Assembly: GCA_045638265.1 (NCBI GenBank)
Contig: JAZUBA010000044.1
Span: forward strand, 62,082 to 126,081
Direction: 5' to 3'
Length of the DNA: 64,000 nucleotides
DNA from: Alphaproteobacteria bacterium
Lineage (GTDB): Bacteria > Pseudomonadota > Alphaproteobacteria > CAAHEQ01 > UBA3637
Part shown: positions 1 to 64,000 of the stretch, piece by piece
How the letters are laid out: the number at the start of each line of letters is the position of its first letter
Numbering within the stretch: position 1 is the stretch's first letter
Notes under the pieces: generated by a model
What the model was told of the DNA's origin: nothing
The model's input: the letters and a program-made list of their open reading frames with translations, nothing else
Database searches by the model: none
Translations under genes and position numbers: made by a program

Positions 1-729
1 GTTGCCAAACAATTTTTGAGTCCGAAAACACAGGCACGCAGGTTGTCGGCTATTCATGAATTTTATCGTTTTTTATATTCTGAAGATATAATTAAAAAAA
101 ATCCCGCTGATTATTTGCAATCACCGAAAGTCGGAAAGGCATTGCCGAAATATTTGTCTGAACAAGAAATTGATTTATTGATTGAAACAGCAAAACAAAA
201 GAATCAACGGATGTATGTTATGTTGGAAATTTTATACGCTTCCGGTATGCGTGTCAGTGAATTGGTCGGTTTGCCTGTACAGGCTGTTACAAGAGATAAT
301 CAAACGCTTTCCATCATCGGAAAAGGGAACAAAGAACGGATTGTACCCTTAAATGAAACGGCTAGAAAGGCTTTGGATAAATGGTTGATTCGTAGAGAAT
401 TATCATTAAAAAAAGGACGAGTATCCAAATGGCTTTTTCCTTCTACCGGTAAGGAAGGGCATTTAACAAGGGTTGGATTTTTTAAGGCATTAAAAGAAAT
501 TGCCGTTTTGTCCGGTATTGATTCGGATAAAGTTTCACCCCACGTTTTTAGGCATTCTTTTGCCAGTCATTTGATTGCACATGATGCAGATTTAAGAACT
601 GTTCAACAGATGTTAGGTCATGCTGATATCGCCACAACTGAAATTTATACGCATATTTTACAGGATAGATTAAAAAAGACAGTTGAAAAATCACATCCTT
701 TGGCGTATAGTAGCAAAAAAGGATTGTAA
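1..729 (+). CDS. xerD: Tyrosine recombinase XerD (5'-truncated by window edge)
   Basis: Motifs LYASGMRVSEL, GKGNKER, SPHVFRHSFASHL, LGHADIATTEIY. The frame is open back to base 1. Confidence 0.9.
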   Translation, partial: VAKQFLSPKTQARRLSAIHEFYRFLYSEDIIKKNPADYLQSPKVGKALPKYLSEQEIDLLIETAKQKNQRMYVMLEILYASGMRVSELVGLPVQAVTRDNQTLSIIGKGNKERIVPLNETARKALDKWLIRRELSLKKGRVSKWLFPSTGKEGHLTRVGFFKALKEIAVLSGIDSDKVSPHVFRHSFASHLIAHDADLRTVQQMLGHADIATTEIYTHILQDRLKKTVEKSHPLAYSSKKGL

Positions 730-3700
730 ATGAAAATTTTAAACAAGTACATTTTAAAACAACTGATTGTCAGTTTTTTGCTTATTTTATTAGGTTTAAC
801 CATGTTAGTTTGGTTGACTCAATCTTTGCGTATGATTGATATGATTGTTACAAAAGGAGTGTCTGTTCGTATCTTTTTACAAATGACATTGTTGGTTTTG
901 CCCAATTTCTTGCAAATATTATCACCATTGGCTTTGTTTGCGGTTGTATTATTTATTTTTTCAAGAATGCAGTCGGACAAAGAATTAATGGTTATGCAAG
1001 CTGTTGGATTGTCTAATAAGCAAATAATGATACCGGTAATGTGTTTGGCATTGGTGTTGACTGGATTTGGATATTTGATGACTTTTAATTTGATTCCGGC
1101 TTCTTATGCTAAATTAAATGAATTAAAATGGCAAGTTCGAAATGATTTATCACATTTGTTATTGCAAGAAGGACAGTTTAATTCTTTTAAAAACGGATTG
1201 ACACTCTATATCAAAGAGCGACTCGGGGATGGTTCAGTTCGAGGTGTAATGGCGTATGATGCTAAAAATCCGAATAAAACATCTGTATTGGTTGCAGAAA
1301 AAGGTGTTATTTTTCAAGAAGAAGATGGTTTTCAACTTGTTTTTCAAAAAGGAACTCGTCAAGAATATTCTCCTAAAACAAAAGATTTTTCTATTCTTAA
1401 ATTTGATAAATATACAATGTGGTTTAATGATAAAAAAAATGGAGTCGGAACACGTAATTTGAATGCAGGGGAATATTCATTAAAATATTTATTGGATGTA
1501 ACTCCGGAAGATGCGCCTTCTCCAGCATTATATAGAAAATATAAAGTTGAAATTTTTAAACGCTTTACAAAACCTCTTTATAATATTACATTCGCCTTTT
1601 TGGCTTTGTTTGGCGTGTTGGCTCCGTTTTATAATCGGCGAGGTCAAGTCGGGCGAATTAATTTTGTGATTATGTGTGCTTTGCTTATTCAATCGCTTAA
1701 TCTTGGATTTGAAAATTTAGCGACTAAAAATTTAGTTTTTATTCCATTGTTATTTGTTAATGTCTTGTTGCCGATTGTTTTAATTTATTTGAGTATGGTA
1801 AAGAAGAATGTTCGTGTGTTTAAAAGAAAAGTAAAAGCAGTTGTTGTAGCTGTTTTGTGTGGTATCGGATTGATTGCTGTGCCGTCTTATGCTCAAATTA
1901 AGATTGATCCACAAGTTAAATTTGAAGAAGATAAGCCGGTTGATTTTGAAGCTGATACGTTTTCTTACGATAAGAAAAATGATGTATTAACTGCATCCGG
2001 AGATGTCATCGTTGAGCAAAATGGAACAATCATTAGAACAGAAACATTAGTATTTAATCGGAAAACCAATTTGGTTCTTATGCCGGAAAATGTCGAAATT
2101 ACAACTCCGGATGGAACAGTAACGCATACTAAAAACGTAACGTTTACGGCTGATATGAATAACTTAATTGGTGAAGCCGTTGTTATGCGTTTATATGAAG
2201 GTTCACGCTTAAGAGCAAATCGGTTGAAACGAAAAGACAAGGGAACGTCACTTTATTTGAAAAAAGTTGATTTTACAGCTTGTTCTACATGTGGAGACGA
2301 GGCTCCTTTATGGCAATTATCCTCTCGTAATTTTAAACATGATGCACCGCAAAAGGAAATGCGATTCATTCATTCGTTTTTAGAAGTTAAAGATATACCG
2401 ATATTTTATATCCCGTATTTAAATGTTCCTGATTTTTCTGTTAAGCGTAAATCAGGATTGTTAGCTCCCAGTTTATCTCACAGTTCGGAAATGGGAGAAG
2501 GTATAACATTGCCGTTTTTTATTGATATTGCCGAGAACCAAAATTTGATTGTTCGTCCGACTATTTCAACGTCTCATGATCCGTTGGCAATTGTTGAATA
2601 TGAAGCAGTTTTTGATAAAACAGAAATGAAAGTGCATATGAGCGGTACACGAGATGAAGACGGTTCTAAACAAGGACATATTAAAGCGCATATGCGTTAT
2701 GATTTAAATGATAATTGGCGCTTGACAGGGCAATATTTCCGCTCATCATCTGATACGTATTTCAGACGTTATGATTTAGAAGGTGTTAATACGTCTCAAG
2801 CCTATTTGCGTTCTTTTTTCACGGCTGAACGTTTTGGAGAGCAAAATTATTTTAATTTCACAGGGTTGTCATTTCAAAACTTGTGGAATAATGTTCGTAC
2901 AAAATCCATTCCTGTTATCATTCCGACGGCTAATTTTGTATATCAGAGTAAACCATTGACAGATAACGGTTTGTATGCTTTTTCAAATGTAAATGCAGCA
3001 TTTTATAATAATCGGGAAAAATTAAAATCAAACAGAGCTTCTGTTACGCAAGGAGTTGCCCTGCCGTATGTGACGAATTTTGGAGCCAATGTTGATTTAA
3101 GAGCTTCTGTCAGAGCTGATGCTTATAGTATTAATACAGGTAAATATGGATTTACAGACAGACGTGCGGATGAAGCATATTCGGCAGGCCGTTTTTATCC
3201 GGTTGCATCAGCAAAAATCAGTTATCCGTTTGTGAAATATGGTAAAACAACAACTCAAGTTTTGGAACCGGTTGTCATGCTTATTACATCACCTGTGAGT
3301 GGAAATGATTCAAAAATTCCAAACATTGACAGTACAGATGTAGATTTTGATGATACGAATTTGTTTTCTGAAAACCGTTTTGTCGGATATGACAGAGTTG
3401 AAACAGGAACTCGTGCCAATTATGGGTTACAATGGTCGTTATATGATACACAAAATCGTTCTGTTTCATTTTTATTCGGGCAATCGTATCGTTTTTCAGG
3501 GGATGATGCTTTAGATAAAATTTTGGGTATGGAATCGGATTATTCTGATTATGTTGGCCGTATGAGTATTAATTATAAAAATTTAACAATGGCCTATCGG
3601 TTTCGTTTAGATGAAGATAATTTTAAAACAAAAAAGAATGAAATTAATGTTTCAGGACGTAATGGACCCTTGCAATTAGGGGTTACCTATACCCAACTAA

Positions 3701-3981
3701 AAGCTGTAAGTCTTGCGGATACGTTTTATAATGAACGGAAAGAGGTTGTTTTTCAAGGTTCAGCGGCTTTAAGTAAAAATTGGAGTTTGTCCGGATCTTA
3801 TAGATACAATTTAGCTAAAACAGACCGAGGTCCGACTGAATACGGTATGATTTTGCGTTATGACAATGATTGTACGGCTATTGAGTTTGATTTAAATAAA
3901 TCGTTTACGGAAGATAGAGACTATAAAGGTGATACGTCCTTTGTCGTAAAATTCGTTTTAAAATCGTTAGGACAAATATAA
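730..3981 (+). CDS. Fusion of LptF-type LPS export permease (aa ~1-355) and LPS assembly protein LptD (aa ~389-1083)
   Basis: N-part is a multi-TM YjgP/YjgQ permease (SDKELMVMQAVGLS). C-part has an OstA-like region, FTACSTC, RKSGLLAP and a beta-barrel ending YDNDC...FVLKSLG. Precedes surA. Confidence 0.88.
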   Translation: MKILNKYILKQLIVSFLLILLGLTMLVWLTQSLRMIDMIVTKGVSVRIFLQMTLLVLPNFLQILSPLALFAVVLFIFSRMQSDKELMVMQAVGLSNKQIMIPVMCLALVLTGFGYLMTFNLIPASYAKLNELKWQVRNDLSHLLLQEGQFNSFKNGLTLYIKERLGDGSVRGVMAYDAKNPNKTSVLVAEKGVIFQEEDGFQLVFQKGTRQEYSPKTKDFSILKFDKYTMWFNDKKNGVGTRNLNAGEYSLKYLLDVTPEDAPSPALYRKYKVEIFKRFTKPLYNITFAFLALFGVLAPFYNRRGQVGRINFVIMCALLIQSLNLGFENLATKNLVFIPLLFVNVLLPIVLIYLSMVKKNVRVFKRKVKAVVVAVLCGIGLIAVPSYAQIKIDPQVKFEEDKPVDFEADTFSYDKKNDVLTASGDVIVEQNGTIIRTETLVFNRKTNLVLMPENVEITTPDGTVTHTKNVTFTADMNNLIGEAVVMRLYEGSRLRANRLKRKDKGTSLYLKKVDFTACSTCGDEAPLWQLSSRNFKHDAPQKEMRFIHSFLEVKDIPIFYIPYLNVPDFSVKRKSGLLAPSLSHSSEMGEGITLPFFIDIAENQNLIVRPTISTSHDPLAIVEYEAVFDKTEMKVHMSGTRDEDGSKQGHIKAHMRYDLNDNWRLTGQYFRSSSDTYFRRYDLEGVNTSQAYLRSFFTAERFGEQNYFNFTGLSFQNLWNNVRTKSIPVIIPTANFVYQSKPLTDNGLYAFSNVNAAFYNNREKLKSNRASVTQGVALPYVTNFGANVDLRASVRADAYSINTGKYGFTDRRADEAYSAGRFYPVASAKISYPFVKYGKTTTQVLEPVVMLITSPVSGNDSKIPNIDSTDVDFDDTNLFSENRFVGYDRVETGTRANYGLQWSLYDTQNRSVSFLFGQSYRFSGDDALDKILGMESDYSDYVGRMSINYKNLTMAYRFRLDEDNFKTKKNEINVSGRNGPLQLGVTYTQLKAVSLADTFYNERKEVVFQGSAALSKNWSLSGSYRYNLAKTDRGPTEYGMILRYDNDCTAIEFDLNKSFTEDRDYKGDTSFVVKFVLKSLGQI

Positions 3982-3994
3982 AGGAAAAATAATA

Positions 3995-5176
3995 ATGCAA
4001 TATAAAATATTAATGTTGTTTTTGATGTTTATGTTTGGTTCATTTTCTGTTTGTGCCGGGGAAATTGTTGCAACGGTTAATGATGAACCGATTTCAAAAT
4101 ATGACGTTGAGGCACGTGCTAAATTAATAGCTATTCAAAAAGCCGAATATTTAACAAATAAACGGAAAGCACAATATGTCGGAGAAGCATTGGAAATGTT
4201 GATAGACGAAAAAGTCAAAACAAATATGGCTAAGCAACGAGGTTTTTCCGTTAGTAATGATGAAATAAACAATGCAATTTCGCATTTAGAAAAACAAAAC
4301 GGGTTGAAATCCGGTGAAATGGTTAAAATGCTAGCTAAAAACGGTGTACCTGTTGATATATTAAAAAATCAAATTCAGGCTGATTTAATGTGGATACAAG
4401 TTTTGCAAAAATATCGTTCAAGTATTGCAGATACAACACCGGTTGAAATTGAGAAAAAGAAGAATGAATTACGCCAAAAATTAAAAGAAGAAGAATTTTT
4501 TGTTTTTGAAATTTTAATTCCCAATAAAGCAGAAGCAGAAAAGTGTTATAAGGAATTGTTAAATGGTACCCCGTTTGATGTTGCTTCAAAAAAATATTCG
4601 CAATCTGGAACAAAAGAAACCGGAGGAGAAGTCGGGTGGGTTAAAACAGATTATTACGGAAAAGAAATCTCAGCGGTTTTACGTCAGATGAATATGGGTG
4701 ATTTATCTGTTCCTTTAAAAACAAAAACAGGATATTTATTGTTGTTGTTGCAAGATAAAAAAACACCAATTTATACAGATAGTATTGCGATTTGGGAATT
4801 GGCACAAATGGCAATCCCGACAAAAGAGGCAGTTCATTATGAAAAACAATTAAGCCATTTAAGTGATTGTAAATCTTTTAAAGATTTTGCAAGAAAATAT
4901 GCGATACCTGAATCGGTTAAATCCGGTATGGTCAGTCCTGATCAGTTGCCAAGTGAATTAAAAGACATTTTAGAAAAAGAAAAAATGAAAACGGTTATCG
5001 GTCCTGTACGGACACCGGAAGCAGATTTGTTTTTTATGAAATGTGCTATGACACAAAAGAAGATATTACCGGAAGATGATGATATAAAAATGCAAATTGA
5101 AACGGAAAAAATGGAAGCATTGTCTGATAAAATTCTACGCAATGCCAAACGATTTGCCGTCATTGAACGAAAATAA
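3995..5176 (+). CDS. surA: SurA-like periplasmic chaperone/PPIase
   Basis: Signal peptide, IVATVNDEPIS, parvulin motif GGEVGWV. Located after lptD. Confidence 0.8.
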   Translation: MQYKILMLFLMFMFGSFSVCAGEIVATVNDEPISKYDVEARAKLIAIQKAEYLTNKRKAQYVGEALEMLIDEKVKTNMAKQRGFSVSNDEINNAISHLEKQNGLKSGEMVKMLAKNGVPVDILKNQIQADLMWIQVLQKYRSSIADTTPVEIEKKKNELRQKLKEEEFFVFEILIPNKAEAEKCYKELLNGTPFDVASKKYSQSGTKETGGEVGWVKTDYYGKEISAVLRQMNMGDLSVPLKTKTGYLLLLLQDKKTPIYTDSIAIWELAQMAIPTKEAVHYEKQLSHLSDCKSFKDFARKYAIPESVKSGMVSPDQLPSELKDILEKEKMKTVIGPVRTPEADLFFMKCAMTQKKILPEDDDIKMQIETEKMEALSDKILRNAKRFAVIERK

Positions 5177-5193
5177 AAAAGAGGAGCGTTGGA

Positions 5194-6057
5194 ATGAGTG
5201 AAAAAAAGAAAAAACAAACGAAGCTGATTGACGGTAAAAAAATGGCTCAAAAAATTGAAAAGGAATTACAGCAGGAAATTGCCGGTTTTTCTGAACAACC
5301 GACAATGGCGGTTGTTTTGGTCGGAGATAATCCTGCGAGTTTGATTTATGTTAATCATAAAAAGAAAGCAGCAGAAAAAGTGGGTATTAAGGCAGATATT
5401 TACCATTTGTCTCCTGTTATGACACAAGATGCATTAATTTCTTTTATTCACGAATTAAATCAGAACCCGACAGTAAACGGCATTATTGTGCAATTGCCAT
5501 TACCGAAACATTTTTCAGAAGATGAAGTATTGGATGCTATTCATCCGGATAAAGATATTGATGGATTAAATCCGCTTAATTTGGGTAATTTGTTTGTTGG
5601 ACGTCCTAATATGGTGCCATGTACACCATTGGCATGTATGATGCTTTTAAAAAGTGTTTGTTCAAATTTAATTGGCAAAAATGTGGTTGTTGTCGGTCGC
5701 TCACGGTTGGTGGGGAAGCCCGTTGTTCAGTTGCTATTAAATGAACAATGTACGGTAACACAAGCACATTCTCGTACGAAAAATTTAGCGAAATTATGTC
5801 AGACTGCTGATATTATTATTTCAGCAACGGGACATGCTAATTTGATACGGAAAACTTACATTAAAGAAGGGGCAATTTTGATTGATGTTGGTATTATTCG
5901 TCAGGCAGATAAGAAAATTGTCGGGGATGTTACTTTTGATGAAGTTTTGGGTAAAGCAAAAGCTGTTACACCTGTCCCCGGCGGGGTAGGCCCAATGACT
6001 GTTGCCATGCTATTACATAATGTTGTGAAAGCATATAAAATTCAAAAAAACGTTTAA
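5194..6057 (+). CDS. folD: Bifunctional methylene-THF dehydrogenase/cyclohydrolase
   Basis: Motifs GIIVQLPLP, KDIDG, PCTP, GRSRLVGKP, TPVPGGVGPMT. Confidence 0.96.
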   Translation: MSEKKKKQTKLIDGKKMAQKIEKELQQEIAGFSEQPTMAVVLVGDNPASLIYVNHKKKAAEKVGIKADIYHLSPVMTQDALISFIHELNQNPTVNGIIVQLPLPKHFSEDEVLDAIHPDKDIDGLNPLNLGNLFVGRPNMVPCTPLACMMLLKSVCSNLIGKNVVVVGRSRLVGKPVVQLLLNEQCTVTQAHSRTKNLAKLCQTADIIISATGHANLIRKTYIKEGAILIDVGIIRQADKKIVGDVTFDEVLGKAKAVTPVPGGVGPMTVAMLLHNVVKAYKIQKNV

Positions 6058-6174
6058 TTTGAATAAAATCCTATCAAAATATCAAAAAAACAAGCTTTTT
6101 CAAAAAAAAGCTTGCATTTTTCTGTAAATGGCGTAAAATTAAATATATAAGTATATATTTTTTAAGGGGGTATA

Positions 6175-7107
6175 ATGTTTTTCATAAAAAAAGCTTTACC
6201 AAAAATTTTGTTAGGAATGATATTTGTGTGCGGGATGAGTTTTTATCCTAATGCTTATGCACAAGTCCCGATTTCGGGGTTTACACAGATAGTTACAGAT
6301 GTGACAAAAGTGATTAAAACAACCAATTCAGTTGCAATTAAACCTGTAGTTGATCAAAAAGTATATCTTGAAACGAAAGTACAAGGTACTGTTCAAGAAT
6401 GGAAAGGTGCGGTGAACGAGCAAATTACAGATATGTACGATTCGGCATCTTCATGGGCAGAAAATCAGTATGGCGAAGTCGCTTCTTGGGCAGAGGAAAA
6501 GGGGAATGCTGTCGCTTCATGGGCAAGTGATCAAGGAAGTGCGATTTCTTCATGGGCAAGTGACACGTTTGGTGGTGGAGCTCCTGGTAGTGGTTTCTCT
6601 ATGAAAGATTTAAAATGTAATTTGGAAGTCGTAAAAAAAGGTGTTGCTAAAGTCGGAAAAACAGTTGCTCCTGTTGCTACATTAATGCAAAATCCTCTTG
6701 CAGGTGCCATTGAAATTAAAAAGAAAATGTATATGGGAGAAGTAAATTCAGAAGATAAATTAAGTACTTATGATACAACTACCGTAATGCAAAATGTAAA
6801 ACAATATGTTCAGGATGCAACGAAAACAACGTTGGTTGATGCAACACAGGTTATTAATGGCAGTATTTCTTATTCGGATGGAAAAAAGAGTGTATCTAGT
6901 TGTACAGCAGAGGGTGCCAATAAGGCCTCTAATGTAAAAGAGGATATTAAATTGGTTAATGATATGGGTATTTCAACGAATGTGATGACGAATGTGTTGT
7001 TGTCAATGGATATTACCGAATTATCTGTTAATAGTACATTGGTTTATGAAGATATTAACGGTATTAAAAATATGTTTTCTAAAACATTTCAGGGAGGGAT
7101 GCAATAA
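6175..7107 (+). CDS. Secreted helical protein, VirB5-like candidate 1
   Basis: Sec signal ending AYA|QVP, helical C-terminal region, first gene of the cluster leading into virB8. Confidence 0.45.
   Translation: MFFIKKALPKILLGMIFVCGMSFYPNAYAQVPISGFTQIVTDVTKVIKTTNSVAIKPVVDQKVYLETKVQGTVQEWKGAVNEQITDMYDSASSWAENQYGEVASWAEEKGNAVASWASDQGSAISSWASDTFGGGAPGSGFSMKDLKCNLEVVKKGVAKVGKTVAPVATLMQNPLAGAIEIKKKMYMGEVNSEDKLSTYDTTTVMQNVKQYVQDATKTTLVDATQVINGSISYSDGKKSVSSCTAEGANKASNVKEDIKLVNDMGISTNVMTNVLLSMDITELSVNSTLVYEDINGIKNMFSKTFQGGMQ
6445..6570 (+). repeat. Four ~33-bp (11-aa) SWA-centred repeats inside ORF 6175
   Basis: SSWAENQYGEV / ASWAEEKGNAV / ASWASDQGSAI / SSWASDTFG. Confidence 0.75.
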
Positions 7108-8012
7108 TGATTAAAAAAATAGTTTTAACAAATGTATTTCTTTCTTTGATGCTTTTTTCATCTGTGGTCTGGGGTGGTAATCCTACACATGATGTGCGTT
7201 CTTATAAAGATGAAATAAAGGGCGCTCAACAAGCTACGGAAGAGTTAAAAAAAGAAATGGATAATATGACAACTGCTGTTAAAAGCTTGACGGATGTTGG
7301 GTCGTTGGTTGATGGTCTGTTGAATTTTGATTTTTTAATGCCAAGTAAAAAAACAGATAAAAAATCAAAAGTAACAACGGATGTGACAAAACCGTTTACA
7401 CAAAAAACATCAGCTGGTTCAGGTGATGTTGCTGGACAGGCAAAGGCTGTAGCTAGTTCGATAACTGGGAGTTCTGGAAGTGACGATGAAAACCCTTTTC
7501 CTGATAGAGCAGAAATGAATAAGCAAGTGGATGCAATGCAGGTTAAAGGTGAGTCTTCATCTGATTCAGAAAGTAGTGGTTCGGTTGTGGATACGGCAAA
7601 AAGCGTCGTATCATCGGCAAGCGGTCAAAGTGAAGAAAACAGTTCTACTGGACAAGAGATTGCAGGTAAACGAAAAAAAATGCCTCAAACCAAACAAGCT
7701 TGGGCAAGATATTCGCTTGCAACAGCATTGGTGAATCGTTCGTTGGCATATAGGACTGTTGCTGATACTAAAAAACAGACAACAGAAAAAGTAAATAATG
7801 CAACAAATCTGCGTAAAGCACATACAGCAAAGGTTCATGGCTATTCAGCAATGGCAGCCAGTTATAACAGATTGTTATTGTCACAAGCCGTTGCCAATGG
7901 ATTAGCTTCCTTGAAAGCAATGGATCATGTTGAAGGTAAAATCAGTATCAGCAATCCTTTAATGGAAGGTATGGGCGGAAAGATGAATGATCTTAAAAAT
8001 TTTGTTCAATAG
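7107..8012 (+). CDS. Secreted helical protein, VirB5-like candidate 2
   Basis: Signal peptide then GNPTHD (cf. the VirB5/TrbJ mature N-terminus GIPVxD). C-terminal helices include VNNATNLRKA. Confidence 0.55.
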   Translation: MIKKIVLTNVFLSLMLFSSVVWGGNPTHDVRSYKDEIKGAQQATEELKKEMDNMTTAVKSLTDVGSLVDGLLNFDFLMPSKKTDKKSKVTTDVTKPFTQKTSAGSGDVAGQAKAVASSITGSSGSDDENPFPDRAEMNKQVDAMQVKGESSSDSESSGSVVDTAKSVVSSASGQSEENSSTGQEIAGKRKKMPQTKQAWARYSLATALVNRSLAYRTVADTKKQTTEKVNNATNLRKAHTAKVHGYSAMAASYNRLLLSQAVANGLASLKAMDHVEGKISISNPLMEGMGGKMNDLKNFVQ

Positions 8013-8021
8013 GAGTGAAAA

Positions 8022-8801
8022 ATGAAGATAAAAAAGATATATGGCGTATTGATAGCTTTTGCACTTTTTATGAATGTAACTCCGGCATATTCAACATATA
8101 TGGTTACCGAATGGTTGAGTTGGGCTGAAAAAAAAGTCCAAACGGTTACTGAAAAATTGGCTGATATTGATATGAATGAAATGTTGCAAAAGAAAAAAGA
8201 TCAGTTAGCAGCACAAGATCCGAACGCAGATAAAAGTAAACCGGCAACAACAGACAATGCGAGTGGTTTAAAGCAGTCAGAAATTCCACCTTATGTTGAT
8301 CCGCGTATTAAGGCAGAACTTGATAAAGAAGACCCTTCTATTCCTACTGTTGAAGGGTTGTTAAAAGAAACTCTTGTGTATAAATCAAAAACCATTAGTG
8401 ATAAAGGTTCTGTTGATGATAGAACAAAAGGAAAAAAAGTTAAAGTCGATAAAGATAACGAACAGGATAATACGTTGGAAAAACAACAGGCACAAGCTCT
8501 TGTATCTTATGATAATGGTCGTGCAATAGCACGTCGTGTTCAGGATTTGAGTGAAGTGGTGAGTAATGATGAATCTGAAATGGAGACGGATAAAAATTCA
8601 CGGACAACAACGGGTTCATTGTATAAGGCTTCTTCGTCTATAACATATAAAACACATATGTTATTAAATGAAATATCAGTCATACGAAACAGTTATTTAG
8701 AAGTAATGGCTATTGATGCTGTACAAGCAGAAGAAGTGCCAGAGCAAAAGAGTATGGTAGATACAATGAAAGATGTTGCAAAAGGTGCATTGGGCGGATA
8801 A
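8022..8801 (+). CDS. Secreted helical protein, VirB5-like candidate 3
   Basis: Signal peptide ending PAYS. Similar size and helical C-terminal architecture to its neighbours. Confidence 0.45.
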   Translation: MKIKKIYGVLIAFALFMNVTPAYSTYMVTEWLSWAEKKVQTVTEKLADIDMNEMLQKKKDQLAAQDPNADKSKPATTDNASGLKQSEIPPYVDPRIKAELDKEDPSIPTVEGLLKETLVYKSKTISDKGSVDDRTKGKKVKVDKDNEQDNTLEKQQAQALVSYDNGRAIARRVQDLSEVVSNDESEMETDKNSRTTTGSLYKASSSITYKTHMLLNEISVIRNSYLEVMAIDAVQAEEVPEQKSMVDTMKDVAKGALGG

Positions 8802-8812
8802 AGGGGGATGCG

Positions 8813-9694
8813 ATGAAATATTTGATAATGTTTTTAATGGTATTTGTTTTTATAACAGAGGGTAATGCAGCGTGTCCGGCAATGACATTTGATATGGCAC
8901 GGGAAGCGAAAGAGGCTGTTCGTAAGATTAAAGAATATGCTATTGAGTATTATGAAGATTTAATCAGTAAAAGCGAAGATGATATTAAAGAAGCAAAACA
9001 AGGTAATGCTGATTGTAAAAACAGTCCGGAAAATACAAAAGATCAAGTAATTAAAACAGAAACATTTAAGTATTTGTATGACAAGGTCTTAGATGCACCG
9101 GAAGATGATGCTGATTATTATTTGGCACGAACAAAAAATTATGAAGAAGCAAGAATTGCTGTTAAAGAAAAGTTTTTTTACGAAACGGATACACAATTAA
9201 CAGAGCGTGGAGAATCATTAAAAGAAGTTACCGGATTTGATGCAACCGCAACCGGTGGATTGAAAACAACAGCTGAGTTGTTTGAGATATTGAGAACACG
9301 TGAAAAATATGCAAATGCCGTTGCAGCAAAAAATTTGGCAATATCTATGGATTTAAGAGAAAAAATTGGTACTGATTTGAAGTCTACTGAAAAAGTGGCA
9401 ACGAGTGGATGTAACCAATTGCAAGGTATGTTGTTGGAAAATAGAAATTTAGCAGCATTATTAAAAGAAACGGCTTCGGATTTGGTTGTTCAGATATTGA
9501 CATTGGAATCGTTAGCAGCAAGAAATTTACAAAAAGAATCGCCACAGTTGTTGACTGTTCCTAATAAAGCTAAAAAGAATGAAAAGTCTATGTTGGGAAA
9601 AACTGTGGATAGCGTTAAAGAAACAGCCGGAGATGTTTCCGGTATTGTAAACAATTTGTCATCTGTTGGTGCTTCGGCAATGTCCGGATTTTAA
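8813..9694 (+). CDS. Secreted helical protein, VirB5-like candidate 4
   Basis: Signal peptide then ACPAMTFD, long amphipathic helices. Confidence 0.45.
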   Translation: MKYLIMFLMVFVFITEGNAACPAMTFDMAREAKEAVRKIKEYAIEYYEDLISKSEDDIKEAKQGNADCKNSPENTKDQVIKTETFKYLYDKVLDAPEDDADYYLARTKNYEEARIAVKEKFFYETDTQLTERGESLKEVTGFDATATGGLKTTAELFEILRTREKYANAVAAKNLAISMDLREKIGTDLKSTEKVATSGCNQLQGMLLENRNLAALLKETASDLVVQILTLESLAARNLQKESPQLLTVPNKAKKNEKSMLGKTVDSVKETAGDVSGIVNNLSSVGASAMSGF

Positions 9695-9706
9695 AAGGAG
9701 TGTAAT

Positions 9707-10546
9707 ATGAAGTATAATAAAAAATCTTTTTTAGTTTATTCACTCGCATGTTTTGTTATTGTTGCATCAGTTTCATCTGCACATGCTATTTGTTTAGTAA
9801 ACCCCACTATGTGTCCGGTTGAAATGTGTGGTTATCAAACACAGGAAAGTCCTTCGGCACAAATGATGCAAAAAGTAACAACAGGATATAAAACAGCCAA
9901 AAAAGAAATAAAGAGCATTCGTAAGTCTGTGTCGGGTATTATGAAATCTGTAACGGCACTGCCGGGGATTGTCATGGGATTGGCGGCACAAGTTGCCAGT
10001 TTGCCGTTTGAAGCAGTTAGTTCAACGTTGGGTTTAACAGAAGATAAACAAAAAAAAGCGGAAGATGATCCAAACAATGTAACACAATACAACACTCATG
10101 GCATGCAAACCGTTCAAACAAGAATAGACGAAAACTTAAAAACCTATAATACAGAAGCTAACTCTGATTATGACAGTCAATATTTTAATTTGGCACGTCG
10201 GCAATTTATTCGTCAGCAGGCAACGATTACTTTGATGGCACGTGTTGCTGTGTTGAAGAGTTATTTTAAAGATATACATGACGCCATGGAACAAGCAGAT
10301 AAAGAAATTGAAAAAATTTCTGCTCAATCTTCAGGCGAGGCAAGTAATTCCTATAATGAATCATCGGTTGGGAAGATGAATTTGGCATTAAAGCAGGCTT
10401 GGTTTAATTTGTTGACTATCCAGAAACAAGTAGAAGCTGTTAAATTGGAATTTGCTTCAAATCAGGCAATAGCCGGTATGAAAATGACAAAAAAAGTACC
10501 CACGGTAAGTGGTAATAAAGATTCATCTAATCAATCAAAAAAATAA
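9707..10546 (+). CDS. Secreted helical protein, VirB5-like candidate 5
   Basis: Signal peptide ending AHA, Cys-containing mature N-terminus, helical C-terminal bundle. Confidence 0.45.
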   Translation: MKYNKKSFLVYSLACFVIVASVSSAHAICLVNPTMCPVEMCGYQTQESPSAQMMQKVTTGYKTAKKEIKSIRKSVSGIMKSVTALPGIVMGLAAQVASLPFEAVSSTLGLTEDKQKKAEDDPNNVTQYNTHGMQTVQTRIDENLKTYNTEANSDYDSQYFNLARRQFIRQQATITLMARVAVLKSYFKDIHDAMEQADKEIEKISAQSSGEASNSYNESSVGKMNLALKQAWFNLLTIQKQVEAVKLEFASNQAIAGMKMTKKVPTVSGNKDSSNQSKK

Positions 10547-10556
10547 GGGGGATAAT

Positions 10557-12221
10557 ATGAAATATTCAATTTTGTTATTGGCAGGAATTTCATTTGTTGG
10601 GTTAAGTGCTATTTATTCAACACCTGCAACAGCACAATTTGTACAAGCAGAACCGTATGTTGATCCGGATCCGATTCAACCGGCAATCGGTAATTATCAA
10701 GAACCACTGATGCGTGCTATGAAAATACACGACATACAGTATAATATTAATGATTTGCAAAAACTCCTTATTCCGTTAGCTGAAAATGAAAAAGCAAACA
10801 AGGAATTGGCGGAAGCTCAATTAAGTGCTATGGCGGATTGTAATATTCAAAATTTATCCCTGTATTTTAACAATCCGGAAGAGGTATGGTCAAAATTGCT
10901 GGATACATATCAATCTAAAATTAAAGAATTAACTATTCATATTAATAGTGCTGGTTTAGAAGCTGATATTGAATCAGGTAATGCTGAAAATGCAACGGTA
11001 GCAGCTCAATCCATCACGAGTGAAGAAGAAATGGCTGAATCTTATCCCTATTGGCGTGTCGGATATCAGATTTTGATGGATTTATACAATAATCCCGAAA
11101 ATTATGGTTCAACAGATGGAAAAGCAAAATTGCCTTTATGGATAGACCAAAAATACCAATATACAAAAGATGTTGTTGCTTTGTTGACACAAATCAAAAC
11201 ACATTTTTGGATTCATAATACATTAAATGATGTTGCAAATGCAGATTTAGTTCGATTAATTAATCGTTTTTCACAAACAGACGGTATTTTGGATACTTTG
11301 GATTATCAGAAAAATTTAAGTCAATATAATGAGTTGATATCTTATTTGAAAAAGCGTAGAAATTATAGTGAGACAGCTAAAAAAATAGCCAATATTGATA
11401 AGTTTCCACAATTACCGAAACCATTACCGCCTGTATATGAGATTATACAGCCTATGATGGAAAAAAAAGAACAAGAACGGTTGGTGATGTTCCCTCAATG
11501 GCCATCTCCTTGGGCAAGATATATTCGTGAAGGATTAAAGGATAGAGCAAAAAATGGTGAAATGGATACATTCTTTTTGCCAAAAACAATTAATTTACGC
11601 CCTGAAGTTTTGGGTTGGGATTCAACGAAAATTAACAACAGATTGTCAGTTTACCATGAAAAACAAAATGATGTTGACAGTTATACAAAAAGTTATGAAA
11701 CAGCAAAACAAAATGTTGAAAATACTGTTGCAAGCGTTAACGAGAGTTTGAAAGAATTAGGAATTGAGGAAATATTGGATTTGTCTGCTGATGTAACGGC
11801 TTTGCAAAACAAACTGGTTGAATTAAAATTGGCAGAAGTTCAAAAAGCTCGTTCCTTGTTTGAACAAAATGCAGCAACAATTAAAAAAGAAAATTCTGTA
11901 TCTGTTGAAGCGACAACAAAGGACAGTTTAAATGCTTTAGCTAATTTAGATCCTTCGTCAGAAGAATATCAACTATTAGCTACACAAATGAATGCAGCAC
12001 AAGGTTCTCATGATGAAGGGTTAATGGATGATTTGGAAAAAGATAAAAATGGATATGCCATTCAATCTCCGATTGCAACAAATGATCCTGTTCAAAATAT
12101 AGAAGCACAAGAAGCAGAATATGTGTTGCATGCAAAAACTATTGATGCTTCTGAAAAAGAGCGTGAACAGATTAGACAACGAGCAATTGATTTATTGTGT
12201 ATTAATGGTGGTGTAAAATAA
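10557..12221 (+). CDS. Secreted coiled-coil protein of unknown function in the T4SS cluster
   Basis: ATG at 10557 follows a GGGGG RBS (track start 10509 is an upstream extension). Signal peptide ending ATA|Q. One base from the first virB8. Confidence 0.6.
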   Translation: MKYSILLLAGISFVGLSAIYSTPATAQFVQAEPYVDPDPIQPAIGNYQEPLMRAMKIHDIQYNINDLQKLLIPLAENEKANKELAEAQLSAMADCNIQNLSLYFNNPEEVWSKLLDTYQSKIKELTIHINSAGLEADIESGNAENATVAAQSITSEEEMAESYPYWRVGYQILMDLYNNPENYGSTDGKAKLPLWIDQKYQYTKDVVALLTQIKTHFWIHNTLNDVANADLVRLINRFSQTDGILDTLDYQKNLSQYNELISYLKKRRNYSETAKKIANIDKFPQLPKPLPPVYEIIQPMMEKKEQERLVMFPQWPSPWARYIREGLKDRAKNGEMDTFFLPKTINLRPEVLGWDSTKINNRLSVYHEKQNDVDSYTKSYETAKQNVENTVASVNESLKELGIEEILDLSADVTALQNKLVELKLAEVQKARSLFEQNAATIKKENSVSVEATTKDSLNALANLDPSSEEYQLLATQMNAAQGSHDEGLMDDLEKDKNGYAIQSPIATNDPVQNIEAQEAEYVLHAKTIDASEKEREQIRQRAIDLLCINGGVK

Positions 12222-12222
12222 A

Positions 12223-12867
12223 ATGAGGCTGTTTGGCTTTAAAGAAAGTGATATTGTTGTTGGTTCAGGTAAAAGTTTTGCCCAGTTGTGGATGATTATT
12301 GCTTCTGTGTTTTTGGGTATTAATCTTTTCCTGATACTGACATTATTGCAAATAACGCCCAGATTGAAAGTTGTGGCGCAGGTTTTAACAGTAACACCTA
12401 TGAATTCAGGTCAGTTTTTACAAGTTGAACCTTTTGATCAGGAAACAAGTGATAAGAAATTAATTGATGAGATGTTAATTCGTTTTTATATGGATTCACG
12501 TCATAATTCTTTTGGGGATAAACTTGAAATGACATATCGTTGGGGTAAAGGAGGACCTGTTCATCGCTTATCTTCTTCAAAAGTATATAATGAGTTTGCT
12601 GGAAATTTTAAAGAAAAAATAAATGCAGCTTCCAAGCAAAAGTCAACAACGAGTATTCGTATTATGAATATTACAATTCGTCAAAATAATATATATGATA
12701 TTGAATTTGAAAAATATAAATTAACGAAGGGTGTTTTGGAATCCAGACGAAAAAATGCTGTTTTGAAAGTGGCATATTCATCACAATATAAATCAATGGG
12801 ACGTTTACCGATTAATCCCTACGGTATGTATGTTGTGTATTATAACGAAACAAATAAATTGAGGTAA
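12223..12867 (+). CDS. virB8: VirB8-family T4SS protein (copy 1)
   Basis: Single TM, then LIRFYMDSR, VHRLSSSKVYNEF and C-terminal INPYGMYV (NPxG motif). Confidence 0.75.
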   Translation: MRLFGFKESDIVVGSGKSFAQLWMIIASVFLGINLFLILTLLQITPRLKVVAQVLTVTPMNSGQFLQVEPFDQETSDKKLIDEMLIRFYMDSRHNSFGDKLEMTYRWGKGGPVHRLSSSKVYNEFAGNFKEKINAASKQKSTTSIRIMNITIRQNNIYDIEFEKYKLTKGVLESRRKNAVLKVAYSSQYKSMGRLPINPYGMYVVYYNETNKLR

Positions 12868-12948
12868 AATATCAGAAAAAAACTTTTTTGTTGATTCTTA
12901 AAAAATATGTGCTATGATAAGTATAGTTTAAATGAAAGGAATAAAAAT

Positions 12949-13128
12949 ATGAAAAAAAATCTAGTAGCTCTTGCTTTTTTAGCTGTAATTGCTGTTCTTG
13001 CTGCTTGTGGTTCTGTTTATGAAAAAGAACCTGTCGGTGTTGGAGCAGATTATTCTGAATTAAAAAAATCTCCTTGTGCATGCTTAGAAGTTGAAAAAGC
13101 TCCTAAATTGCCAAGTTGGTTTTTATAA
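12949..13128 (+). CDS. virB7: VirB7-like small lipoprotein
   Basis: ATG 12949 after AAGGA, lipobox LAA|C, 59 aa, KSPC motif, located between two virB8 genes. Confidence 0.65.
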   Translation: MKKNLVALAFLAVIAVLAACGSVYEKEPVGVGADYSELKKSPCACLEVEKAPKLPSWFL

Positions 13129-13151
13129 ATTAAAGAGAAATGAGTTAAAAA

Positions 13152-13856
13152 ATGGAACAATTTGAGCAATCAAATAATTCATCTTATGATGTTGTATATG
13201 ATGCTGATAATTCAGAAGAAGCAGCAACCGAGCGGCGCTATCTTTGGATTGCCCGTACGTTTGCTCTTATTTCGGTTGTTTCATTTTTGGGAACACTTAT
13301 TTTATTAATTGCTTTGTTTTCTTTAATGCCGGTTATGCGTGTTCAACCTTTTTATTTGACAACGCTGAACAAAGATCAACAAATTGTTCAAATTCAGAAA
13401 CCTAAAATTGAAGATATTGATATGCAATTATTAACCGAATCATTAATCAGACAATATGTCTTGGCTCGTTTTACGGTTAGTTCTAATATTTCTGAAATGG
13501 TGCGCCGTTGGGGCTTGGATGGCATTGTGAACCAAATGAGTGATCAAACGGTTTTTGCGGAGTTTAGTAGTGCGGCAGAAGATGTGTTAGCTCAAGTAAG
13601 ACAACAAGGCTTAACCCGTTCAGTTCGGATTTTGAATGTTCGTAATCTTGGCTCTGATGCTGGTACAAATAAAAGTGTTTGGGTTGCAGAAATTGAAGTA
13701 ACCAGTATGAAGCAAGGCGATGCGGAACCTGTAAAAAGTACATGGGTAGTGCGTATGCGTGTGTATTATGAGGGACGCACAGGTGCTGTTTGGGAAAAAC
13801 GATTACAAAATCCGCTTGGTTTTAAAGTTGATCGCTTTGGTATACAGGCAAAATAA
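13152..13856 (+). CDS. virB8: VirB8-family T4SS protein (copy 2)
   Basis: TM, LMPVMRVQPF, LIRQYVLAR, C-terminal RLQNPLGFKV. Confidence 0.85.
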   Translation: MEQFEQSNNSSYDVVYDADNSEEAATERRYLWIARTFALISVVSFLGTLILLIALFSLMPVMRVQPFYLTTLNKDQQIVQIQKPKIEDIDMQLLTESLIRQYVLARFTVSSNISEMVRRWGLDGIVNQMSDQTVFAEFSSAAEDVLAQVRQQGLTRSVRILNVRNLGSDAGTNKSVWVAEIEVTSMKQGDAEPVKSTWVVRMRVYYEGRTGAVWEKRLQNPLGFKVDRFGIQAK

Positions 13857-13870
13857 AAGAATAATGATAA

Positions 13871-13907
13871 AAAAACACTTGTTGAGTACCAACGAGTGTT
13901 TTTTTTT
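13871..13907 (+). terminator. Intrinsic terminator after virB8 copy 2
   Basis: aaaaacacttgttg-agtac-caacgagtgttttt stem followed by a T-run. Confidence 0.7.
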
Positions 13908-14359
13908 GATAAATAAGATTCAATTTTTTATAAAAATATCGTTTGACAGATATGTGTTATTCGTTAAACTATTATGTCTATTGTTTTGACTTAAAATCAA
14001 AAAAGTTATTTGATAAAATGAAATAAGTAGAACGTACTGTGTTTGATTTTTTAGTGAAATCAGTTTTTATTTAATACTGATTTGTCAATATAAATATTTG
14101 TTTTGTGTGTTTTGTTAAATAAGTAAAGCAAATTGAATTTTTGTATTTATAACTTGATGTGTTAAAGAGTGTTTTTGTTAATAAAAAGTAAATAAGTATG
14201 GTTAGTTAAACGAAAGAATATGATAAAAGTAGGGATGTGGCCAGAAAATAAAATATTTATAAGAAAAAAAATGCATTAAAGTGCATTTTTTACTAGACTT
14301 TTACCCCTTTTATGGGTTATCCTATGCACAGGATTGTAAATTTTTAGAGGAGAAGATTT

Positions 14360-16090
14360 ATGTATACACACAATTCATATAAAATTTGTTGGTTGACAAG
14401 TGTAGCTTTGGCTACGTTTATTTCAACAGTATCAATGGCACAATCCATTTTGCCGGCAAACATGCAAACAGAACAACTCAATGATGCAGTTGCTCAAACG
14501 AATGGCGAGTTTGAATCTGTTAATTTAGATTATTTAAATTCACTGGGTATGCAACAAAAGGCATGGAATGATCCTTTATCACATATGGGCGAAGGTCAGT
14601 CAAAACCGGGATATTCAAAATATACATGGACTCCGGATGTTGTGTTACCGATTCGTTTGCGTGAAGGCATGATGACGTTAATTAATTTGCCGACTTGGGA
14701 ATTGGTTGAAAAAGTGCATATTGGTTCTCCTGAATCGTTTGGTGGTGAAATTGCTGCACCAAACTCTCTCCTCGTTTATGCTGATCCTTCTTATTTAGGG
14801 GTAGACAGTAATATGATTATTTTTGGCCGTTCAGGTAACAGATATGTATTCTATTTGCGCTCTGAAACATATAATACGGAAAAAATCACTCAGTCTGTTG
14901 TGGATGTTTTGGTTGGTCCAAAATATACGCCGGTTGAAAATGGAGGAAAACTAGGAAATTTTAATGGTGCCACGACAACGGCAGCTGGTACAGGTTCTTT
15001 GGGTGCAGGTGCTCCGAATTGGTCGGGAAGTCGTGGCAACGGACAAAATCCGCAACTTGGATTAAATACGGCATCAACCGGCCCAAAAGATTGGTTGAAA
15101 AATATTCCGGTAGATCCAGAAAGTTTTCATTTTGATATAGATATGTATTTGCCAAATCCGTCAGATGTTGATATTGCACCGGATAATGTATGGAGAGATA
15201 ATATTTTTACATACATTGATTTAGGACCAAAAGCCTTAACAATGACGCAACGTCCAATTGTCAATTTAGTTGTTCAGGATGCTGAAGTCCCTGTTGGTTT
15301 TAGAACCAGTGGCCCGAATAGTCGTTTGATTGTTGTTGAGGGTATTGGTGATATGGTTTTGCGTAACGGTAAAAAGTTAATTTGCTTGAAGTTGCGTAGA
15401 GATCCATCTTCCGGTTTGGAATATACTGATTATAGTGGTTCTCAAAGCAATTCTTTGGTAAAACCGTCAACTATCAGTAAAGAACCGGTAGATATTGTTC
15501 CGGAAACAAAATCTGAAATGCCAAAAGCTCAAAATGCGGAAATGGCAGAAAGTTCTGAAAAAGTAGCACAAAATAATGCAAAACAAATTGAGCAATATTT
15601 TAATCAGGCAAATAATGTGCCAGTTTCTGGAATGCCAATTGCTCAATCCGGCATGATTCAATCTCCTGTGGTATATCAAGGTGCTTCCGTTATGTATGAA
15701 CAAAACATGTCACCACTACCAGCTATTCCGGCAACAGTTATGAATTCTCCAACGGCATCTGCTAATATTGTTAATGTTATGAATGATGTTGTTTCTGCAC
15801 GTCCGGGTGTGTCATCGCCAGTAAGTGATAAAGAAACAATTTCTATTGAATTAGGGACAAATGCGGACATTTCAGAATTAGAATCGATTTGGGAAACGAT
15901 ATACACACAAAATAAAGATACATTAGAGGGATATGAACCATATTATTCTGTTGATACAACGGCAGATGGTAATATGAGAGAATTATTCCGCTTGCGTGTT
16001 GGTCCTGTTAAGGATGTAAAAACAGCAGATAAATTATGTAAAAAATTGGGACGGAAAGGATTCTCTTGTTCTGTTGTGCGGATGCAATAA
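14360..16090 (+). CDS. virB9: VirB9/TrbG-family protein with low-complexity linker and C-terminal SPOR domain
   Basis: Signal peptide, SNMIIFGRSGNRYVFYL, IAPDNVWRDNIFTYID and LRNGKKLIC match VirB9. C-terminal FRLRVGPVKDVKTADKLCKKL..G.SC is SPOR-like. Confidence 0.8.
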   Translation: MYTHNSYKICWLTSVALATFISTVSMAQSILPANMQTEQLNDAVAQTNGEFESVNLDYLNSLGMQQKAWNDPLSHMGEGQSKPGYSKYTWTPDVVLPIRLREGMMTLINLPTWELVEKVHIGSPESFGGEIAAPNSLLVYADPSYLGVDSNMIIFGRSGNRYVFYLRSETYNTEKITQSVVDVLVGPKYTPVENGGKLGNFNGATTTAAGTGSLGAGAPNWSGSRGNGQNPQLGLNTASTGPKDWLKNIPVDPESFHFDIDMYLPNPSDVDIAPDNVWRDNIFTYIDLGPKALTMTQRPIVNLVVQDAEVPVGFRTSGPNSRLIVVEGIGDMVLRNGKKLICLKLRRDPSSGLEYTDYSGSQSNSLVKPSTISKEPVDIVPETKSEMPKAQNAEMAESSEKVAQNNAKQIEQYFNQANNVPVSGMPIAQSGMIQSPVVYQGASVMYEQNMSPLPAIPATVMNSPTASANIVNVMNDVVSARPGVSSPVSDKETISIELGTNADISELESIWETIYTQNKDTLEGYEPYYSVDTTADGNMRELFRLRVGPVKDVKTADKLCKKLGRKGFSCSVVRMQ

Positions 16091-16143
16091 ACAGAAAATC
16101 ACAAAAAGGAATATGGTTTAATTTCTATTAAAGTAGGATAACA

Positions 16144-19100
16144 ATGACAAGAAACAGAGGAACCAGCTCATCAGAGCAATATGCAAAAAAAAGTAATCGG
16201 CTTTTGTTGTTTGTAGGAATATTGGCTATCATTGTTTTTTTTGTATTAATTTTGTTGATGTCTGGAGGCAACAACAAAAAAGCTGAAACTGTGGAAACAG
16301 AAATTTGGGGAGGTGCATCAGATATTGATGATGTTGCTCCAAAACCAAAAGATGTCGATGTTTTTTATCGTGGTGAAGCTAAATTAAAAGCTGATCCGGA
16401 ACAAATCAGTATGGATAGAGTTGTTATTGGTTCTAAAGTGGATGCAATACTTACTTTAACTGCTGAAAATAAACCAATTCAATTTTTGAAAGTTGATTTC
16501 GTACAACAGCAGGCGGATGGTTTTACATTTGATACGACTTGTTCTGCAGATACGATTATTCAACCGGGTGAAAACTGTATTGTTAAAATTATGTGGAATC
16601 CGGTCAAGTTGCAACAATTGCAAAATAACTTGATTGTTACATGGAAAGAATCGTCAACAACTGCTTTCAATGATTTTACAACAAATGTCTTGGTTAAGGG
16701 ACAATCAATTGATTCAGAGTGTTGTGTTACCTGTGAAGATTCGGCAACAAAAAAAGAAGCAGAACCTCGCATGGCTATGGGATTGGATGGTAATCTTTAT
16801 GAAGTAGATAAAGATGGATACATTACGCTTCCTGATGGTACTCGAGTCAAAGTGACTGATAATGGCTTATTCATTGATGAAAACGGTAATATTGTCGGTA
16901 TTATTCAACCGGAATATATCGCTCTTAACATGAAAAACGAAGTTATCGGTAATATTACCCCATCAAACGAAGTGACAAATGCAAATGGCGAAAGCATCGG
17001 AAAATTGTTGGGTGATAAAACAATTGTTGATTCCAAATTAACGGTTTTGGGTGCTGGTGTTCCTGTTTTGCCTGTTATGAATAAACAAGGTGAAGTTGTT
17101 GGAAAAATGACGAAAGATGGAACAGTTGTTGATGCACAAGGAAAAGTAATAGGTAAAGTTTGGGTTGATGGACAGGCAGTTGCATTGGACGGAACTCAAA
17201 TCGGTTACATTCGTCCTTGGGGATTAGTCGCAGACTTTAATGGTAAAATCATTGGTGGTATTATTTCTGATGGTCGAGTCTTTAATGCTAAAAATGAAAC
17301 GGTAGCTCAAATTACACCAGGTGGATTTGCTATTAATACGCAAGGGGAATTAGTTGGTGCTACAATTCCGCAAGGGGTTGCTGTTGGTGCAGGGTGCCAA
17401 TCCTTAGGCAAAGTTTTGTTAAATGGCGACGTTCGAGATTCATTTGATCAAATTATTGGAACGGCATTGATTGACGGAACAATTGTTAATACAAAAAACG
17501 AGGAAATCGGTTCAGTTATTTCGCAAGGCCTTGTTATTAATGAAAGCGGTTCAGTTGTTGGTTTTGTAAACTCTGAAGGAAAAGCTGTCAGTGGACAAGG
17601 TAAAGTTATTGGTTGTGTTAACCCGAACGGAACAATTTCAGCTGGAAAAAGATTGGTCGGTTCTGTTTTGGCAAAAGGACACGTTATAGGCTATTCCTGT
17701 AATTCAATCGGTTCTGTTTTCCCATCTGGCGAAGTATACAATAGTGCTTTAAATGTCGTTGGTAAAGTAATGCCGGATGGTTTTGTCAAAGATGCTGAAA
17801 ACAAAATTATTGGTTTGGTTGTAACACGTGCGGCGGCAGTTGCTAATGGTTGTCGTTTGTTGGGATTGGTTTCAATTACCGGTGAGATTATTGATTTAAG
17901 CAAAAAAGTTGTCGGATGTTTGACACCTGAAAAAACAGTTGTTGATTCTAGCGGTAAAATTGTTGGATCTATTGCTCCACGAGGTGTTGTCTATAAAGAT
18001 GACGGTTCAATTTTGGGTCGTGTTCGCTTAGATGGTAAGGTAATGGATTTGCAAGGGAAGGTCATCGGTTGCTATAATGCAGATGGGACTATTACAACAT
18101 TATCCGGTGAAATATTGGCTCATGGTAAACAAGGTGATGGTGTTATTCTTGATGCTGACGGTAATCCGACGGGCTGGACACGAATCGGTAACGAAATCTT
18201 TGATGCTAACGGAAATAAAATCGGTGAAGTTAACAGTAATAATGTGATTGTAGATGCAAATGGCCGTTATATAGGATTTATACCTGAAAATGGTGTTATT
18301 TTCTCACCGGAAGGTTTGATTATTGGACGTTATTCATCAAAAATCGGTTACGCAGTTAATCAAAACAATGAACGTTTTGGTCGTATATTACCAAATAATA
18401 CGGTTGTGAGTGCTGATACAGGTGAAGTTGTTGGCGGATTAATTCCTGATAATGCCGGATTTATTGATAAAGGTAGTAAATTACTCGGCTATATGAAGGT
18501 TGATGGTACACTAACTGATAATGAAGGTAATATTATTGGTGCTATCAGGGGTGATGGAACAGTTATTGATAAAGATGGTAATGTTATTGGTTATCGTATT
18601 TTAGAAGGCCGTGTTGTATCAATGACCGGTAAAGATGTCGGTACTGTTATGAAAGACGGGACTGTTGTTTCCGGAGAACATACAACAATTGGTCATGTTG
18701 ATGGATTAGGTCTTGCTGTATCTGAAAATGGTAAAATTTTAGGTGCTGTTATGCCAAAACTCGGGTTAGGGTATGATGGTGTTGGCTTATTAGGTTATAT
18801 GGCTCCTGATGGTACTATGACAGACAATAGTGGTAGTGTTATAGGAAAGGCCTTGCCATTTGGATTGATTGTTTCGGCAGATGGCACAGCTATTGGTAAA
18901 TTAAGAGATATGGCTGTTTATGTAAACCAAGACAACAAAACAATTGGTTGGATTTCATTTGAAGGTACATTAAAAGGAAAAGATAACCGTGTTGTTGGGA
19001 ATATTAAGCCGGCCGGTTTAGCTACGGATAAAAATAACAATTTAATTGGCTATGCTATTAACAAGGGCATTGTTGTTGATGGTTCAGGGAAGATGATTTC

Positions 19101-22100
19101 TACTGTTTCAGTAAATAATAAGATCTTGCAAAAAGAAAAATACTTAGGTGTTGCTTCCTCTACAAAATATGTCTATTCAATGGATGACAAAAAACTTGGT
19201 CAAGTATTGCAACCGGGTATTGCTGTTAATAACGATGGCGGATTATTAGGCTGGACGTTGCCTGATGGTACTATCGGCACAAATAAAGGGAGTATCGGTC
19301 GTGTTTTGTTTGACAACAAAGTCGTCAATACAAAGGGCGCTGTTATCGGATCATATATTCCTTTCGGAACAACTGCTTTTGATGATAAAGGTCAAACAAT
19401 CGGATTGGTTAATCAAAACGGTGAAATTGTAACAACTGATGAAATGGTTAAAGGTAAAATCAGAGGAACAGATACAGTTGTTCGCGGGAATAATATTGTT
19501 GGTCAGCTCTTGTCTGATTTGCCGTATATCAGCAATAATTTGCTTGGTAAAACATCGGGTGCCGCACAATTAAATGGTGAAGTTGTTAATGTAACGAATG
19601 GTAAGTCTATCGGTTCGTTGATGACAAATAATTTTGTAACCTCATTTGCCGGTCAGCTTGTTGCTACAAAAACGCCGTTAGGGGTTGCTGTAAATAACTC
19701 TTTGGCTACTTTAGGTGAGTTAAATGTTGATGGAAGTATTAACGGAAATAAAGGTCAAGATGCTCGTGTCAGCGGTTCTGGTGCAATTTATGATGCCGGT
19801 GGAAAGATTTCCGGTTCTGTTTTGCCAATATCAACCTTTATTAATAAAACAGGTGGATTATTAGGTAAAAACGGTACAAATAATCAGATTGTTGATCGAA
19901 CAGGTAAACAAATTGCCGTTCAAATGCCGTTTGGTACAGCTTTAACCGTTAATAACATTTGGGCAGGCGGTACATTACCAAGTGGTATGGCGGTTAATGA
20001 TGATGCTGTTCAATTGGGTGCGACGACTGCAGATGGTGTTGTTTTAGATGAAAATGATATGATTGTCGGTCGTGTATTGAGTGATGGTGCTGTTATCAAT
20101 GTATCTGACAGAGAATTGTTTAATACAATGCCGTACCTTGGTGGTATGGTTTCTCAAGGTATTCCGTTTAGTTATCGTAATAAAGTATTAGGTGCCACAA
20201 CGGTTAATGGTGATGTTATTGATAGCACAGGCGTTAAACTTTTCCGAATACTTGATGATGCTACAATTTTAGGTAAGGATGAACCATTAGTCGGTTCAAT
20301 TTTGCCGATTTTAACAGCTGTTTCCCATTCAGGTGAGTTTTTAGGTACATTGGGTGCTGATGGTCGAGTCATTTTACCAACTGGTGAAGCCAAAGGTAAA
20401 ATAGCTGTTAATGAAACGGTTAAAGGTGAAGAATTTGAAATTTTAGGGGCATTGGTTCCAAGGAGAACAATCACAAACGATTGTCAAATTATTGGTGTTT
20501 CAGCAATGAATGGTTATGTTGTTAATGCACGTGGAGCAGTTGTGGGTCGGGTTAAACCAGATAAATGGGCTGTTTCTCCATCCGGTGAAAAAATTGGTCG
20601 TGTGACACGTAATGGTTTGGTTATTTCTGAAACCGGCGAATATTTAGGTCGTACATTAACAGACTCAACGGTTGTTGACTTGTCAGGTGTCAATTTAGGT
20701 TGTGCTAAAAATGATGGTACAGTTGTTGATAACAATGGCAATGTTATTGGTAAAGTTGTTGAACGTGGTCTTGTTTTAGGTAAAGATGGTAAACCTTTGG
20801 GTCGTATTAAGGCAGACGGTTCTGTCGTGAATGCCAAGGGAGAAGTTGTTGGTAAAGTTTTGGCTAACGGTGATGTTGTTGATGAATACGGTAATGTTAT
20901 TGGACACAATATTGGACGTGACCAAGAAATTTTATACGATGAAAACGGCAATATTAAGGGTACGTTTGGTACAGATGGTACGTTCTATGATTCAAAAACA
21001 GGAAAAGCCGTATTCCGTGTTGATGAAAATGGAAATGTATATGATGCAAACGGTAATTTAATCGGAAAATACAAAGGCGGACAATTCACAACATTAAATG
21101 GTGATCCGATGGATGAAGTAACATTGTTGGTTGACAAAAACGGTAATGCCTTTGGTATTGTTTCTGATTGTGAGGTATTAAGTCCGACCGGAGGCGAAGT
21201 TATTGCTAAAATTCAACCGGATGGCAATGTAGTTGACATGAACGGTGAAGTAAAATATCGTATTTTAGGTACAGGTGTTATTTTGGATACTGCCGGAAAT
21301 GAAATTGGCAAAGTTTCAGGTACATCTGTTAAGTTAGATAAATGTGGTATTAAGAGTATGGATGCTGTGAGCGATGATATTATCGGTCGTTTAAAAGATG
21401 GTATTCTTTATGATAAAGACGGTAATGTAATCGGTGAATTAAAAGACGGTATTCTTTATGATAAAGATGGCAATATTATTGGTTATGTCAAAGATGGCAT
21501 TATTTATGACAAAGATGGTAATATTATTGGTTATATTGATGAAAACGGTAATGTTCACTTGTATGGTAAATCCGGAGATGGTGTTGGTACGGGTGAAGGC
21601 GTAGCTGGACGTGCTATTTTTATCGGAAATAAAAAGTATAATATAACATCTGATGGTAAATCTATTGTAACTGATGATGGTACAATTATTGGTTACATGG
21701 GAGAAGATGGTAAGCCATACACATTGGACAATCGTCAATTAACCGCCAGTGGTGATGCAGCCGGTCGTTCTCGCCCGAATTTTGCGCAACGCCAAGTTGC
21801 AACACCTGAACAAATTCAAAAAATGAAGGATTTGCTGACGAAAAAACGTGAAAGTATGAAAACAAATATACTTGAACGTGGTAAAATTACAGCGGGTGCT
21901 CATGTAAAAGCAATGAGCAGACAGAAAAAAGATGCAAATTGGAAGGGAGTTCCTCGCTCGGTTTCTTCATGGCCGGTTGATATGTCTCGTATGATTTTAC
22001 AGGATAAAGCGATTCCGGCAGTGTTGGTACGTTCTGTTGATTCACGATTCTCTGATGTTCCTGTAACAGCTATTGTTGAACGGCATGTTTATGCTGAAAA

Positions 22101-22968
22101 GGGACGTAACATTTTAATTCCGGCCGGTAGTCGTGTTATCGGTAAGATGTCATCAGGCAGTTATAATGGCAGAGTTGCTAAAATGGAAATTACATGGGAA
22201 CGTTTGATTCGTCCAGATGGTGGTGCCTTTAAATTTACGGCAACATCCGGTGATGCTCAAGGTAGAGGTGGTGTTGCTGCCTATTTGGATGACCAGTTAA
22301 TCAACAAATATGGTAAGCCGGTTATGACATCTGTTGTTACATCTGCGGTATCTTATATGATGGCAGCAAATGATGACTATACGCAAAATGTAAATGACGG
22401 TACGACAACCCAATCTTCAAAATCACAAGCAGTTGCTGATGCACGAGAAAGCTTTATTAGTGCCATGGATAGAATTTTCAATAATTTGATTGAAGATGCA
22501 ACAAGTATCCCAAATGTTGTGTTTGTTCCTTCCGGTACACGTATTACAATTTTCTCACAAGAAGATTTATGGTTGCGTTCAGAAGAAGATGACATTGAAG
22601 AATACGCTAATTCCAGTGATTATCAAGATATGTCTCAAGCTCAAAAGCCGAATACAAGTTCTTGGGTTGATAAACGAACTGGTGGTGATTCTGAAACTGA
22701 GGAAGATGAAGATACAGAAGATGAAGAAGATTCTGAAAAATCTGATGAAGATAAGAAATCAGAGTTACCAAATTATTATCAGCCGAATGATTCATATAAA
22801 TCGTCGTCGGTCAATGGTAATGATGTTGTTTTAAATTCTGTTACCTCTTCGACAAATGAACCAGTTTATGATGGCACCGCGAATCGGGTTGTTGAGGATA
22901 TTCCACTCAAAGAACGTGCAGTCGTACCTGTTTTACCGAAAAGCGGTACTTCTAGCCGATTATTTTAA
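16144..22968 (+). CDS. virB10: Giant VirB10/TrbI-family protein (TM, Ig-like domain, ~1600 aa of beta-hairpin repeats, TrbI domain, acidic tail)
   Basis: C-terminal IPAVLVRSVDS, ILIPAGSRVIG, WERLIRPDG, DAQGRGG. Lies between virB9 and virB11. Confidence 0.85.
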   Translation: MTRNRGTSSSEQYAKKSNRLLLFVGILAIIVFFVLILLMSGGNNKKAETVETEIWGGASDIDDVAPKPKDVDVFYRGEAKLKADPEQISMDRVVIGSKVDAILTLTAENKPIQFLKVDFVQQQADGFTFDTTCSADTIIQPGENCIVKIMWNPVKLQQLQNNLIVTWKESSTTAFNDFTTNVLVKGQSIDSECCVTCEDSATKKEAEPRMAMGLDGNLYEVDKDGYITLPDGTRVKVTDNGLFIDENGNIVGIIQPEYIALNMKNEVIGNITPSNEVTNANGESIGKLLGDKTIVDSKLTVLGAGVPVLPVMNKQGEVVGKMTKDGTVVDAQGKVIGKVWVDGQAVALDGTQIGYIRPWGLVADFNGKIIGGIISDGRVFNAKNETVAQITPGGFAINTQGELVGATIPQGVAVGAGCQSLGKVLLNGDVRDSFDQIIGTALIDGTIVNTKNEEIGSVISQGLVINESGSVVGFVNSEGKAVSGQGKVIGCVNPNGTISAGKRLVGSVLAKGHVIGYSCNSIGSVFPSGEVYNSALNVVGKVMPDGFVKDAENKIIGLVVTRAAAVANGCRLLGLVSITGEIIDLSKKVVGCLTPEKTVVDSSGKIVGSIAPRGVVYKDDGSILGRVRLDGKVMDLQGKVIGCYNADGTITTLSGEILAHGKQGDGVILDADGNPTGWTRIGNEIFDANGNKIGEVNSNNVIVDANGRYIGFIPENGVIFSPEGLIIGRYSSKIGYAVNQNNERFGRILPNNTVVSADTGEVVGGLIPDNAGFIDKGSKLLGYMKVDGTLTDNEGNIIGAIRGDGTVIDKDGNVIGYRILEGRVVSMTGKDVGTVMKDGTVVSGEHTTIGHVDGLGLAVSENGKILGAVMPKLGLGYDGVGLLGYMAPDGTMTDNSGSVIGKALPFGLIVSADGTAIGKLRDMAVYVNQDNKTIGWISFEGTLKGKDNRVVGNIKPAGLATDKNNNLIGYAINKGIVVDGSGKMISTVSVNNKILQKEKYLGVASSTKYVYSMDDKKLGQVLQPGIAVNNDGGLLGWTLPDGTIGTNKGSIGRVLFDNKVVNTKGAVIGSYIPFGTTAFDDKGQTIGLVNQNGEIVTTDEMVKGKIRGTDTVVRGNNIVGQLLSDLPYISNNLLGKTSGAAQLNGEVVNVTNGKSIGSLMTNNFVTSFAGQLVATKTPLGVAVNNSLATLGELNVDGSINGNKGQDARVSGSGAIYDAGGKISGSVLPISTFINKTGGLLGKNGTNNQIVDRTGKQIAVQMPFGTALTVNNIWAGGTLPSGMAVNDDAVQLGATTADGVVLDENDMIVGRVLSDGAVINVSDRELFNTMPYLGGMVSQGIPFSYRNKVLGATTVNGDVIDSTGVKLFRILDDATILGKDEPLVGSILPILTAVSHSGEFLGTLGADGRVILPTGEAKGKIAVNETVKGEEFEILGALVPRRTITNDCQIIGVSAMNGYVVNARGAVVGRVKPDKWAVSPSGEKIGRVTRNGLVISETGEYLGRTLTDSTVVDLSGVNLGCAKNDGTVVDNNGNVIGKVVERGLVLGKDGKPLGRIKADGSVVNAKGEVVGKVLANGDVVDEYGNVIGHNIGRDQEILYDENGNIKGTFGTDGTFYDSKTGKAVFRVDENGNVYDANGNLIGKYKGGQFTTLNGDPMDEVTLLVDKNGNAFGIVSDCEVLSPTGGEVIAKIQPDGNVVDMNGEVKYRILGTGVILDTAGNEIGKVSGTSVKLDKCGIKSMDAVSDDIIGRLKDGILYDKDGNVIGELKDGILYDKDGNIIGYVKDGIIYDKDGNIIGYIDENGNVHLYGKSGDGVGTGEGVAGRAIFIGNKKYNITSDGKSIVTDDGTIIGYMGEDGKPYTLDNRQLTASGDAAGRSRPNFAQRQVATPEQIQKMKDLLTKKRESMKTNILERGKITAGAHVKAMSRQKKDANWKGVPRSVSSWPVDMSRMILQDKAIPAVLVRSVDSRFSDVPVTAIVERHVYAEKGRNILIPAGSRVIGKMSSGSYNGRVAKMEITWERLIRPDGGAFKFTATSGDAQGRGGVAAYLDDQLINKYGKPVMTSVVTSAVSYMMAANDDYTQNVNDGTTTQSSKSQAVADARESFISAMDRIFNNLIEDATSIPNVVFVPSGTRITIFSQEDLWLRSEEDDIEEYANSSDYQDMSQAQKPNTSSWVDKRTGGDSETEEDEDTEDEEDSEKSDEDKKSELPNYYQPNDSYKSSSVNGNDVVLNSVTSSTNEPVYDGTANRVVEDIPLKERAVVPVLPKSGTSSRLF
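21391..21534 (+). repeat. Three tandem 48-bp (16-aa) repeats in virB10
   Basis: LKDGILYDKDGNVIGE / LKDGILYDKDGNIIGY / VKDGIIYDKDGNIIGY, with high DNA identity. Confidence 0.85.
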
Positions 22969-22992
22969 TTAACCAATGAAAGGAGGGGGACA

Positions 22993-23982
22993 ATGGGTGA
23001 GTTATCAATCAGTGATACATATAAAGTGCTAGAATCGGCACTACGTCCCCTTTCATATTGGTATAATCAGGATAATGTAGAAGAAGTTGCCGTTGATTCA
23101 CCGGGCGGTATTTGGTTGCGGTTACGTGGCAAACATGCTCATCCTTGGCACTATTATGAAGATGGTAAATTAACAAGAGAGTTTTTAAATAACATCTTAT
23201 ATATCATTGCGAATACATACGATTATGCTTTTGATCCGGAACAAGGAACTCCTGTTGTGTATGCAACATTACCAGGAGGTCATCGTTTTACGGGTATTTC
23301 AGGCAGAAATGTTATGTATGATAACAACGACTTAACAGGCGGTATTGCATTGGCGATTCGTGTTTATCGTGAAGATGTTTCAATTAAAATGAGTGATTTC
23401 GGATTAAGTGAAGGGGCACGATTGCGACCGTTAAATCGTTTAAAGCAAGTTGAAGATCCTGACGATCCGTTTGAGCGTTTGCTCTTATCTATTAAACGTG
23501 GTGATCATGTTTTAGTTAGTGGTGCAACTGCAACCGGTAAAACAACATTCTTGAACAATTTAATCAAGATTTTGGACCCTCATAAACGTATTTTAACGAT
23601 TGAGGATACACGAGAATTAATTGTACCTCACAAAAACAGAGTTCATATTGTTTTACCTCGTACGGAATTAACTAATAAATTTGATTATAAGAGAGTTATT
23701 GACTTGGCTGTTCGTTTCACACCGGATGCGATTATTGGTGGTGAAATTTCAACGTCTAATGCCGGTGCATTATGGGAATTGATGGGATCAGGACATGATA
23801 ACTGTTTTGCTACCATTCACGCTGAAAGTCCCGAAGCAGCCTATAAAGCCTTTATTGGTAGAATTTTGCACTCATATCCGACAACGGATAGAGAAAAAAC
23901 ATATCGTGAAATGAAAGAAAAGTTACGTGTTGTGCAAATTAATCGTGATGGTAATATTCGTGCTGTTACTGAAGTTACATAA
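22993..23982 (+). CDS. virB11: VirB11 traffic ATPase
   Basis: Walker A GATATGKTT, Asp box IEDTREL, PDAIIGGEI, His box GHDNCFATIHA. Confidence 0.9.
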   Translation: MGELSISDTYKVLESALRPLSYWYNQDNVEEVAVDSPGGIWLRLRGKHAHPWHYYEDGKLTREFLNNILYIIANTYDYAFDPEQGTPVVYATLPGGHRFTGISGRNVMYDNNDLTGGIALAIRVYREDVSIKMSDFGLSEGARLRPLNRLKQVEDPDDPFERLLLSIKRGDHVLVSGATATGKTTFLNNLIKILDPHKRILTIEDTRELIVPHKNRVHIVLPRTELTNKFDYKRVIDLAVRFTPDAIIGGEISTSNAGALWELMGSGHDNCFATIHAESPEAAYKAFIGRILHSYPTTDREKTYREMKEKLRVVQINRDGNIRAVTEVT

Positions 23983-23990
23983 TAATTTAC

Positions 23991-24018
23991 AAAACACCGT
24001 TGTTTTTACGGTGTTTTT
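23991..24018 (+). terminator. Terminator after virB11
   Basis: aaaacaccgt-tgttttt-acggtgtttt hairpin. Confidence 0.7.
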
Positions 24019-24156
24019 AGTTATTAATAGAGATATTTTTTAGAAAAAATATAACATTAATGATAAAATAAAATGGTAGAAATGTTTTAGTTTAAATAAG
24101 CCCTTGAATAAGTTTCAAGGGCTGTTTATAATTGTATCTAAATAAGTTTTGTAAAT

Positions 24157-25818
24157 TTAGTTTTGACTAAATTTAACTCCTGACAACACTGTCCCGTTAC
24201 AGCTAATTCCTTGTGATAAAATATCAGCTCCTGCTTCGCAAACAGCAGATGATGGAAAAGTGATTGTCATTGTAACGCTATTAGAATCGATAGATATAAC
24301 GTCTAATGTACCACCATTTGGTAAGTCATTGGAGGAAAGTAATCCAAATTGTTTTAGTGTCATAGATGAAATATCGGCTGATTTTCCTGTGCGTGCTAAA
24401 GAAATTTGGTCCTGAGCAAATGAGAGTGCTGCTAACTTGTTTGCCAAATCAATAACTTCTCTTGCCTGATGACGAGCTTGTGCTTTTTCAATGCCGACAA
24501 TTAAACCTTCATAAAAATGAGTAACACTTGTTTTGGGTTCTGTTTGACGTAATTTTTCAATTTCATCTAAGAAAATCGTTTTAAATTCTGTTGCACGGGG
24601 TGTGTTCCAAAATTCTTCAGTTTTTGATGCAAATTGATTAAGGGATAACTGCTCTGTTTGACCTTGTAGATCAGTCAACATAACTGTATCACCATTTATT
24701 TGTGCTGTCATATATTCATTTGGTGAATTAATAAACTTGATTTCACCGTTGATTGTTTGTGCTTGGGGGTTAATACTTAATTCTTTGGATTCAAGAATAT
24801 TAATACCGTTTAAATCTGTTACAATAAAATTACGAATAAGAATTTCTTGAGGAATCGGATTAATCACTCCCATAGAAATCGACATAAACATACCCATATA
24901 GTCGTTGATTCCTTGTGCTTGAAGTAATTGTTCCTGAATTTGTTTTAAAGCAGTGCTTTTGATAATCAAATCAAATGAAGTGAGTTTTTTTTCTGAAATA
25001 GGATATAAGGCGTCAAAGCTAAATCCGTCTTCAATAGATTTGAGATTAATAACGTTTTTTTCATTAAAATTATACATACTGAAATAAGAATCATCAGCCA
25101 TTCTGGCTAATAACAAATTAATACTACCTGAAAACTCTGAATCTTTTTTCTGTTGAGGTGTATATCCTGATAATTTTGTAATTTCAATATTTTTTAAATG
25201 ATTAATTAATTCATTCGGTTGTTGTGTTTTTGAAAAATTGTAGCCACTTTCAATTAAACCGGATATATTTTTAGCCTGAATTGTTAATTCTGAAATTAAG
25301 TTATTATTTTTATTTATTGTTTCAAATGTAATGGTATCATTATCATCGTGAAATGTAATTTTTGCTGTTTTGAAAATATAATGCTCTAAATCTTTTGCCT
25401 GTTGTTCACTAATGTTATTTTGTGATGCATCATTATATATTTTCCCTATTGTGTTTCCCTCGTCAATAATTTGAAAGGTTGTTTTTTTTGTAAAATGAGG
25501 AAAATTAAAAGCTCCATCAAATATAACCCGAATCGGCTTGCCATCTACATCTTGTGTTATATCAAACGATTCAACAGAAATACAACGAGCAAATTCATCT
25601 GGTTTTTCTTCTGCTTGTTTTATCAATTCCTGCATTTTTTGTTGTTCGCAAACAATTTTGCCTTTCACACCTTCCGGTGTTTTGAAAGAGCCGTCTTCTT
25701 CAATAGAAATTTGATTGAAAAATGATGTGTTGTTTGTTGTATCAGTTGTTGGTGTATTGGCATAGACTGAAATATTGAAAGCCGTTAAACCAATGGCACA
25801 TAAAATATACTTTTTCAT
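24157..25818 (-). CDS. Secreted protein with C-terminal pilin-like domain
   Basis: Sec signal ending VYA|N. C-terminal GLIVGIEKAQARHQAREVIDLANKLA...PSSAVC aligns with the pilin-like protein at 63268. Confidence 0.6.
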   Translation of the reverse strand: MKKYILCAIGLTAFNISVYANTPTTDTTNNTSFFNQISIEEDGSFKTPEGVKGKIVCEQQKMQELIKQAEEKPDEFARCISVESFDITQDVDGKPIRVIFDGAFNFPHFTKKTTFQIIDEGNTIGKIYNDASQNNISEQQAKDLEHYIFKTAKITFHDDNDTITFETINKNNNLISELTIQAKNISGLIESGYNFSKTQQPNELINHLKNIEITKLSGYTPQQKKDSEFSGSINLLLARMADDSYFSMYNFNEKNVINLKSIEDGFSFDALYPISEKKLTSFDLIIKSTALKQIQEQLLQAQGINDYMGMFMSISMGVINPIPQEILIRNFIVTDLNGINILESKELSINPQAQTINGEIKFINSPNEYMTAQINGDTVMLTDLQGQTEQLSLNQFASKTEEFWNTPRATEFKTIFLDEIEKLRQTEPKTSVTHFYEGLIVGIEKAQARHQAREVIDLANKLAALSFAQDQISLARTGKSADISSMTLKQFGLLSSNDLPNGGTLDVISIDSNSVTMTITFPSSAVCEAGADILSQGISCNGTVLSGVKFSQN

Positions 25819-25890
25819 TTATCCCCCTTTGTTAAGTTATATTATATGATAGTATTATATGCTTTTTGAGTGGGGGTCAAGTATTTTATA

Positions 25891-25919
25891 AAAAAAACGC
25901 CTTTTTCAAGGCGTTTTTT
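25891..25919 (-). terminator. Terminator after alaS
   Basis: aaaaaacgcctt-tttc-aaggcgtttttt hairpin. Confidence 0.75.
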
Positions 25920-25924
25920 GTGTT

Positions 25925-28570
25925 TTATATTTTTTGCTTAATAGCTTGAAGTGCGTCAGTCATTTTTGTTGTGTCAGATCCGCCTGCTTGTGCCATATCC
26001 GGACGACCACCGCCACCTTTGCCACCAACAATTTCAGAAGCTAACCGTACCAATTCAACTGCATTGAATTGGTTGGTTAAATCAGATGTAACACCAACAA
26101 CAACAGAAACTTTATCTTCAAAAGATGAAACAAGTGTAATGACACCACTACCGATTTTTTGTTTAAAAGCATCTACTAATGGTTTTAGTTCTTTGGCGGG
26201 TGTGTCTGTTAAAACTTTACCGACAAATGAAACACCATTAATTACCTCAATATCATTATTTTGAGAGCCGGATGAACTACCCATAGCAACTTTTCGGCGT
26301 AAATCAGCAATTTCTTTTTCCATCCGTTTTTTGTCTTCTTGTAGCGTAATTACTTTTGTCATCATATCTTCCGTGCTGGTTGATTTTAACGTTCCCATCA
26401 AAGATTCAAGGATGTTATTTTGTTGACGCATTAATAATAAAGCACTTTCACCGACAACGGCTTCAATCCGACGCACACCAGCTGAAATACCGGCTTCTGA
26501 AACCAATCGGAATAATCCGATGTCTCCGGTAGCACGAGCATGTGTTCCACCGCATAATTCACAAGAATGACGATTTTCACCTTCACCCATAGAAACAACC
26601 CGTACTGTTTCGCCGTATTTTTCATCAAACAAAGCCATAGCCCCTTTTTCAATGGCTGCTTCAGGTGTCATTAAATCCGTAATAACGGGAACGTTAGATA
26701 AAATCATATCATTAACGCATTTTTCTGTTTTTTGAATTTCTTCCTGTGTCATAGCTTTTGGATAAGTAAAGTCAAAACGGAAGCCGTTTGGCATAACCAA
26801 AGAACCTTTTTGATGTACTTGTGGACCTAATACTTTTTGCAAAGCAGCTTGCAATAAGTGTGTAGCCGAGTGGTGTGCTCGAATGTTAAAACGACGACCT
26901 TTATCAATTGCAAAAACACCTGTGTCTCCAACAGAAACAGAACCTGAAACAACTGTACAAATATGAACGATGAGATTGTTATCTGCTTTACGTAACGTAT
27001 TTGTAACTTCTAATGTGGCTTTTTCAGTTTTAATTGTACCTGTATCGCCGACTTGACCACCCATTTCTCCATAGAATGGTGTTTGATTGGCAATAACGGA
27101 AACAGTTTCACCTGTTTGAACCGATTGTACGGATTCGCCGTTATGAATTAAAGCAACAATTTGTGCTTCGGCTTCGTCAGAATCGTATCCTAAAAATTCA
27201 CTTGTTCCGACGGTTTCAGCTGTTTGGAAGTAGATTTTTTCATCAGCATTATCGCCTGAACCTGTCCATGATTTACGAGCTTCTGCTTTTTGTTTCTCCA
27301 TGGCTTCGTTAAACCCATCTGTATCTACGTTGATTCCTTTTAGACGTAAAGCATCTTGTGTTAAATCCAACGGAAAACCGTAAGTATCATATAATTTAAA
27401 TGCTACATCGCCGGCAAGAGAATCGCCTTGGCTTAATGAAGCTGTTTCATCAGCCAACAGTTTTAATCCTTTGTCTAAAGTTTGTTTAAATCTTTCTTCT
27501 TCTAATTTTAAGGAATCAACAATCAGACGTTGATTCTTTTCCAGTTCAGGATAATCTCCTCCCATTGTACTAATTAATGATGGAACCAATTGATGCATAA
27601 GCGGATCTTTACACCCGATTAAATGAGCATGACGCATGGCACGACGCATAATGCGACGTAATACATAGCCTCTGCCTTCATTAGATGGTAAAACGCCATC
27701 AGCTAATAAGAAAGATGTTGCCCGTAAGTGATCGGCAATAACACGTAAAGATGTTTTGTGTTCGCCATAAGGTTCCACTTTGGCCAATTCCGCTGCATTT
27801 TCAATGATTGTTGTGAAAATGTCAATACCATAGTTATCGTTTGTTCCATGTAAAATAGCGCTGACACGTTCTAATCCGGAACCTGTATCAATACATTTTT
27901 CAGGAATAGAAATGCGTTCTCCGGATGGTAAATCTTCATATTGGTCAAAAACAAGATTCCAAATTTCAATAAATCTGTCACCATCTTCATCAGGTGTGCC
28001 TGGTTTATCTCCCCAATATTGTTCACCGTGATCATAAAAGATTTCGGAACACGGACCACATGGACCTGTATCACCCATTTGCCAAAAGTTATCTTTTGTG
28101 GCAATTCGGATGATGTTTTCATCTGTCAAACCAGCAATTTTTTTCCATAAATTAAAAGCTTCATCATCGGTATGATAAACAGTTACCAATAATTTTGATT
28201 TGTCTAATTGAAGTTCTTTTGTTAAAAGTTCCCAAGCATAATAAATTGCTTTTTCTTTGAAATAATCACCAAAAGCAAAGTTGCCTAACATTTCAAAAAA
28301 TGTATGATGTCGTTTTGTATATCCGACATTATCCAAATCGTTGTGTTTTCCACCGGCACGAACGGATTTTTGAATGGTTGCAGCACGAGGGAAAGGCGGT
28401 TTTTCTGCACCTGTGAAATAATTTTTAAATTGAACCATGCCCGAATTGGTAAACATTAAAGTCGGGTCATTTTTCGGAACAAGAGAACTTGCCGGAACAA
28501 TAACGTGATCTTGTTTTTTAAAATAATCGATAAATGTTTTGCGTATTTGTGCAGTAATATTTTGACTCAT
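25925..28570 (-). CDS. alaS: Alanine--tRNA ligase
   Basis: Motifs DPTLMFTNSGM, HHTFFEMLGNF, HSATHLL, ELCGGTH, GGGGRPDMAQAGG. Confidence 0.98.
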   Translation of the reverse strand: MSQNITAQIRKTFIDYFKKQDHVIVPASSLVPKNDPTLMFTNSGMVQFKNYFTGAEKPPFPRAATIQKSVRAGGKHNDLDNVGYTKRHHTFFEMLGNFAFGDYFKEKAIYYAWELLTKELQLDKSKLLVTVYHTDDEAFNLWKKIAGLTDENIIRIATKDNFWQMGDTGPCGPCSEIFYDHGEQYWGDKPGTPDEDGDRFIEIWNLVFDQYEDLPSGERISIPEKCIDTGSGLERVSAILHGTNDNYGIDIFTTIIENAAELAKVEPYGEHKTSLRVIADHLRATSFLLADGVLPSNEGRGYVLRRIMRRAMRHAHLIGCKDPLMHQLVPSLISTMGGDYPELEKNQRLIVDSLKLEEERFKQTLDKGLKLLADETASLSQGDSLAGDVAFKLYDTYGFPLDLTQDALRLKGINVDTDGFNEAMEKQKAEARKSWTGSGDNADEKIYFQTAETVGTSEFLGYDSDEAEAQIVALIHNGESVQSVQTGETVSVIANQTPFYGEMGGQVGDTGTIKTEKATLEVTNTLRKADNNLIVHICTVVSGSVSVGDTGVFAIDKGRRFNIRAHHSATHLLQAALQKVLGPQVHQKGSLVMPNGFRFDFTYPKAMTQEEIQKTEKCVNDMILSNVPVITDLMTPEAAIEKGAMALFDEKYGETVRVVSMGEGENRHSCELCGGTHARATGDIGLFRLVSEAGISAGVRRIEAVVGESALLLMRQQNNILESLMGTLKSTSTEDMMTKVITLQEDKKRMEKEIADLRRKVAMGSSSGSQNNDIEVINGVSFVGKVLTDTPAKELKPLVDAFKQKIGSGVITLVSSFEDKVSVVVGVTSDLTNQFNAVELVRLASEIVGGKGGGGRPDMAQAGGSDTTKMTDALQAIKQKI

Positions 28571-28639
28571 AATTATCCTCTTTTTGCTTTTGAATTAAAA
28601 TAATAAATACTTATACGCTGTTTTTTATTTTTTTTCAAT

Positions 28640-28668
28640 AAAAAATCCGGCCTTAAAACCGGATTTTT
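28640..28668 (-). terminator. Terminator after recA
   Basis: aaaaatccgg-ccttaaaa-ccggattttt hairpin. Confidence 0.7.
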
Positions 28669-28684
28669 ATTGTTTTTTGATTGT

Positions 28685-29719
28685 TTATTCAACAGATGTG
28701 TCGTCAGCACCATCAGCAATCATCATTTGTTGCGAAATATCTTTGGCTTGACCACGAACTTGTTTTTCAATTTCATCAGCAACTTCAGGGTGTTCTTTCA
28801 GGTATGTACGTGCAGATTCACGACCTTGTCCGATTCTGTTACCTTTACAAGAGAACCAAGAGCCGGCTTTTTCTATGATGCCGGTTTTGACACCTAAATC
28901 AAGTAATTCACCTGTTTTTGAAATGCCTTCACCGTATAAAATATCAAAATCAACTGTTTTAAATGGTGGGGCAACTTTGTTTTTAACAACTTTCACACGT
29001 GTTTGGTTTCCAACAGTATTATCTTTATCTTTAACGGCACCGATACGACGAATATCTAAACGAACAGAAGCATAGAATTTTAACGCGTTACCACCGGTTG
29101 TTGTTTCCGGATTGCCAAACATAACACCTATTTTCATACGGATTTGGTTAATAAAGATAACCAAAGTATTGGCACGAGAAACAGACGCGGTAATTTTTCG
29201 TAAAGCCTGACTCATCAAGCGAGCTTGTAAACCCATATGCGAATCACCCATTTCCCCTTCTAATTCTGCTTTCGGAACAAGAGCGGCAACCGAGTCGATA
29301 ACTAAAACATCGATAGCACCGGAGCGAACCAATGTGTCGGCAATTTCAAGTGCTTGTTCACCTGTATCTGGTTGTGAAATCAACAATTCATTAATATCAA
29401 CACCTAATTTGCCGGCATAAATCGGATCCATAGCGTGTTCAGCATCAATATAAGCACATGTTCCCCCTAATTTTTGAGCTTCGGCAACAACGTGTAAAGC
29501 CAGTGTTGTTTTTCCGGAGCTTTCAGGACCGTAAATTTCAATAATACGACCTTTGGGTAAACCACCGATGCCCAATGCTAAATCTAAACCAAGAGAACCT
29601 GTTGAAATAGCCGGAATTTCAACGGCATTGTCTTTTTGACCTAAACGCATAATTGAACCTTTACCACAAGCACGTTCAATTTGTGTTAATGCTGCTTCTA
29701 ATGCTTTATTTTTTTCCAT
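28685..29719 (-). CDS. recA: Recombinase A
   Basis: Motifs [37 protein letters not shown]. Confidence 0.99.
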
Positions 29720-29724
29720 GATAT

Positions 29725-29739
29725 GTTCCTTTTTTGTTC
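29725..29739 (-). promoter_or_regulatory. Alphaproteobacterial LexA (SOS) box
   Basis: GTTC-ctttttt-GTTC (GAAC-N7-GAAC on the coding strand) immediately upstream of recA, overlapping its AAGGA RBS. Confidence 0.8.
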
Positions 29740-29928
29740 ATAATTAAAACTCTCGTGTAGTGTAAGATATTTTTTATCAAAATACAATACTTTTTTTTAG
29801 AAATTTTGTATTTAAAAATTTTTTACATATAAACAGATATTTTTTATTGCATTTGTTTTCTTTTTCATATATGTTCACTCCCTAATTATTTTTTTAATAA
29901 AACAAGGTGTTTAGAAAAGGGTAAAAGG

Positions 29929-30492
29929 ATGAATGTACCTGTTTTTTGTCCGGATTCATTTGTTGTTCAGAGTGTTTTTTCAGTTTTAACACACGAATCG
30001 GAAAAATATAATATCCATTCTTTAAAAGGATTAAATCAGCTGTGTGATTTAGGGATTCATCTATGTGTGAAAAAGGTAAAAAGCTTACGTGGATCATATT
30101 TTCAAGCAAAATTAGTCGGCGTATGTTTGGCAAGTGGTTATTATAAAGCTCATCAAGACAATATATGTGAAAAAGGTAGGGTTCATGATTTAATTGATAT
30201 ACTGGGACATTTGGGTACACATTTTGAAAAAGAGATAAATCTTTATGGCGGTCAGCAAACACCTGAAAATATAATGCGAATGTATTTAATCAGAGGATTT
30301 GAAGATGGGATTCGTTTGGGAAAACGAATCTGTATGAAACAAAGAAGACCGTTATCGGATTCGAAGGATATAATTCAAGCGATACAAGTAGATTTCCGAG
30401 AAAAACAACGTCAAAAGTCCCCGATGAGGATTATCAAACAGCCCCCTCAAAGGAGTATGCGTACTAAAAAAAGAGAGAAAATAAGAGAATAG
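29929..30492 (+). CDS. Hypothetical protein with basic C-terminal tail
   Basis: AAGGA RBS, no signal peptide, ends RSMRTKKREKIRE. Confidence 0.6.
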   Translation: MNVPVFCPDSFVVQSVFSVLTHESEKYNIHSLKGLNQLCDLGIHLCVKKVKSLRGSYFQAKLVGVCLASGYYKAHQDNICEKGRVHDLIDILGHLGTHFEKEINLYGGQQTPENIMRMYLIRGFEDGIRLGKRICMKQRRPLSDSKDIIQAIQVDFREKQRQKSPMRIIKQPPQRSMRTKKREKIRE

Positions 30493-30600
30493 ATTGTTTA
30501 AAAAAAACTTTAAAAATTAGTTATTTATAAAAAAAATGAAAAAGGATGTAAATTTTGCTTGCAATATTTTAAAAATATGATATAAATATGTTTATTCGAT

Positions 30601-30675
30601 GCGGGCGTAGCTCAGGGGTAGAGCGCAACCTTGCCAAGGTTGATGTCGAGGGTTCGAATCCCTTCACCCGCTCCA
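30601..30675 (+). tRNA. tRNA-Gly(GCC)
   Basis: Cloverleaf with anticodon arm caacc-ttGCCaa-ggttg, T-arm GGTTCGAATCC and encoded CCA. Confidence 0.95.
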
Positions 30676-31011
30676 ATTTTTAAGGTGTTTCAAGGGTTAT
30701 CCTGAACACCTTTTTTTATTTTTGCACAAAAAAAATTGCACTGTGCAACGTTTTTTATCTTGTTTTTAATGTGCTTAAAATACAAATAAAATCAATATTT
30801 TATTTTAAGGATAATCCTCAACACGCATCCTTCGTTTTGCACACTTTTTGCACAAATTTGTGCAAAATTCGAAAAAGTACGTTGCACACCTGTTTTTTTC
30901 ATCGATTCGTTTTTTTTGCTTTTAGGTTTTATAATAATAAAAAAGTTGATGTTATAAAAACACCAACTTTCTTCTTAAAAATAATTATGATTATGCTAAA
31001 TTTAATCTTTT

Positions 31012-32244
31012 TTATACGTCAATCTCATTAATAAATAATTCTTCCGGATTCATCAAATTATTAACTTTCCAATAATACTTTTCAATCATCGCAACACTTG
31101 TTCCGCAATGTGCAGCGATTTTTAGCGGAGGTACATTTTCCATACATTTAATGGAAATATAAGTATGTCGCCATGAATACAAACACTTTTCGCCTTTTTT
31201 CTCAATACCACATCTTTTTAATATACCTCTGAATCCACTATCAAAATCAGAAATGGGTTTTAATTCGTATTTCTCTATTCCTTCTTTTTTGTTACACAGA
31301 GTAAATAAACGTGTTGTTTTTTCATCAAAAACAAGCTTGTGTGCTTTGCAAAATTCTATTATTTCCTGTTTCATTTCCAGCAAGATTTTAGTAGCGGCTG
31401 GACACAAAACAACTGTTCTTTTATCTTTTTGTTTTTTTCTGTGAAAATTCCTTAAAACGCCCTGACCGTTAGAGCATAATTCAAACTGTCCCCAACAAGT
31501 TCTCTTAAGATCGCATGTTCTAAATCCCGTATAATAAAGTAGTTTACAAAATCTTTCCGCTAAAATAAGTCTTCTTTTAGTAAAAGCATTTACTGTTACA
31601 CTAATATCTTTTTTGTATTGATTGAAAATCATCTTAACTTCTTCAGGTGTAAAAATATCTCGGGAGGAATCGTAACATTCAAATACATCATTACCATTTT
31701 CATCTCGAATAATTTCTGTTAATTTAATAGTTGGCATTATTAGCGGTTTTTTGATATAAGAGTTTTCATAACACCAATTGAAAAATTGAGCTAATGTTTG
31801 AATTTCTCGTTTGATTGTTGAATTTTTAACAATTTGTCCCGCCTTTGTTTTGAATGTTCTTCTGTATTTGATATAATTATTAATATCTTTTGTTGTTATT
31901 TTAGATACATCATTAATTTTAACAGTTATACCGATTTTCTTTGAAAAATAAGGAATATATAATCTATCCATATATCCTCTATGCAATGGATATGGATTTT
32001 CCTTTAAAAATTTTTCAGTCAAATAAGCAAAAGATTTTGTATTTGCAGTTTTAGGTTCTGGAATATATTCTTTGCAATATTCGTTATACCTTTTTTTGGC
32101 TCTCTCACAAGCCACATTAAAATCGTTTGTTTTTAAACTTTCTCTAACAGATTTACCTGTTATTTCTTTACCCATAACAAAGTAATAAGTATTACTTCTT
32201 TGTGCAAGTTTGTAATAGTTGTTAATTGATTTGTAATTATTCAT
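31012..32244 (-). CDS. Tyrosine integrase
   Basis: LLYYTGFRTCD, LYSWRHTYIS, AHCGTSVAMIEKYY. Located next to attL. Confidence 0.9.
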   Translation of the reverse strand: MNNYKSINNYYKLAQRSNTYYFVMGKEITGKSVRESLKTNDFNVACERAKKRYNEYCKEYIPEPKTANTKSFAYLTEKFLKENPYPLHRGYMDRLYIPYFSKKIGITVKINDVSKITTKDINNYIKYRRTFKTKAGQIVKNSTIKREIQTLAQFFNWCYENSYIKKPLIMPTIKLTEIIRDENGNDVFECYDSSRDIFTPEEVKMIFNQYKKDISVTVNAFTKRRLILAERFCKLLYYTGFRTCDLKRTCWGQFELCSNGQGVLRNFHRKKQKDKRTVVLCPAATKILLEMKQEIIEFCKAHKLVFDEKTTRLFTLCNKKEGIEKYELKPISDFDSGFRGILKRCGIEKKGEKCLYSWRHTYISIKCMENVPPLKIAAHCGTSVAMIEKYYWKVNNLMNPEELFINEIDV

Positions 32245-32676
32245 ATTTTTCCTTTCTAGTTTAAAAAAGGCACTATGCCCCGTTGATAAAAATCTTTTTG
32301 AAAATCTGAATAATTATTTCAACCTACCTACCTTATCCTTAGTGTTACCTCCTTTTTGGTAGCCTTGTCAATATTAATTTTAAAAAAAAATGAAAAATTT
32401 TTTTTATAAAAAACAAGCGGTTCCGCAAGCGGGATCAATATTTATTAGTTTTTTTTCCTTTTTTGTACTAATAAAAATTTTTTTTTTACATTTTTAAATT
32501 TTTTTTCTGATTTCCCGATAAATACATTATGCAGATACGAAACATGCAAAGACAAACACTCTTTTGATAGTGGATTCGTTTTTGTCTGAACGAGTTGTGT
32601 CAATTCGGTTTAGTTTAATATAAAAATGGAAACAGACAATGTTGTCCATAATTAAAAATATTATTTATACAAAGGA

Positions 32677-33552
32677 TTGTTAATGAGAAAAACAAAAGAT
32701 AAAAATACAACTAATAAAAATGAGATAATGAAACACTTTGCTTTAATTATGAGAAATGTAATTAATAATATGCATGATATAGATATTGCTATGCCATATA
32801 TAAAAAAAGAATTAGATAAAATAGAAGTAACAATTATCTATTCAACAAATCAAGTAATGAGATGTCAAACTCCTGATAACAAGATTATTGAAATAAAAAT
32901 GCCATTAAAAAAAAGTAATAAAAATAATGAGTTTACAATTAAACGGATACAAGAAGATAATCAAAAAGAAGATAATCAAAAAGAAGACAAACAAGAAAAA
33001 ATACCACAATATTTCAAGCCATTTATGACAAAAAGAAATGGAATAAACAAATTGCTTCAAACAGATAACAGACAAACAAGAGATAAAATATGGCAAAAAA
33101 TAATTAAAAAGTCATATATGGAAAAAGGAATAACAGAACATCACTTGGTTATAAATCCCAAAATAGATAAATTAGATGAAAATGAATTATTAGAATTACT
33201 GAGAAATTTCAAAATTAAATTTTACAGAAAATATTTAGGAAAGAAATTTAACAAAAAGAAAGACGAACAAATAGAGTTTTTTACAACAGTTGAATATGGG
33301 CAATTATATAAACAAACAAAAATCAAAAATGCCCATTTACATCTCATTTTAAAAACAAAAAATCAAGATATGTTAAATCAGTTTCATGAATTTATATATA
33401 AAAATATGCAAGAATATTTTGAAAAAGAAATAGATTATTTGTATAAACCAATTGACACACCGGAATACAGGATAAATGTATATAATTACATTTTAAAAGA
33501 AGGAAGAGAAAGTTATACACATAACGATTTTTATTATAAAAAAGAAAAATAG
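32677..33552 (+). CDS. Putative HUH-superfamily (rolling-circle Rep-like) endonuclease
   Basis: VEYG...NAHLHLIL (HUH) and YNYILKE (YxxK). Divergent from the integrase. Confidence 0.55.
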   Translation: MLMRKTKDKNTTNKNEIMKHFALIMRNVINNMHDIDIAMPYIKKELDKIEVTIIYSTNQVMRCQTPDNKIIEIKMPLKKSNKNNEFTIKRIQEDNQKEDNQKEDKQEKIPQYFKPFMTKRNGINKLLQTDNRQTRDKIWQKIIKKSYMEKGITEHHLVINPKIDKLDENELLELLRNFKIKFYRKYLGKKFNKKKDEQIEFFTTVEYGQLYKQTKIKNAHLHLILKTKNQDMLNQFHEFIYKNMQEYFEKEIDYLYKPIDTPEYRINVYNYILKEGRESYTHNDFYYKKEK

Positions 33553-33808
33553 ATATTAGATGTAGAATAAATATTTACAAAACACCTAAAACCCATATTG
33601 CTCAAACAGTATGGGTTTTTGAATATTGGATTGATAAAATTGAATCGCGAAAAGATGAAATAAATCTGATTTATTCCTCGTAGTATTATTCATACTATGG
33701 GCAATGATATTATAAAAGAAGAATGAAAGTAGACTTTTTTTAACCAAATCTTGGTTATAATTAAATCAAAAAAATATATCAAATCCCATTTTACTTTATT
33801 TATTCTTT

Positions 33809-34822
33809 CTACTTGTTAAATTTGGATTGAAAAGCAAACTCCAAAGATTTTATAATTGTTTTGGTAGATACAAAATGTAATTGTTTATTTTTTGTTTCTA
33901 CACTGGTAATAACACCAATAACACGATTATTTGCTATAACAGGTCCACCACTAAAACCATCTAAATTTTCATCAGTTGTATATTGAATTTTATATGTATC
34001 TGTTGTTTTTATATAATCATCAATTAATATTCCAGAATGGTTTTGTAGATGAAAGTGTATATAATCTATTTCAGCATTATCATTATAATCGAACGTGCTT
34101 TTATGAGAAGGATACCCATAAAATGTACATTCTTGATTTTTATTTACAAAGTTGTCATCTAATACCATAGAACGGATATCTACAAGTGATGTATCAGTAT
34201 TTTCCATATTTTTATATACTTCATTTTGATAATTTATTAAAAAAGTTCGGTATATTTGTGATTCATGTATTTTACGCATCATCTTTTGGGGATTATTTTT
34301 ATAACGTTTTATTATTTTTTGTATTTTAGGCATTGATAGTATTGATTTTTCATTTAATACAGGAGGCATTCTTTTTTGTATTTCACTATCAAATTTATCT
34401 TGATCAACAATCAAAACTCGTACGTCTGTATCAACCTTGGTTCCATCTGTTAAAAATGATTTAATAGAACCTTTAATTGGAATAGAGTGTAATTTTTTTT
34501 GACTAGCTATATTTGTTATATATAAATCTCTTAGATTATTATCTTGAATGCAATGTGATGCTGTTATAATAAAATTTTTACTTTTATATTTTATCATAAA
34601 ACATGTACCACTACGCCATACATGTCCCTGATTTTCTGTGGAAACGTATAAAACTTGAAAAATTGAGCTAGCAATTTTTATTAAGTTAGCATCATTGGCA
34701 TATATAGTTTCTATTTTGGATTCCATTATTTTTTTATTTATAGTTATAAAATGATTTACAATGTTATACTTTTGTAATAATCTTGTCAATGTGTAATCAA
34801 TATTCTTTATATCAAAAAACAT
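33809..34822 (-). CDS. Trypsin-like serine protease
   Basis: Catalytic motifs ITASHC, DVRVL, GFSGGPV. No signal peptide. Confidence 0.8.
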   Translation of the reverse strand: MFFDIKNIDYTLTRLLQKYNIVNHFITINKKIMESKIETIYANDANLIKIASSIFQVLYVSTENQGHVWRSGTCFMIKYKSKNFIITASHCIQDNNLRDLYITNIASQKKLHSIPIKGSIKSFLTDGTKVDTDVRVLIVDQDKFDSEIQKRMPPVLNEKSILSMPKIQKIIKRYKNNPQKMMRKIHESQIYRTFLINYQNEVYKNMENTDTSLVDIRSMVLDDNFVNKNQECTFYGYPSHKSTFDYNDNAEIDYIHFHLQNHSGILIDDYIKTTDTYKIQYTTDENLDGFSGGPVIANNRVIGVITSVETKNKQLHFVSTKTIIKSLEFAFQSKFNK

Positions 34823-35102
34823 ATTTTTGTTAAAGTAAAATCTCTAATTTTTTTTGAATAATCAGAATAGAAAGTTTTACACTATTGGTTTGTTTATAGA
34901 GTGTTAAGGGATTTTATAACACAGCTTGTGTTATACAAAAATCTTTTTAAACTAAAGTTTATTATTTTGATCTATTCGTGTTGAAAATAATTCATCAGGA
35001 TTAAAAATTTAAATTTTATTACAGAAAGTTTTTTTCTTTATTTTCTTGATTTTTTTAAGGTTTTAAACTAACATAAGACGTTAAACCGTAAAGGACTAAA
35101 AG

Positions 35103-37817
35103 ATGAACAATACACAAAGACGAATTGAACAAGCACTCTCTTTAAGACAGCCTCAAAAAGATAGTTTGGATATATTGGCTCAAATCCTTGAACGAATTGA
35201 ATTAAAAAAGGATATCTCTATCGAAGATACACTCAAAGTTATTCAAGAAATTCATCCGTCTGTAAAAGATTTTGAAAGAATTTTCCCGTGTCTTTGTTTT
35301 GCAATTGCAACCGGTGTTGGTAAAACAAGATTGATGGGTGCAATGATTGCCTATATTCATGCCGAATATAAGGTTAAAAACTTTATGGTTTTAGCTCCAA
35401 ACTTAACCATTTATAATAAATTAAAGCAGGATTTTACACCCAATACACCGAAATATGTCTTTCCAGGTTTAACAGAATATGTTGGAACACCTCAAATTAT
35501 CACAGGTGATGATTACAACCAAGTGGGTGGTTTGTTTGATAATCCAAATGATGACAGATTACGAATTAACATCTTTAATATCTCAAAAATCAACTCTGAC
35601 CAAGATTCTCGTGGAACACCAAGAGTTCGCAGAATGGCAGAATATTTAGGACAATCATACTTTGATTATTTGGCAGGATTAAAAGACCTTGTTTTAATTA
35701 TGGATGAAGCCCATAGATATAGAGCCAGTGCTGGTATGGCTGCGATTAATGAGTTGCATCCGGTATTTGGAATTGAATTAACAGCAACAGCCAAATCAAC
35801 AGGTGCAAAGGGAAAAGCATTTAGAAATATTGCTTATGAATATAACCTTGCCCATGCGATTACAGATGGATATGTAAAGAAACCATCTGTTGTTGGTCGT
35901 TCTAACTTTGATAAAGAATTGTATGGAGCCAACTCGGTTGAATTAGAAAACCTTAAAATTGTGGATGCCATTAAAGTTCATGAAAGCATTAAGGCTGAAT
36001 TACAAGTTTATGCAGATAATAAGAAAACAAAACTTGTCAAACCATTTATTATGATTGTGGCAGAAAATACAGGTCATGCAGAAGAAATTTTGACCCGTAT
36101 TGATAGTGATGACTTTGAAGAAGGACGATACAAGGGAAAAGTCATCATTGTTCATTCCAAGCAAAATGGTGAATTAAAAGATGAAATGGTTCAAAGACTT
36201 TTGGATATTGAAGACCCGAATGAACCAACAGAAATTGTTATTCATGTGAACATGCTTGGAGAAGGATGGGACGTTAATAACCTTTATACAATTGTTCCAT
36301 TGAGAGCCGCAAATTCAAAGATTTTAGTGGAACAATCTATCGGTCGTGGTCTTCGCTTGCCTTTTGGGGAATTGACGGGAGATAAGATGATTGACCGTTT
36401 GCATGTGATTGCTCATGATAAGTTTAATGATATCATTTCAGCTGCTCGTGCTGGGGCTTATGAATTTCAACAAGAATATATTGACAACTCTGATGAAGGT
36501 TTAATTGGTAAAGTTGTTGTTGAAAATGAAAGCCGTTTGGATAAGTTAATTCAAGAAGGCAATGTTGTTGTTCAAAAGAAAACACAAACCCAAGAAAAAT
36601 TGCCTGTTTTCTCAAATGAAGACAACAGACGAATTGCCGAAACTGTTCGGGAAGTTATTAACGAAACAAGCCGTTATGTGATGAGTTCAGCCGATTTAAG
36701 CACAAAAGAAACACAAGAAAAAATGCAAGAAATGGTTGAAACCAGATTAAAAAACATTGCATTGGAAAAATCAGAACTTTCTTTGGAACCATTAGTTGAT
36801 GTCAAAGAAACCCTGAAACGATATACAGAAAATTTCAGAAAATTGAGCATTGATACACCCCGTATTAAAATCTGGTATGAACAAGAAGGTGATTTTACCA
36901 TTGAAGATTTTGACATTGACACATCTGATTTCAATGGATATGAACCAATTCCACAAAAAATGTTGGTTGAAGAACTATTGAGCAAATCTGCCCGAGATGA
37001 ATTCAATGCTGAATTTGTGGATAGATATGAAAACATCACTCACTATCTTTTAACCTTGTTAATTGATGAAATTTTAATTGACTATGATACAAACGCAGAC
37101 CTTTTGAACAAACTGGTCAATCAAGTAATTGATTATATTACTTCATATTCTGGTAGTGAATTGAACACCAGAAAGATTTTGTTCTTTAACAACAAGGATA
37201 TTGCTAAAAAGATTTATAATCAAATTAAAGCCCATGTAAAGCAAGCCCCTGTAAAGTTAAACATTCGGGTAGATAGTGGTTATGCAACCATTACAACGGC
37301 TTCTTATAAAATCACCGTCACCGAAGGGGCTGAAAGTGTGAATTATAAAGCACATATTCAAGACAAATCAAAAATTCGCAATATGGCATTTGAAGGATTT
37401 AATAAATGCCTGTTTGCCAAACAAAAGTTTGATTCTTGCACTGAAAAAGACCTTTGCGAGATTTTAGAAAGTGCTCCGGAAGTGTTAAAGTGGTTTAAAA
37501 TCAATAATGACAGAGCAAGAGAAATCTTTGATATTAAATATCAAGATGTATCAACTCACGAAGTTAAAACATATCTGCCTGACTTTATTGTGGAAACAAC
37601 AAAAGCCAAGTATATGATTGAAACCAAAGCTGAGAAAGACATTGATGACAAAGCAGTTCAAGCCAAAAAGGATGCTGCTGTCAGATGGTGTGAAATTGCT
37701 ACAAAGTTTGAAGAAGAACACAACGGCAAGCCTTGGTATTATTTGTTAATCCCTGATACAATGGTTGTTCTCAATCGCACATTTGATAAATTGATTGCTG
37801 ATTGTAAAGAGGGTTAG
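35103..37817 (+). CDS. res: Type III restriction enzyme Res subunit
   Basis: ATGVGKT, DEAH, EGWDV, QSIGRGLR and C-terminal YLPDFIV...IETK nuclease. Confidence 0.9.
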   Translation: MNNTQRRIEQALSLRQPQKDSLDILAQILERIELKKDISIEDTLKVIQEIHPSVKDFERIFPCLCFAIATGVGKTRLMGAMIAYIHAEYKVKNFMVLAPNLTIYNKLKQDFTPNTPKYVFPGLTEYVGTPQIITGDDYNQVGGLFDNPNDDRLRINIFNISKINSDQDSRGTPRVRRMAEYLGQSYFDYLAGLKDLVLIMDEAHRYRASAGMAAINELHPVFGIELTATAKSTGAKGKAFRNIAYEYNLAHAITDGYVKKPSVVGRSNFDKELYGANSVELENLKIVDAIKVHESIKAELQVYADNKKTKLVKPFIMIVAENTGHAEEILTRIDSDDFEEGRYKGKVIIVHSKQNGELKDEMVQRLLDIEDPNEPTEIVIHVNMLGEGWDVNNLYTIVPLRAANSKILVEQSIGRGLRLPFGELTGDKMIDRLHVIAHDKFNDIISAARAGAYEFQQEYIDNSDEGLIGKVVVENESRLDKLIQEGNVVVQKKTQTQEKLPVFSNEDNRRIAETVREVINETSRYVMSSADLSTKETQEKMQEMVETRLKNIALEKSELSLEPLVDVKETLKRYTENFRKLSIDTPRIKIWYEQEGDFTIEDFDIDTSDFNGYEPIPQKMLVEELLSKSARDEFNAEFVDRYENITHYLLTLLIDEILIDYDTNADLLNKLVNQVIDYITSYSGSELNTRKILFFNNKDIAKKIYNQIKAHVKQAPVKLNIRVDSGYATITTASYKITVTEGAESVNYKAHIQDKSKIRNMAFEGFNKCLFAKQKFDSCTEKDLCEILESAPEVLKWFKINNDRAREIFDIKYQDVSTHEVKTYLPDFIVETTKAKYMIETKAEKDIDDKAVQAKKDAAVRWCEIATKFEEEHNGKPWYYLLIPDTMVVLNRTFDKLIADCKEG

Positions 37818-37819
37818 AG

Positions 37820-38659
37820 ATGAGTAAAGAAACTGCCATAAAATTATTTGAAGAACAGAAAGTTCGTGTAGAATGGGATGAAAACCAAGAAAAATGGTAT
37901 TTTTCTATTGTTGATGTTATTTCTATACTTACTCAAAGCCCAAATCCAAGAAAATATTGGAGTGTTCTAAAAACAAGGTTGAAATCAGAAGGAAGTGAGT
38001 TGACTACAAATTGTAGTCAACTGAAAATGAAGGCCGCAGATGGTAAGATGTATCTAACTGATGTTGCTGATACAGAACAACTTTTACGTCTTATTCAAAG
38101 CATTCCAAGTCCAAAGGCAGAGCCTTTTAAGATGTGGCTTGCCAAAGTCGGTCGTGAACGAATTGATGAAATGGAAGACCCTGAAATAGCAATCAATCGT
38201 GCATTAGAAACCTATTTGAAAAAAGGTTATTCTGAATCTTGGGTTAATCAACGTCTTAAATCTATTGAAATCAGAAAAGGTTTAACGGATGAATGGGACA
38301 GAGGTGGCATTCAAAAAGGTTTAGAATATGCAATTCTAACTGATGAAATAACCGAGGCTTGGACAGGTATGACTACCAAAGAATATAAAAAGCTAAAAAG
38401 TCTTAAAAAAGAAAACCTAAGAGATAATATGACCAATATGGAACTGGTGTTAAATATGTTGGCATAAGTTTCTGCAACAGAAATATCACAAGCACAAAAT
38501 CCCAAAGGTTTAGAACAACATAAAAAAGTTGCTCGTGCTGGTGGTGAAGTAGCAAACAAAGCAAGAAAAGAACTTGAAAGCAAAACGGGTAAAAAGGTCA
38601 TAACTTCCCGAAATGCTAAAAACTTACATCAACACATTGAAGACAAAAAGGATGAGTAA
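37820..38659 (+). pseudogene. Bro-N/phage antirepressor-like gene with premature stop
   Basis: WYFSIVDVI...QSIPSPKAEPFK family. TAA at 38465-38467 interrupts LNMLA*VSATEIS, and the frame continues with family-like sequence to TAA 38659. Confidence 0.8.
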
Positions 38660-38789
38660 TTAAGAAAAAAGTTGAAAAAGAATGAAAAAAATAAAAAATG
38701 TAATCATTATTTAACAAATTTATGTTAATAGTTGTTGACATTTTTTAAAAAATATGTTACTATTATGTGGTAAGATGAAAGGATTTACA

Positions 38790-39554
38790 ATGATTAACAT
38801 TATAAAACTTTTACGAGAAGAAAAAGGTATTTCCCAAGAACAATTAGCAGAAGAGTTAGGAATCGCTCGTCAAACATTGGGAAAATATGAAAATGAAACA
38901 TCTTCTTTGCCAATAGACATCATCAAAAAACTAGCAAATATTTTTGATGTTGATTATGCATGTTTTATAGATAATAAAATGCCTGTTAAACCAGCATATA
39001 ATATCATACAAAGTAATGATGAAGATGTTAAAGAAGATATTCGCATAGATATTCCTCAAAAAAATATTGAAAAATTTAAACAGGTTTTGCTTTATATTTT
39101 AAACAAAGTTGGGGCTAAACCCAATGTCGGACAAACAGTTATTTACAAATTGTTATATTTTATAGATTTTGATTACTATGAATTATATGAAGAACAATTA
39201 ATGGGATTGGAATATATAAAAAACACTTATGGACCAACGCCGGTAGATTTTGCAAAATTAATTAAAGAAATGGAAAAAGATGGAGAATTGGAAGAAGTTA
39301 AAACAAAATTCTTCAAGCATGAACAAACAAAGTATTTGCCAATAAAGAAGCCGGATTTAACATTTTTATCTGCTCGTGAATTAGATCACATTGACAAAGA
39401 ATTAGATAGATTATCTGACAAAACGGGAACAGAGCTATCCAATTATTCACACAAAGATATTCCATGGATTGGGGCAGAAATGGGCGATATTTTAGATTAC
39501 GAAGCCGTTTTTTACAGAAATGAAAATACTTCATTACGGGAGTATGAAGATTAA
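38790..39554 (+). CDS. XRE HTH + Panacea (DUF4065/SocA-like) antitoxin
   Basis: SQEQLAEELGIARQTLGKYE HTH, then KLLYFIDF, YGPTP and SHKDIPW. Probable start 38790 after AAGGA. Confidence 0.8.
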   Translation: MINIIKLLREEKGISQEQLAEELGIARQTLGKYENETSSLPIDIIKKLANIFDVDYACFIDNKMPVKPAYNIIQSNDEDVKEDIRIDIPQKNIEKFKQVLLYILNKVGAKPNVGQTVIYKLLYFIDFDYYELYEEQLMGLEYIKNTYGPTPVDFAKLIKEMEKDGELEEVKTKFFKHEQTKYLPIKKPDLTFLSARELDHIDKELDRLSDKTGTELSNYSHKDIPWIGAEMGDILDYEAVFYRNENTSLREYED

Positions 39555-39936
39555 AATGATTAATTATACAAAACTTCCTGAATTTAATAAAGATTTTAAA
39601 TTATTACTAAAACGCTTTAAGTCTTTGGAAACAGATTTTGAGTATATGAAAAAATATACCATTGAGACCTTTTATGTAAAAGGAGAGCCAACAACAGCAT
39701 TTATTCCAATAGAAGGATTTTGTGATGAAAACTACACATCTAACAAAGTTAGAAAATTTTCATGTAGAACATTAAAAGGGCGAGGAGCAAAATCAGGGAT
39801 TAGAGTTGTTTTCGTATGGGAAGAAGAAAAACGGCTAATAACATTTGTTGAGATTTATTTTAAAGGGGACAAAGCAAATGAAGACCGAGAACGTTTGCAA
39901 GATTTTGTATCAAAAATCAATAATGAGCCATATTAA
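39520..39936 (+). CDS. RelE/ParE-like toxin
   Basis: EFNKDFKLLLKRF, KGRGAKSGIRVVF, FVEIYFKGDK. Overlaps the antitoxin stop; the true start is probably slightly downstream. Confidence 0.7.
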   Translation: MKILHYGSMKIKMINYTKLPEFNKDFKLLLKRFKSLETDFEYMKKYTIETFYVKGEPTTAFIPIEGFCDENYTSNKVRKFSCRTLKGRGAKSGIRVVFVWEEEKRLITFVEIYFKGDKANEDRERLQDFVSKINNEPY

Positions 39937-39947
39937 CAACAAAAAGG

Positions 39948-40727
39948 ATGAGTAGAATGTCTTTAACGGTTTTTATTGAAAACTTTACAACATCAACACA
40001 ATCTTCTACTACTGCATATGATTGGTGTAAAGATATCGTCATCCCTCTGGTTGGAACAATTGGTGTTCCCTTGGTTGTTTGGTTATTAACACGCCATTAT
40101 GGAGCAGATAAAGCAGAAGAACGTAAAGAAAAAAGAGAGTTGAGAGATAATTTAAACCTTTTGTTATCGGTATTATCAACAACATTTGATCCATTAATAG
40201 ATTTAAAAAAACAATTTCAGAAATTACAAGAGGTTATTTCTTTGCCTGAAAAAGAAATAGATTCCTCTGAAAATTTTAAACTAATAGGTACACGTTTTTA
40301 TTTAAATTTACCGATTTTGGATACCATTATTGTTGAAAAATATTCACCTTGTATAAAAGTAGAAGAAAATTATGTTATTGATATAATTAAAATAGTTCAA
40401 GGAAGTCACATTATTTCTGATTTGTTAAAAGAACGAAATCATCTCATAGAAGAATCTAGAAGTTGTGGTGATAATAAAAAGGATGCAATCAATTTAATAA
40501 AAGTTATAATTGAAGAACGCATGAATAATGAAAGAAGAATAATGTATTTTAATGAATTAATTTTAAAAATAAAAGAGTTGGTTGATAAAACAACATTGCT
40601 TCCTAAAAAAATCAAAGGATTAGATTTAAAGGTCCCTCCATACGAAGAGAATGTAAAACAAGAATTTGAAAAAGCGAAACAAGAATGGGAAGAATATAAT
40701 AAAAAATATCGGAGAATAAGTAAATGA
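39948..40727 (+). CDS. Hypothetical protein with one N-terminal TM
   Basis: IVIPLVGTIGVPLVVWLL followed by a helical domain. Confidence 0.6.
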   Translation: MSRMSLTVFIENFTTSTQSSTTAYDWCKDIVIPLVGTIGVPLVVWLLTRHYGADKAEERKEKRELRDNLNLLLSVLSTTFDPLIDLKKQFQKLQEVISLPEKEIDSSENFKLIGTRFYLNLPILDTIIVEKYSPCIKVEENYVIDIIKIVQGSHIISDLLKERNHLIEESRSCGDNKKDAINLIKVIIEERMNNERRIMYFNELILKIKELVDKTTLLPKKIKGLDLKVPPYEENVKQEFEKAKQEWEEYNKKYRRISK

Positions 40728-41398
40728 TGCATTGTATTCTATCTTGTTTAACAGATTTTAATATTACATTCGAAGGCATCGTTAAAACTATAGAGTTAAT
40801 ATTGCTTTTGGCTGGATGTATTATTGCAGGTATGGGACTAAAAACTTGGAGACAACAAGTTATTAATCAGCCCAAAATTGAATTAGCAAGAGAGATTGTT
40901 GAACAATTTTATAATATGCAAGATTTGATTAAGCGAGCAAGAGACCCGTTATTAACAATAGATATAGAAGATATCAAAAAACATTGTCAACTTCCTGATG
41001 ATGTAGATAGTTATCGATGTCTGTATTTAACTCCATATTGTCAAATTCAAATAGATTTTGAAATTGTAATAAAGTTTCAAAATTTAAAGAATAAAACAAA
41101 AATCTTCTTTAACAACAATCTTCAACAGTGTTTTAATGATATGATAGATATTGTTTATCAAATACGAAATAATTCTCGTATATTATACAGCTTATCGAAT
41201 AAGAATTGTTTGATGACAATGGCAAAAGATGTTAAAGAAAAGCTTAATGAAATAAAAGAACAAAATACTGAATATAAGGATGATGAAATCAATCAAAAAA
41301 TTAGTCAAATTTTAAATGAGGTTGAATATAATTTAAAACCAATTTATGAAACAAAAACAATCAAATGGAAAAAATTTAAACGTAAAACCAAAGGATAA
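40724..41398 (+). CDS. Hypothetical protein with one N-terminal TM
   Basis: LILLLAGCIIAGMGLKTWRQQ followed by a helical domain. Overlaps the upstream stop. Confidence 0.6.
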   Translation: MMHCILSCLTDFNITFEGIVKTIELILLLAGCIIAGMGLKTWRQQVINQPKIELAREIVEQFYNMQDLIKRARDPLLTIDIEDIKKHCQLPDDVDSYRCLYLTPYCQIQIDFEIVIKFQNLKNKTKIFFNNNLQQCFNDMIDIVYQIRNNSRILYSLSNKNCLMTMAKDVKEKLNEIKEQNTEYKDDEINQKISQILNEVEYNLKPIYETKTIKWKKFKRKTKG

Positions 41399-41403
41399 GA
41401 AAG

Positions 41404-43035
41404 ATGACAAATAAATTGACGAGATTAGAATTAACATGGCCGGGGAAGGAAGATAGATTTAATCCGGAACCTCGCATTTTGTTAGAAGATAAAGAAAAGT
41501 CATTTTCTTATGAACCTGATGTAACATCAGGGGGATTGTTTGAAGAACAAAAGGTCAAGCCAACTTATGACAATATGCTCATCCATGGGGATAATTTGTT
41601 GGCATTAAAGGCTTTGGAACAAGATTATACTGGTCAAATTAAATGTATATACATAGATCCACCATATAACACAGGCAACGCTTTTGAACATTATGATGAC
41701 GGCTTGGAACATTCTATTTGGCTATCATTAATGCGTGATAGATTGGAGATTTTAAGACGATTGTTGTCGGAAGATGGAAGTATTTGGATTTCATTAGATG
41801 ATAATGAACAAGCCTATTGTAAAGTGTTATGTGATGAGATTTTTGGTCGTGCAAATTTCGTAAATAATGTTATTTGGCAAAAAAAATTCTCTCCACAAAA
41901 TGATGCAAAATGGCTGTCAGACAATCATGATTTTATAATGGTTTATGCAAAAAATAAATTTGAATGGAAACCAAATTTACTTCCAAGAACAGATGAAATG
42001 AATGCTCGTTATAAAAATCCTGACAATGATCCAAGAGGACCTTGGACATCTGGTGATATTTCAGTTAAACGTATTACTGAAAAAGATATATACCCAATTA
42101 CAACACCTTCTGGGAGAGAGGTTATGCCCCCTGTTGGGACAAGTTGGAGATTAAGTAAAGAAACACTGGATAATATGATAAAAGATAACAGAATATGGTT
42201 TGGTCCCAAGGGAGATAGTGTTCCGAGAATTAAACGTTTTTTATCAGAAGTAAAAGATGGTATGACATCAATGACCATTTGGACACATCAAGAAGTTGGA
42301 CATAATCAAGATGCCAAAAAAGAAGTGATTGCTTTTAATTCTGTGAATGTTTTTGATACCCCAAAACCTGAGAAACTTATCAATAGAATTTTACATTTAG
42401 CAACAAATCCCGGCGACATCGTTCTTGATAGTTTTTTAGGTTCGGGAACAACTGCTGCTGTTGCTCATAAAATGGGAAGACGGTGGATTGGTGTAGAAAT
42501 GGGCGACCATGTCTATACGCATTGTTTACCAAGACTTCAAAAGGTTATTAAAGGCGAAGATGCCGGCGGTGTTACCAAAGCAACCGGTTGGACTTGTGGT
42601 GGTGGGTTCAAATTCTATGAATTAGCATCTTCTTTAATCGTCAAAGATTCTTTTGGTATGGATATTATTTCCCCCGAATATAATGCCGATATGCTCGCCG
42701 AAGCCATGTGCAAGGTTTTGGGATATCATTACAAACCCGATACAGAAAAGTATTGGAAACAAGGCTATTCATCTGAAAAGAGTTTTATCTATACCACAAC
42801 AATGGGCTTACAAGAAACTTCTTTAGCCAAGATTGCCGAAGAAGTGGGGGATAATAACCTGTTAATCTGTTGTAAAGCCTTTATGGGCAATCCAAACAAC
42901 TATCCGAACATAACAGTTAAAAAGATTCCAACAGCCATTTTATCTAAATGCGAATGGGGTCGTGCAGGATATCCACTTAACCTCAAAGACTACACCCCAA
43001 AAGATGATGACTTTGAATTTGATGAAGGAGAATAA
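41404..43035 (+). CDS. mod: Type III RM Mod subunit (N6-adenine methyltransferase)
   Basis: IHGDNL, IYIDPPYNTG, TPKPE, LDSFLGSGTT. Confidence 0.92.
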   Translation: MTNKLTRLELTWPGKEDRFNPEPRILLEDKEKSFSYEPDVTSGGLFEEQKVKPTYDNMLIHGDNLLALKALEQDYTGQIKCIYIDPPYNTGNAFEHYDDGLEHSIWLSLMRDRLEILRRLLSEDGSIWISLDDNEQAYCKVLCDEIFGRANFVNNVIWQKKFSPQNDAKWLSDNHDFIMVYAKNKFEWKPNLLPRTDEMNARYKNPDNDPRGPWTSGDISVKRITEKDIYPITTPSGREVMPPVGTSWRLSKETLDNMIKDNRIWFGPKGDSVPRIKRFLSEVKDGMTSMTIWTHQEVGHNQDAKKEVIAFNSVNVFDTPKPEKLINRILHLATNPGDIVLDSFLGSGTTAAVAHKMGRRWIGVEMGDHVYTHCLPRLQKVIKGEDAGGVTKATGWTCGGGFKFYELASSLIVKDSFGMDIISPEYNADMLAEAMCKVLGYHYKPDTEKYWKQGYSSEKSFIYTTTMGLQETSLAKIAEEVGDNNLLICCKAFMGNPNNYPNITVKKIPTAILSKCEWGRAGYPLNLKDYTPKDDDFEFDEGE

Positions 43036-44485
43036 TTATTTAATGAAATTATGTACTTTAACTGTTGCTGATCATTTTAACATTTCTTCGGATTTATTTG
43101 AAAAGAAAGGAATATTTAATCCTACATTAAAACAAGATGCTCCACTATTTATAGATCCATGTTTGTTAAAAAGTAGTAAATATGAAGAATTTAAAAATGA
43201 GGCAAAAGAACAATATCATGATTTCTTTAATCAAGTTATACTTGATACACAGTTTGCTCAAACATTGAACCAAACTGATAAATCTAAAGCGTATGAAAAT
43301 ATTATAAAAAGATTTAGATGCAAAGAGCAAAAAGGCTTATGTTTGGGCTATGCCCAAAACAATAATAAAGGACGTGGAATTGGACAATCTAAAGCAACAC
43401 AAATATTTTATGCGGCAGAACATTTAATAATTCAAGGATTGTCTAATAAAAATATTTTTTCTTTGTTATGTGTCTTAGAAGATAATATTGGAGCCGATTT
43501 AATAAGTGATATGACAGCACATATCATAAGACATTCTTTGTATAAATTTACTCAAAGAATGTCTAAGGAATTAAATATTCCTGTATCTGCAATCCGTATA
43601 GATGGACAAATATACTTTCTTCCAAAACACCCTATTGAAAACACTCCACTGTTGTTGTTGCCATATGACATTTTATCTACATTACCTGAAATAAGTAAAA
43701 CGGAAACTTTTTTTAAAAACTTTTGTTCATTAGATCATTCTAATGATGTTGTTAAAATGAGAGTTAATAAATATATTTCAGAGATTTTTCAAAATGCAAG
43801 GGATAATAAGGTTGCATTATCAAAAGTGAAAGAAGAACTGAGAGACTATATATATGATGATTCTGAAGTAGCAAGAATATTAGCTGAACATATCTCAACA
43901 ATATCAGGAAATTCATATAATGTTAAAAAAGATGAGTTTGGTCTCTTGAATCCTATAAAGGTGCAGAAGTATGTAAAAAAAGAAGATATGCTTACTTCTG
44001 AAACAAATTCAGAAAAAGTTATTGATTTGCTTGTTAATTTCTTTAGCAAAAAGGTTAGTAGTGATACTGAATTAAAAAGAAACCTTTTATACGATAATGG
44101 GAAACCTAAAACTGAGAAAGCATGGCAATCTGCTTTTAATCTATTTGCATATATGTTTTTAGAATTTAATAATTTAGATATTTCAGCAGAAGCTCCAACA
44201 GGTAGAGGACCTGTTGATTTTAAAATTTCTCGTGGAAGTCAAGAACGTTATTTAATTGAAATAAAATTATCTACCAATTCACAATATAAAAAAGGTTTAA
44301 CAAAACAGTTAGAGGCTTATAAAAAAGCAACGAATAATGTTAAGAAAGCTTATTATATATATATTGATTTTGAAGATAATGACACCAAACGAAATGAATT
44401 GCTTGCAATTAAAAATGAATTGCAAATAAATTCAGAAATTGTTTTTGTTGATGGTCGTATTTTACCTTCTGCTAGCAACTTATAA
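42962..44485 (+). CDS. Hypothetical protein with C-terminal PD-(D/E)XK nuclease-like motif
   Basis: DAPLFIDP near the N-terminus; EAPTGRGPVDF...LIEIKLSTN...QLEAY at the C-terminus. True start probably 43022 or 43043. Confidence 0.6.
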   Translation: MQDIHLTSKTTPQKMMTLNLMKENNYLMKLCTLTVADHFNISSDLFEKKGIFNPTLKQDAPLFIDPCLLKSSKYEEFKNEAKEQYHDFFNQVILDTQFAQTLNQTDKSKAYENIIKRFRCKEQKGLCLGYAQNNNKGRGIGQSKATQIFYAAEHLIIQGLSNKNIFSLLCVLEDNIGADLISDMTAHIIRHSLYKFTQRMSKELNIPVSAIRIDGQIYFLPKHPIENTPLLLLPYDILSTLPEISKTETFFKNFCSLDHSNDVVKMRVNKYISEIFQNARDNKVALSKVKEELRDYIYDDSEVARILAEHISTISGNSYNVKKDEFGLLNPIKVQKYVKKEDMLTSETNSEKVIDLLVNFFSKKVSSDTELKRNLLYDNGKPKTEKAWQSAFNLFAYMFLEFNNLDISAEAPTGRGPVDFKISRGSQERYLIEIKLSTNSQYKKGLTKQLEAYKKATNNVKKAYYIYIDFEDNDTKRNELLAIKNELQINSEIVFVDGRILPSASNL

Positions 44486-44491
44486 TAACTA

Positions 44492-47386
44492 TCACACACT
44501 CCACGATACATCAAACACATCCGCAACAGAATGAACAAGTTTAAGACTTCGTTTCTTACCACCGATTAAACGATTACATTTCTTTTCAAGTTCTCGTTCT
44601 GTGTCAAATGTATTGAATTCGTTGCTGTTCATTTGATTTTCTAACTCTTTGATTTCGGCTTTTAATTTCAGCTTTGCCTCAAAATCCTTTTCCATCTTAA
44701 ATTGTCTTTTAAGGCTTGTAATCTTATTCTTTGCTTTTTCTCCTTTTAAATGTATGGCTTGTTTTTCATCAATCAACCAACGATTGAGTTTATCCACTTC
44801 CTCTTTTAAAATCATATCAATCCGTTTTTGTTGGGACTTTTCATATTTTTTGATGTTTTGTTCTTGGACTTGGCTCAGATAATCCTTGTATCCAATGGTA
44901 GAGGTGTCTTGAACTTCTTTAATATTATCAAAAATCTCTGATGCTGGAATTTTTAATAATCCTCCAGTTTCTCCAATAACTGTTGATATTAAATAATTCA
45001 CTTCTTCCGGAGCCGTCATTTTATAAAGAGATAATTTTAACCGTCCTTTCAATCCGGTGGTTAATTTTTCTGTTTGATTTAGGATTAAATGAACGTGATT
45101 CAGAGAACAGTCTTGTGCTTCACTTAAAATCTTTTTTCCATATTGTGTATCAGGATTGTATGAAGTCGGAGCACGTTTTAAGGCTTTTCTATCAATTGGC
45201 ATCATCATATATTTAGGGATTTCAAGTTCTCGTTTATTAAAATCCAATTTAAAATTAAAATTGTGTCCGTATTTTTTGTCTTCATCGTATATGTCAAATA
45301 CTTGATCTTCAAACGGACCGAATTTTTTACTCTGTTCATTGATAAACATATCCGGATGGTTTTTCTTTAACATAATAACTGTTAAATCCCAAAAGATTTG
45401 TTTCCGTCTTTCTAAATAATCTTCAACTTGTTGTTGGCGAAGATGAAGTTTTTCTTGTGTTGTAGGCGTTAAATTTTCCAAAACAAGTTGTTTGGCTTCT
45501 TCTAATTTTTCTTCTCTTTTAACACCCAGTTTTTCTTGTAATTCATCAAAAGCACGATTGATTTCTTCTGTTGTTCGGCAAAGTTCAAAAATGGAGGCAA
45601 CGGCTTTTTCAAAATCAACGCCATCTGAGAGTGTTCCCAAAATCTCATCACTTGCTCCGAATACACCATCAAACAACTTAAATTTGTGTTGCAAAATGTC
45701 ATAAAGTCTTACATCAGCAACATTTTTCTTGTTAATAAAGTTAATGATAACAACATCAGACTTTTGACCGTACCGATGAACACGCCCAATTCGTTGTTCC
45801 ACTCTTTGAGGATTCCAAGGCAAGTCATAATTGACCAAAAGAGAACAGAACTGCAAGTTTAAACCCTCAGCAGCAGCCTCTGTTGCAATCATAATCTCGG
45901 CATTTTCTTTAAAAGCATTTACAAGTGCTTTTTTCATGTCATTTGTTCGAGAACCTGTTAAATCTGATGAATGATTTTCCACAAAATCACTGTATATTTG
46001 ATTGCACAGTGGAGAATTGTTTTGACCATTAAATGTAACGATTTTATCTTTAAAGCCGTTATTTGACAGGTAATTAAACAAATAATTCAATGTTCTGTTG
46101 CTTTCTGTAAAGATAATAGCCTTTCTTTGCCCGCCTTTGGCTTGTATCTTATCAAACCCTTGATTAAGGGCTTCAATCAATTTTTCAGTCTTTCCATCAA
46201 CTTTGATTTCAGATGCTAAATCTATCAGTTGTTGTAAGCATTTCTTTTCCCATTCAATGTTTTGCAATAAAGGTTTTTGTTTAAAATAAAGTTGTTGTTT
46301 TATCGGATATTCGGTTGTTTCGGCATATTCTCTTAAAATATCTTCATCTTTGATAATATCGCTTAAATCATCTATATCTGCCTGAACTTGTTCTATCCGA
46401 TTTAATCTGTTCATTAGTCCTTCAAGAGTACCTTTAACAGCAGATGTAGATGAACTCATTAATTTGCGTATCATTAAAACAATCAATGTTCTAAATCGAG
46501 TTGTAATGGCAATTTGTGAGACTTCTTGAATGTATTTTGAAACGGCATAATATAATGTTTCTTCGGCAGGAGTCGGGTTAAAAGCAACCGTCATTGCTTC
46601 ACGATTGGTATATTTAATGTATTCTAAAACATCTTTTCTTAAAGTGCGATGTAAAACACATTTCAACCGTTCTTTTAGTTCCTGATGGTGTCTTTCCGAA
46701 TACAAATAGTTTTCCATAAAAGAATATTGATTGCCCAAAATGCTTGTATCAATAACACTGACAAGTGAAAATATATCCATCAATGAGTTTTGTATCGGTG
46801 TTGCTGTTAATAATAGTTTCTTTCGATTTTCAAATGTTTTATATATCCCTTCGGCTATTTGTGTTTTACCCTTGTAAAGATTTCTTAATTTATGGGCTTC
46901 ATCTATAACAACTAAATGCCAATCTTTATTTTTCATTTGTTTTTTTAATTGAAGAACACAATTATATGAGCAAATTGAGACACCTTTAAATTGAAACAAA
47001 TCTTTGTTTTCTTTTAATGCTAAATCATAAAGTTTTGTATCTATAATTTGCGTTGGCAAATCAAACTTGTCTTGCATTTCAACCTGCCATTGAGCACAAA
47101 GACTTGCTGGAGCAACAACTATGACGGATGTCCAACCACGTGAAAAGTATTCAGAAATGACAAGACCTGCTTCAATTGTCTTACCAAGACCAACTTCATC
47201 AGCCAAAATAACACCTTGTGATACAGGGGAGTTCAAAGCGAACAAGGCCGCTTCAATTTGATGAGGATTTAAATCAATTTTGGAGGTTTCCAAAGAACCG
47301 GACAAATTGGCAATGTCCGATTGGTTGGAAGATGAAATTATCTCCAATGCCCAATATTTTGCTTTGATTTCTTCTGCGTTTAACAT
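44492..47386 (-). CDS. SNF2/RapA-family helicase
   Basis: LADEVGLGKT, IDEAH, LTATPIQN, EGLNLQ, DLPWNPQRVEQRIGRVHRYGQ. Confidence 0.9.
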   Translation of the reverse strand: MLNAEEIKAKYWALEIISSSNQSDIANLSGSLETSKIDLNPHQIEAALFALNSPVSQGVILADEVGLGKTIEAGLVISEYFSRGWTSVIVVAPASLCAQWQVEMQDKFDLPTQIIDTKLYDLALKENKDLFQFKGVSICSYNCVLQLKKQMKNKDWHLVVIDEAHKLRNLYKGKTQIAEGIYKTFENRKKLLLTATPIQNSLMDIFSLVSVIDTSILGNQYSFMENYLYSERHHQELKERLKCVLHRTLRKDVLEYIKYTNREAMTVAFNPTPAEETLYYAVSKYIQEVSQIAITTRFRTLIVLMIRKLMSSSTSAVKGTLEGLMNRLNRIEQVQADIDDLSDIIKDEDILREYAETTEYPIKQQLYFKQKPLLQNIEWEKKCLQQLIDLASEIKVDGKTEKLIEALNQGFDKIQAKGGQRKAIIFTESNRTLNYLFNYLSNNGFKDKIVTFNGQNNSPLCNQIYSDFVENHSSDLTGSRTNDMKKALVNAFKENAEIMIATEAAAEGLNLQFCSLLVNYDLPWNPQRVEQRIGRVHRYGQKSDVVIINFINKKNVADVRLYDILQHKFKLFDGVFGASDEILGTLSDGVDFEKAVASIFELCRTTEEINRAFDELQEKLGVKREEKLEEAKQLVLENLTPTTQEKLHLRQQQVEDYLERRKQIFWDLTVIMLKKNHPDMFINEQSKKFGPFEDQVFDIYDEDKKYGHNFNFKLDFNKRELEIPKYMMMPIDRKALKRAPTSYNPDTQYGKKILSEAQDCSLNHVHLILNQTEKLTTGLKGRLKLSLYKMTAPEEVNYLISTVIGETGGLLKIPASEIFDNIKEVQDTSTIGYKDYLSQVQEQNIKKYEKSQQKRIDMILKEEVDKLNRWLIDEKQAIHLKGEKAKNKITSLKRQFKMEKDFEAKLKLKAEIKELENQMNSNEFNTFDTERELEKKCNRLIGGKKRSLKLVHSVADVFDVSWSV

Positions 47387-47605
47387 GTGTTTATATTATG
47401 ATATTTCTTTTAGTTTGACAAGAAATAAACAATTACGCCAATATTTATTTTTTATTTCAATAAAAACATCTTTAAATTCTGAGTTAATTATCCTTGCGAC
47501 CCTTGTTATTTATAAAATTTTAATATAAAATATTTTCATTATATTACAGATAGGGATAAATATAATTAAATATCATTTAAATTTCAAGCAGATAAGGAGA
47601 CTAAA

Positions 47606-48778
47606 ATGAGAAAACAAAAAATAACAATTATTACATCAGATCAAAAAATTGACTTTAATGTAGAAAATCCACGAACAGATGAAGATGAAAAAGTTTTAGC
47701 CGAAAAGAAAGAACTTCCTGAAAAATATGGTATAATTCATTCCCCTAAAACAAGTTATGAAGATATTGCTACATCTGACTTGAATTTTCCGGTTGATGTT
47801 ATTTTTGTAAATTCATTTGGGGATATTTTAAAAATTATACATAATGCTGATCCTGTGGTTAAGAAATCATATAAATGTGATCATTGTTGGGCTATTTTAG
47901 AAATAAAGGCAGGAGATTGCAAAAAGTTTGGGATACAAGAAGAAGACAGTGTTATATCTTCAAAATTTCATCTATCTTCGGACAATGCTTACTATGACCA
48001 AGGGATAATGTTTAAAAAATTAAACTCCCGAACAATTAATAACATCAACCTAGATGATATTGCATTTTTTACCTACGCAGAAGAAGGGGCTATGGGATGG
48101 GCTAAATCTATATTTATGTTTTTAAAAAATGAAAACGGTATTGAAAAATATGGAATTTCCGACTTCAAGATACTTGAAAAAGACGGGAAAAGTATTGAGC
48201 AATTCTTTGAACCAATAAAAAATCATGATGACATACAGGTTGTTCTACCAACTCCAACTATTGATGAAAAGGGTTTTAAAACATTTGATATTTCCGATAT
48301 CATTGTAATTAAAAAAAACGGGAAAAATTCATCTGATAACGAACAAAGCAATTGGGAATATTACTCTCTTGGCATGGGAAATCACTTGTATGTAAAAAAA
48401 GAATATGATATGCAATTCCAAGAGGAACTCATCAAAGAAGGAATATCCGATGAATCGTCTTTGTATAACATTTGGGGAAGACTTGCCTATAAGATCTTAA
48501 CAAATAAATGCGATCAAAAAAAGATAGAAAACAGAGAGTATTGGGTCAAGCAAAAGTATTATGGTATAAATACTATCAATGTAACAAAAGTCTTGGATGA
48601 AAAATGGTGGGAAACAATAGAATTAGATGAATTCATTTTAATGGCAGACGATGATGATTATTTTAGAATTCAGTATCAAAATACCGAAGAAACGATTTTA
48701 GATTTTGCGATTAAACATTGTCAAAACAAAGATGTTCTGGCTGCATTAAAATACAAGGTAGAAAAAGATATTTTATAA
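47606..48778 (+). CDS. Hypothetical multidomain protein with degenerate DUF192-like N-terminus
   Basis: FPVDVIFVN...IIHNADP...AILEIKAG resembles DUF192. Confidence 0.45.
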   Translation: MRKQKITIITSDQKIDFNVENPRTDEDEKVLAEKKELPEKYGIIHSPKTSYEDIATSDLNFPVDVIFVNSFGDILKIIHNADPVVKKSYKCDHCWAILEIKAGDCKKFGIQEEDSVISSKFHLSSDNAYYDQGIMFKKLNSRTINNINLDDIAFFTYAEEGAMGWAKSIFMFLKNENGIEKYGISDFKILEKDGKSIEQFFEPIKNHDDIQVVLPTPTIDEKGFKTFDISDIIVIKKNGKNSSDNEQSNWEYYSLGMGNHLYVKKEYDMQFQEELIKEGISDESSLYNIWGRLAYKILTNKCDQKKIENREYWVKQKYYGINTINVTKVLDEKWWETIELDEFILMADDDDYFRIQYQNTEETILDFAIKHCQNKDVLAALKYKVEKDIL

Positions 48779-48840
48779 TTTTAATGTTTTATGGTTGTAT
48801 GAAATAAAAAGGAATGAAAAATACAGATTAACAGTTTTTC

Positions 48841-49437
48841 TTACCCAACCAATGCCTCTAATGCCTGTTTGATATTTTGAGGGTTGGACCGATAATAAAT
48901 AGATAATGTGTTAATACTGGCATGACCAGATATTTCTTGTATCAATGCTAATGGAAAATTTTTATTCATTAAATTTGTTAAGCAAGTCGCACGTAATGAA
49001 TGAACTCTATATTGTTTATCCAGTCCAACCCCATCAAAAATTGTTCTGAATATATGGATAATTTGTTGTTTTGAGAGATAAGCCCCTTTGTTTGATTTAA
49101 ATAAATAATCATCTGAACGGTAAGGAATGTGAGCTAATTTTTTAGCGTATTTTTTCAACTCATCTTTTAATTTGCTATTAATATATACTTGTAACTCTTT
49201 TTTATTCCCTTTATTTTGCTCCGGTTGAAGTAAAAAAGAATCAACAGGCGTATAATCTTTTTTATACACTTGTCCAATCGTCAATTTTTGAATGCTGTGT
49301 ATTCTTAATGCTGTCATAAGCATAAAATAAAACATCAATCTGTTTCGGGAAGCATTTATTCCCATTTCTGCATCAATATAATGAATGCAGTTTTTAACAT
49401 CCGTATCTGAAAGTAATTTTGCTCTTCCTTTTTTCAT
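48841..49437 (-). CDS. Small tyrosine recombinase (catalytic domain only)
   Basis: TALRI, HSLRAT, SGHASINTLSIY. 198 aa. Confidence 0.85.
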   Translation of the reverse strand: MKKGRAKLLSDTDVKNCIHYIDAEMGINASRNRLMFYFMLMTALRIHSIQKLTIGQVYKKDYTPVDSFLLQPEQNKGNKKELQVYINSKLKDELKKYAKKLAHIPYRSDDYLFKSNKGAYLSKQQIIHIFRTIFDGVGLDKQYRVHSLRATCLTNLMNKNFPLALIQEISGHASINTLSIYYRSNPQNIKQALEALVG

Positions 49438-49768
49438 TATAAGCTCCTTTTATAATATTCATTAAAGTATATAAAAATATTATAAATGAAAACAAAATCT
49501 AAAGCAAGGAAAAATCGATTTTGAAAACATATTGAATCATAATGCTTTTTACAAAAAATATTCATTTTTGTATGTTTGTAAAGATTTTGTCTTTAAGGTT
49601 GAAAAAGATATAAATTTTAATGTTTTGTGGTTGTGGATGTGATATTATTTTATAGGTAAAAAATAAAAATTAAAACAATGTTAATAAAATTTCTTTTATA
49701 AAAGAAAAACAGCTTGATTTTAGTTTAAATTTCTCCTATAATATATTTATAAAGAAAAAGGAGTTAGT

Positions 49769-50989
49769 ATGAAAAACAGACCGTTATATTTAAAAAAGCT
49801 AATAGAATTCAAAGATAAAGAACAAATTAAAGTCATCACGGGCATTCGGAGATGCGGAAAATCAAAATTATTAGATTTATTTATTGAATACTTAAAATCC
49901 GAAGGTGTTGCATCTAATCATATCATCAAGTATGATTTTGAATCATTAAAACATGCTGGTATGACATATCAAACTTTGTATGATGAGATTATTAAGAAAA
50001 CAAAAAAAATAAAAGGCAAAGTATATCTTTTTTTTGATGAAGTACAGCGTGTTCCGCAATGGGAATTAGCAATCAATTCTTTTCGTGTTGATTTGGATGC
50101 TGATATATATATTACAGGTTCTAATGCTTATTTGCTTTCTTCACAATTATCTACTTATTTGTCGGGCAGATATGTTGAAATAAAAATGTTACCTCTGTCC
50201 TTTAAAGAATTTTTGGATTTTCATGAATTTGTTGGGGATATGAGTATTAATCAAAAATTTGCTCTTTTTCTGAAATTTGGAGGAATGCCGGTATTAACAG
50301 GTTATAATTTTAACGAAGAACTGATTAATCAGGTACTAGACGGTATCTTGTCAACTGTTCTTGTTAAAGATGTTATCGGTCAGGCAGAAGTAAGAGATGT
50401 GGATTTACTTAACAAAATTTTACGCTATTTAGCAGATAATATCGGCAATATTACTTCCATCAATAATATTAAGAACTTTTTGATTAGTGAGCAACGGTTA
50501 GATAAAAAAACAACTGCCGGAACAGTAGATAATTATATCAATTTGCTGGAAAAAGCTTTTATATTCTATAATATTTTAAGATATGACATTAAAGGTAAAG
50601 ACTATTTAAAAACAAATAATAAGTATTACATTGTTGATCTAGGGTTAAGGAATCACTTATTAGGATTTAAAGAGATGGATCGTGGGCATATTTTGGAAAA
50701 TGTTGTATTATTGGAGCTTGTCAGAAGGGGATATCAAGTCTGTATCGGAACAAATGTCGGTAAAGAAGTTGATTTTATTGCTTCTAAGGTAAATGAAAAA
50801 TTGTATATTCAGGTAACCGAAACATTGATGGATAAACAGACACGTGAACGAGAATTGTCTTCTTTAAAAACAATTAAAGATAATTATCCCAAAATTGTTC
50901 TTTCTATGGATGAAGTGTTTACAAACACAAATGATGAAGGAATACAAATTGTTAATATGGTAGATTGGTTGTTAGCAAGTCAGGATTGA
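49769..50989 (+). CDS. AAA_14/DUF4143-type ATP-binding protein
   Basis: GIRRCGKS, FFDEVQ, ITGSNA, KYYIVDLG, LENVV, EVDF, YIQV. Confidence 0.85.
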   Translation: MKNRPLYLKKLIEFKDKEQIKVITGIRRCGKSKLLDLFIEYLKSEGVASNHIIKYDFESLKHAGMTYQTLYDEIIKKTKKIKGKVYLFFDEVQRVPQWELAINSFRVDLDADIYITGSNAYLLSSQLSTYLSGRYVEIKMLPLSFKEFLDFHEFVGDMSINQKFALFLKFGGMPVLTGYNFNEELINQVLDGILSTVLVKDVIGQAEVRDVDLLNKILRYLADNIGNITSINNIKNFLISEQRLDKKTTAGTVDNYINLLEKAFIFYNILRYDIKGKDYLKTNNKYYIVDLGLRNHLLGFKEMDRGHILENVVLLELVRRGYQVCIGTNVGKEVDFIASKVNEKLYIQVTETLMDKQTRERELSSLKTIKDNYPKIVLSMDEVFTNTNDEGIQIVNMVDWLLASQD

Positions 50990-51192
50990 GTTTTTGAAAA
51001 TATGTTTTAAACAAAATACAACCACAGAAAAACGAAAAATGTATTTCTAAAATCTTAAATACTTGAGAATACAGGAAATTTCTTAAGTTAAAGTGACAAA
51101 GGATGCTGATAAGGAATAAAAATTTTTCAATAAAAAACGACTTTTTTAGATGTATTTTGTTTAAATTACAATGGGTTATTGAATATTTTTGA

Positions 51193-51362
51193 TTGCCAAG
51201 GTTGATGTCGAGGGTTCGTTCACGAAGCGTAAGCGAAGTAGACGTCCGTAGGACGGTCTGAACGTCAGAGAAGACGAGGACATATATTGTCCGAGCAATC
51301 CCTTCACCCGCTCCAATTATTAAGGTGTTTCAAGGGTTATCCTGAACACCTTTTTTTATTTT
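51193..51362 (+). repeat. attR: duplicated tRNA-Gly 3' half and terminator, interrupted by a 78-nt insertion (51219-51296)
   Basis: ttgccaaggttgatgtcgagggttcg [78 nt] aatcccttcacccgctcca...taaggtgtttcaagggttatcctgaacacc matches 30631-30710. Confidence 0.9.
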
Positions 51363-51405
51363 GAGTCTTGTAAAAAGATACTGTTTATATTGAACTAAAT
51401 ATTAC

Positions 51406-52851
51406 TTAAATGTTATCCAAATACATATTTTTCAAATAAGCAAGGTATATTTTTTGATCTTCAATGTATTTGACATCTATATCTTTTAAACCAATAGAAG
51501 ATAAAAAATCAAGTTTAACTTTATTTATAGCTGGAGTATCATTTTTTTCTTTTGGCAATACAAAATAGTTTTTTACTGTAACAGTAACGCCTTGCTTTTT
51601 GAGAGCGGTGATAAATTTTTGATATGCCAATTGATATAAATATTGTTTTGTAATATCCTGAATCCCAGGATAGCCTTTGATATTACTGTTTTCCACTGTT
51701 ATTTTGTAATATTTTGCATCATAAATATTAAAACATATTTCATTATTTGTTGTTTTTATATTGATAATATCCGGTTCTAGAGTTTCTTTTGAAACAAAAT
51801 AAAGCTGATTACCTGTCCAGGTTGCTTTCTTAATTAAATCAATTAGTCTGTCATTTCTGTTAAAATCGTTAGGTATGACGGATAATATTTTATATAGTTG
51901 TGTTGTTAATTGATTTTCTAATGTTTTTTTACAAACGTCTTCCCATACAAGATTAAAATTGTTTGTTCCATATGTATAAAAAGAATCATATTTATTTGTT
52001 TGTTGGTCTTGATTTATAAATGCAAGCATTGCTTTTAGTAAGTGTATTTTTCTAGTATAAAATTGAATATGCAATTCTTTGTTAATCATGTAACGTAAGA
52101 TATCTATATCTCCTAAATCAGTCATGGTTTCTGTGGTTAATTCTATTTTAGGAATACAGAATAAATCGGATAATTCTCCTAAAAAATTACTGCACTGTGT
52201 TAAAATACATTGATGCAGTTTTTTAAAAAAATTGTTTTCATCTAAAGTTCTTTTTTTTGTTTTTAATTTAAAATAATATGGTTGTGAATGTTGAATAAAC
52301 GGTTGGGTGTGTGTAATGGTTTTATTCCATAGAATTCTGCCTTTTCCATTTGTTTCAATCATGTCTTTTTCATTTGAATACAGACCATAATCAAAATAAT
52401 CTTGTAACAGATAAAGAATAAGTCCTAAAAAATTGGATGATCCTTCAAAGGTTGGATCTTCATATAGTTTAATTGATTGAGCTTTTGAATGATTATATTT
52501 TTGTAGAACCTTAAAAATTGTTTTTAATTTGGCTGTCTTACACATATCTGTTGATTGAACAGCCATATATTTTGGATAACAAATAATGATTTTATCTGCT
52601 TTTTTTATAACTCCGACATATGTAAAGGTATAGATAACATTTTTTGTCGTTGTGGTATTAAAAAAATTTTCATTAGACAGTGTTTCATCATCTAAATTGT
52701 TTATATTTTCTAGCTGATGTCTTTTTTGTTTTAATATATGATATTTTAATAAATCGGAGATAAAGCTTTGTTCAATTCCCTTTTTTAATTTGAGTATATG
52801 AATTAATTCATCATAATTAAAAAAATCTCCTTCCCGAATATAGATTATCAT
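51406..52851 (-). CDS. McrC-like / LlaJI-family restriction endonuclease subunit
   Basis: FTYVGVI, YPKY, FNLVWEDVC, LEPDII, IYDAKYY, PGIQDITKQYLYQLAY. Confidence 0.8.
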   Translation of the reverse strand: MIIYIREGDFFNYDELIHILKLKKGIEQSFISDLLKYHILKQKRHQLENINNLDDETLSNENFFNTTTTKNVIYTFTYVGVIKKADKIIICYPKYMAVQSTDMCKTAKLKTIFKVLQKYNHSKAQSIKLYEDPTFEGSSNFLGLILYLLQDYFDYGLYSNEKDMIETNGKGRILWNKTITHTQPFIQHSQPYYFKLKTKKRTLDENNFFKKLHQCILTQCSNFLGELSDLFCIPKIELTTETMTDLGDIDILRYMINKELHIQFYTRKIHLLKAMLAFINQDQQTNKYDSFYTYGTNNFNLVWEDVCKKTLENQLTTQLYKILSVIPNDFNRNDRLIDLIKKATWTGNQLYFVSKETLEPDIINIKTTNNEICFNIYDAKYYKITVENSNIKGYPGIQDITKQYLYQLAYQKFITALKKQGVTVTVKNYFVLPKEKNDTPAINKVKLDFLSSIGLKDIDVKYIEDQKIYLAYLKNMYLDNI

Positions 52852-52865
52852 GATTAATTTCCTGT

Positions 52866-54284
52866 TTATAAGTTTGCATCTTTACCATATTCGGAAATAA
52901 TAATGTTATCAGTGGAAAAATTAAAAATATTAATTCCTCGTTCATCAAAATCTTTCAAAATCGTTGAAAATCGTTTTTGGTATTCTTTAAAAAGAATTTC
53001 TCCTTTGTGTTTTGCAGCATCTTCAAACAAATACATGAGAACTTTGTTTTTGAATGCATCTTTGAATTTTTCCGTAGTTAAAAGGTCGGGTTTTAAAAAA
53101 TAAGAACCCAATAGTTTATCTTCATTGATTCCTATTTCGGTTAGTTTGTTGTTGATTGCATGTCGTAAGTTGTTCCAGTTAATCGTTTGATTTAGATTAT
53201 TATTTAAGGAGAGTGTTGTAATTTTATTTTGAATTTTGTCTTCACCAGAATTAATATCTAAATATTTGAAACTCCAACGACGTTTAAAAGCAGTATCCAT
53301 AGGAAAAACACCTTGGTCAGCACTATTCATTGTTGCCCAAATATACATGTTAGAGGGAATGTATAATTTGTCTTTAATCAAGGATTGTTCTGTATTTAAT
53401 GCTTTTTTTATTTCATCAGAGGGAGTAATAAAATATTCACTTCTACCACTTTTGTCACGATCTAACAGTTGAAATATATCACCAAATACAGCGGCAATAT
53501 TCGCTCGGTTAATTTCTTCTATGATTAATAAATATTTTTTGTTCGTATATGTTAGTGCATTTTTTAATATACGTAAAAAAGGACCAAGGATATATTGATA
53601 TTTGATTGTATCTCCTTCTGAAACTGGCTTGTAGCAACCTACAAAATCAGCATAAGAATAATCTGGGTGGAAAGTAACTTGTTCAACTTGATTAATATCA
53701 ATTAGATTATCAAAATGTTCATCTGAGTTGTTTCTGTTTTGATTGAATAGTTCTTTTTTATCACCTTTTAAAGTATAACTTTTTCCTGTTCCAGGTGCTC
53801 CAAAATAGATTAAGTTTCGTTCAAAAGAATTATCGGATACAGAAATAGATTTGCAAGAATTCAAATACTCATTTTGATTAGGTGCATTTTTATAATATGA
53901 GCGCCACTCGTTGATGGTCATTTCGATGCCATCAGTTCTTTTATATGTAAAATATGCACCTCCATCAACACCATGATTACTCTTTCTAGATGTTTCTGTT
54001 TTTAAAATTACTAACGCTAATCCCGCTAAAGTAAAAATACTAAAATCATTTTGAGCATGTGGTCGTTGGTTTATAATTTTATGTTGTTGTATGTATTTAA
54101 GATCATTACATTGAATGTAATCATTATTTGTATCAATTCTTGTTGCGATATTAGGTATGGTTATATTATTCCTCTTAAATGAAATTTTTGCTCCGATAGG
54201 AATATTAGCTTCGTTCATGATTGATTTTTTTAATGATGCTGTCATTTTTAAATCTCCTTTTGTTTGTGATATATCGTATGACAT
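52866..54284 (-). CDS. McrB-family AAA+ GTPase
   Basis: FGAPGTGKS, TFHPDYSYADFVG, IEEINRAN, TMNSADQ, DTAFKRRW. Confidence 0.9.
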   Translation of the reverse strand: MSYDISQTKGDLKMTASLKKSIMNEANIPIGAKISFKRNNITIPNIATRIDTNNDYIQCNDLKYIQQHKIINQRPHAQNDFSIFTLAGLALVILKTETSRKSNHGVDGGAYFTYKRTDGIEMTINEWRSYYKNAPNQNEYLNSCKSISVSDNSFERNLIYFGAPGTGKSYTLKGDKKELFNQNRNNSDEHFDNLIDINQVEQVTFHPDYSYADFVGCYKPVSEGDTIKYQYILGPFLRILKNALTYTNKKYLLIIEEINRANIAAVFGDIFQLLDRDKSGRSEYFITPSDEIKKALNTEQSLIKDKLYIPSNMYIWATMNSADQGVFPMDTAFKRRWSFKYLDINSGEDKIQNKITTLSLNNNLNQTINWNNLRHAINNKLTEIGINEDKLLGSYFLKPDLLTTEKFKDAFKNKVLMYLFEDAAKHKGEILFKEYQKRFSTILKDFDERGINIFNFSTDNIIISEYGKDANL

Positions 54285-54405
54285 ACAATTATAAATGTCA
54301 AGTCTATCTCTAGAAGCATTAAAATTATATCTAAAACAAATATATTAAAAATAATATTGAATAAAAAATCTTTTAATTTTAAAGAAAATATGTTACACAA
54401 ATATT

Positions 54406-55119
54406 ATGCAAAAAATTGTTATATTGACAGGTGCCGGTATTAGTGCTGAAAGTGGTTTGTCTACGTTCAGAACAAATAATGGTTTATGGAATAATTATAA
54501 AGTTGAAGATGTGGCAACCATAGATGCTTTTGAACGTCATCCGGATATAGTGCATGAATTTTATAATGAATTACGATTCGTTATGCAAAAGGCACAACCA
54601 AATAAAGCTCATCGTGCAATTTCTATGTTGCAAAGTGAATTGTTAGATGCTGAAATTTATGTGATGACTCAAAATGTTGATTTATTACATGAGAAAGCCG
54701 GAAATAAAAATGTATATCATATTCATGGTAGAATTGACGAATGTGTTTGTATGAGCTGTGGTCAAATTAGCAAAGTAGGTGGAGCTGTTAGCAGTGATGA
54801 TATCTGTCCTTCATGTAAAATAATGGGAATGTTGAAACCAAATGTTGTTTTTTTTGGTGAAATGCCTCAGTATTTGAACAAAGTGGAAAAATTATTAATT
54901 GAGTGTGATAAATTTATTGCAATAGGAACATCTGGGGAGGTATATCCGGCGGCTGGTTTTGTAGAAACAGCAAAAAATAATGGGGCGGAAACCTATTTGT
55001 TTAATTTGGATACAGTTAAAAACAGCAATTTGTTTGACTGTCATTTTTATGGAAAAGCCTCTGAAACATTTGTAAAATTTGCTGAAAATTTACTTGTTCA
55101 AAACGATTCAAAATTGTAA
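54406..55119 (+). CDS. cobB: NAD-dependent protein deacylase (sirtuin)
   Basis: LTGAGISAESG, TQNVD, HIHG, CxxC pairs, KPNVVFFGE, GTSGEVYPAAG. Confidence 0.92.
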   Translation: MQKIVILTGAGISAESGLSTFRTNNGLWNNYKVEDVATIDAFERHPDIVHEFYNELRFVMQKAQPNKAHRAISMLQSELLDAEIYVMTQNVDLLHEKAGNKNVYHIHGRIDECVCMSCGQISKVGGAVSSDDICPSCKIMGMLKPNVVFFGEMPQYLNKVEKLLIECDKFIAIGTSGEVYPAAGFVETAKNNGAETYLFNLDTVKNSNLFDCHFYGKASETFVKFAENLLVQNDSKL

Positions 55120-55129
55120 TAATAATTAT

Positions 55130-55837
55130 TCAATTTGTTACATTAAATCTATGAGTTGCTTGATTTTTTTCGTTAATTGTTTTTGTTAGTGTAAATCGGG
55201 CATGGTTGTGAAAAGCATCTTTTTGACCGTTTTCAATCCATATTGTTAAATTATCAATAATATCAGTTATATTTTGAACAATATTTTTTTTCAATTTAAG
55301 AGATTTGAGGTTGTTTTTTTGCGTTAAGTCTTTTATTAAATACGTTGTTTCCTTAATAATAGAGAGGATGGCTGAAATTTGTTGTTCGGATAAAATTTCT
55401 AACGATGTTTGTTTGTGTATAATGGTTAGAAGTTGTTTTTTAATATCTTCCGGTATTTGAATTTGATAGGTATGTAATGTTAATTGATGACTGATTTCAT
55501 TGGTTTCAAGTTCTAAAAAGTCGTCTAAATCCGAAGTGTTTTGAGGTGTGGGTATTTGTAACAATGAACAGATAAAACGGATAAGCTCAAGAAGTTGGGT
55601 GTTGATTTCAAATGTAACGCTTTCAAAGATAGAATTATGTAAATTACGGGACGTTATTTTGTTGATGACATCATAAAAAATAAAAACTAAAGGAATACTG
55701 ATTAATCCGGATGCAATATTAATCAGTAGGTTGTTTAGTCCGGAGTCCTTTACTAGTTTTTCGGTGAATATATACATAATAACACCCATCATAAAGGCAA
55801 CTAAAAAGGGTAAAATTTTAATTAATAATTTTTTCAT
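55130..55837 (-). CDS. Hypothetical membrane protein (2 TM)
   Basis: Two N-terminal hydrophobic segments followed by a helical domain. Confidence 0.6.
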   Translation of the reverse strand: MKKLLIKILPFLVAFMMGVIMYIFTEKLVKDSGLNNLLINIASGLISIPLVFIFYDVINKITSRNLHNSIFESVTFEINTQLLELIRFICSLLQIPTPQNTSDLDDFLELETNEISHQLTLHTYQIQIPEDIKKQLLTIIHKQTSLEILSEQQISAILSIIKETTYLIKDLTQKNNLKSLKLKKNIVQNITDIIDNLTIWIENGQKDAFHNHARFTLTKTINEKNQATHRFNVTN

Positions 55838-55957
55838 AAAATAGATATGGAGAGTAATTCGGGTATGTCAAGATACAAAACGTATCAGTTAAAAGATGCT
55901 TGACATTTTGTCGTATCAAATATATGTGTAAATAGATTGATAACTAATTGAAAAGGA

Positions 55958-56422
55958 GTGATTATGTCAAATATTCAACTATCTGGTATTACGCAAGACG
56001 GACAAGAAAAAAATTTTTCATTGGCAGATTTTAAAGGAGAAAGAGTATTGTTGTATTTTTATCCGAAAGATAATACATCCGGTTGTACAAAAGAGGCGTG
56101 TGATTTTAGAGATAATATGAATCGTTTAACCGGTTATGTTAAAGTTGTTGGTGTTAGTCCGGACAGTATTAAAAGTCATCAAAAGTTTCAGGAAACACAA
56201 CATTTAAATTTTATCTTGTTGTCAGATACAATGCATGCGTTGGCAGAACGATATGATGTTTGGAAAGAAAAATCAATGTATGGTCGTAAATATATGGGGA
56301 TTGAACGTTCTACATTTATTTTGGATAAAGATGGAAATGTTGAAAAGGAATGGCGTAAAGTGAAGGTCCCAGGTCATGTGGATGAAGTGATGACATATTT
56401 GAAAAATAATCCGAAAGACTAA
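55958..56422 (+). CDS. bcp: Peroxiredoxin Bcp
   Basis: LYFYPKDNTSGCTKEACDFRD, ERSTF. Confidence 0.93.
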   Translation: MIMSNIQLSGITQDGQEKNFSLADFKGERVLLYFYPKDNTSGCTKEACDFRDNMNRLTGYVKVVGVSPDSIKSHQKFQETQHLNFILLSDTMHALAERYDVWKEKSMYGRKYMGIERSTFILDKDGNVEKEWRKVKVPGHVDEVMTYLKNNPKD

Positions 56423-56471
56423 AATTTTATTTTATCGTTAAATCAGATTTGTTGACAATGCATTTATCCTG

Positions 56472-57023
56472 TTGTATATTATTAAAATGACAGAATTAAT
56501 GCGTTTTTCAGATATTGAGCGTTTATGTCCGAAAGATTGTAAATTTTTATTTAAAAAAGAAAATATCGGACTTTTTTTGTGTATTGCTTATACTCGTTTT
56601 TTAGAAAATGACAAAAACGGTTTTCCGTTACGATGTGTGTTATGCGGGAGTGAGCACAAACCGACAAATTTGACGGTTTTAACACAATTATATGATAAGG
56701 TACGTAAAACATCTCCTGATTTATTATCAAATGAACAATGGAATATTTTAACGAATCTTTTTCAGGTTTTAGATGGATCAGAGCAAGAAATGATGATGAT
56801 TATTTTGTCAAATCAAGATACGTGTCAGAAGTTTTTAAAAGAGTTTCAAAATCAACCATTAGATAATGATTTGTTAGCAAATACCAGAGCTGTTCTTAAT
56901 GGTTGTGGAAATGAAGCAATGGCTGACAAAGACTTAAAAGAGTTGAAACGATTGATGCTTTTAAGGAGAAGTGCAGAAAATGTATCGGCATTGTTATTGA
57001 AACAACAGCTGAATGAACGATAA
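56472..57023 (+). CDS. Hypothetical protein
   Basis: 183-aa ORF without signal peptide, ends LLLKQQLNER. Confidence 0.55.
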   Translation: MYIIKMTELMRFSDIERLCPKDCKFLFKKENIGLFLCIAYTRFLENDKNGFPLRCVLCGSEHKPTNLTVLTQLYDKVRKTSPDLLSNEQWNILTNLFQVLDGSEQEMMMIILSNQDTCQKFLKEFQNQPLDNDLLANTRAVLNGCGNEAMADKDLKELKRLMLLRRSAENVSALLLKQQLNER

Positions 57024-57035
57024 AAGGGTTGTAAA

Positions 57036-57623
57036 ATGAAACATATATATTTTTTTCGGCATGGGGAAACAGTATTAAATGCACAAGGTATTTTGCAGGG
57101 ATATACGTTTTTTCCTGAATTAAATGAAAATGGTATTAAACAAGCGCAAACAATTGCGTATAAATTAAAAGATATTCCTTTGCAGGTTATTTATTCATCA
57201 CCTTTAAAACGAGCACGTCAAACGGCTGATATTGTCAATACGCAATTTGATGTACCGATTATTGAAGATGACCATTTAAAAGAAATGTGTTTGGGTGATT
57301 TAGAGGGTATGACAATTTGTGATGCAAAAGCAAAATATCCGGAAGTTATGGATACATTTTTTTCGGATGATGAATCAAGAATTGAAAATCGTTGTCCTAA
57401 TGGTGAAAGTTTTAAAGAATTGGGCGAACGAATTAAAGATTTTTTGGATGATGTTATTTGTTCTTGTTCCGAAGAATATATTGGTATAGCTGGTCATGGA
57501 ATGTTGTTAAAATATGCTATTTATAGTTGTGGTTCTCGTTTGATGTACGGTGCACCTGAAAATGCGGCTGTTGCACATTTTACATATCAGGACAATCAAT
57601 GGTGTTTTTGTGGATTTATTTAA
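57036..57623 (+). CDS. Histidine phosphatase (phosphoglycerate mutase-like) family protein
   Basis: FRHGET, SSPLKRARQTA, GES, AGHG. Confidence 0.9.
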   Translation: MKHIYFFRHGETVLNAQGILQGYTFFPELNENGIKQAQTIAYKLKDIPLQVIYSSPLKRARQTADIVNTQFDVPIIEDDHLKEMCLGDLEGMTICDAKAKYPEVMDTFFSDDESRIENRCPNGESFKELGERIKDFLDDVICSCSEEYIGIAGHGMLLKYAIYSCGSRLMYGAPENAAVAHFTYQDNQWCFCGFI

Positions 57624-58158
57624 AACTATCTATGTAATTTTTTAACAATATTAAAGAGTTTAGACGATTAGCATAATGATGAGAATCATTTTTTATATTC
57701 TCATAAAGTTCGTTTATGTTTATCCACATAATATCTGTAACTTCGTTGTCTTGAAATGTAAATTTTTGGTTGTTTTTCACTTTTAGCAGGTAAATTCCCA
57801 GTAATTCTTTGTTTTTGTTTTGTTGAGAAATATAACGAATTTCTCCTAGTTTAATTAAATCATTTTCAGATATTTTGAGTCCTAGTTCTTCATAGCCTTC
57901 TTTAATGATATTTGCAATTTGAATATTTTGTTGTAATGTTTGAGAACAATGCCCGCCAAAAGAAACATCCCATTTGCCGGCACTTTTATCTTTTGTGAAT
58001 GCACGTCTTTGAATAAGTACTTGTCCGGATTCATTGATAATCCAACATTGAACGGCTAAATGCAAAATTCCTTTTTGATGGATTTCAGAACGTTTTGTTA
58101 AATTTTGAATAATGCCGTTTTCAGTTAAAGTGTATATTTGTTCAGACATAAAGCACAT
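57616..58158 (-). CDS. Nudix hydrolase (IDI-like)
   Basis: HQKGILHLAV, LIQRRA, GKWDVSFGGH, EGYEELG. Confidence 0.8.
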   Translation of the reverse strand: MCFMSEQIYTLTENGIIQNLTKRSEIHQKGILHLAVQCWIINESGQVLIQRRAFTKDKSAGKWDVSFGGHCSQTLQQNIQIANIIKEGYEELGLKISENDLIKLGEIRYISQQNKNKELLGIYLLKVKNNQKFTFQDNEVTDIMWININELYENIKNDSHHYANRLNSLILLKNYIDSFK

Positions 58159-58209
58159 CTCCTTTGTTTGTACTATACAAAAAAACCACCTTTTCAGGTG
58201 GTTTTAAAA

Positions 58210-58285
58210 TGGTGAGCGCGCTGGGATTCGAACCCAGGGCCACCTGATTAAAAGTCAGGTGCTCTACCAGCTGAGCTACGCACTC
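58210..58285 (-). tRNA. tRNA-Lys(TTT)
   Basis: Reverse complement GAGTGCGTAGCTCAG...CCTGA-CTTTTAA-TCAGG...GGTTCGAATCC...CACCA. Confidence 0.95.
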
Positions 58286-58450
58286 ACAGGCTCAACATAG
58301 TTAGGTTTTATATACCATATTTTTCAACTTGTCAATACTTTTTTTTGTTTTTTTTCATTTTTTTTCTAACTTATTATTTTTCTTGCAAAAGTTGATGTAA
58401 CCTGATATGCTGATAAAAATTTTTTTACTGTGTGGATACAGGGTGAATAT

Positions 58451-58924
58451 ATGTTAAATAAAAAATATAAATTTCTTATTTGTTGTTTGATTGTGCTTTT
58501 TGCATTTATGCTGGGAAAAGTTGGATATAGTGCTTATCAGATTCATAAAGTCCAACGATTTGTGCGTGATTTTCAAAATCTTTATTCGCAGTCAATGGAA
58601 AAATATACTTATAAAAAATTAAAAGATGATATTTCTTTTGTAGAGGTTGGACGTGTTCCTTCGTTTGCCTGTTATAAATTAATTCATGCATATTTTCCAT
58701 ACCCGCATCGTTTTTATATAAATAATCAATATGTTTCTTCAGTAGATGCAAAAGAATGGTGCTATCGTCATTCAACGGTAGATATGATTTTTCAATTTTC
58801 ATTTAATAAATGGTCTTATGCTCATCGTTTAGAGTGTGAAAATAATGATGATTGCCGAAAAGGATATTGTCATTTAGGTTTTTGTATGGAATCGATTGTT
58901 GTATCTGATTCGAATCCGTTGTAA
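58451..58924 (+). CDS. Small membrane-anchored pilin-like protein with Cys-rich tail
   Basis: N-terminal TM, GYSAYQIHKV, VPSFACYKL, CENNDDC..GYCHLGFC. Parallels the 63268 protein. Confidence 0.55.
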   Translation: MLNKKYKFLICCLIVLFAFMLGKVGYSAYQIHKVQRFVRDFQNLYSQSMEKYTYKKLKDDISFVEVGRVPSFACYKLIHAYFPYPHRFYINNQYVSSVDAKEWCYRHSTVDMIFQFSFNKWSYAHRLECENNDDCRKGYCHLGFCMESIVVSDSNPL

Positions 58925-58988
58925 TTTTTTATTTTTCATTGACATTTTTTTATTTTTGCGTATGATAACAAAATGTTAGGAATACAAT

Positions 58989-60089
58989 ATGAATCTTATT
59001 TTATTTAAATACATTTTAAAGCATTATGTTCTTATTTTCTTTGCAACATTATTTGCATTGACGGCTATTGTATTGTTGTTTGACGTAATTGAATTATTGC
59101 GTTCCGCTGCCAAACGTGAAAATATTGCTTTTTTAGATATTTTGGTTTTAGGTGTTTTAAAATCACCTCAAATGATTCATATTATATTGCCCTTTGTTAC
59201 TTTAATTGCGGGTGTTATTTTCTTTTTAAAATATAGTGCATCGTCTGAATTAATAGTTATGCGTTCTGTCGGGTTATCCGTTTGGAATTTTTTAACGCCG
59301 ATTATTGCTTTTGTGTTTTTGTTAGGTGTTTTTGATATTACCATTTTTAACCCGTTTTCTGCTATGACGGCAAAGCAATTTGAACGTTTAGAAGAGCGAG
59401 TCGGAATGACAAGTTCTCATCCGTTTTCATGGTCTGAAAATGGATTGTGGTTGCGTGAAGCTGAAGAAAATCAAACTGTTGTATTAAGGGCAGGACGTGT
59501 TCGTCAAAAAGACAACGATGTTGTTTTAGACAGAGTTTCTGTTTTTATTCTCAATCCTGAGGGTTTGTTGTTGAAGCAAATTGAAGGAAATACGGCGATT
59601 TTAATGAAAGGTGTTTTAACGTTTCCAAACGCATTTGTTATTAATCCGGTAACAGAAGAAGCCGAAACAAAGAGAATTGAAAGTGTTAAAACCAGTTTTA
59701 ATTTGGAACGGATATTAGAGCGTTTTGATGAACCGAGGACAATGTCATTTTGGCGTTTTCCCCGATTCATACAATTTTTGAAAGATTCGGGCTTTACAAC
59801 GGCAGAACATACCATGTATTTTCATGAATTAATAGCTTATCCGATTATGATGGTTGCTATGTTATTCATTGCAGCTGTTTTCACATTACCTCCGACAACA
59901 CGGCAAGGAAAAGGTTTGTTGCGAATCGTTTTGGCTGTATTGTTTGGTTTTATTCTTTACTTTTTGGGACGTGTAACTAATGTGTTGGGATTATCACAAA
60001 GTTTGCCTTACTTATTGGCTGCTTGGGGACCCTCCTTAGTGTGTATTCCTTTGTGTGTATCGGCATTGTTGCATACAGAGGATGGTTAA
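58989..60089 (+). CDS. lptG: LPS export ABC transporter permease LptG
   Basis: YjgP/YjgQ pattern: SELIVMRSVGLSVW, GLWLRE, LAAWGP, ending HTEDG. Confidence 0.88.
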   Translation: MNLILFKYILKHYVLIFFATLFALTAIVLLFDVIELLRSAAKRENIAFLDILVLGVLKSPQMIHIILPFVTLIAGVIFFLKYSASSELIVMRSVGLSVWNFLTPIIAFVFLLGVFDITIFNPFSAMTAKQFERLEERVGMTSSHPFSWSENGLWLREAEENQTVVLRAGRVRQKDNDVVLDRVSVFILNPEGLLLKQIEGNTAILMKGVLTFPNAFVINPVTEEAETKRIESVKTSFNLERILERFDEPRTMSFWRFPRFIQFLKDSGFTTAEHTMYFHELIAYPIMMVAMLFIAAVFTLPPTTRQGKGLLRIVLAVLFGFILYFLGRVTNVLGLSQSLPYLLAAWGPSLVCIPLCVSALLHTEDG

Positions 60090-60112
60090 TTTTCTTGTAA
60101 ATATAGGATATT

Positions 60113-60140
60113 AAACAGGCAAAATCTTGCCTGTTTTTTT
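60113..60140 (+). terminator. Terminator after lptG
   Basis: aaacaggcaa-aatc-ttgcctgttt followed by a T-run. Confidence 0.75.
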
Positions 60141-60225
60141 TGTGATTTGTGTTATTGTGAAAAATGTTGACAATTTATTGCTTTTTTGATATAATTTAAT
60201 CAGACTAGACACAAAGGATAAAGCA

Positions 60226-62097
60226 ATGACATCTCAACTTTTACAAATAATTGAAAACAAAGAAAGGTTAAATTCAGATACTGCCAAAATAATTACGCAG
60301 GAATTATTAACACCCGATTTTTTTTCGGTACAAGAATCTGAAATGATTGCGAATTGGTATGGAAAAATATCTTCTGTTGAACGAACACATCTTTTAAGTT
60401 TAACAGAATTTAGTCAGGCTTTGGAATTTGACTTTGAAAGAGATGAATGTTGTATTTTTTCACCAGAGAAAATTGATGAAATATTTTCAAAAACGACTTA
60501 TCAATTAACGCCCAAAACAAAACATTGGATGAAAAACAATGTGTTTTTCCCAAAAATTAAATTACCTTCTGGTGTGCAAATTCAAACAAATGCACAAGAT
60601 TTTTTTAAAACATTGGCAGAGGGATTGGATGTTTTTCCTCATTTAATTGATGAATTAAAAAGAGCTGCTTATTTAATTCCTTGTTTGTATATGGTTCCGT
60701 GTAATTATGTAAATATGTTAGGTTCTTGTCGTTTAAATTCTTTTCAGATTAAATTAAAAGATGATGAGTATAATGAAGCAACTCTTAAAAATCTTTTACA
60801 CGAAATCGGTCATGCTACGTCGGTTCGATTTAGAGATAAACAAGCCAATAAAATACCATTAATTGATTTTACTGATGAAGCGGAACAATACGCCAAAACA
60901 ACATACATTGAGTTGTTTCAAGAGAATTTGGAAGATAATCCGCTTTTGTCATTAGCTCAATATATCAACAAACAGTTACGCCAAAAATATCCGACAATGT
61001 CAGATGAAAAACTTGAACGAGCAACGGCTGTTTTGACAAAACGTGAAATTACATGGTTGCATTTATTACGGAATGAACAGTTGCACTTTGTTTTAGATAA
61101 ATGGCAAGAAGACAAGATTATAGATAATCGAGCGGATTTTACATATGATTATGCTGATTTAATTGCACACCGTTGGGATTTTTATACACAATACTATGCG
61201 TTGTTTCATTCGTTATATAAAGATAAAGATACATTAAAAAAACAATTAATGAAACGCTATGGAGAGCCGACATTAATTACAAAATATCTTTCCAAAAGAG
61301 ATTTGTTGTCCGGTGATTTTTGTGCTGAATTGATGGGGCGGGGTGGTTATGTGGATGTTCCGACCGAGAGTTTAAGACCTTTTCATTTAGAACGTGTATA
61401 TTTTAAACCGCAGAATACTGTCAGGGGCTTTTTTTTCAAGGCTTATATTGATTGCACAGGATTAAGCAATGAAGGTGTCAAAAGGGTAAAACAGGCTTAT
61501 TTGGATTATGGTGCAAAGTTAAAACGTAGTAAAAATCTGTTATATACAACTTCATTTATGGGTGTTAGACAAGTTTATAAATTAATTTCAAATGATTTTT
61601 CAAATTCACCGATTCGTTTAGGGCATTCATTTTATAAAATTGATCGAAAACAATTATCTGCCCAAGTTGACGAAGAATTATCAGAATTGTTTGATAAATC
61701 TCCCATTACCGTCATTGCAAATGAAGATGAAATTATTGTAGATAAAGTTCAGTTAAATCATTATGGTTACACATTTAACGCTCCTGTTTATGGTGGATGT
61801 ATTTGGCAGATTGAAGAAGAATTTTTAACATCGCAAAAAGTTGAAACATGTGTAAAACGGTGGCAACAAAAAGGATTTCATCCTGTTTGTATGCCGTTAA
61901 CAGAAAAATATGCTTTGTTTTTGTTTCCGGAAAAAGAAATTGATCGTTTAAATGCTTATTTTGAAAAAGTCCAATTTGTATCAGCAGGGTTAGATAATTC
62001 GCCGCAATCAATGAAAGGTATTCCTAATCCGATTAAAAGTAAAAAAGTAAAATTGAAAAAAGAACATTTGCAAAGTAAATCACATATCCGTGAATAA
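60226..62097 (+). CDS. Hypothetical protein with HExxH zinc-metallopeptidase motif
   Basis: LLHEIGHA followed by DEAEQYA. No signal peptide; basic tail ending SHIRE. Confidence 0.6.
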   Translation: MTSQLLQIIENKERLNSDTAKIITQELLTPDFFSVQESEMIANWYGKISSVERTHLLSLTEFSQALEFDFERDECCIFSPEKIDEIFSKTTYQLTPKTKHWMKNNVFFPKIKLPSGVQIQTNAQDFFKTLAEGLDVFPHLIDELKRAAYLIPCLYMVPCNYVNMLGSCRLNSFQIKLKDDEYNEATLKNLLHEIGHATSVRFRDKQANKIPLIDFTDEAEQYAKTTYIELFQENLEDNPLLSLAQYINKQLRQKYPTMSDEKLERATAVLTKREITWLHLLRNEQLHFVLDKWQEDKIIDNRADFTYDYADLIAHRWDFYTQYYALFHSLYKDKDTLKKQLMKRYGEPTLITKYLSKRDLLSGDFCAELMGRGGYVDVPTESLRPFHLERVYFKPQNTVRGFFFKAYIDCTGLSNEGVKRVKQAYLDYGAKLKRSKNLLYTTSFMGVRQVYKLISNDFSNSPIRLGHSFYKIDRKQLSAQVDEELSELFDKSPITVIANEDEIIVDKVQLNHYGYTFNAPVYGGCIWQIEEEFLTSQKVETCVKRWQQKGFHPVCMPLTEKYALFLFPEKEIDRLNAYFEKVQFVSAGLDNSPQSMKGIPNPIKSKKVKLKKEHLQSKSHIRE

Positions 62098-62151
62098 CAA
62101 AAAAAAAGCAAAACAAATGTTGTTTTGCTTTTTTTGTAAAAACGGCAAAAA

Positions 62152-62934
62152 TTATTTTTTGTTATAAATGTATCCGTAAATCAAGCCAATAAATATGGCA
62201 CCTCCAACAATATTTCCGATTGTTGCCGGAATAAGATTATTGATAATAAAATCAATCCAAGTAATATTAGCACCATTATAAATAGCTGTCGGAATAAAAA
62301 ACATATTAGCAATAGAGTGTTCATAACCCAATGTAACAAAAAGCATAACAGGAACCCAAATGCCAAGAGCTTTACTCATAATGTCTTTACCGGCATAACC
62401 CATCCATGTACCCAAACAAACAAGCATATTGGCACCGATTCCCTTAATGAATACTGTACTCCAATCATGGCTTAATTTGCCATTGGCAAGTGTTACTAAA
62501 TAATTATGATAAGGAGCTCCGGAGATAATACCTGTTTGATGAGCCATAAAATAAGCTACGGCTTGTGCGCCGATAAAGTTAAATAAGTAAGCAAGAATCC
62601 AAACTTTAATTAAATCTAACCAAACAGTTTTTTTCTGCATAGTGGATAAAACCATACCGGCACAATCACTGGTGAATAAATCGGCACCGGCAACGGATAC
62701 CATAATCAATCCGACAGGGAATAGTGCGCCGGCAACAAATTTAACTAAACCTGGATCGGTGACAGCTGTAGTCGGCATGCCACCGGCAACAACAATGGTT
62801 AATAATCCGCCTAGCGCAATGAATAAACCACCCATGATAGCAAGTAACATAAATTTAAAAAATGGCGTTTTAGCTTTTGTTGTACTACCGTCTGCAAATA
62901 GAACAGCAATTTCGGAAGGTGAATAATAAGACAT
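62152..62934 (-). CDS. Formate/nitrite transporter (FNT) family protein
   Basis: LFPVGL, GADLFTS, KGIGANMLVCL, GYEHSIANM, GNIVGG. Confidence 0.92.
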   Translation of the reverse strand: MSYYSPSEIAVLFADGSTTKAKTPFFKFMLLAIMGGLFIALGGLLTIVVAGGMPTTAVTDPGLVKFVAGALFPVGLIMVSVAGADLFTSDCAGMVLSTMQKKTVWLDLIKVWILAYLFNFIGAQAVAYFMAHQTGIISGAPYHNYLVTLANGKLSHDWSTVFIKGIGANMLVCLGTWMGYAGKDIMSKALGIWVPVMLFVTLGYEHSIANMFFIPTAIYNGANITWIDFIINNLIPATIGNIVGGAIFIGLIYGYIYNKK

Positions 62935-63057
62935 AATAACTCCTTATATAAAATAATATTTTTTAAATGCTTTTACATATCTTTTTTTTATCTAAAAATC
63001 AAGTGTTTTCTTTGTTAAGAGGTAAAATGTTTATGTAAATGTATTTTAAGAGTGTAG

Positions 63058-63229
63058 CGTTGCAGATAAACGTACGTTTAATTGCAACACTTTTTTTTAT
63101 ATTTTTGCATTTTTTTTTAATTTTTTTTGATTTTAAAGTGTTGGGGGATTTGTAATATTTATCACGATTCGCCCTTTTTTATCCCTTATATGCGAAATCG
63201 TTGCAATTAAACGTACCTTTAATTACAAT
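63058..63229. repeat. Pair of ~30-bp imperfect palindromes containing a perfect 17-bp inverted repeat
   Basis: gtacgtttaattgcaac (63072-63088) and gttgcaattaaacgtac (63200-63216). Confidence 0.85.
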
Positions 63230-63267
63230 GTAAAAAAACTGTATTTATTAGATAATTTGGAGGTATT

Positions 63268-64000
63268 ATGTCATTTAAAGCACTTATTACACAAAACGAA
63301 CGTGGTCGCTCAATGGTTGAAATCTTAGGCGTTTTAGCCGTTATTGGTGTGTTATCATTCGGCGGTATTCAAGGATACAAGTATGCCATGGATAAACATC
63401 GGGCCAATGATATTGTTAATGAAGTTAATATGCGTGCAACGGATATTTGGCATTTATACCAAGATGGTGAAAAAGAATTACCTGATATACCCGAAGATGA
63501 AGATGCTTTTCCCGAATATGGCGAAATGACGCAAACAGGGTTTGAAATTATGGTAACCTCTCATCCGCCTGTTGCGTTCAGAACATGGGTAAATGATGTA
63601 CCCAGTTCTGTTTGTCAGAAAGTCTTACAGGAAAATTTAGATGATGCCATTCAAGGATTAAAGTTTGTACAAGTTAATGGTACGAAATATACGGATGACC
63701 CCACTATCTGCGGGGAAAGTGGTACAATGAACCAAATGGTCTTTACGTCCTTTTTAGACGAAGGCGGTGGGGCTGTCGGCGCACTTGTAAATCCCGACAA
63801 TCCTGACCAAAAACTGGAACACTGTGTAGATAACGAAGATTGTGAATCGTGTTGTGGAACCCCGCTTTGTGATGAAGATACAATGACGTGTTCAGATGGG
63901 TGTACATTATCGGGAAAAGTGTGTAATAATTCCAGTTGTGAATGTGTTGAATGTATGGAAGATGACGATTGTCCGAGTGCCGGTCAAATTTGTGATCCGT
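63268..64000 (+). CDS. Type IV prepilin-like protein with Cys-rich C-terminal region (3'-truncated, missing from ORF track)
   Basis: GGAGG RBS. Manual translation gives MSFKALITQNERG|RSMVEILGVLAVIGVLSFGGIQGYKYAMDKHRAND...CVDNEDCESCCGTPLC..., open to the window end. Confidence 0.85.
   Translation, partial: MSFKALITQNERGRSMVEILGVLAVIGVLSFGGIQGYKYAMDKHRANDIVNEVNMRATDIWHLYQDGEKELPDIPEDEDAFPEYGEMTQTGFEIMVTSHPPVAFRTWVNDVPSSVCQKVLQENLDDAIQGLKFVQVNGTKYTDDPTICGESGTMNQMVFTSFLDEGGGAVGALVNPDNPDQKLEHCVDNEDCESCCGTPLCDEDTMTCSDGCTLSGKVCNNSSCECVECMEDDDCPSAGQICDP

Follow-up and report, generated by a model that had tools for sequence, protein, structure and literature searches.

How a single uninterrupted open reading frame can supply both an inner-membrane permease and an outer-membrane barrel is the question raised by a gene near the start of the window, by which we mean the whole 64,000-nucleotide stretch analysed here from an alphaproteobacterial contig (JAZUBA010000044.1, positions 62,082 to 126,081). 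The gene encodes an LptF-type permease followed in the same frame by LptD, the two ends of the lipopolysaccharide (LPS) bridge. Below we consider whether the fusion is genuine, how it may have arisen, and what probably becomes of the precursor chain.

One reading frame for LptF and LptD

The ORF is translated into 1083 aa without an internal stop codon, and the first-pass annotation, made from the letters of the sequence alone, had described it as joining a complete LptF to a complete LptD. This description is borne out by the stop-free translation, by Pfam and NCBIfam profiles, and by Foldseek searches and an AlphaFold2 (AF2) model of the whole fused protein (mean pLDDT 79.8). The junction was also given correctly as M356-VKKNVRVFKRKVK-AVVVAVLCGIGLIAV-PSYA↓QIK, in which ATG 1795 is codon 356 (see Table 1 for all features in the window).

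The N-terminal part matches the LptF_LptG profile (PF03739) at aa 6–355 over profile positions 1–351 of 353 (E 5e-69), and the LptF equivalog TIGR04407 scores 234.8 bits at aa 3–352, over its cut-off of 230, compared with 82.9 bits for the LptG profile. A hydropathy scan recovers five of the six LptF helices, with peaks at 12–30, 60–78, 99–117, 283–301 and 335–353 and a weak TM5, and AF2 places helices at 2–42, 46–82, 96–142, 265–297, 305–333 and 335–357, with the strands of the LptF jellyroll at 150–232. Foldseek matches this part to 6mit_F (TM 0.71, E 4.5e-14), and the modelled arrangement of six TM helices with a jellyroll between TM3 and TM4 is that of the solved LptF fold, for which an N-in, C-in topology is known from solved LptB2FG structures.

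The C-terminal part matches LptD_N (PF03968) at aa 407–485 and LptD (PF04453) at aa 649–1018 over profile positions 4–384 of 384 (E 1.7e-51), while the score of 130.8 against the enterobacterial LptD equivalog NF002997 lies below the cut-off of 683, as expected of a distant LptD. AF2 strands run through 405–567 and 581–1077, and the Foldseek matches to LptD (8h1s, 5iv9, 9kn3 and 4q35) have E values of 1e-37 to 1e-43, with TM scores by target length of 0.62–0.76 against full-length LptD chains (0.76 for 9kn3_A). Three cysteines, C518, C521 and C1048, are invariant across 38 fused proteins, and these are candidate equivalents of the E. coli LptD cysteines which link the N-terminal domain and the end of the barrel.

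The fused ORF is the only LptD and the only LptF of the genome, and a genome profile search found two LptF/G-family genes of which it is one. A separate lptG lies 55 kb away, with TIGR04408 as its best family at 217.7 bits, though under the cut-off of 240, and 82.3 bits for the LptF profile. Elsewhere in the genome are a 244-aa ABC ATPase adjoining the LptC/A-like gene, which we name lptB by position and sequence (L017:1902-2636), a 467-aa anchored LptC–LptA-like bridge protein, and a weak LptE match in the profile search. LptF therefore shares its genome with its partners LptG and LptB, with which it is predicted to form a complex. The machinery that processing and export of LptD would require is also encoded, including LepB (signal peptidase I, 162 bits), BamA (757 bits), the adjacent surA and the bridge protein. 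Shine–Dalgarno (SD) duplex energies were computed against ACCUCCUUU, a generic anti-SD string; on this measure the lptF start is comparable to those of surA (Table 1) and folD (−8.8 kcal/mol).

Table 1. Features of the fused gene and its neighbours in the window.
Feature	Position	Strand	Extent	Evidence and remarks
Shine–Dalgarno-like AAGGA upstream of the lptF start codon	719..723	+		duplex energy −5.6 kcal/mol
Fused lptF-lptD ORF	730..3981	+	1083 codons + stop	ATG start; ORF list and profile matches
LptF permease module: TM1–3, periplasmic jellyroll, TM4–6	730..1788	+	aa 1–353	Pfam, NCBIfam, AF2, Foldseek
Basic cytoplasmic linker (LSMVKKNVRVFKRKVK)	1789..1836	+	aa 354–369	holds ATG 1795
Signal-peptide h- and c-region (AVVVAVLCGIGLIAVPSYA)	1837..1893	+	aa 370–388	hydropathy peak 370–388
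Predicted cleavage site for signal peptidase I, S-Y-A↓Q	1885..1896	+	codons 388/389	cut between nt 1893 and 1894
Mature LptD (predicted): N-terminal jellyroll, then β-barrel	1894..3978	+	aa 389–1083	Pfam, AF2, Foldseek
surA-like periplasmic chaperone gene	3995..5176	+		directly 3' of the fusion; SurA_N and Rotamase domains (Pfam); SD energy −5.7
lptG, separate gene, 55 kb from the fusion	58989..60089	+	366 aa	TIGR04408 profile match

Distribution and origin of the fusion

The annotation had asked for an assembly error at 1780–1900 to be excluded and for the same fusion to be sought in related genomes, and on both counts the fusion stands. Contigs from three other, independent studies span this region gap-free (X2 record 2, X3 record 12 and X6 record 19), and in a family set of 80 genomes from 16 genera, one full-length fused frame is found in 69. 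In a further seven the joint is in frame, although a contig end or a frameshift farther along interrupts the gene, giving an in-frame joint in 76 of the 77 informative genomes, and relatives with as little as about 40% identity retain the reading frame. Both modules are conserved and neither is truncated. That the fusion is an artefact, whether of faulty assembly or sequencing or as a pseudogene, is scarcely conceivable against this, even though in the split gene of one genome (G084) a single base in an A-run separates the sequence from the in-frame state and single-base errors at the site are conceivable; we regard this reading as refuted as far as sequence data allow, and the fusion is evidently real and under selection. 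Conservation of the frame over linker indels was discarded as a test, as many such indels would also harm the signal peptide under a two-gene reading.

In a second family (f39) the genes are fused in all three genomes, and the best 120 of 166 database matches are all 1007–1096 aa long with both PF03739 and PF04453. A search for longer proteins with the LptF part returned the same clade, with no new lineages among the at least 120 matches listed, all of which have both domains. None of the database matches seen was an isolate-derived record, the organism labels all being of metagenome-assembled genomes or uncultured bacteria, and the gene is conserved in gut Alphaproteobacteria. The tree of LptD sequences contains three separate fused clades, each beside unfused relatives, which forces at least three changes, and by this tree the fusion arose three times or more among Alphaproteobacteria with small genomes.

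The unfused relatives suggest how this may have happened. In the sister genome G490, lptF and lptD overlap at ATGA with a GGAG motif, in the sister G506 they are separated by an 8-nt gap with AAGGAAG, and in G084 (78% complete) there is an ATGA overlap with AAGGAG. The first-pass annotation had suggested that fusion serves to fix 1:1 synthesis of the two ends of the Lpt bridge, which may be so. The fusions look as if they had formed when a stop codon was lost between lptF and lptD genes that overlap or lie close together in small genomes; they are young and could be near-neutral. Sisters that are still unfused and overlap at ATGA, a single split revertant and three independent fusions can all be seen today, so that the steps of this evolution can be followed directly.

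A number of other candidates were rejected. The apparent open frames of an LptG–LptD fusion in G030 (1194 aa) and an LptF fusion in G528 (1085 aa) each translate with one stop between two in-frame genes, six LptD proteins with long N-termini (P0143, P0174, P0196, P0217, P0232 and P0267) are without an LptF/G domain, and the pieces of a supposed split gene in G076 both stop at contig ends and are uninformative.

The joint and the probable fate of the precursor

The linker after TM6 (aa 354–369) contains seven K/R residues and no D/E, and amongst 75 joints compared it varies in length from 4 to 20 aa, with a net charge of at least +2 in every case, and is followed by an uncharged run of 14–27 aa. 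An even number of TM helices (six) followed by a +7 linker places the internal signal N-in/C-out, and the joint has the features of a cleavable Sec signal peptide, with a positive n-region, an h-region shorter than a TM anchor, and small uncharged residues at −1 and −3. Across the genus (21 genomes) Q is invariant at +1, while −1 is occupied by A (19) or S (2) and −3 by A, S, T or V. Mean within-genus identity falls to 0.23 over aa 354–388, compared with 0.74 for LptF and 0.68 for LptD, and conservation restarts exactly at Q389. The anatomy of a signal peptide is kept while the sequence of the joint drifts, and the n/h/c signal peptide with an S-x-A site proposed earlier is upheld by the comparative sequences in its basic linker, hydrophobic segment, small −1/−3 residues and topology. 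The cleavage site itself is predicted by the −3/−1 rule and the conservation boundary. AF2 has low confidence over 360–400, where it models a short helix at 365–380 with pLDDT <50 on its flanks, and the model is silent on cleavage. A lipoprotein (SPase II) signal at C377 was rejected by eye, as the preceding residue is L and the Cys is not conserved, and a Tat signal, suggested by the RRFQFKK linker of G005 and G013, was likewise rejected, as that linker is not conserved in other joints.

The annotation had named an internal restart at ATG 1795 as the alternative to a polyprotein, whereby functional LptD would come mainly from initiation at M356 and the LptD of the read-through chain would be wasted or degraded. 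M356 aligns with the LptD start of the unfused G026, the LptD of which aligns from aa 357 of the fused protein, and ATG 1795 is a relic of the former lptD start. Of the 21 genomes in the genus, 17 retain this old start Met, and some ATG is present in 40 of the 75 joints. A candidate start with an SD energy of −5 or lower occurs in 12 of the 75, and an A/U-rich stretch upstream of ATG 1795 could permit SD-independent initiation. Against this, the SD energy at ATG 1795 is +1.5, indicating no pairing and weaker than all but two of the 27 internal in-frame ATGs, whereas the first ATGs of 32 long ORFs in the window have a median of −5.8. Across the 75 joints the median is −5.6 at the true lptF starts (54 at or below −5) but −2.5 at the best internal candidate (12 at or below −5), 35 joints lack an ATG, and 11 are without any in-frame ATG, GTG or TTG from the end of TM6 to the h-region. 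The linkers of the fused genomes G477 and G478 lack an ATG, although those of G479 and G480, from the clade of G477, retain one, and the unfused sisters of G477 and G478 keep both ATG and SD. Nor could a restart prevent synthesis of the polyprotein, given that no stop codon terminates LptF. The only RNA run found gave five contigs, from a relative (four at 90–95% and one at 95–99% alike), of which none spans the joint and one stops at 1812, and it is silent either way. We consider it unlikely that restart is the main source of LptD, and the start-less joints, the lack of SD pairing and the signals kept by the sisters argue against it as a conserved route, though as some lineages have a candidate start with decent pairing, extra LptD may be made by restart there.

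Another possibility is that the chain is left uncut and forms a single covalent trans-envelope transporter, its LptF part embedded in the inner membrane and its LptD barrel in the outer, and the conserved reading frame of the family would suit such a protein. In the AF2 model, however, a spacer of only about 16 residues (388 to 405) separates the hydrophobic segment from the first strand of the jellyroll, and from known LptD geometry this would be too short for an N-terminal end that sits one jellyroll from the outer membrane, unless the periplasm were very thin. The genome also retains the anchored LptC–LptA-like bridge protein, which would be needless given a direct tether, and the short and variable h-region with conserved small −1/−3 residues is typical of cleaved signals and not of anchors. 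BAM substrates, moreover, reach BAM as free periplasmic chains. We judge an uncut chain to be very unlikely, even though a ‘fusion pABC permease’ has been hypothesised to transport lipids from the inner membrane to the toga of Thermotoga, as in the published datasets the peptides of that protein are restricted to residues 411–1020 and to the outer fraction (Sexton et al. 2023, PMC10160955). It is highly improbable that another protease or another site is used, such as a cut in the cytoplasmic linker followed by post-translational export of LptD by its own signal peptide; nothing speaks for this directly other than the exposure of the linker (pLDDT <50 at 360–367 in AF2), which has no conserved motif, an identity of only 0.19–0.23 and a variable length of 4–20 aa, and the sole conserved feature of the joint is the −3/−1 pattern that ends the hydrophobic segment.

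As restart is not conserved, we favour a Sec-inserted polyprotein, and in our assessment the gene product is probably a single precursor, from which signal peptidase I releases LptF and LptD after membrane insertion. The sequence itself shows that each LptF is synthesised with an LptD joined to it, as LptF lacks a stop codon. The course of events we infer, in which the Sec route, cleavage and its precise position, and what becomes of the retained helix are all predictions, would begin with the insertion of LptF into the inner membrane by SRP and SecYEG–YidC, so that the sixth helix ends in the cytoplasm, where the strongly basic linker would remain. The former signal peptide of LptD would then act as a start-transfer helix, passing the 695-residue LptD part through SecYEG, and LepB would cut after S-Y-A388 on the periplasmic face. 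Free LptD, beginning at Q389, would be handed to SurA, the product of the next gene, and by way of BAM reach the outer membrane, while LptF would retain the linker and signal peptide as a seventh helix and pair with the separately encoded LptG. This seventh helix, which would remain on LptF after cleavage, had been overlooked in the first-pass annotation.

Significance and comparison with known systems

We offer as a tentative and rather doubtful suggestion that the fusion, rather than being a neutral loss of a stop codon, is a recurrent device by which the two ends of the LPS bridge are matched in both location and number, with LptD freed at the translocon of a fresh LptF and the retained seventh helix functional. 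If so, this helix might, for example, take the position of the LptC anchor helix and tune the ATPase, and the repeated fusion of LptD behind inner-membrane proteins (three times in Alphaproteobacteria, plus Thermotoga) would be explained. Processing of polyproteins by signal peptidase is textbook knowledge for viruses and eukaryotes but rare in bacteria, and the gene offers a natural test of whether Sec and LepB can process a single chain that comprises both a polytopic inner-membrane protein and an outer-membrane barrel. It should also be noted that public records label these 1080-aa proteins as either ‘LptF’ or ‘LptD’, and as they carry one name only, surveys of Lpt gene content can miss the other half.

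Amongst titles and the openings of abstracts, we found no natural LptF–LptD fusion in the literature on LptF, LptD and fusion, and a search for LptD–LptF fusions in Alphaproteobacteria led to a paper on tagged constructs. The signal-peptide review PMC9360617 does not deal with internal signals or polyproteins, and of the papers found on LptD, LptF and Thermotoga, Sexton et al. 2023 (PMC10160955) is the sole relevant one.

Both modules match the canonical Lpt machine (E. coli LptB2FGC–LptA–LptDE; 6mit, 5x5y, 4q35, 5iv9 and 9kn3) in sequence and fold, but, in contrast to the fusion, lptF and lptD of E. coli are two genes located apart from one another, and E. coli LptD has its own N-terminal signal peptide. 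A polyprotein of similar layout is Bradyrhizobium japonicum FbcH, the cytochrome b–c1 precursor that Thony-Meyer, James and Hennecke are said to have reported in 1991 (PNAS 88:5001) as being split at an internal signal. FbcH, likewise alphaproteobacterial, reportedly begins with a polytopic inner-membrane part that ends on the cytoplasmic side, and the chain then continues into the signal peptide of a periplasm-facing partner. FbcH has no sequence relationship to the LptF–LptD fusion, and its second product stays in the same inner-membrane complex, whereas LptD must leave by way of SurA and BAM.

The novelty of our finding is limited in that the same architecture has, from its published description, already been reported for Thermotoga, which the first-pass annotation had missed. 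Tryptic mass spectrometry often misses the membrane-embedded N-terminal parts of proteins, and the Thermotoga peptide pattern has to be read with this caveat. The Thermotoga maritima protein G4FGC1, a ‘putative ABC (pABC) permease’, is described as an LptF/G–LptA–LptD fusion (Sexton et al. 2023, PNAS, PMC10160955), and, compared by this description, is likewise a single gene with LptF/G-like and then LptD-like parts in the same order. It includes an LptA-like part, is conserved across its phylum and was detected in the outer (toga) fraction, with no spectra in either inner-membrane replicate but 38 and 77 in the toga replicates (Dataset S2), and by a positional reading of the table in Dataset S4 all 41 peptide rows map to residues 411–1020 (PMC10160955). 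This suggests that the Thermotoga fusion is also processed, which, if so, would alter how G4FGC1 should be modelled; the authors see one fused permease, with cleavage unmentioned in the parts of the paper that describe it, and Thermotoga has no LPS genes (PMC10160955). In contrast to Thermotoga, the fusion described here joins a canonical LptF equivalog to a canonical LptD within an Lpt system that has LptB, LptG, an LptC–LptA-like protein and a weak LptE match, and its alphaproteobacterial origin is both separate and recent, with unfused sisters still to be seen.

The fused gene and other Lpt genes of the source genome

The lptF-lptD gene is a single ORF of 1083 codons (730..3981, + strand) with zero internal stops in the ORF listing of the window, and the domains recovered by Pfam are listed in the table below. 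The first module is LptF and not LptG according to NCBIfam (TIGR04407, 234.8 bits with a cut-off of 230, compared to 82.9 for TIGR04408). The joint reads ...LIYLS-M356-VKKNVRVFKRKVK-AVVVAVLCGIGLIAV-PSYA|QIKIDPQ, in which codon 356 is ATG 1795, and the first-pass annotation, which had described one ORF joining LptF to LptD by this joint, is exact. An AlphaFold2 model built from 38 fused homologues (mean pLDDT 79.8, pTM 0.50) has an N-terminal module of six long helices, the third and fourth of which are separated by a jellyroll, a short helix (365–380) amid low confidence at the joint (pLDDT <50 at 360–367 and 378–400), and then a second jellyroll followed by a large barrel. Solved structures matched by Foldseek include full-length LptD chains from LptDE complexes (E 1e-37 to 1e-43, TM ≤0.76 by target length) and LptF from LptB2FG(C) complexes (6mit_F, TM 0.71). 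Genes at the locus are tightly packed (xerD-like, lptF-lptD, surA and folD-like), and the TAA stop of the upstream integrase/XerD-like ORF (1..729, Phage_integrase domain) directly abuts the lptF ATG at 730.

Domains of the fused protein and position of the bridge-protein gene
Feature	Position	Strand	Remarks
LptF_LptG	aa 6-355	+	Pfam, profile 1-351 of 353, complete
LptA/LptD_N jellyroll	aa 407-485	+	Pfam
LptD barrel domain	aa 649-1018	+	Pfam, profile 4-384 of 384, complete
LptC-LptA-like bridge protein, 467 aa	G000:C17:34472-35872 (L017:502-1905), outside window		between kdsD-like gene and lptB

The source genome (1.98 Mb in 79 contigs, with a marker-gene completeness of 100%) has lptG (window 58989–60089) as its sole other LptF/G-family gene, and no second LptD was found in it. 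The 467-aa LptC-LptA-like protein is a second Lpt fusion in this genome, with an N-terminal inner-membrane anchor helix, an LptC-like part (aa 35–201) that scores 28 bits and falls short of the cut-off of 38, and an LptA-like part (aa 332–456) that passes the PF03968 cut-off with 31.8 bits. One frame of 457–482 aa covers both ends in 13/20 other genomes of the genus, and both parts are found in frames of 541–714 aa with extra repeats in G018, G011, G015, G016, G005 and G013 (lengths are those reported by the search, and two of these six have a stop in the second match). G010 had no match to this protein in the genus search, and LptC and LptA are separate in the outgroups.

Conservation and origins of the fusion

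The first-pass annotation had suggested that region 1780–1900 be checked for an assembly error. The joint is not such an error, as contigs of three independent DNA studies bridge the joint gap-free (X2 record 2, 925–1976; X3 record 12, 730–3126; X6 record 19, 1717–2463), with no insertions or deletions reported near the joint in these aligned contigs. Near-identical DNA was found in 20 runs from 12 studies, all labelled as animal gut or metagenome. It had also suggested looking for the same fusion in related genomes, and this was found throughout most of the GTDB order, which consists of this one family only (80 genomes in 16 genera). Here 78/80 genomes have a match to the fused protein, and in 69/80 a single frame runs through the entire gene; fusion calls were confirmed by our own stop-to-stop translation of 76 loci, and only translated fusions were counted. 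In seven genomes (G017, G060, G065, G066, G068, G074 and G090) the joint is in frame but the gene is cut by a contig end or later frameshift, and with G076 left out as uninformative because the joint falls exactly at two contig ends, 76 of the 77 joints that are informative stand in frame, with identities as low as ~40%. The sole split member is G084 (locus L038, G084:C6:600-4500), where lptF ends ...FKKEQGPK-TGA overlapping the lptD ATG (ATGA) with AAGGAG 12 nt upstream, and one A in an A-run separates it from an in-frame fusion. The split could be a genuine reversion or, in this 78%-complete MAG, a homopolymer error. No match to the fused protein (E ≤1e-20) or to PF04453 was found in G049 (98% complete) or G062 (75% complete), which could reflect LptD loss or an unassembled locus. 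The fused lptF-lptD gene is genuine, conserved and well explained.

In a class sample of 401 genomes from ~208 families, full-length fused genes (E ≤1e-125) were found only in the window's family (f1) and in family f39 (3/3), and in family f3 lptF is directly beside lptD and unfused. Two candidate fusions, G030 and G528, were ruled out when translation showed a single stop between two in-frame genes (1194 = 479+1+714 and 1085 = 392+1+692). Open-frame lengths given by the genome search may thus bridge a stop codon, and a fusion should be called from them only after translation. A profile-free exhaustive search of 1.84 billion representatives recovered more fused forms at 30% identity, the full proteins P0126 and P0140 and the fragment P0162, all of which have LptF plus LptD and the same kind of joint. 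P0126 is from a 1.2-Mb MAG ('uncultured Azospirillaceae bacterium') and P0140 from a 0.9-Mb MAG ('uncultured Alphaproteobacteria bacterium'), each with a separate second LptF/G gene. Their nearest relatives are also fused (G479 and G480 for P0126, G504 for P0140), and in the next relatives, at 47–56% identity, the genes are adjacent but separate. We note that the best 120 of 166 database matches (P0001–P0120, ~1080 aa) are named either 'LPS export ABC transporter permease LptF' or 'LPS assembly protein LptD' and never both, and as a result gene-content surveys could score LptF or LptD as missing.

A tree of the LptD part (IQ-TREE, 36 rows, LG+G4, SH-aLRT), with which a FastTree run of 78 rows agrees, has three fused clades, f1 with f39, G477 with G479 (sister to the unfused G490), and G478 with G504 (sister to the unfused G506). 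Support is 100% throughout the relevant branches, and the starred branches require no fewer than three changes. The simplest history would be one in which lptG moved off to leave lptF beside lptD, the pair then packed tightly or overlapped, and loss of the stop codon followed on three or more separate occasions. The fused state may be favoured by selection, with amounts and place both coupled, or may merely be tolerated.

The joint and the fate of the long chain

Among 75 joints (G090 left out, as its other frame had been read), the linker after the sixth helix has 4–20 residues, carries a net charge of +2 or more in every case and is followed by an uncharged run of 14–27 residues. Mean pairwise identity amongst 20 full-length genes of the genus is 0.74 for LptF, 0.23 for the linker plus hydrophobic segment, 0.78 over the 22 residues past the predicted cut and 0.68 for the whole of LptD, and the conserved block restarts exactly at +1 of the predicted site. 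This site has Q at +1 in 21/21 genus genomes, with A (19) or S (2) at –1 and A, S, T or V at –3. Judged from these alignments, the pattern is that of a putative cleaved Sec signal peptide, with physical character kept, sequence free and a sharp mature-end boundary. The N- and C-termini of LptF are both cytoplasmic in solved LptB2FG structures, so the +7 linker should stay inside and the next hydrophobic segment should cross N-in/C-out like a signal peptide. The topology of the joint fits this, and signal peptidase I (LepB) would probably cut here. In G117 and G420 (loci L095 and L097, family f39) the linker is ~40 residues long, and an extra half-hydrophobic stretch (NVFLCVFSWI / TVFERFFTFM) lies ahead of the signal-peptide-like segment.

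It is very improbable that the chain stays uncut and spans the envelope as one polypeptide, as only ~16 residues lie between the hydrophobic segment and the first jellyroll strand in the AlphaFold2 model, and the segment is short and variable with small –1/–3 residues, resembling a cleaved signal and not an anchor. The genome also still encodes the inner-membrane-anchored bridge protein with LptC-like and LptA-like parts beside lptB, and LepB, BamA and SurA are all encoded, with surA adjoining the fused gene.

The alternative raised by the first-pass annotation was an internal restart at ATG 1795. The LptF part lacks a stop codon, meaning that each LptF molecule is synthesised in a chain that also contains LptD. 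A restart could only add LptD and could not do away with this long chain. The old Met is retained in 17/21 genomes of the genus and a plausible start is present in 12/75 joints, but a scan of the stretch that begins four codons ahead of the helix 6 end and reaches three codons into the hydrophobic segment found no in-frame ATG, GTG or TTG in 11/75 (G011, G015, G016, G059, G063, G052, G022, G081, G085, G089 and G055), and ATG is absent from 35/75. Median anti-Shine-Dalgarno pairing is –5.6 kcal/mol for the true lptF starts (54/75 at ≤–5) and –2.5 for the best internal candidate (12/75 at ≤–5). Scores in the window are –5.6 for lptF, –5.7 for surA, –8.8 for folD and –4.2 for lptG, with a median of –5.8 for the first ATG in each of 32 long ORFs, whereas ATG 1795 scores +1.5 and just 2/27 internal in-frame ATGs are weaker. 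Where the genes are unfused, the lptF TGA overlaps the lptD ATG (ATGA) with GGAG upstream in G490, an 8-nt gap with AAGGAAG is found in G506, and the split G084 has kept both ATGA and AAGGAG. Start signals have been retained where needed and have decayed where the genes are fused, which speaks against a conserved restart and leaves the polyprotein, inserted by Sec and cut by LepB, as the preferred reading. Given the retained Met and the 12 joints with a plausible start, some extra initiation may occur in certain lineages, including the source genome.

Comparison with known fusions

Our literature search brought up no report of an LptF-LptD fusion occurring naturally in Proteobacteria. The Bradyrhizobium cytochrome b-c1 polyprotein FbcH is reportedly a mechanistic precedent for such processing. 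The Thermotoga maritima protein G4FGC1, which joins LptF/G-, LptA- and LptD-like parts in this order, is called a 'fusion pABC permease', and is described as toga-enriched and conserved across the whole phylum (Sexton et al. 2023, PMC10160955). In Dataset S2 of that paper G4FGC1 has 0 spectra in both inner-membrane replicates and 38 and 77 in the two toga replicates, and the 41 peptide rows of Dataset S4 (16 + 25) all fall at residues 411–1020 and none at 1–410. The text does not discuss cleavage at the joint and gives this peptide distribution and the inner-membrane zero without comment (PMC10160955). Such a distribution would be expected of a processed precursor, which G4FGC1 may be, although membrane-embedded parts of proteins are often missed in peptide data of this kind. 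While the architecture was already known from that other phylum, what is new here are the independent and recent origins of the fusion in LPS-type Alphaproteobacteria, the visible intermediates, and the comparative evidence against internal restart.

What the first reader, a model, noticed from the sequence alone, without database searches (positions are those of the whole stretch)
6175..23982. Chromosomal, heavily elaborated type IVA secretion system with Rickettsiales-like gene order
Seen: six secreted proteins, then B8-B7-B8-B9-B10-B11, embedded among housekeeping genes (folD, alaS) with no relaxase, integrase or oriT nearby. No virB2/3/4/6/D4 is present in the window. Known: duplicated virB8 flanking a small virB7, followed by B9-B10-B11 and split from the B3-B4-B6 locus, is the layout of the Rickettsiales rvh system, which lacks VirB5. 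Inference: a vertically inherited effector-delivery (host- or cell-contact) machine related to rvh but rebuilt with a VirB5 array, a SPOR-VirB9 and a giant VirB10. This is the best candidate here for an undescribed system.
Basis: partly seen in the sequence, partly recalled or inferred. Interest (0 to 1): 0.88.

Follow-up and report, generated by a model that had tools for sequence, protein, structure and literature searches.

The report
Lineage-wide elaborated type IV secretion system
An uncultured gut alphaproteobacterium carries a complete but scattered type IV secretion machine with a giant repeat-filled VirB10, which appears to be inherited vertically across many related families and has no detectable DNA-transfer enzyme, so it probably injects proteins rather than DNA.

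Summary
Window 6175-23982 encodes six signal-peptide proteins, then VirB8, a 59-aa VirB7 lipoprotein, VirB8, VirB9 with a C-terminal SPOR domain, a 2274-aa VirB10 and VirB11. It sits between folD and alaS.

The rest of the machine lies on other contigs among housekeeping genes:
- VirB2;
- VirB3-VirB4, plus a truncated VirB4 paralog;
- three tandem VirB6-like paralogs;
- two VirD4.

None of five relaxase families was found.

The operon lies downstream of folD in 21 of 24 related genomes. VirB4 and AlaS trees both recover the same 21-genome clade spanning 12 family codes. VirB11 is 92-96% identical in protein where third codon positions are only 50-57% identical, so it is old and under strong selection, not mobile.

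Two parts of the reading fail or stay open:
- **VirB5 array:** not supported. Pfam, profile searches and two AlphaFold/Foldseek tests found no VirB5 likeness.
- **Kinship to rvh:** could not be tested with named Rickettsiales sequences. The nearest named relative is a contiguous system on a Microvirga plasmid that also carries a MobA/MobL gene 3.3 kb upstream. The VirB8 duplication looks internal to this clade, VirB9 is single and VirD4 is unlinked. Convergence with rvh is more likely.

Verdict: a real, apparently undescribed variant of a P-type T4SS.

The parts
6091..6114 (.). Terminator-like palindromic hairpin between folD and the first gene of the locus; likely 5' boundary of the transcription unit
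   Evidence: 10-pair stem found on both strands. The total number of such sites in the region is at chance level, so only its position is suggestive.
6175..7107 (+). o1: 310-aa signal-peptide protein, no known family, fast evolving
   Evidence: no family; 23-42% identical in relatives where tblastn finds it; joined to the o3/o4 orthologs by single-linkage BLAST.
7107..8012 (+). o2: 301-aa signal-peptide protein, Ser/Gly-rich middle, no known family
   Evidence: 9 sequences assigned to its group (window copy included).
8022..8801 (+). o3: 259-aa signal-peptide helical protein, distant paralog of o4
   Evidence: hhalign of o3 against o4, probability 69%, E 4.3e-5 over 133 columns.
8813..9694 (+). 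o4: 293-aa signal-peptide protein. The model has three long helices plus a small alpha/beta lobe.
   Evidence: AlphaFold2 pLDDT 71.9, pTM 0.56; no PDB match at E <= 0.001.
9707..10546 (+). o5: 279-aa signal-peptide protein with a Cys-rich N-terminus, no known family
   Evidence: 22-member BLAST cluster (window copy included).
10557..12221 (+). o6: 554-aa signal-peptide protein (ATG at 10557; a longer GTG frame starts at 10509). It is the best conserved of the six and always lies directly upstream of VirB8a.
   Evidence: 19 invariant positions in 22 sequences; relatives in four other loci, including two other family codes; pLDDT 79.2, pTM 0.72, long helical bundle; no PDB or Atlas match.
12223..12867 (+). 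VirB8a: the divergent copy of VirB8
   Evidence: PF04335, 51.5 bits; hhalign against VirB8b 99.6%; its profile matches PDB VirB8 chains more weakly (best E 5.5e-8) than the VirB8b profile does.
12949..13128 (+). VirB7: 59-aa lipoprotein
   Evidence: signal peptide and lipobox; conserved in 25 of 38 loci; matches the 58-aa ORF in the VirB7 position of the Microvirga plasmid, E 2.5e-12.
13152..13856 (+). VirB8b: the canonical-like copy of VirB8
   Evidence: PF04335, 53.6 bits; profile best E 4.4e-16 to PDB chains named 'VirB8 protein'.
13857..14359 (.). 503-nt spacer without an ORF, with a promoter-like site at 13943-13970; possible internal promoter
   Evidence: no Rfam family; the spacer is about 110-170 nt in most relatives and about 600 nt in L024 and L027.
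14360..16090 (+). VirB9 with a low-complexity linker and a C-terminal SPOR (peptidoglycan-binding) domain
   Evidence: CagX 46.4 bits at residues 86-343 and SPOR 27.9 bits at 524-574. SPOR also seen in 3 of 6 VirB9 proteins of the wider clade (23.8, 20.7, 20.4 bits); not seen in 2 next-closest genomes or the Microvirga plasmid.
16144..22968 (+). Giant VirB10 (2274 aa), made up of:
- a cytoplasmic N-terminus and a transmembrane helix at about residues 19-40;
- a weak Ig/ASH-like domain at 79-171;
- about 1650 residues of beta-hairpin (beta-flower) repeats;
- the TrbI/VirB10 barrel domain at 1951-2144;
- an acidic tail.
   Evidence: 89 [DNEQ]xxG motifs in residues 205-1860 against 6 in the rest; the C-terminal domain is closest to the PDB chain named COMB10 (E 5e-19), then VirB10, TrwE, CagY and TraF (E 1e-7 to 4e-6).
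22993..23982 (+). VirB11 ATPase, extremely conserved
   Evidence: 68-96% identical in the 36 full-length alphaproteobacterial-type matches among 38 loci; protein 92-96% identical where third codon positions are 50-57% identical.
23991..24017 (+). Terminator-like hairpin 9 nt after virB11, with a second one at 24099-24123; likely 3' end of the operon

Best explanation
The window holds the envelope-spanning core operon of a complete P-type (VirB/VirD4-like) type IV secretion system. The system is a fixed chromosomal organelle of a large clade of small-genome, mostly gut-derived uncultured Alphaproteobacteria. It is not a mobile element.

**Shown**
- The parts are VirB7, VirB9 and VirB10 (outer-membrane core), two VirB8, VirB11, and elsewhere in the genome VirB2, VirB3-VirB4, three VirB6-like proteins and two VirD4 coupling proteins.
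- All are intact, syntenic with housekeeping genes and under purifying selection.

**Inferred mechanism**
- VirB4, VirB11 and VirD4 power contact-dependent export of proteins through a VirB6/VirB8 inner-membrane platform and a VirB7/9/10 outer-membrane core.
- The two VirD4 paralogs recruit two sets of substrates.
- The SPOR domain ties VirB9 to peptidoglycan.
- The roughly 1650-residue beta-flower repeat region of VirB10 replaces the usual proline-rich periplasmic linker. It forms a large, fast-evolving periplasmic or surface-facing cage, as CagY does in the Helicobacter Cag system.
- The six fast-evolving secreted helical proteins are pilus-, stalk- or surface-associated accessory parts that take the place of VirB5.

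**Evolution (inferred)**
- A contiguous system of the kind seen on the Microvirga plasmid, which also carries a MobA/MobL relaxase gene 3.3 kb upstream, was domesticated.
- It lost its relaxase, was scattered, and gained the VirB8, VirB6 and VirD4 duplications and the VirB10 repeats.
- In this it converged on the 'archipelago' layout of the Rickettsiales rvh system.

The target cell, eukaryotic or bacterial, is unknown.
For: **Parts**
- Family matches.
- Three tandem polytopic paralogs on C51, mutual BLAST E 1e-13 to 1e-15, one with a TrbL match of 24.1 bits.
- The 414-aa ORF upstream of virB3 is a paralog of the VirB4 N-terminal half.

**Not conjugative**
- PF03432, PF08751, PF03389, PF07514 and PF01076 each give 0 matches in a genome rated 100% complete.
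- No tRNA lies within 6 kb of the locus.

**Vertical inheritance**
- xer-lptFGD-surA-folD lies upstream in 4 of 4 genomes.
- folD followed by o6 and VirB8a is found in 17 of 20 further genomes.
- B9-B10-B11 is found in 31 of 38 loci.
- The VirB6 tandem is in 12 of 12 same-genus genomes.
- VirD4 is in 31 of 31 family genomes, with two or more matches in 27.
- The VirB4 and AlaS trees of 26 genomes both recover the same 21-genome clade (SH-aLRT 100 and 95) and the f1+f39 pairing.
- VirB4 identity tracks AlaS identity inside that clade.
- VirB11 protein is 92-96% identical while third codon positions are 50-57% identical.

**Ancestry**
- The best plasmid hit is Microvirga sp. VF16 pMVF16-3 at 36.7% VirB4 identity. 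The listed rows of the other 3081 records are at most 28%, and the tool bands all below 60%.
- Its B2-B3-B4-x-x-x-B7-B8-B9-B10-B11-x-x-D4 block is contiguous, with a MobA/MobL gene 3.3 kb upstream.
- Nine of our proteins match it.
- The VirB4 FastTree puts our 25-row clade (100) sister to the 16-row clade holding Microvirga (98).

**Fast-evolving exposed parts**
- In G002, o1-o6 are 26-32% identical where found, VirB10 49%, FolD 59% and VirB11 94%.

**Expression hint**
- Two metatranscriptome libraries from two studies hold 150-370-nt contigs, mostly 97-100% identical (one at about 91%), on o3-o5, VirB9 and VirB10.
Against: - No substrate or effector was identified.
- The only toxin-like neighbour, a Tlde1/YkuD-like ORF beside the VirB6 genes, scores below both Pfam cut-offs. 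It is absent from that position in 12 of 12 same-genus genomes.
- Absence of a relaxase rests on five Pfam models. A divergent or novel relaxase would be missed.
- The VirB6 and VirB3 assignments are below Pfam cut-offs (24.1 against 25.9 bits; 20.8 against 23.9 bits).
- The roles given to SPOR, to the beta-flower region and to o1-o6 are inference from domain names and position only.
- The RNA libraries may contain DNA, and contigs cannot show transcription level.
- The downstream neighbourhood of virB11 differs in all 10 relatives examined. In 2 of 24 genomes folD is not adjacent. The locus does move within genomes.
- The direction of evolution (plasmid-type ancestor to chromosomal system) is not rooted.
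Confidence: 0.6

Rival explanations
1. It is a true relative, sister or member, of the Rickettsiales rvh system. On this reading the VirB8-VirB7-VirB8 arrangement, the multiplied VirB6, the extra VirB4 and the scattering were inherited from a common ancestor with rvh.
For: - Layout match to rvh islets as described in PMC2653234 (passages): B8-B7-B8-B9-B10-B11 in one islet, B3-B4 in another, VirB2 alone, no VirB5.
- The same paper notes ComB-like affinities of rvh VirB7/VirB9. Our VirB10 barrel domain is closest to the PDB chain named COMB10.
- PMC9352585 (passages) infers that rvh was acquired by transfer from a proteobacterial donor and may first have served in free-living bacteria.
Against: - VirB9 is single, and virD4 is unlinked and duplicated. 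In rvh, VirB9 is duplicated and virD4 follows virB11.
- The adjacent VirB8 pair is seen only in families inside the 21-genome clade. It is not seen in its basal members (f207, f78) or in the next-closest genomes, so the duplication looks internal.
- The extra VirB4 fragment was not found upstream of virB3 in any of the 29 other VirB4 loci.
- The nearest named relative is a contiguous system on a plasmid that also carries a MobA/MobL gene.
- No ATP/ADP translocase is present.
- No named rvh sequence could be compared.
Confidence: 0.12
2. It moves DNA. Either it is a conjugation-like or DNA-release/uptake machine that uses an unrecognised relaxase, or it needs none, as ComB-type competence systems do not.
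For: - The closest named relative lies on a plasmid with a MobA/MobL gene 3.3 kb upstream.
- The VirB10 barrel is most like COMB10.
- Two VirD4 coupling proteins carry TraG-D_C and TrwB DNA-binding-type domains.
Against: - Five relaxase families are absent.
- The genes are scattered over at least five loci among housekeeping genes and are fixed in every family member searched. That is not expected of a self-transmissible element.
- By my recollection ComB systems lack VirB11 and VirD4. Both are present here and are the most conserved parts.
Confidence: 0.15
3. It is mainly a surface adhesion or pilus organelle rather than a translocator. The variable secreted proteins and the VirB10 repeats would serve attachment to a host or prey cell, as the Bartonella Trw system does (recalled).
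For: - Exposed parts evolve fast against very conserved ATPases.
- A VirB2 pilin is present.
- The genome also encodes an unusually large repertoire of pilin-like proteins, which suggests an attachment-centred lifestyle.
Against: - Two VirD4 coupling proteins are kept in 27 of 31 family genomes. By recollection, an adhesion-only system such as Trw has lost VirD4.
- A pentapeptide-repeat protein and a NERD-domain protein sit directly upstream of the two virD4 genes. They are possible substrates or adaptors.
Confidence: 0.1
4. It is a decaying relic of an integrated conjugative element.
For: Scattered genes and a truncated VirB4 paralog.
Against: - All core ORFs are intact in the window and in 31 of 38 loci.
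- VirB11 and VirB4 are among the most conserved proteins compared.
- The full complement is present in the genome.
Confidence: 0.02

Closest known systems
T4SS block on Microvirga sp. VF16 plasmid pMVF16-3 (NZ_CP069357.1), annotated mostly as hypothetical or VirB-family proteins, with a MobA/MobL gene 3.3 kb upstream
   Same: - It is the nearest named relative by sequence: VirB4 is 36.7% identical over 95% of the protein.
- VirB2, B3, B4, B7, B8, B9, B10, B11 and D4 all match ours.
- VirB9 is long (550 aa).
- No Pfam VirB5 is present; the position after VirB4 holds unnamed proteins.
   Different: - The block is contiguous and lies on a plasmid with a relaxase gene nearby.
- It has one VirB8, a VirB10 of 590 aa without beta-flower repeats, no SPOR on VirB9, and one VirD4 close to VirB11.
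Rickettsiales vir homolog (rvh) T4SS
   Same: - Chromosomal 'archipelago' of islets.
- VirB8-VirB7-VirB8 followed by VirB9-VirB10-VirB11.
- Multiplied VirB6 and an extra VirB4.
- No VirB5.
- Vertical inheritance (layout from PMC2653234 passages).
   Different: - VirB9 is not duplicated.
- virD4 is unlinked and duplicated.
- There are three rather than five VirB6 copies, and they are not in the virB3-virB4 islet.
- VirB10 is giant and VirB9 carries SPOR.
- Six secreted proteins lie upstream.
- The organism lacks an ATP/ADP translocase.
- Sequence kinship was not testable here.
Helicobacter pylori Cag T4SS (CagY, a giant repeat-bearing VirB10 homolog)
   Same: - A VirB10 homolog several times the normal size, with a long internal repeat region ahead of the conserved C-terminal barrel.
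- Non-VirB5 helical accessory proteins such as CagL (recalled).
- The CagY fragment matches our barrel domain at E 1.1e-6.
   Different: - The repeats here are beta-flower hairpins (PF21784/PF21785), a fold named in 2023 (PMC10584680, passages), not CagY repeats.
- Cag is a horizontally acquired island, whereas this system is lineage-wide.
- CagL matches the o4 model only at noise level (rank 16, E 4.5).
Agrobacterium VirB/VirD4 and R388 Trw / pKM101 Tra (canonical P-type, MPF_T)
   Same: Same subunit families. TrwK is the best PDB match of VirB4 (E 7.7e-36), and TrwE/TraF match the VirB10 barrel.
   Different: - Identity to pTi VirB4 is only 26.6%.
- No VirB5 is present.
- The system is scattered, carries duplications, and has no relaxase.

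Membership tests
P-type (VirB/VirD4, MPF_T-like) type IV secretion system | VirB4 ATPase | tested here: met
   C55:5262-7706, 814 aa, PF03135 at 42.5-45.1 bits against a cut-off of 21. TrwK in the PDB matches at E 7.7e-36.
P-type (VirB/VirD4, MPF_T-like) type IV secretion system | Outer-membrane core: VirB7 lipoprotein, VirB9 and VirB10 | tested here: met
P-type (VirB/VirD4, MPF_T-like) type IV secretion system | VirB8, VirB11 and a VirD4 coupling protein | tested here: met
P-type (VirB/VirD4, MPF_T-like) type IV secretion system | VirB2 pilin, VirB3 and VirB6 | tested here: inconclusive
   - VirB2: 41.7 bits, above the cut-off.
- VirB3: 20.8 bits, below the cut-off of 23.9, but directly upstream of virB4 and matching the annotated VirB3 of Microvirga at E 9.7e-7.
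- VirB6: TrbL 24.1 bits, below 25.9; three polytopic tandem paralogs.
P-type (VirB/VirD4, MPF_T-like) type IV secretion system | VirB5 minor pilin | tested here: not met
   - PF07996 gives 0 matches genome-wide at E <= 1.
- The o1-o6 HMMs score at most 4 bits on three named VirB5 proteins.
- Foldseek of the o6 and o4 models finds no VirB5.
Rickettsiales vir homolog (rvh) | VirB8-VirB7-VirB8 followed by VirB9-VirB10-VirB11, with genes split into islets | tested here: met
   and the genome searches, against the layout in PMC2653234.
Rickettsiales vir homolog (rvh) | Duplicated VirB9 flanking the VirB8 pair, and virD4 directly after virB11 | tested here: not met
   There is a single VirB9 in the genome and both virD4 genes lie on other contigs.
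Rickettsiales vir homolog (rvh) | Subunits fall inside the rvh clade in phylogenies | not testable with these tools
   - No named Rickettsiales sequence could be obtained.
- No genome with an adjacent VirB8 pair was seen outside this clade among the 401 class genomes.
Conjugative T4SS / integrative conjugative element | Relaxase linked to the mating-pair genes | tested here: not met
   Five relaxase Pfam families give 0 matches.
Conjugative T4SS / integrative conjugative element | Patchy distribution and variable insertion site with an integrase or tRNA | tested here: not met
   - Present in 31 of 31 family genomes.
- Fixed position after folD in 21 of 24 genomes.
- No tRNA nearby.
- The Xer-type gene is syntenic with lptFGD.
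Bacteria-killing X-T4SS (Xanthomonadales type) | Enlarged VirB7 with an N0 domain; effectors with a shared C-terminal VirD4-binding domain | tested here: inconclusive
   - VirB7 here is a plain 59-aa lipoprotein; the N0 feature is taken from the abstract of PMC3093366 in the listing.
- A genome-wide search for shared C-terminal domains found only pilin-like and housekeeping families.
- No XVIPCD model was available.

The most novel reading that the evidence does not exclude
A second, independent 'rvh-like' event. A large clade of uncultured, small-genome Alphaproteobacteria, common in mammalian guts, domesticated a conjugative T4SS into an indispensable contact organelle. The clade spans at least 12 family codes in the genome collection.

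Its hallmark is a new architecture:
- an outer-membrane core whose VirB10 carries about 1650 residues of beta-flower domains, which would be the first cellular context for that orphan fold;
- a peptidoglycan-tethered SPOR-VirB9;
- two coupling proteins;
- a set of secreted helical proteins in place of VirB5.

Together with the genome's huge pilin-like repertoire, this would mark an epibiotic or host-attached lifestyle for these bacteria.
Probability: 0.35. Interest if true: 0.8.

Novelty: new variant of a known kind. Interest (0 to 1): 0.62.

Why it matters
- **An unexplained trait in common gut bacteria.** These Alphaproteobacteria turn up in gut metagenomes of ruminants, rabbits and people, judging by the record titles and the run labels. 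They are uncultured. A secretion machine that every family member keeps, with ATPases more conserved than FolD or AlaS, is probably central to how they live.
- **A second natural example of T4SS domestication.** If the system is independent of rvh, it offers another case of a conjugation machine becoming a fixed, scattered, duplicated effector system. That bears on how rvh itself arose.
- **Testable structural questions.** The giant beta-flower VirB10 and the SPOR-VirB9 are new domain combinations. What does the beta-flower fold do, and how does a VirB10 five times the normal length fit a core complex?
- **Apparently undescribed.** NCBI-derived names call the VirB4 'hypothetical protein'. My searches for 'RF32' with 'type IV secretion', for 'SPOR domain' with 'VirB9', and for 'CAG-239'/'RF32'/'secretion system' found no description. 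The taxon names in those searches are my own unverified guess.

Tried and rejected
**The six secreted proteins as VirB5.** I tried Pfam and NCBIfam and PF07996 across the genome. I also tried BLAST and hhalign among the six, HMMs against three named VirB5 proteins and three Microvirga ORFs, and AlphaFold2 plus Foldseek on o6 and o4. The ESM Atlas gave no usable hit for o6. None showed VirB5 likeness. The idea of an 'array of paralogs' survives only for o3/o4, with o1 joined by single linkage.

**Naming distant VirB4 relatives.**
- One search returned only close relatives, all at least 70% identical.
- One search gave 150 unnamed representatives.
-, which would have named them, was not available.

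**Looking for Rickettsiales among the class sample.**
- Surface_Ag_2 flagged G381, but its VirB4 locus is a compact canonical operon.
- The three genomes with ATP/ADP translocases have no VirB4 or VirB8.
- The rvh comparison therefore stayed untested.

**PDB sequence searches.** Single VirB8 sequences found nothing useful, although profiles did. VirB9 alone found nothing.

**Effector hunt.** Clustering the C-terminal 130 residues of 1516 ORFs turned up a pilin-like superfamily, not a T4SS signal. The Tlde1-like ORF beside VirB6 is strain-specific.

**Other negatives.**
- Promoter and terminator counts are at chance level.
- Rfam found nothing in 1-30000.
- Parts of the locus have no cover in the two RNA libraries; I take no meaning from that.
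- Complex prediction was not used, because the report claims no specific protein pair.
- Supplementary files of PMC9352585 (its T4SS trees) were not opened. They may bear on the rvh donor question.

**Rows dropped.**
- One search used every second one of the 122 representatives of 740-900 aa. The L098 row was mis-extracted (branch length 4) and should be ignored.
- One search used the 26 genomes that had both proteins. It left out G365 and G301 (AlaS fragments), G232 (the L098 row) and G318 (no VirB4 locus).
- L057 was a wrong contig number. The right contig (L085) showed folD not adjacent to the locus.

Full report
**What is in the window.**
- After folD (5194-6057) come six co-directional ORFs (6175-12221). 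Each starts with a hydrophobic signal-like N-terminus, and none matches a family above cut-off.
- VirB8a follows at 12223-12867.
- A 59-aa lipoprotein at 12949-13128 has a signal peptide and lipobox. This is VirB7.
- VirB8b follows at 13152-13856, and then a 503-nt spacer.
- VirB9 (14360-16090) has a CagX domain and a C-terminal SPOR domain (27.9 bits, cut-off 21).
- VirB10 (16144-22968) is 2274 aa.
- VirB11 (22993-23982) ends the block.

VirB10 has one transmembrane helix near residue 20 and a weak Ig/ASH-like stretch. About 1650 residues of short beta-hairpin repeats follow: 13 Bflower_2, 2 Bflower and 3 DUF3659 stretches. They hold 89 [DNEQ]xxG motifs in residues 205-1860, against 6 in the rest of the protein. 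The TrbI barrel lies at 1951-2144 and an acidic tail ends the protein.

Terminator-like hairpins sit right after folD (6091-6114) and right after virB11 (23991-24017). This fits one long transcription unit, possibly with an internal promoter in the spacer (overall site counts are at chance level). Composition is unremarkable.

**The rest of the machine.** The window is C44:62082-126081 of a 1.98-Mb, 79-contig genome rated 100% complete. Searches of that genome found the following parts.
- VirB4 on C55 lies beside gatA and gatB, with a VirB3-like ORF directly upstream. A 414-aa ORF before that is a paralog of the VirB4 N-terminal half.
- A VirB2-like pilin lies on C63.
- Three tandem polytopic proteins lie on C51. 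One has a sub-threshold TrbL/VirB6 match, and all three are mutually similar at E 1e-13 to 1e-15.
- There are two VirD4 genes. One lies on C68 after clpB and a NERD-domain gene. The other lies on C23 directly after a pentapeptide-repeat gene and near lspA, pgi and mutL.
- VirB7, VirB9, VirB10, VirB11 and VirB2 are single-copy. A third, weak VirB8-like stretch lies elsewhere on C44.
- None of these off-window genes has a copy in the window.
- Five relaxase families gave no match. PF07996 (VirB5) gave none even at E <= 1.

**Who carries it.** VirB11 relatives were found in 38 loci of public genomes. Of these, 37 are MAGs labelled Alphaproteobacteria, Rhodospirillales or Pseudomonadota, and many titles name animal or human gut samples. 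One is an unrelated deltaproteobacterial hit at 26%.

By tblastn, 31 of the 38 loci show VirB9, giant VirB10 and VirB11 in order, and 25 show VirB7. Most of the rest are cut by contig ends. Identity varies sharply by gene: VirB11 68-96%, VirB9 44-78%, VirB10 27-62% and VirB8a 24-54%.

**Is it mobile or inherited?** Several lines point to inheritance.
- *Upstream synteny.* xer-lptFGD-surA-folD precedes the locus in 4 of 4 genomes fetched. Of 20 further genomes, 17 have o6 downstream of folD, and VirB8a follows in each (by tblastn in 16, and by the ORF clustering in the seventeenth). One region was cut by a contig end. In two genomes folD lies elsewhere on the same contig.
- *Downstream variation.* Downstream of virB11 the neighbours differ in all 10 loci examined. 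Genomes in this group rearrange, but the operon stays whole.
- *Within the family.* VirD4 is present in 31 of 31 genomes, with two or more matches in 27. The VirB6 tandem is present in 12 of 12 same-genus genomes.
- *Across the class.* In an even sample of 401 genomes, 54 have a VirB4 match at E <= 1e-30. Identity to ours forms steps: 66-76% in the same family; 54-71% in eight other family codes; 47-53% in two more; 37-42% in six; and 32% or less in the rest.
- *Tree agreement.* Trees of VirB4 and of the housekeeping AlaS for the same 26 genomes both recover one 21-genome clade (SH-aLRT 100 and 95). Both recover each family and the f1+f39 pairing (quick search, LG+G4, rooted arbitrarily on one genome).
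- *Age.* VirB11 protein is 92-96% identical between genomes where third codon positions are only 50-57% identical. That means old divergence under very strong purifying selection, not recent transfer.
- *No integration signs.* No tRNA or Rfam element lies near the locus.

**How the architecture arose.**
- Members of the 21-genome clade that I inspected have VirB8-VirB7-VirB8-VirB9-giant VirB10-VirB11, with no virD4 after virB11. Their VirB10 is 1930-2222 aa, or is split into two ORFs totalling 2700-3300 aa. One of them (f79) has its second VirB8 31 kb away.
- Beta-flower repeats were confirmed in two other families. SPOR was detected in 3 of 6 of their VirB9 proteins.
- The next-closest genomes (VirB4 37-42%) have one VirB8, a VirB10 of 505-610 aa and virB11-virD4 adjacent.
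- Adjacent VirB8 pairs were seen only inside the clade among the 401 genomes, and not in its basal 0.9-Mb members.
- The best hit in 72,556 plasmids is Microvirga sp. VF16 pMVF16-3, at 36.7% VirB4 identity. The listed rows of the other records are at most 28%, including pTi at 26.6%.
- That plasmid carries a contiguous VirB2-B3-B4, three unnamed ORFs, VirB7-B8-B9-B10-B11, two unnamed ORFs and VirD4. A MobA/MobL gene lies 3.3 kb upstream. Nine of our proteins match it.
- In a 98-row VirB4 FastTree our 25-row clade is sister to the 16-row clade that holds Microvirga (support 98). Both sit in a 51-row clade (support 99), apart from pTi, IncX4 and pXAC64.

I read this as domestication of a plasmid-type system, followed by duplication and elaboration on the stem of the clade. 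The direction is inferred, not rooted.

**Relation to rvh.** The Rickettsia layout was read from passages of PMC2653234. Islet A is B3-B4a-B6a-e and islet B is B2. Islet C is B9a-B8a-B7-B8b-B9b-B10-B11-D4. Islet D is B1 and islet E is B4b. There is no VirB5.

The resemblance to our system is real. It covers B8-B7-B8-B9-B10-B11, the scattering, the multiplied VirB6, the extra VirB4 and the missing VirB5.

The differences are a single VirB9, an unlinked and duplicated VirD4, and VirB6 genes that are not next to VirB4. The duplications also appear to have arisen inside this clade.

I could not obtain any named Rickettsiales sequence. The naming tool was off, the genome handles are anonymous, and attempts to spot Rickettsiales by marker families failed. 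The decisive phylogeny therefore remains undone.

One lead fits either view. Our VirB10 barrel is far closer to the PDB chain named COMB10 (E 5e-19) than to VirB10, TrwE, CagY or TraF chains (E 1e-7 to 4e-6). PMC2653234 notes ComB-like features in rvh VirB7 and VirB9.

Profiles of the two VirB8 copies best match PDB chains simply named 'VirB8 protein'. I recall these as Bartonella entries but did not verify that. VirB8b matches much more strongly than VirB8a, so one copy is canonical and one is divergent.

**The six secreted proteins.**
- They are conserved in position but evolve fast, at 21-50% identity where FolD is 57-77%.
- o6 is the most conserved. It has 19 invariant positions in 22 sequences, including two cysteines and a PLPP motif. 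Relatives sit upstream of VirB8a in other families.
- Its AlphaFold2 model is confident (pLDDT 79, pTM 0.72) and is mostly long helices. The o4 model (pLDDT 72, pTM 0.56) has three long helices and a small lobe.
- Neither model matches any PDB chain at E <= 0.001.
- The shape is compatible with a VirB5-like helical protein, but no test supports homology. I therefore call them system-specific accessory proteins.

**Function.** Three things are shown: the gene set is complete and intact, the ATPases are under strong constraint, and no relaxase was detected.

Three things are inferred: protein translocation by contact, two substrate classes through two VirD4 proteins, and peptidoglycan anchoring through SPOR. 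The repeat cage made by VirB10 is also inferred. The beta-flower fold was described only in 2023, without a known function, and is related to Tubby-like lipid-binding barrels (PMC10584680, passages).

The genome has no ATP/ADP translocase, so nothing marks it as an energy parasite. No effector was identified.

Two gut metatranscriptome libraries from two studies contain short, mostly near-identical contigs on o3-o5, VirB9 and VirB10. This is a hint of expression, not proof.

**Novelty.** The components belong to a known kind of system. The combination is what appears undescribed: lineage-wide fixation outside Rickettsiales, a beta-flower giant VirB10, SPOR-VirB9, two VirD4, three VirB6 and a six-gene secreted module. 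My literature searches found no description, and public annotation calls the VirB4 'hypothetical protein'. I rate it a new variant of a known kind.

Noticed in passing
window 730-3981 (+): A single 1083-aa ORF joins an LptF/LptG inner-membrane permease domain (residues 6-355) to LptD_N and the LptD outer-membrane barrel (407-1018). Single ORFs of 1074-1097 aa occupy the same position in 4 of 4 relatives. A one-chain, envelope-spanning LPS exporter would be unusual.
   Followed up: partly
genome-wide; window 63268-64000 (+) and C55:8089-11016 (-): More than 60 ORFs share a prepilin-like N-terminus by BLAST, and 23 match a strict motif. Among them are about 22 Cys-rich paralogs of 630-1015 aa, many lying at contig ends. 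This is a very large pilin-like repertoire for a 2-Mb genome.
   Followed up: partly
window 24157-25818 (-): The 553-aa signal-peptide protein next to virB11 has no family. Its last ~115 residues match five small (124-166 aa) ORFs by full-length BLAST, at least four of which carry the prepilin-like N-terminus. It was not found next to virB11 in the loci.
   Followed up: partly
C55:3573-4817 (+), outside the window: A 414-aa ORF with N-terminal membrane helices is a paralog of the VirB4 N-terminal half (26% identity, E 1e-30). It lacks the ATPase half. It was not found upstream of virB3 in the 29 other VirB4 loci.
   Followed up: partly
C51:648-1478 (-), outside the window: A Tlde1/YkuD-like (L,D-transpeptidase fold) 276-aa ORF lies just downstream of the three VirB6-like genes. 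It is below Pfam cut-offs, single-copy, and absent from that position in 12 of 12 same-genus genomes.
   Followed up: yes
L010:6722-8440 (C23) and L009:7286-8479 (C68), outside the window: A 572-aa pentapeptide-repeat protein ends 3 nt before one virD4. A NERD-domain protein lies just upstream of the other, with a MORN-variant repeat protein two genes further up. These are possible substrates or adaptors.
   Followed up: no
window 32001-34000: GC drops to 24% here, against about 34% for the genome. The ORFs in this stretch were not examined.
   Followed up: no
window 13857-14359: The VirB8b-VirB9 spacer is 503 nt here and about 600 nt in L024 and L027, but about 110-170 nt in most relatives. 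It holds no ORF or Rfam family.
   Followed up: partly
C44:282502-283017, outside the window: A third, weak VirB8-like stretch (24% identity to VirB8b, E 4e-5). Several related genomes also carry 3-4 VirB8 family matches.
   Followed up: no
G051:C19, G232:C2 (related genomes): Some relatives carry, in addition, a second VirB4 of only 24-25% identity. In G051 it lies on the same contig as a VirB11 (33%) and a VirB8 match, so two unlike T4SSs coexist there.
   Followed up: no

Follow-up and report, generated by a model that had tools for sequence, protein, structure and literature searches.

A conserved row of secreted proteins, several of them putatively VirB5-related, ahead of virB8 in a gut alphaproteobacterium

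VirB5 is the least understood core component of type IV secretion systems (T4SS), where it serves to nucleate the pilus on VirB6 and makes contact with the target cell. In the 64,000-nucleotide stretch of DNA analysed here (the window), which comes from an uncultured gut alphaproteobacterium, five closely packed genes for secreted proteins, here called A to E, stand ahead of virB8 in a chromosomal T4SS locus that is syntenic with housekeeping genes. An initial annotation tentatively read these as five mutually divergent VirB5-like proteins that might fill the five positions of an asymmetric tip or serve as interchangeable adhesins. The locus raises the question of whether these proteins share descent with VirB5, how strictly the row is kept among relatives, and what several such proteins would do in one secretion system.

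The row and the secretion genes that follow it

Genes A to E lie on the plus strand, where neighbours either overlap by 1 nt or stand 9-12 nt apart, and a ribosome site of the GGAG/GGGGG type precedes the ATG of each. They run in the same direction as a sixth gene, F, and as the virB8-virB8-virB9-virB10-virB11 genes beyond it:

6091-6114, unstranded: inverted repeat resembling a terminator, in the folD-A interval (consensus match only)
6175-7107, plus strand: gene A, 310 aa, secreted; open reading frame with Shine-Dalgarno site
7107-8012, plus strand: gene B, 301 aa, secreted; open reading frame with Shine-Dalgarno site
8022-8801, plus strand: gene C, 259 aa, secreted; putative distant paralogue of D
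8813-9694, plus strand: gene D, 293 aa, secreted; putative VirB5-like domain
9707-10546, plus strand: gene E, 279 aa, secreted; Cys-rich mature N-terminus
10557-12221, plus strand: gene F, about 555 aa, secreted; start ATG at 10557 behind a GGGGG site
12223-12867, plus strand: virB8 copy a (Pfam VirB8, 51.5 bits)
13152-13856, plus strand: virB8 copy b (Pfam VirB8, 53.6 bits)
14360-16090, plus strand: virB9 of the CagX type with a C-terminal SPOR domain (Pfam CagX 46.4 bits, SPOR 27.9 bits)
16144-22968, plus strand: giant virB10, 2274 aa, with beta-flower repeats ahead of a TrbI domain
22993-23982, plus strand: virB11-type ATPase (NCBIfam TIGR02788, 130.5 bits, below its equivalog cut-off)

The inverted repeat at 6091-6114 probably ends the folD transcript, in which case A would start a new transcription unit; the count of terminator-like sites in the region was not above the shuffled expectation. 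In Pfam, the giant VirB10 matched Bflower_2 (301.7 bits, 16 stretches), Bflower, DUF3659 and TrbI (114.4 bits). Other T4SS genes are scattered over the assembly, with virB4 on contig C55, VirB2 on C63, two VirD4 coupling proteins on C68 and C23, and three tandem polytopic VirB6-like paralogues, with sub-threshold TrbL matches, on C51. The queries used found one virB9 and one virB4 in the genome, and no PF03432 relaxase was found there.

Much of what the initial annotation had described was borne out. The five open reading frames lie exactly where it placed them and are packed as it stated, every one of them has a hydrophobic, signal-peptide-like N-terminus that is kept in the orthologues, and the variable middle and long C-terminal helices are seen in alignments and in the models of B (at low confidence) and D. 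No similarity was detectable by BLASTP or phmmer between any pair of A to E, and the best BLASTP E-value among A to F was 0.15. No membrane or lipoprotein genes were present between the copies. Two points had been overlooked, the sixth secreted protein of the row, F, and the absence of any such similarity among the five.

Probable remote homology to VirB5

The row proteins resemble the VirB5/TraC/TrwJ/TrbJ family (PF07996) in their Sec signal, their size (220-310 aa in this comparison) and their location in a T4SS operon. However, they miss the Pfam cut-off: PF07996 matched no protein of the window at E ≤ 1 and none of the whole genome, and it was absent from 38 members of the C family, 42 of the D family and 42 of the E family. 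We also used a profile of our own, built from 28 diverse VirB5 proteins, and hhalign comparisons with the signal peptides removed, using reversed-sequence controls that keep composition and helix periodicity; these controls gave at most 2%. Signal peptides had inflated the initial hhalign values, since their removal lowered D-VirB5 from 72% to 5% and C-VirB5 from 86% to 13%, and B-C, C-E and D-E to about 1%.

The best direct VirB5 candidate in the row is B. Its mature protein starts with GNPTHD (QVPAMDP in orthologues); a long helix follows, then a disordered middle and last a pair of long C-terminal helices. Of the 2562 genome ORFs, our VirB5 HMM matched this one alone (E 3.1e-8, 30.9 bits, signal peptide included), and with a mature-only HMM the E-value was 6.2e-4. 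Mature-only hhalign of B and VirB5 gave 73-84%, limited to the first 41 or so columns, or mature residues, and the AF2 model was poor (pLDDT 48), with low-confidence helices at 30-72, 180-230 and 235-276. The gene A protein, in which W-rich repeats occur together with two conserved features, a PGSGFS motif and a helical hairpin at the C-terminus, matched no family in Pfam or NCBIfam. Of the 20 other genomes of the genus, 14 have an orthologue, and none was found outside the genus. Without signal peptides it scored 79-89% with B, 75% (strict) or 93% (deep) with D, and 0.1-0.4% with VirB5 itself; it is probably related to B and D, remotely, within the VirB5 superfamily.

C, whose family comprises 46 proteins of related loci, is linked to D by 96.9% in the standard hhalign comparison (E 1.6e-10 over 116 columns, none of them in the signal peptide) and by 91-94% with the signal peptides cut. 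The TraC/TrwJ fold consists of three long helices and a small globular appendage. The D protein is predicted to run from a long helix through a small globular insert to two long helices, a VirB5-like order (model pLDDT 79.7; helices 28-63, 145-194 and 202-241); TrwJ and CagL were its best natural matches among the Foldseek candidates. The deep D profile aligned with VirB5 at 85% over 162 columns from residue 1 of both, without signal peptides, whereas the strict profile gave 6% only, so that this link rests on intermediate sequences and could reflect profile drift.

Such intermediates were found in several forms. An 810-aa relative of D (L082) is matched by D at 504-789 and by VirB5 at 503-637, the D domain beginning with GIPVVE, and the D-family protein P0274 passes the Pfam VirB5 model (27.5 bits, with the cut-off at 24.7). 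In three other lineages the first-position proteins reach 17.6-23.8 bits on PF07996, and P0251 reaches 23.0 bits. P0251, P0260, P0259 and P0250 were matched by more than one HMM out of those for A, B, C and VirB5, and neither by the F HMM nor by that of E, which had no match among the bridging proteins. The G-I/V-P-V-x-D type of mature N-terminus, seen in the 28 real VirB5 proteins, has possible counterparts in A (QVPISG/AITFDP), in B and in D (ACPAMTFD here, GTPVID or GIPVVE in relatives); it is weak in C and different in E. With moderate confidence, profile-profile comparison and bridging sequences point to remote homology with VirB5 for A, B, C and D. The VirB5-like label given to all five is supported for these four but found no support for E, which scored 2% with VirB5 and 1-41% with D.

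E carries a conserved RRxYIRQQAT motif and belongs to a widespread family (57 proteins in related loci). Of 80 related loci of the clade, 59 have an F match in the row ahead of virB8; F showed no link to A to E or VirB5 by hhalign (0.1-1%) and had no match in Pfam, NCBIfam or PDB; PDB sequence searches with A, B, D and E were likewise without a match. Both appear to be further conserved secreted partners.

Conservation of the row and rival readings

All 12 of the same-genus loci spanning the row have the order A-B-C-D-E-F-virB8a-virB8b, and the one-to-one, same-order orthologues of A to E in these loci identify the five as real genes. C, D, E, F and virB8 are still linked where folD is not adjacent. 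Across 33 anchored related loci, five genes lie between FolD and F in 19, four in 7, six in 6 and three in 1; other families replace the A and B positions in other lineages, and C and D are kept clade-wide. Within the genus, A to E share 21-50% identity, whereas VirB9 shares 66-78% and FolD 59-73%; the fast divergence of the row would fit surface exposure. The row genes appear to be ancient paralogues, kept as one-to-one orthologues, and not the product of a recent amplification of the Bartonella type.

In R388 a VirB5 pentamer sits on a VirB6 pentamer (PMC12857230), and a fixed 1:1:1:1:1 heteropentamer of A to E in the five VirB5 positions would agree with the one-to-one retention of the paralogues and with the five genes in every same-genus locus and in most anchored ones. 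We regard this arrangement as most improbable, since the row varies from three to six genes, its A and B positions are held by other families elsewhere, E is not demonstrably VirB5-like and the VirB6-like paralogues number three instead of five. The initial annotation had itself staked the idea on a constant copy number among relatives, and on that test it fails. Its other suggestion, interchangeable adhesins, is weakened because the copies are ancient, each is kept one-to-one and none is a recent duplicate. It is unlikely, though worth serious weight, that B is the only true VirB5 and that the other five row proteins (A, C, D, E, F) are helical accessories of the periplasm or surface peculiar to this lineage, comparable with the species-specific Cag components, so that their similarity to the VirB5 profile reflects a common helical-bundle make-up and not common descent. 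Yet the reversed controls, and E and F from the same operon, scored low, several bridging proteins are matched by the HMMs for A, B, C and VirB5 together, and the long D-family forms begin with GIPV and match VirB5 from that same residue, with P0274 above the Pfam cut-off.

The row could also encode cargo instead of machine components: subunits that Sec exports would join in the periplasm into one multi-subunit complex, which the T4SS then expels, a route of two steps. Pertussis toxin would be the precedent. Its genes are placed upstream of ptl, and here six signal-peptide proteins, which evolve fast, stand directly upstream of secretion genes. The toxin subunits S1-S5 are Sec-exported, assembled in the periplasm and exported by Ptl, a system that lacks VirD4 (PMC12857230), whereas this genome has two VirD4 coupling proteins. 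Pfam and NCBIfam revealed no toxin or enzyme domains in any row protein, the D protein is modelled as a simple bundle of helices and A to D are linked to VirB5, and we accordingly hold the cargo reading to be quite improbable.

A proposed role, set against known systems

We consider it rather probable that the row opens the operon for the outer half of a chromosomal P-type T4SS, with its parts scattered as in the Rickettsiales rvh system, in which A to D would be anciently diverged members of the VirB5 superfamily and E and F their partners. Gene order, conservation and remote homology are observations; location, stoichiometry and function of the row proteins are inferred. A to D, in each of which a Sec signal and a long N-terminal helix precede a variable middle and a helical hairpin at the C-terminus, would be exported by Sec and take up VirB5 roles as in other systems, either in the periplasmic stalk on VirB6 or, in contact with the target cell, at the tip of the VirB2 pilus. 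One-to-one retention, fixed order and the clade-wide presence of C and D suggest distinct, non-redundant jobs rather than swappable variants, for example stalk as opposed to tip, or places in a mixed assembly. More speculatively, and with a limited chance of being right, the stalk or the pilus tip might be built by several old VirB5 paralogues together, as a mixed asymmetric assembly or with labour split between stalk and tip, and with E and F as clade-specific partners. If so, this would be the first T4SS with several different subunits, conserved as a set, in the VirB5 position in place of a single protein, and specificity for targets in the gut would be determined by the rapidly evolving A- and B-type outer members.

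The canonical place of virB5 is between virB4 and virB6, whereas the row lies upstream of virB8. The family resemblance may extend to the G-I/V-P-V-x-D start, to the long N-terminal helix and to the variable insert and two long C-terminal helices of the D model; the row differs in that at least four divergent copies occur here instead of one and that their middles are longer and partly disordered. CagH, CagI and CagL of Helicobacter pylori have a common C-terminal motif. No sequence relation was found to the proteins of that system (CagH-CagI-CagL, CagX, giant CagY), and the present locus differs from it in its alphaproteobacterial host and in being chromosomal and syntenic with housekeeping genes.

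Bartonella Trw also has several VirB5 homologues in one T4SS locus; two to five sequence-variable copies are described for trwJ-I-H (virB5-7) (PMC2653234, PMC12857230). There the whole trwJ-H unit is amplified, whereas here no virB6 or virB7 lies between copies, and a recent amplification of that type was rejected given the best pairwise E-value and the one-to-one orthologues across the 12 loci; the copies are read as old paralogues that have sub-functionalised. The rvh system shares the duplicated virB8, the scattered islets, several VirB6 paralogues (five, as against three VirB6-like here), vertical inheritance and the absence of a detected relaxase, and is described as lacking only virB5 (PMC2653234). 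The present system was not placed in a strict rvh class: scattering, two virB8 and three VirB6-like proteins fit, but the absence of virB5 is contradicted by B and its relatives.

Within the library searched, we found no comparable system reported from this bacterial group. Widespread, small-genome, uncultured gut Alphaproteobacteria would keep three to four old VirB5 paralogues and two secreted partners in a T4SS whose VirB10 is giant and carries repeats and whose VirB9 has a SPOR tag, a natural experiment on the diversification of stalk or tip. An rvh-like scattered T4SS need not be without VirB5, and six 'hypothetical' protein families that recur in many gut metagenome bins can now be given names.

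Gene row and its surroundings

Five ORFs on the + strand, here named A to E, encode secreted proteins that are VirB5-like candidates and lie exactly where the initial annotation had placed its row of five genes, which is thereby confirmed. A sixth gene for a secreted protein, F, comes next in the row.

Features of the row and of two genes downstream of it
A: 6175-7107, + strand, ORF
B: 7107-8012, + strand, ORF
C: 8022-8801, + strand, ORF
D: 8813-9694, + strand, ORF
E: 9707-10546, + strand, ORF
F: 10557-12221, + strand, secreted protein of ~555 aa; likely start at 10557, directly after E
VirB9: 14360-16090, + strand, CagX-type, with a C-terminal SPOR domain (27.9 bits)
VirB10: 16144-22968, + strand, 2274 aa, with beta-flower repeats (Pfam domains)

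The genes A to E overlap by 1 nt or are separated by gaps of 9-12 nt, every ATG is preceded by a GGAG/GGGGG ribosome site, and every product starts with a hydrophobic, signal-peptide-like segment. Downstream of F, on the same strand, are two VirB8 genes (virB8a and virB8b), followed by genes for VirB9, VirB10 and a VirB11-type ATPase. The C-terminal SPOR of VirB9 is a peptidoglycan-binding domain, and the giant VirB10 carries 16 Bflower_2, 4 Bflower and 7 DUF3659 stretches ahead of a TrbI domain.

The genes upstream of the row are housekeeping genes: an lptF/G-lptD fusion, surA, folD and a gene that, judged by eye only, resembles a tyrosine recombinase. A terminator-like hairpin separates folD from A; in a promoter scan the count of promoter-like sites was not above the shuffled expectation. 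The fusion is a single ORF of 1083 aa (730-3981, + strand) that combines an LptF/LptG permease domain (residues 6-355) with LptD_N (407-485) and LptD (649-1018), and such a joining of an inner-membrane LPS-export permease to an outer-membrane LPS insertase would be unusual. [quoted passage not shown]

A probable remote relation to VirB5

Pfam and NCBIfam held no family for any of A to F, no PF07996 (VirB5) match was found in the whole genome, PDB sequence searches with profiles A1, A2, A4, A6, A7 and A8 gave chance-level rows only, and F matched no PDB entry. Among themselves, A to F showed no significant BLASTP or phmmer similarity (best BLASTP E 0.15) and are not obvious paralogues. A word-indexed homologue search with the D profile retrieved 19 close, unnamed relatives with no Pfam annotation. 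In the ESM Atlas the neighbours of D and E were unnamed clusters, one with DUF4141 in 16% of members and, for D only, another (score 0.91) in which 14% of members carry PF07996; recognition was low and these are leads only.

Comparisons with hhalign in which signal peptides were kept had linked VirB5 to B at 95%, to C at 86%, to D at 72% and to E at 50%, with B-C, C-E and D-E at 75-81%. These rounds were discarded because removal of the signal peptides collapsed B-C, C-E, D-E, D-VirB5 and C-VirB5. The later comparisons were made with signal peptides cut, and none of the reversed-alignment controls exceeded 2%; VirB5 was represented by a profile of 28 diverse proteins from 26 other Pseudomonadota genomes. 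A search from a real VirB5, L110, had given 162 close VirB5 proteins; the matches listed were all at least 61% identical, and the set was left out of the profile as too narrow.

Under these conditions B aligned with VirB5 at 84% (genus profile) and 73% (expanded profile), over the first 41 mature columns only. B was also the only match of the VirB5 HMM among 2562 genome ORFs (E 3e-8 with signal peptide); with the mature-only HMM it scored E 6e-4, its orthologue at related locus L037 E 2.4e-5, and a first-position protein of another lineage E 2e-5. Furthermore, among 118 proteins scanned, first-position proteins of three other lineages reached 23.8, 22.7 and 17.6 bits against PF07996, below the cut-off of 24.7. 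A aligned with B at 79-89% over ~104 columns of the C-terminal hairpin, and with D at 75% (strict D profile) or 93% (deep D profile). C aligned with D at 91-94%; the standard tool gave 96.9% for this pair (E 1.6e-10), with 116 columns of the C-terminal part aligned.

D itself was linked to VirB5 by way of intermediates. The D profile, run as a full HMM scan against 1.8 billion representatives, found 136 proteins, of which 60 (the 49 weakest matches that were long enough, plus 11 long proteins) were scanned with Pfam; one, P0274, passed PF07996 at 27.5 bits over the same stretch as its D match, and P0251 scored 23.0 bits. In the 810-aa D relative at locus L082, the D HMM matched 504-789 (E 1.7e-14) and the mature VirB5 HMM 503-637 (E 5e-8 when 9 sequences were searched, 1.6e-6 with 286), with 'GIPVVE' at the start of both matches. 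Several of 135 D-profile matches were recognised by more than one of the A, B, C and VirB5 HMMs, e.g., P0251 (VirB5 8.6e-8, A 9e-7, B 1e-5) and P0260 (VirB5 1.8e-6, C 2e-5), and none was matched by the E or F HMMs. With intermediates in its profile, D aligned with VirB5 at 85% over 162 columns, from residue 1 of both; limiting the profile to matches at E<=1e-20 reduced this to 6%. The D-VirB5 link thus depends on the intermediates, and could be profile drift. With signal peptides cut, E reached at most 41%, against D only, and F did not exceed 1% against everything.

The model of D was usable (pLDDT 79.7, pTM 0.63). It runs from a signal peptide through a long helix (28-63) and a small mixed insert (76-140) to two long helices (145-194 and 202-241), an order which, from the TraC fold, we take to be that of VirB5. 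Foldseek of this model against the PDB gave no match at E<=1e-3, and in a wide VIA-align search TraC was absent among the 50 matches listed, which excludes nothing. The AF2 model of B was unreliable (pLDDT 48) and unusable for fold search; in it, a disordered middle is flanked by helices at 30-72, 180-230 and 235-276. In a run without controls, a complex prediction of B, C, E and D with D as partner scored 0.24, below the mark of 0.32, which speaks neither for nor against such a complex.

The picture with the best support makes A to D ancient members of the VirB5 superfamily, with E and F as additional conserved partners that are likewise secreted. The VirB5 assignment proposed for all five is supported in part, for A to D and by remote homology; E was not linked to VirB5.

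Conservation and gene number

Relatives of A were present in 14 of 20 other genomes of the genus, and absent from four other genera of the family and from 16 other families sampled. Fourteen same-genus loci were fetched; 12 of them cover the whole array, and all 12 have one orthologue per gene in the identical order A-B-C-D-E-F-virB8a-virB8b. Identity of these orthologues to the window proteins was 23-42% for A, 30-39% for B (four positional orthologues were missed by BLAST), 21-45% for C, 28-50% for D and 27-49% for E. These values are far below those of VirB9 (66-78%) and FolD (59-73%), therefore the row evolves much faster than its neighbours.

A VirB9 anchor gathered 80 related loci, from uncultured gut 'Alphaproteobacteria' bins according to their record titles. 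F, which has an invariant C-terminal Cys and Gly, had a match ahead of virB8, within the row, at 59 of them; where the contig continues, virB8 is followed by VirB9, a VirB10-sized ORF (~2100-2500 aa) and a 329-aa ORF. In most loci the ORF at the VirB10 position has 2085-2538 aa, and is known there by its size. C, D and E formed large clusters (46, 54 and 57 proteins, respectively), and the A and B positions were taken by other clusters in other lineages. The 33 loci with both anchors had five genes between folD and F in 19 cases, four in 7, six in 6 and three in 1; the three-gene locus and one of the six-gene loci appear to contain broken or split genes.

Some lineages have D as the C-terminal domain of a larger protein (790-823 aa). 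At loci L075, L076 and L082 (e.g., L082:1582-4014) the D-type VirB5 domain is the last 300 aa, the first 500 aa are Gly/Ser/Leu-rich, and an internal GIPV motif hints at fusion or proteolytic processing. At the related locus L066 the upstream positions (10-915 and 982-2067) are occupied by genes for secreted proteins that carry EGF-like domains (EGF_2 56.5 bits, EGF_TEN 62.9 bits), eukaryote-type modules that here adjoin a T4SS. An A-family orthologue (L057:2602-3375) scored 24.2 bits, against a cut-off of 25.4, for FliD_C (C-terminal end of the flagellar cap protein), which might hint at a cap-like nature of A.

Possible roles and the wider secretion system

VirB4 is encoded on contig C55 of the same 1.98 Mb genome, a VirB2 pilin on C63, and two coupling proteins of the VirD4 type (731 and 748 aa) on C68 and C23. 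C51 carries three tandem polytopic paralogues with 6-10 hydrophobic segments (mutual similarity E 1e-8 to 1e-19), whose TrbL/VirB6 matches were sub-threshold only. No relaxase of family PF03432 was found in the genome. As the VirB4, VirB6-like, VirB2 and VirD4 genes are outside the window, the T4SS is chromosomal and scattered.

The Helicobacter pylori Cag system combines a CagX-type VirB9 and a giant CagY with the VirB5-like CagL and its partners CagI and CagH. In layout it would be the nearest analogue; no sequence relation of the row to Cag proteins was found. Scattered layout, duplicated virB8 and multiple virB6 are shared with Rickettsia rvh, which PMC2653234 describes as missing virB5 alone, whereas the system here has VirB5-like genes. 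In the Bartonella Trw system trwJ-H is present in 2-5 copies and trwL in several, according to PMC2653234 and PMC12857230; those copies are amplified units, while A to D are anciently diverged and stand alone. The literature searched gave no description of such a system in gut Alphaproteobacteria.

A to D would act where VirB5 acts, on the platform formed by VirB6 and at the tip of the pilus, as modelled in PMC12857230. The proposal that five paralogues fill a fixed heteropentameric stalk or tip is unsupported as stated, since gene number is 4-6 outside the genus, E is unlinked, and only three VirB6-like paralogues were found, not five. Between interchangeable variants and distinct roles or mixed assembly we favour the latter, because every copy has been retained one-to-one, recent duplicates are absent, and C and D are kept clade-wide, in contrast to the A and B positions, which turn over.

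C51 and C55 also carry very large ORFs (764, 975, 995, 1292 and 3034 aa) that share a type IV pilin-like N-terminus (…GRSMVEMLGVLAIIGVLS…) with some small ORFs on these contigs.

Follow-up and report, generated by a model that had tools for sequence, protein, structure and literature searches.

The open reading frame at 16144..22968 encodes 2,274 amino acids without an internal stop and ends in a TrbI domain, and it raises the question of whether so large a VirB10 protein is genuine and, if so, what its additional residues form and do. It lies in a window of 64,000 nucleotides, the whole stretch of DNA analyzed, from an alphaproteobacterium of the animal gut that is uncultured and has a small genome (1.98 Mb in 79 contigs); all coordinates below refer to the plus strand of this window. 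VirB10 frames lacking the hairpin array described here measured 105–883 aa, mostly ~360–580 aa, in 301 sampled alphaproteobacterial genomes.

Genomic Context of the virB10 Gene

The frame is the only VirB10/TrbI gene found in the genome. The local gene order is virB8, a VirB7-like lipoprotein, virB8, virB9, virB10, and virB11. The two virB8 paralogues (12223..12867 and 13152..13856) were identified by Pfam and the virB11 ATPase (22993..23982) by both Pfam and NCBIfam, while the candidate VirB7, a small lipoprotein with the lipobox LAAC (12949..13128), was picked out by reading the sequence. The virB9 homologue (14360..16090, 576 aa) combines a CagX domain with a C-terminal SPOR domain (Pfam, E 3e-6). 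In related loci, the virB8/virB9/virB11 neighborhood is kept (67, 68, 74, and 80 of 80). Upstream, six ORFs of 259–570 aa (6175..12221), each with a signal peptide and without a family match, are flanked by a terminator-like hairpin (6091–6114) and the first virB8; among 80 related loci, 46 keep the last of them ahead of virB8.

Other T4SS parts, namely VirB3-VirB4, a TrbC pilin, two VirD4 proteins, and a weak TrbL match, were found elsewhere in the genome. The gene product is the VirB10 of a chromosomal T4SS of the P type, the genes of which are dispersed across the genome. Contigs in two RNA libraries match the virB10 locus; transcription is only hinted at.

The Two Ends of the Protein

The preliminary description had read the frame as a TM helix, an Ig-like segment, repeats, a TrbI domain, and an acidic tail, and this organization was confirmed; the piecewise structure prediction that it proposed yielded models (AF2) of the hairpins, the barrel, and the antenna helices. 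The N-terminus (16144..16260) has the cytoplasmic tail and the one inner-membrane helix that are hallmarks of VirB10/TrbI proteins. An SSSEQY.KKSNR motif is conserved in the tail. In 19-aa windows, one hydrophobic segment was detected, with starts at residues 16–27; AF2 models it as a helix at aa 14–39.

The next segment (aa 75–191; 16366..16716) is an ASH/PapD-like Ig domain. Its Pfam matches were weak and under the cut-off (ASH, E 1.8e-4; HYDIN/VesB Ig, E 3e-4), and the AF2 model matched the ASH/PapD-like domain of CEP192 (6fvi) with a Z-score of 13.0 (rmsd 2.4 Å, 112 residues aligned) and VesB (4lk4) with a Z-score of 12.3 (rmsd 2.1 Å). The cysteine pairing first noticed in this segment agrees with the alignment, in which C133 and C145 are Cys in all 62 homologues. 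Of the CCVTC motif noted where the Ig domain meets the array, the CxxC part (C194 and C197; 16723..16734) is likewise invariant (62/62), while its first cysteine, C193, is replaced by Asp in 50 of the 62.

Downstream of the array, a helical linker (aa 1888–1911 and 1919–1925 in the AF2 model; 21805..21918) precedes the TrbI/VirB10 beta-barrel (aa 1945–2147; 21976..22584). The TrbI profile (PF03743) matched aa 1951–2144 over profile positions 2–188 of 188 with an E-value of 7.3e-33 and 114.4 bits (cut-off 35), and the barrel matched by sequence ComB10 2bhv (4e-19) as well as 6gyb, TrwE 7o3j, CagY 8cb2, and TraF. The AF2 barrel aligned with CagY 6x6k at a Z-score of 18.0 (174 residues, 23% identity) and with Xanthomonas VirB10, TrwE, TraF, and the DotG dome at 17.6, 17.3, 17.2, and 15.4, respectively, so the concern that the C-terminus might be unlike TrbI was not borne out. 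The helices at aa 2051–2074 and 2092–2120 fit the two-helix antenna in the AF2 model, and this region aligns with ComB10 and 6gyb. The scores against the NCBIfam VirB10 equivalogs NF038091 and NF010429 were 102.5 bits versus 220 and 28.9 versus 374; the protein is a divergent family member rather than an NCBIfam equivalog.

The protein ends in an acidic Ser/Glu/Asp tail (22585..22965), recognized by composition, alignment, and AF2. Residues 2146–2274 contain 15% Ser, 13% Glu, and 12% Asp and were modeled as disordered (pLDDT <50). In the homologues, the tail is 80–163 aa long, and its extreme C-terminus is conserved (PV.P...F).

The Beta-Hairpin Array

The remainder of the protein consists of ~97 hairpins of 17 residues of the beta-flower/DUF3659 type (aa ~210–1860; 16771..21723), delineated by Pfam, autocorrelation, a unit PSSM, and AF2. 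Hairpins run through the AF2 secondary structure from about aa 210 to 1860, and therefore the array comprises ~1,650 aa, close to the ~1600 aa of repeats estimated at the outset. The BLOSUM autocorrelation at lag 17 was +0.25 versus −0.88 ± 0.06 in the shuffle, and the PSSM recovered 74 units versus a mean of 1.65 (maximum 5) in 20 shuffles, the spacing being exactly 17 in 49 of 73 cases. The period-17 consensus, DG.V.D..G..IG.V.P, includes the [DNEQ]xxG motif found at the hairpin tip of beta-flowers (PMC10584680, Durairaj et al. 2023). The early guess of DUF3659-like or beta-flower repeats was upheld by the HMM comparison, with matches to Bflower_2 (2.2e-91, 301.7 bits, cut-off 38), Bflower (7.7e-31, 107.3 bits, cut-off 25), and DUF3659 (6.2e-20).

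AF2 modeling of residues 1–1100 gave a pLDDT of 85.3 and a pTM of 0.77, and array residues 1101–1740 reached a pLDDT of ~90–96, including a stretch that was blank in the Pfam tile search. The strands are regular, with 5 + 3 residues, and the all-beta array is predicted to form one well-ordered body. At the DNA level, virB10 has one notable repeat, a 48-nt tandem repeat (21377..21534; 3.3 copies, 81% matches), and it falls where the array is least conserved.

Five Cys pairs were found in the array: 418–491, 519–592, 570–643, 1447–1520, and 1676–1734. Among the homologues, the two cysteines were lost jointly in 6/6 cases for 418 and 491, in 2/2 for 1447 and 1520, in 17/17 for 1676 and 1734, and in 8 of 9 and 8 for 519 and 592. 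A Cys–Cys distance of 73 was the commonest both in 115 homologues (426 pairs) and, with 20 pairs, among 11 members of other families. These conserved, disulfide-like pairs appear to join hairpin k to hairpin k+4 and would presumably form disulfides. The pairs 519–592 and 570–643 are interleaved, which argues against an array built simply of closed flowers with five hairpins each, one after another.

Distribution, Conservation, and Origin

Within the order of this bacterium, 75 of 80 species genomes have a TrbI match; the frames measure 2,049–2,612 aa in 68 of these and are short in the other seven. A protein search returned 152 matches, nearly all of the 120 listed sharing the Pfam architecture of the query, and 117 of the 121 collected homologue sequences exceed 2,100 aa. 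Contigs from two other DNA runs span virB9-virB10 and array-TrbI-virB11 without indels, and one RNA contig with a depth of 3.2 shows the sole indel listed in contigs of other runs, a gap of 1 nt.

Length variation among orthologues, one of the checks suggested beforehand, was followed in an alignment of 62 homologues with 27–66% identity. Segments of 200 aa keep their length across these proteins (sd 0.4 for aa 401–600 and 4–7 for the others), and the array is collinear between species, with an identity to the query of 0.3–0.6. The stretch at aa 1701–1880, which contains the tandem repeat, ranges from 83 to 348 aa. Array size amounts to 87–124 hairpin equivalents in close homologues and from 38 to 129 in other families, and some lineages have the giant VirB10 split into two genes. 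Because the length varies and the protein can be split, no single array size is required. The split form, found in other gut alphaproteobacteria, belongs to the same family as the query: its N-terminal half comprises the tail, TM helix, Ig domain, CxxC, and hairpins, and its C-terminal half hairpins and TrbI. The second of its genes has a signal peptide, whereas the query is one uninterrupted frame. Judging from the sequences compared, the giant array VirB10 is a design common to a group of uncultured small-genome gut bacteria; our literature searches found no description of a VirB10 with a beta-hairpin array.

The nearest VirB10s that lack the array (506–822 aa) combine an anchor and a linker with 6–13% Pro with the same Ig domain, which a small search recovered at E 2.4e-14 to 1.4e-3. 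The Pro-rich linker from the TM helix to the barrel, another VirB10/TrbI hallmark, is missing from the query (3.0% Pro in the whole protein), and the Ig domain and the array fill that space. Since the nearest normal-sized VirB10s already have both the Ig domain and the Pro-rich linker, the array took the place of the linker, and the Ig domain was not part of the expansion.

Comparison with Known Systems

The canonical VirB10/TrbI proteins pKM101 TraF (3jqo), R388 TrwE (7o3j/8rt6), Xanthomonas citri VirB10 (6gyb), and H. pylori ComB10 (2bhv) have in common with the query an N-terminal TM anchor, a barrel with a two-helix antenna (Z 12.9–17.6), and the virB8-9-10-11 order. They differ from it in the Pro-rich linker, which is replaced here by the Ig domain, the CxxC, and ~97 hairpins, and in the acidic tail.

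H. pylori CagY, another VirB10 homologue of giant size, likewise has a large repeat region before the barrel. Its repeat number varies through recombination, whereas the query array is collinear between species. The CagY repeats are described as alpha-helical modules in PMC9371333 (citing Delahay 2008), in contrast to the beta-hairpins of the query, which has no CagY match outside the barrel. Legionella DotG is an enlarged VirB10 homologue as well, and its dome matches the query barrel. Its repeats are pentapeptide repeats, and no Pentapeptide family was found in the query by Pfam. In PMC9371333, DotG is given as part of the periplasmic ring. Searches of PDB chains by sequence and by model, CagY and DotG entries included, gave no match to these outside the TrbI domain, and by sequence no other PDB chain matched the protein beyond the barrel either. 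With an all-beta array, no pentapeptide family, and such matches at TrbI only, the expansion appears to be independent of CagY and DotG, as originally proposed.

The beta-flower proteins (Pfam PF21784/PF21785, clan CL0395) resemble the array in the tip motif, the short strands, the combination of one long loop with one short loop, and the want of a PDB relative, in addition to the profile matches far over the cut-off. However, those described are single small domains of 8–12 strands and ~96 residues (PMC10584680), while the query hairpins continue without linkers inside a secretion-system subunit.

Of the 54 shorter matches, ~30 are CpaB/RcpC proteins of Tad/Flp pili; these measure 637–897 aa and have a TM anchor and, at the C-terminus, an array, an example being P0137, the 832-aa Flp pilus assembly protein CpaB of Gilvimarinus sp. 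DA14. It too is an inner-membrane-anchored component, here of pilus assembly, with a similar hairpin array. The CpaB arrays have 28–30 hairpin equivalents and form a C-terminal appendage after the SAF and RcpC domains, whereas the query array is an insert between two membrane-bound ends. No Cys was present in 33 CpaB arrays, and therefore the uses of the CpaB and VirB10 arrays may differ. A further flower-array protein, P0132 (AAA_22, without TM), looks cytoplasmic, so the hairpin module is not intrinsically periplasmic.

Possible Functions of the Array

In our judgment, the array probably serves as a rigid scaffold in the periplasm and enlarges the T4SS core. The topology of the protein and the co-varying Cys pairs suggest a periplasmic location. 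The N-terminal tail and TM helix would be placed in the inner membrane and the TrbI barrel with its antenna helices in the outer-membrane core complex, together with VirB9 and the VirB7-like lipoprotein; the array between both ends would act as a fixed structural scaffold held by its Cys pairs. If 14 copies are assumed per machine, by analogy with minimal systems, the array would add ~2.5 MDa, and this mass, as a cage or collar, could occupy the space that separates the outer-membrane cap from the inner-membrane complex. In the Cag and Dot/Icm machines, a periplasmic ring has a comparable role; here, one subunit would provide it. The collar or long spacer of the preliminary description is retained in conditional form. 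That the array is strictly conserved at each position speaks against its being no more than a length spacer; a widened periplasm, which it also considered, was not supported.

It is unlikely that the array is instead an avidity module that binds peptidoglycan or the envelope and anchors the machine in, or threads it through, the cell wall. SPOR domains bind peptidoglycan, and the partner VirB9 ends in one; CpaB/RcpC, with the same arrays, sits in the wall-crossing part of Tad pili. On the other hand, neither a binding motif nor a ligand site was identified in the array, its hairpin positions are individually conserved in a way that a generic avidity array does not need, and the CpaB arrays have no Cys staples.

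The CagY repeat region has been proposed to be displayed extracellularly as an adhesin or a surface for host contact; for the present array, this seems distinctly improbable. The first Foldseek ranks for the array were extracellular binding repeats, namely Rhs/YD shells, teneurins, and toxin CROPs (E down to 2.5e-16), but these matches were local only (TM 0.05–0.11, with 0.08–0.11 for the Rhs/YD shells; rmsd ~30 Å). Of the 50 matches listed in a second structure comparison (VIA) of the C-terminal model, one was a teneurin chain (Z-score 2.4, 44 residues) and none an Rhs chain. RHS_repeat Pfam matches occur in some homologues and at E <= 0.01 not in the query. The variable stretch at aa 1701–1880 with its tandem repeat would suit a surface, yet the array outside it is collinear and conserved, the contigs of the two other DNA runs show no internal length change where they cover virB10, and the array sits between an inner-membrane anchor and an outer-membrane barrel.

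Finally, an assembly or binning artefact fusing a repeat protein to a normal virB10, a chimera that had been raised from the start, or a functionless, decaying relic is scarcely credible: repeats are prone to mis-assembly, the assembly is in 79 contigs, and short frames exist in the order, but the architecture and length recur in 68 of the 80 species genomes and 117 collected proteins, contigs of other runs bridge the junctions, all 2,274 codons are open, there is no second VirB10 in the genome, and all 13 Bflower_2 matches of the genome fall within this frame.

The reading of the array as a periplasmic scaffold can be extended, tentatively and with considerable doubt. The array may be a new rigid, disulfide-stapled periplasmic module, 14 copies of which would surround the T4SS channel as a multi-megadalton cage or tube; a group of reduced-genome gut alphaproteobacteria would depend on the oversized machine as the contact device of a partner-dependent life, and the same module would have been recruited independently by CpaB. 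If this is true, extension by the hairpin module would be a general strategy of trans-envelope machines.

The giant VirB10 gene and its repeat array

The ORF at 16144–22968 on the forward strand is uninterrupted over 2,274 codons, and its product, the giant VirB10, has a single hydrophobic segment close to the N-terminus. Pfam analysis detected Bflower_2 in 13 stretches (E-value 2.2e-91), Bflower (7.7e-31) and DUF3659 (6.2e-20), together with ASH and HYDIN/VesB-type Ig matches at aa 79–171 that were weak and under their cut-offs. The BLOSUM autocorrelation of aa 200–1880 peaked at lag 17 and its multiples (+0.25 versus −0.88 ± 0.06 for shuffled sequence). A simple hairpin HMM found just 39 units, and a chain built with an iterated 17-column PSSM was used instead; it comprised 74 units with the consensus DG.V.D..G..IG.V.P (20 shuffles: mean 1.65, maximum 5), spaced by exactly 17 residues in 49 of 73 cases. 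The 17-residue repeat is well above chance. The sole DNA-level repeat standing out in the gene was a 48-nt tandem repeat of 3.3 copies at 21377–21534. The array puts about 180 kDa of ordered beta-structure where the Pro-rich linker normally sits.

The preliminary description had raised the possibility that a repeat protein was joined to a normal virB10 by misassembly. Such a chimera is ruled out by the architecture of the homologues, by contigs spanning the junctions and by the absence of a second TrbI gene. The protein search gave 152 matches, and nearly all of the 120 listed share the Pfam architecture of the giant VirB10; the stored set counts 121 sequences, among them the query and a database entry identical to it, and 117 of these exceed 2,100 aa. 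These giants are labelled in the databases as 'DUF3659 domain-containing', 'TrbI/VirB10 family' or '5-fold beta-flower protein'. The order of the window genome is represented by 80 species genomes of 0.7–2.0 Mb, from 16 genera of a single family. TrbI was matched in 75 of them, 68 with an open frame of 2,049–2,612 aa; the remaining seven have shorter frames (464–1,839 aa, one in two pieces), for which contig ends may account. Near-identical DNA was present in 20 public runs from 12 studies of animal gut, and contigs from two of these runs span both the virB9–virB10 junction (14035–16833) and, with 22 differences and no gaps, the stretch from the array through TrbI to virB11 (19371–23416). In the genome itself (1.98 Mb, 79 contigs), TrbI was matched only in the giant virB10 gene, within which all of the genome's Bflower_2 matches (13/13) also fall.

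Joints seen in public-run contigs were considered as length variants and rejected; with 20–26 letters on the shorter side, in metagenomic data, they were taken as repeat or foreign matches. Two metatranscriptome libraries contained contigs on giant virB10 with 0–2 differences; such libraries can contain DNA, so these contigs do not prove transcription, and gene stretches without RNA cover carry no meaning.

Gene context of the secretion system

Two virB8 paralogues lie upstream of virB9, and between them a small lipoprotein with the lipobox LAAC, a likely VirB7 counterpart, is encoded at 12949–13128 (+). The virB9 homologue (14360–16090, +) encodes 576 aa; it carries a Gly/Asn/Ser-rich insert within its CagX domain and ends in a SPOR domain, which is a peptidoglycan-binding module. 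Giant virB10 is followed in the block by its neighbour virB11. Among 80 related loci, u6, virB8, virB8, virB9, virB10 and virB11 were found in that order in 46, 67, 68, 74, 80 and 80; the counts are lower bounds, as many loci stop at contig ends. Directly 5′ of virB8, at 6175–12221 (+), are the six ORFs u1–u6 (310, 301, 259, 293, 279 and 570 aa), each starting with a signal peptide. Neither these nor the ORF at 24157–25818 matched any Pfam or NCBIfam family even at an E-value of 5, and comparison revealed no mutual similarity. The ORFs u1–u6 are candidates for T4SS components or substrates specific to this lineage. The block lies between terminator-like hairpins at 6091–6114 and 23991–24123, such sites being no commoner in this region than in shuffled sequence.

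Other contigs of the genome encode VirB3–VirB4, a TrbC pilin, two VirD4 proteins and a weak TrbL match. A search for a PF03432 relaxase was negative in this genome, which markers rate as 100% complete; the result is too thin to separate effector export from DNA transfer. Directly 5′ of the second VirD4 coupling-protein gene, a 572-aa pentapeptide-repeat protein is encoded (L104:6722–8440, on contig C23).

Further features of the window were noted. The ORF at 730–3981 (+; 1,083 aa) fuses an LptF/LptG permease (aa 6–355, E-value 5e-69) to LptD_N and LptD (aa 407–1018, 2e-51), the region between the two parts holding a basic loop and a segment that resembles a signal peptide (aa 363–392, ending AYA|Q). 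Because of this intervening segment, the LptD part may be cut free after export; alternatively, the fusion may simply be two genes missing the intervening stop. The ORF at 24157–25818 (−) encodes a 553-aa secreted protein of no family, the last ~115 residues of which recur in five more copies at 41–46% identity on contigs C18, C20 (three copies) and C34 of this genome. A weak phage-integrase-like ORF (31012–32244, −) adjoins a low-G+C stretch; G+C is only 24% at 32001–34000 versus 30–38% in the rest of the window.

Predicted structure

The giant VirB10 was modeled with AlphaFold2 in two pieces using 62 homologues. The model of residues 1–1100 (pLDDT 85.3, pTM 0.77) has a helix at 14–39, an eight-strand domain at 80–189 and, from residue 210, alternating 5- and 3-residue strands with a period of 17. 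In the model of residues 1101–2274 (pLDDT 77.9, pTM 0.60) the hairpins reach about aa 1860, with pLDDT about 90–96 as far as aa 1740, and are followed by helices at 1888–1911 and 1919–1925, a barrel with helices at 2051–2074 and 2092–2120, and a tail with pLDDT below 50. A separate domain at aa 1081–1470, a stretch that was blank in Pfam searches of 150-aa tiles, was considered and rejected, as the model gives the same hairpins there with pLDDT 91–96.

The Ig-like domain matched CEP192 (6fvi; Z 13.0, rmsd 2.4 Å, 112 aligned residues) and VesB (4lk4; Z 12.3, rmsd 2.1 Å) in the VIA wide search and HYDIN (2e6j; TM 0.71) in Foldseek, and as modeled it is ASH/PapD-like. The C-terminus had been described from sequence as a normal TrbI domain, and this was confirmed: Pfam assigned a full-length TrbI domain to aa 1951–2144 (7.3e-33, 114 bits versus a cut-off of 35), and VIA matched the predicted barrel to those of CagY (Z 18.0), Xanthomonas VirB10 (17.6), TrwE (17.3), TraF (17.2), F-plasmid TraB (13.2) and ComB10 (12.9; by sequence 4e-19), as well as to the dome of DotG (15.4). 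For the array, Foldseek ranked Rhs, teneurin and CROP repeats first among solved structures, but with TM of only 0.05–0.11, and a second look with VIA at array pieces of the C-terminal model reached at most Z 5.2 over 52–58 residues, to sialidase blades. As modeled, the array is without a convincing solved relative among these matches; since the VIA wide search was taken up by the Ig domain and the array was barely probed, a new fold is not implied.

Conservation and cysteine pairs

Conservation was assessed across 62 homologues of 27–66% identity, with two segments at the join of two alignments left out as artefacts. The array showed 0.3–0.6 identity to the giant VirB10 and the barrel 0.5–0.8; for the tail the value was about 0.2. 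Most 200-aa array segments keep their length (median 199–201), with standard deviations of 0.4 for aa 401–600, 4.2 for 801–1000 and 6.9 for 1301–1500; length varies mainly in 201–400, 601–800, 1501–1700, 1701–1880 and the tail.

C133/C145 and C194/C197 were unchanged in 62/62 homologues, and C570 and C643 were never lost. The other array cysteines are lost jointly: 418 and 491 (6 and 6 losses, 6 shared), 519 and 592 (9 and 8, 8 shared), 1447 and 1520 (2 and 2, 2 shared) and 1676 and 1734 (17 and 17, 17 shared). A spacing of 73 residues, which connects position 9 of one hairpin (k) with position 14 of the fourth hairpin after it (k+4), is common to four array pairs; the fifth pair, 1676–1734, has a spacing of 58. 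A distance of 73 was also the commonest between cysteines in 115 homologues (426 pairs) and in 11 proteins of other families (20 pairs). As pairs 519–592 and 570–643 interleave, they are not explained by closed flowers of five hairpins simply strung one after another.

Spread and origin of the array

Among 301 sampled alphaproteobacterial genomes, TrbI was matched in 96, a tally that takes in one ordinary match from a genome flagged as unpublished (G119). Frames above 1,200 aa occurred in 15 of the 301, three from the window's family and 12 from nine other families; these 12 measure 1,280–2,838 aa, and every remaining frame is at most 883 aa. The hairpin motif was present in all 11 large-frame genomes fetched from the 12 (19–57 motif matches). 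Four of these, from families f56, f58, f108 and f160, have a split form, in which a hairpin ORF lies upstream of another that combines hairpins with a signal peptide and TrbI. Stand-alone N-halves of 1,102–1,216 aa are present on long contigs. In split proteins (L013, L015, L017, L018; P0123–P0127), the N-half carries tail, TM helix, Ig domain, CxxC and hairpins, and the C-half, which has a signal peptide of its own, carries hairpins and TrbI.

The species-genome collection contains 434 related loci, and the 80 best of these belong without exception to metagenome bins from gut or rumen samples of rabbit, buffalo, sheep, deer, yak, goat and human; the bins are mostly titled Alphaproteobacteria, with a few under other labels. 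The domain order of the giant VirB10, its conservation and its spread are established by these data.

A quick IQ-TREE tree was built from 33 TrbI domains, with 10 of the 32 fetched loci left out for want of a phmmer match. A branch with an SH-aLRT of 100 had all 22 array-bearing proteins on the same side, together with a long-branch protein of 822 aa that sits among them; a single clade of array-bearing proteins was not rejected by the AU test (p 0.398). The nearest array-less proteins (506–822 aa) are anchored by a lipobox or a TM segment and have a linker with 6–13% Pro, and in a search of the fetched ORFs they shared the Ig domain (HMM E-values 2.4e-14, 5.7e-10, 8.9e-7 and 1.4e-3). Because these closest relatives combine the Ig domain with a Pro linker, the array arose within an Ig-bearing VirB10 subfamily, taking the linker's place.

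When aa 400–900 were searched among shorter proteins, about 30 of the 54 matches were CpaB/RcpC proteins of Tad/Flp pili (637–897 aa), in which a TM helix at the N-terminus is followed by SAF and RcpC domains and these by an array of 28–30 hairpin equivalents. They share the array with the giant VirB10, but theirs is C-terminal and without any Cys. These proteins are P0137–P0174, some named from Gilvimarinus species. One further match, an AAA_22 protein without a TM helix, is seemingly cytoplasmic, so the beta-flower module is not tied to the periplasm.

Possible role of the array

VirB10 is the single T4SS subunit thought to join both membranes, signalling via a flexible Pro-rich linker. Since both ends of the giant VirB10 would be membrane-fixed as in solved VirB10 complexes, the array would be located in the periplasm, and the co-varying cysteines and high pTM suggest a rigid, disulfide-stapled body. 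The position-specific conservation suggests that each hairpin occupies a defined site within an assembly, as would be expected of a scaffold rather than of a length spacer or an adhesin that varies. If, by analogy, 14 copies are assumed, the combined mass of the arrays would be about 2.5 MDa. Such a structure recalls the periplasmic rings of the Cag and Dot/Icm systems, to which CagY and DotG contribute according to the available text of PMC9371333. The array is probably a periplasmic scaffold. Of the alternatives, a wall-binding role is unlikely and surface display very improbable.

No paper on array-bearing giant VirB10s was found in the literature searched, most subscription journals being outside its coverage. 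The linker swap affects the sole VirB10 of the genome and is kept in 68 of the 80 species genomes (0.7–2.0 Mb) of the order, and the same design is present in nine more families of the 301-genome sample. Alongside Cag and Dot/Icm, the giant VirB10 would represent a third way, independent of the other two, of enlarging a T4SS. The beta-flower fold, until now without an assigned function, gains its first clear cellular context; the available text of PMC10584680 describes beta-flowers as small stand-alone domains and gives no function. For one order of reduced-genome gut alphaproteobacteria a partner-dependent lifestyle has been proposed (PMC12306168), in the available text of which the word 'secretion' is absent. 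If the window genome belongs to that order, the T4SS with the giant VirB10 would be an obvious candidate for the contact apparatus.
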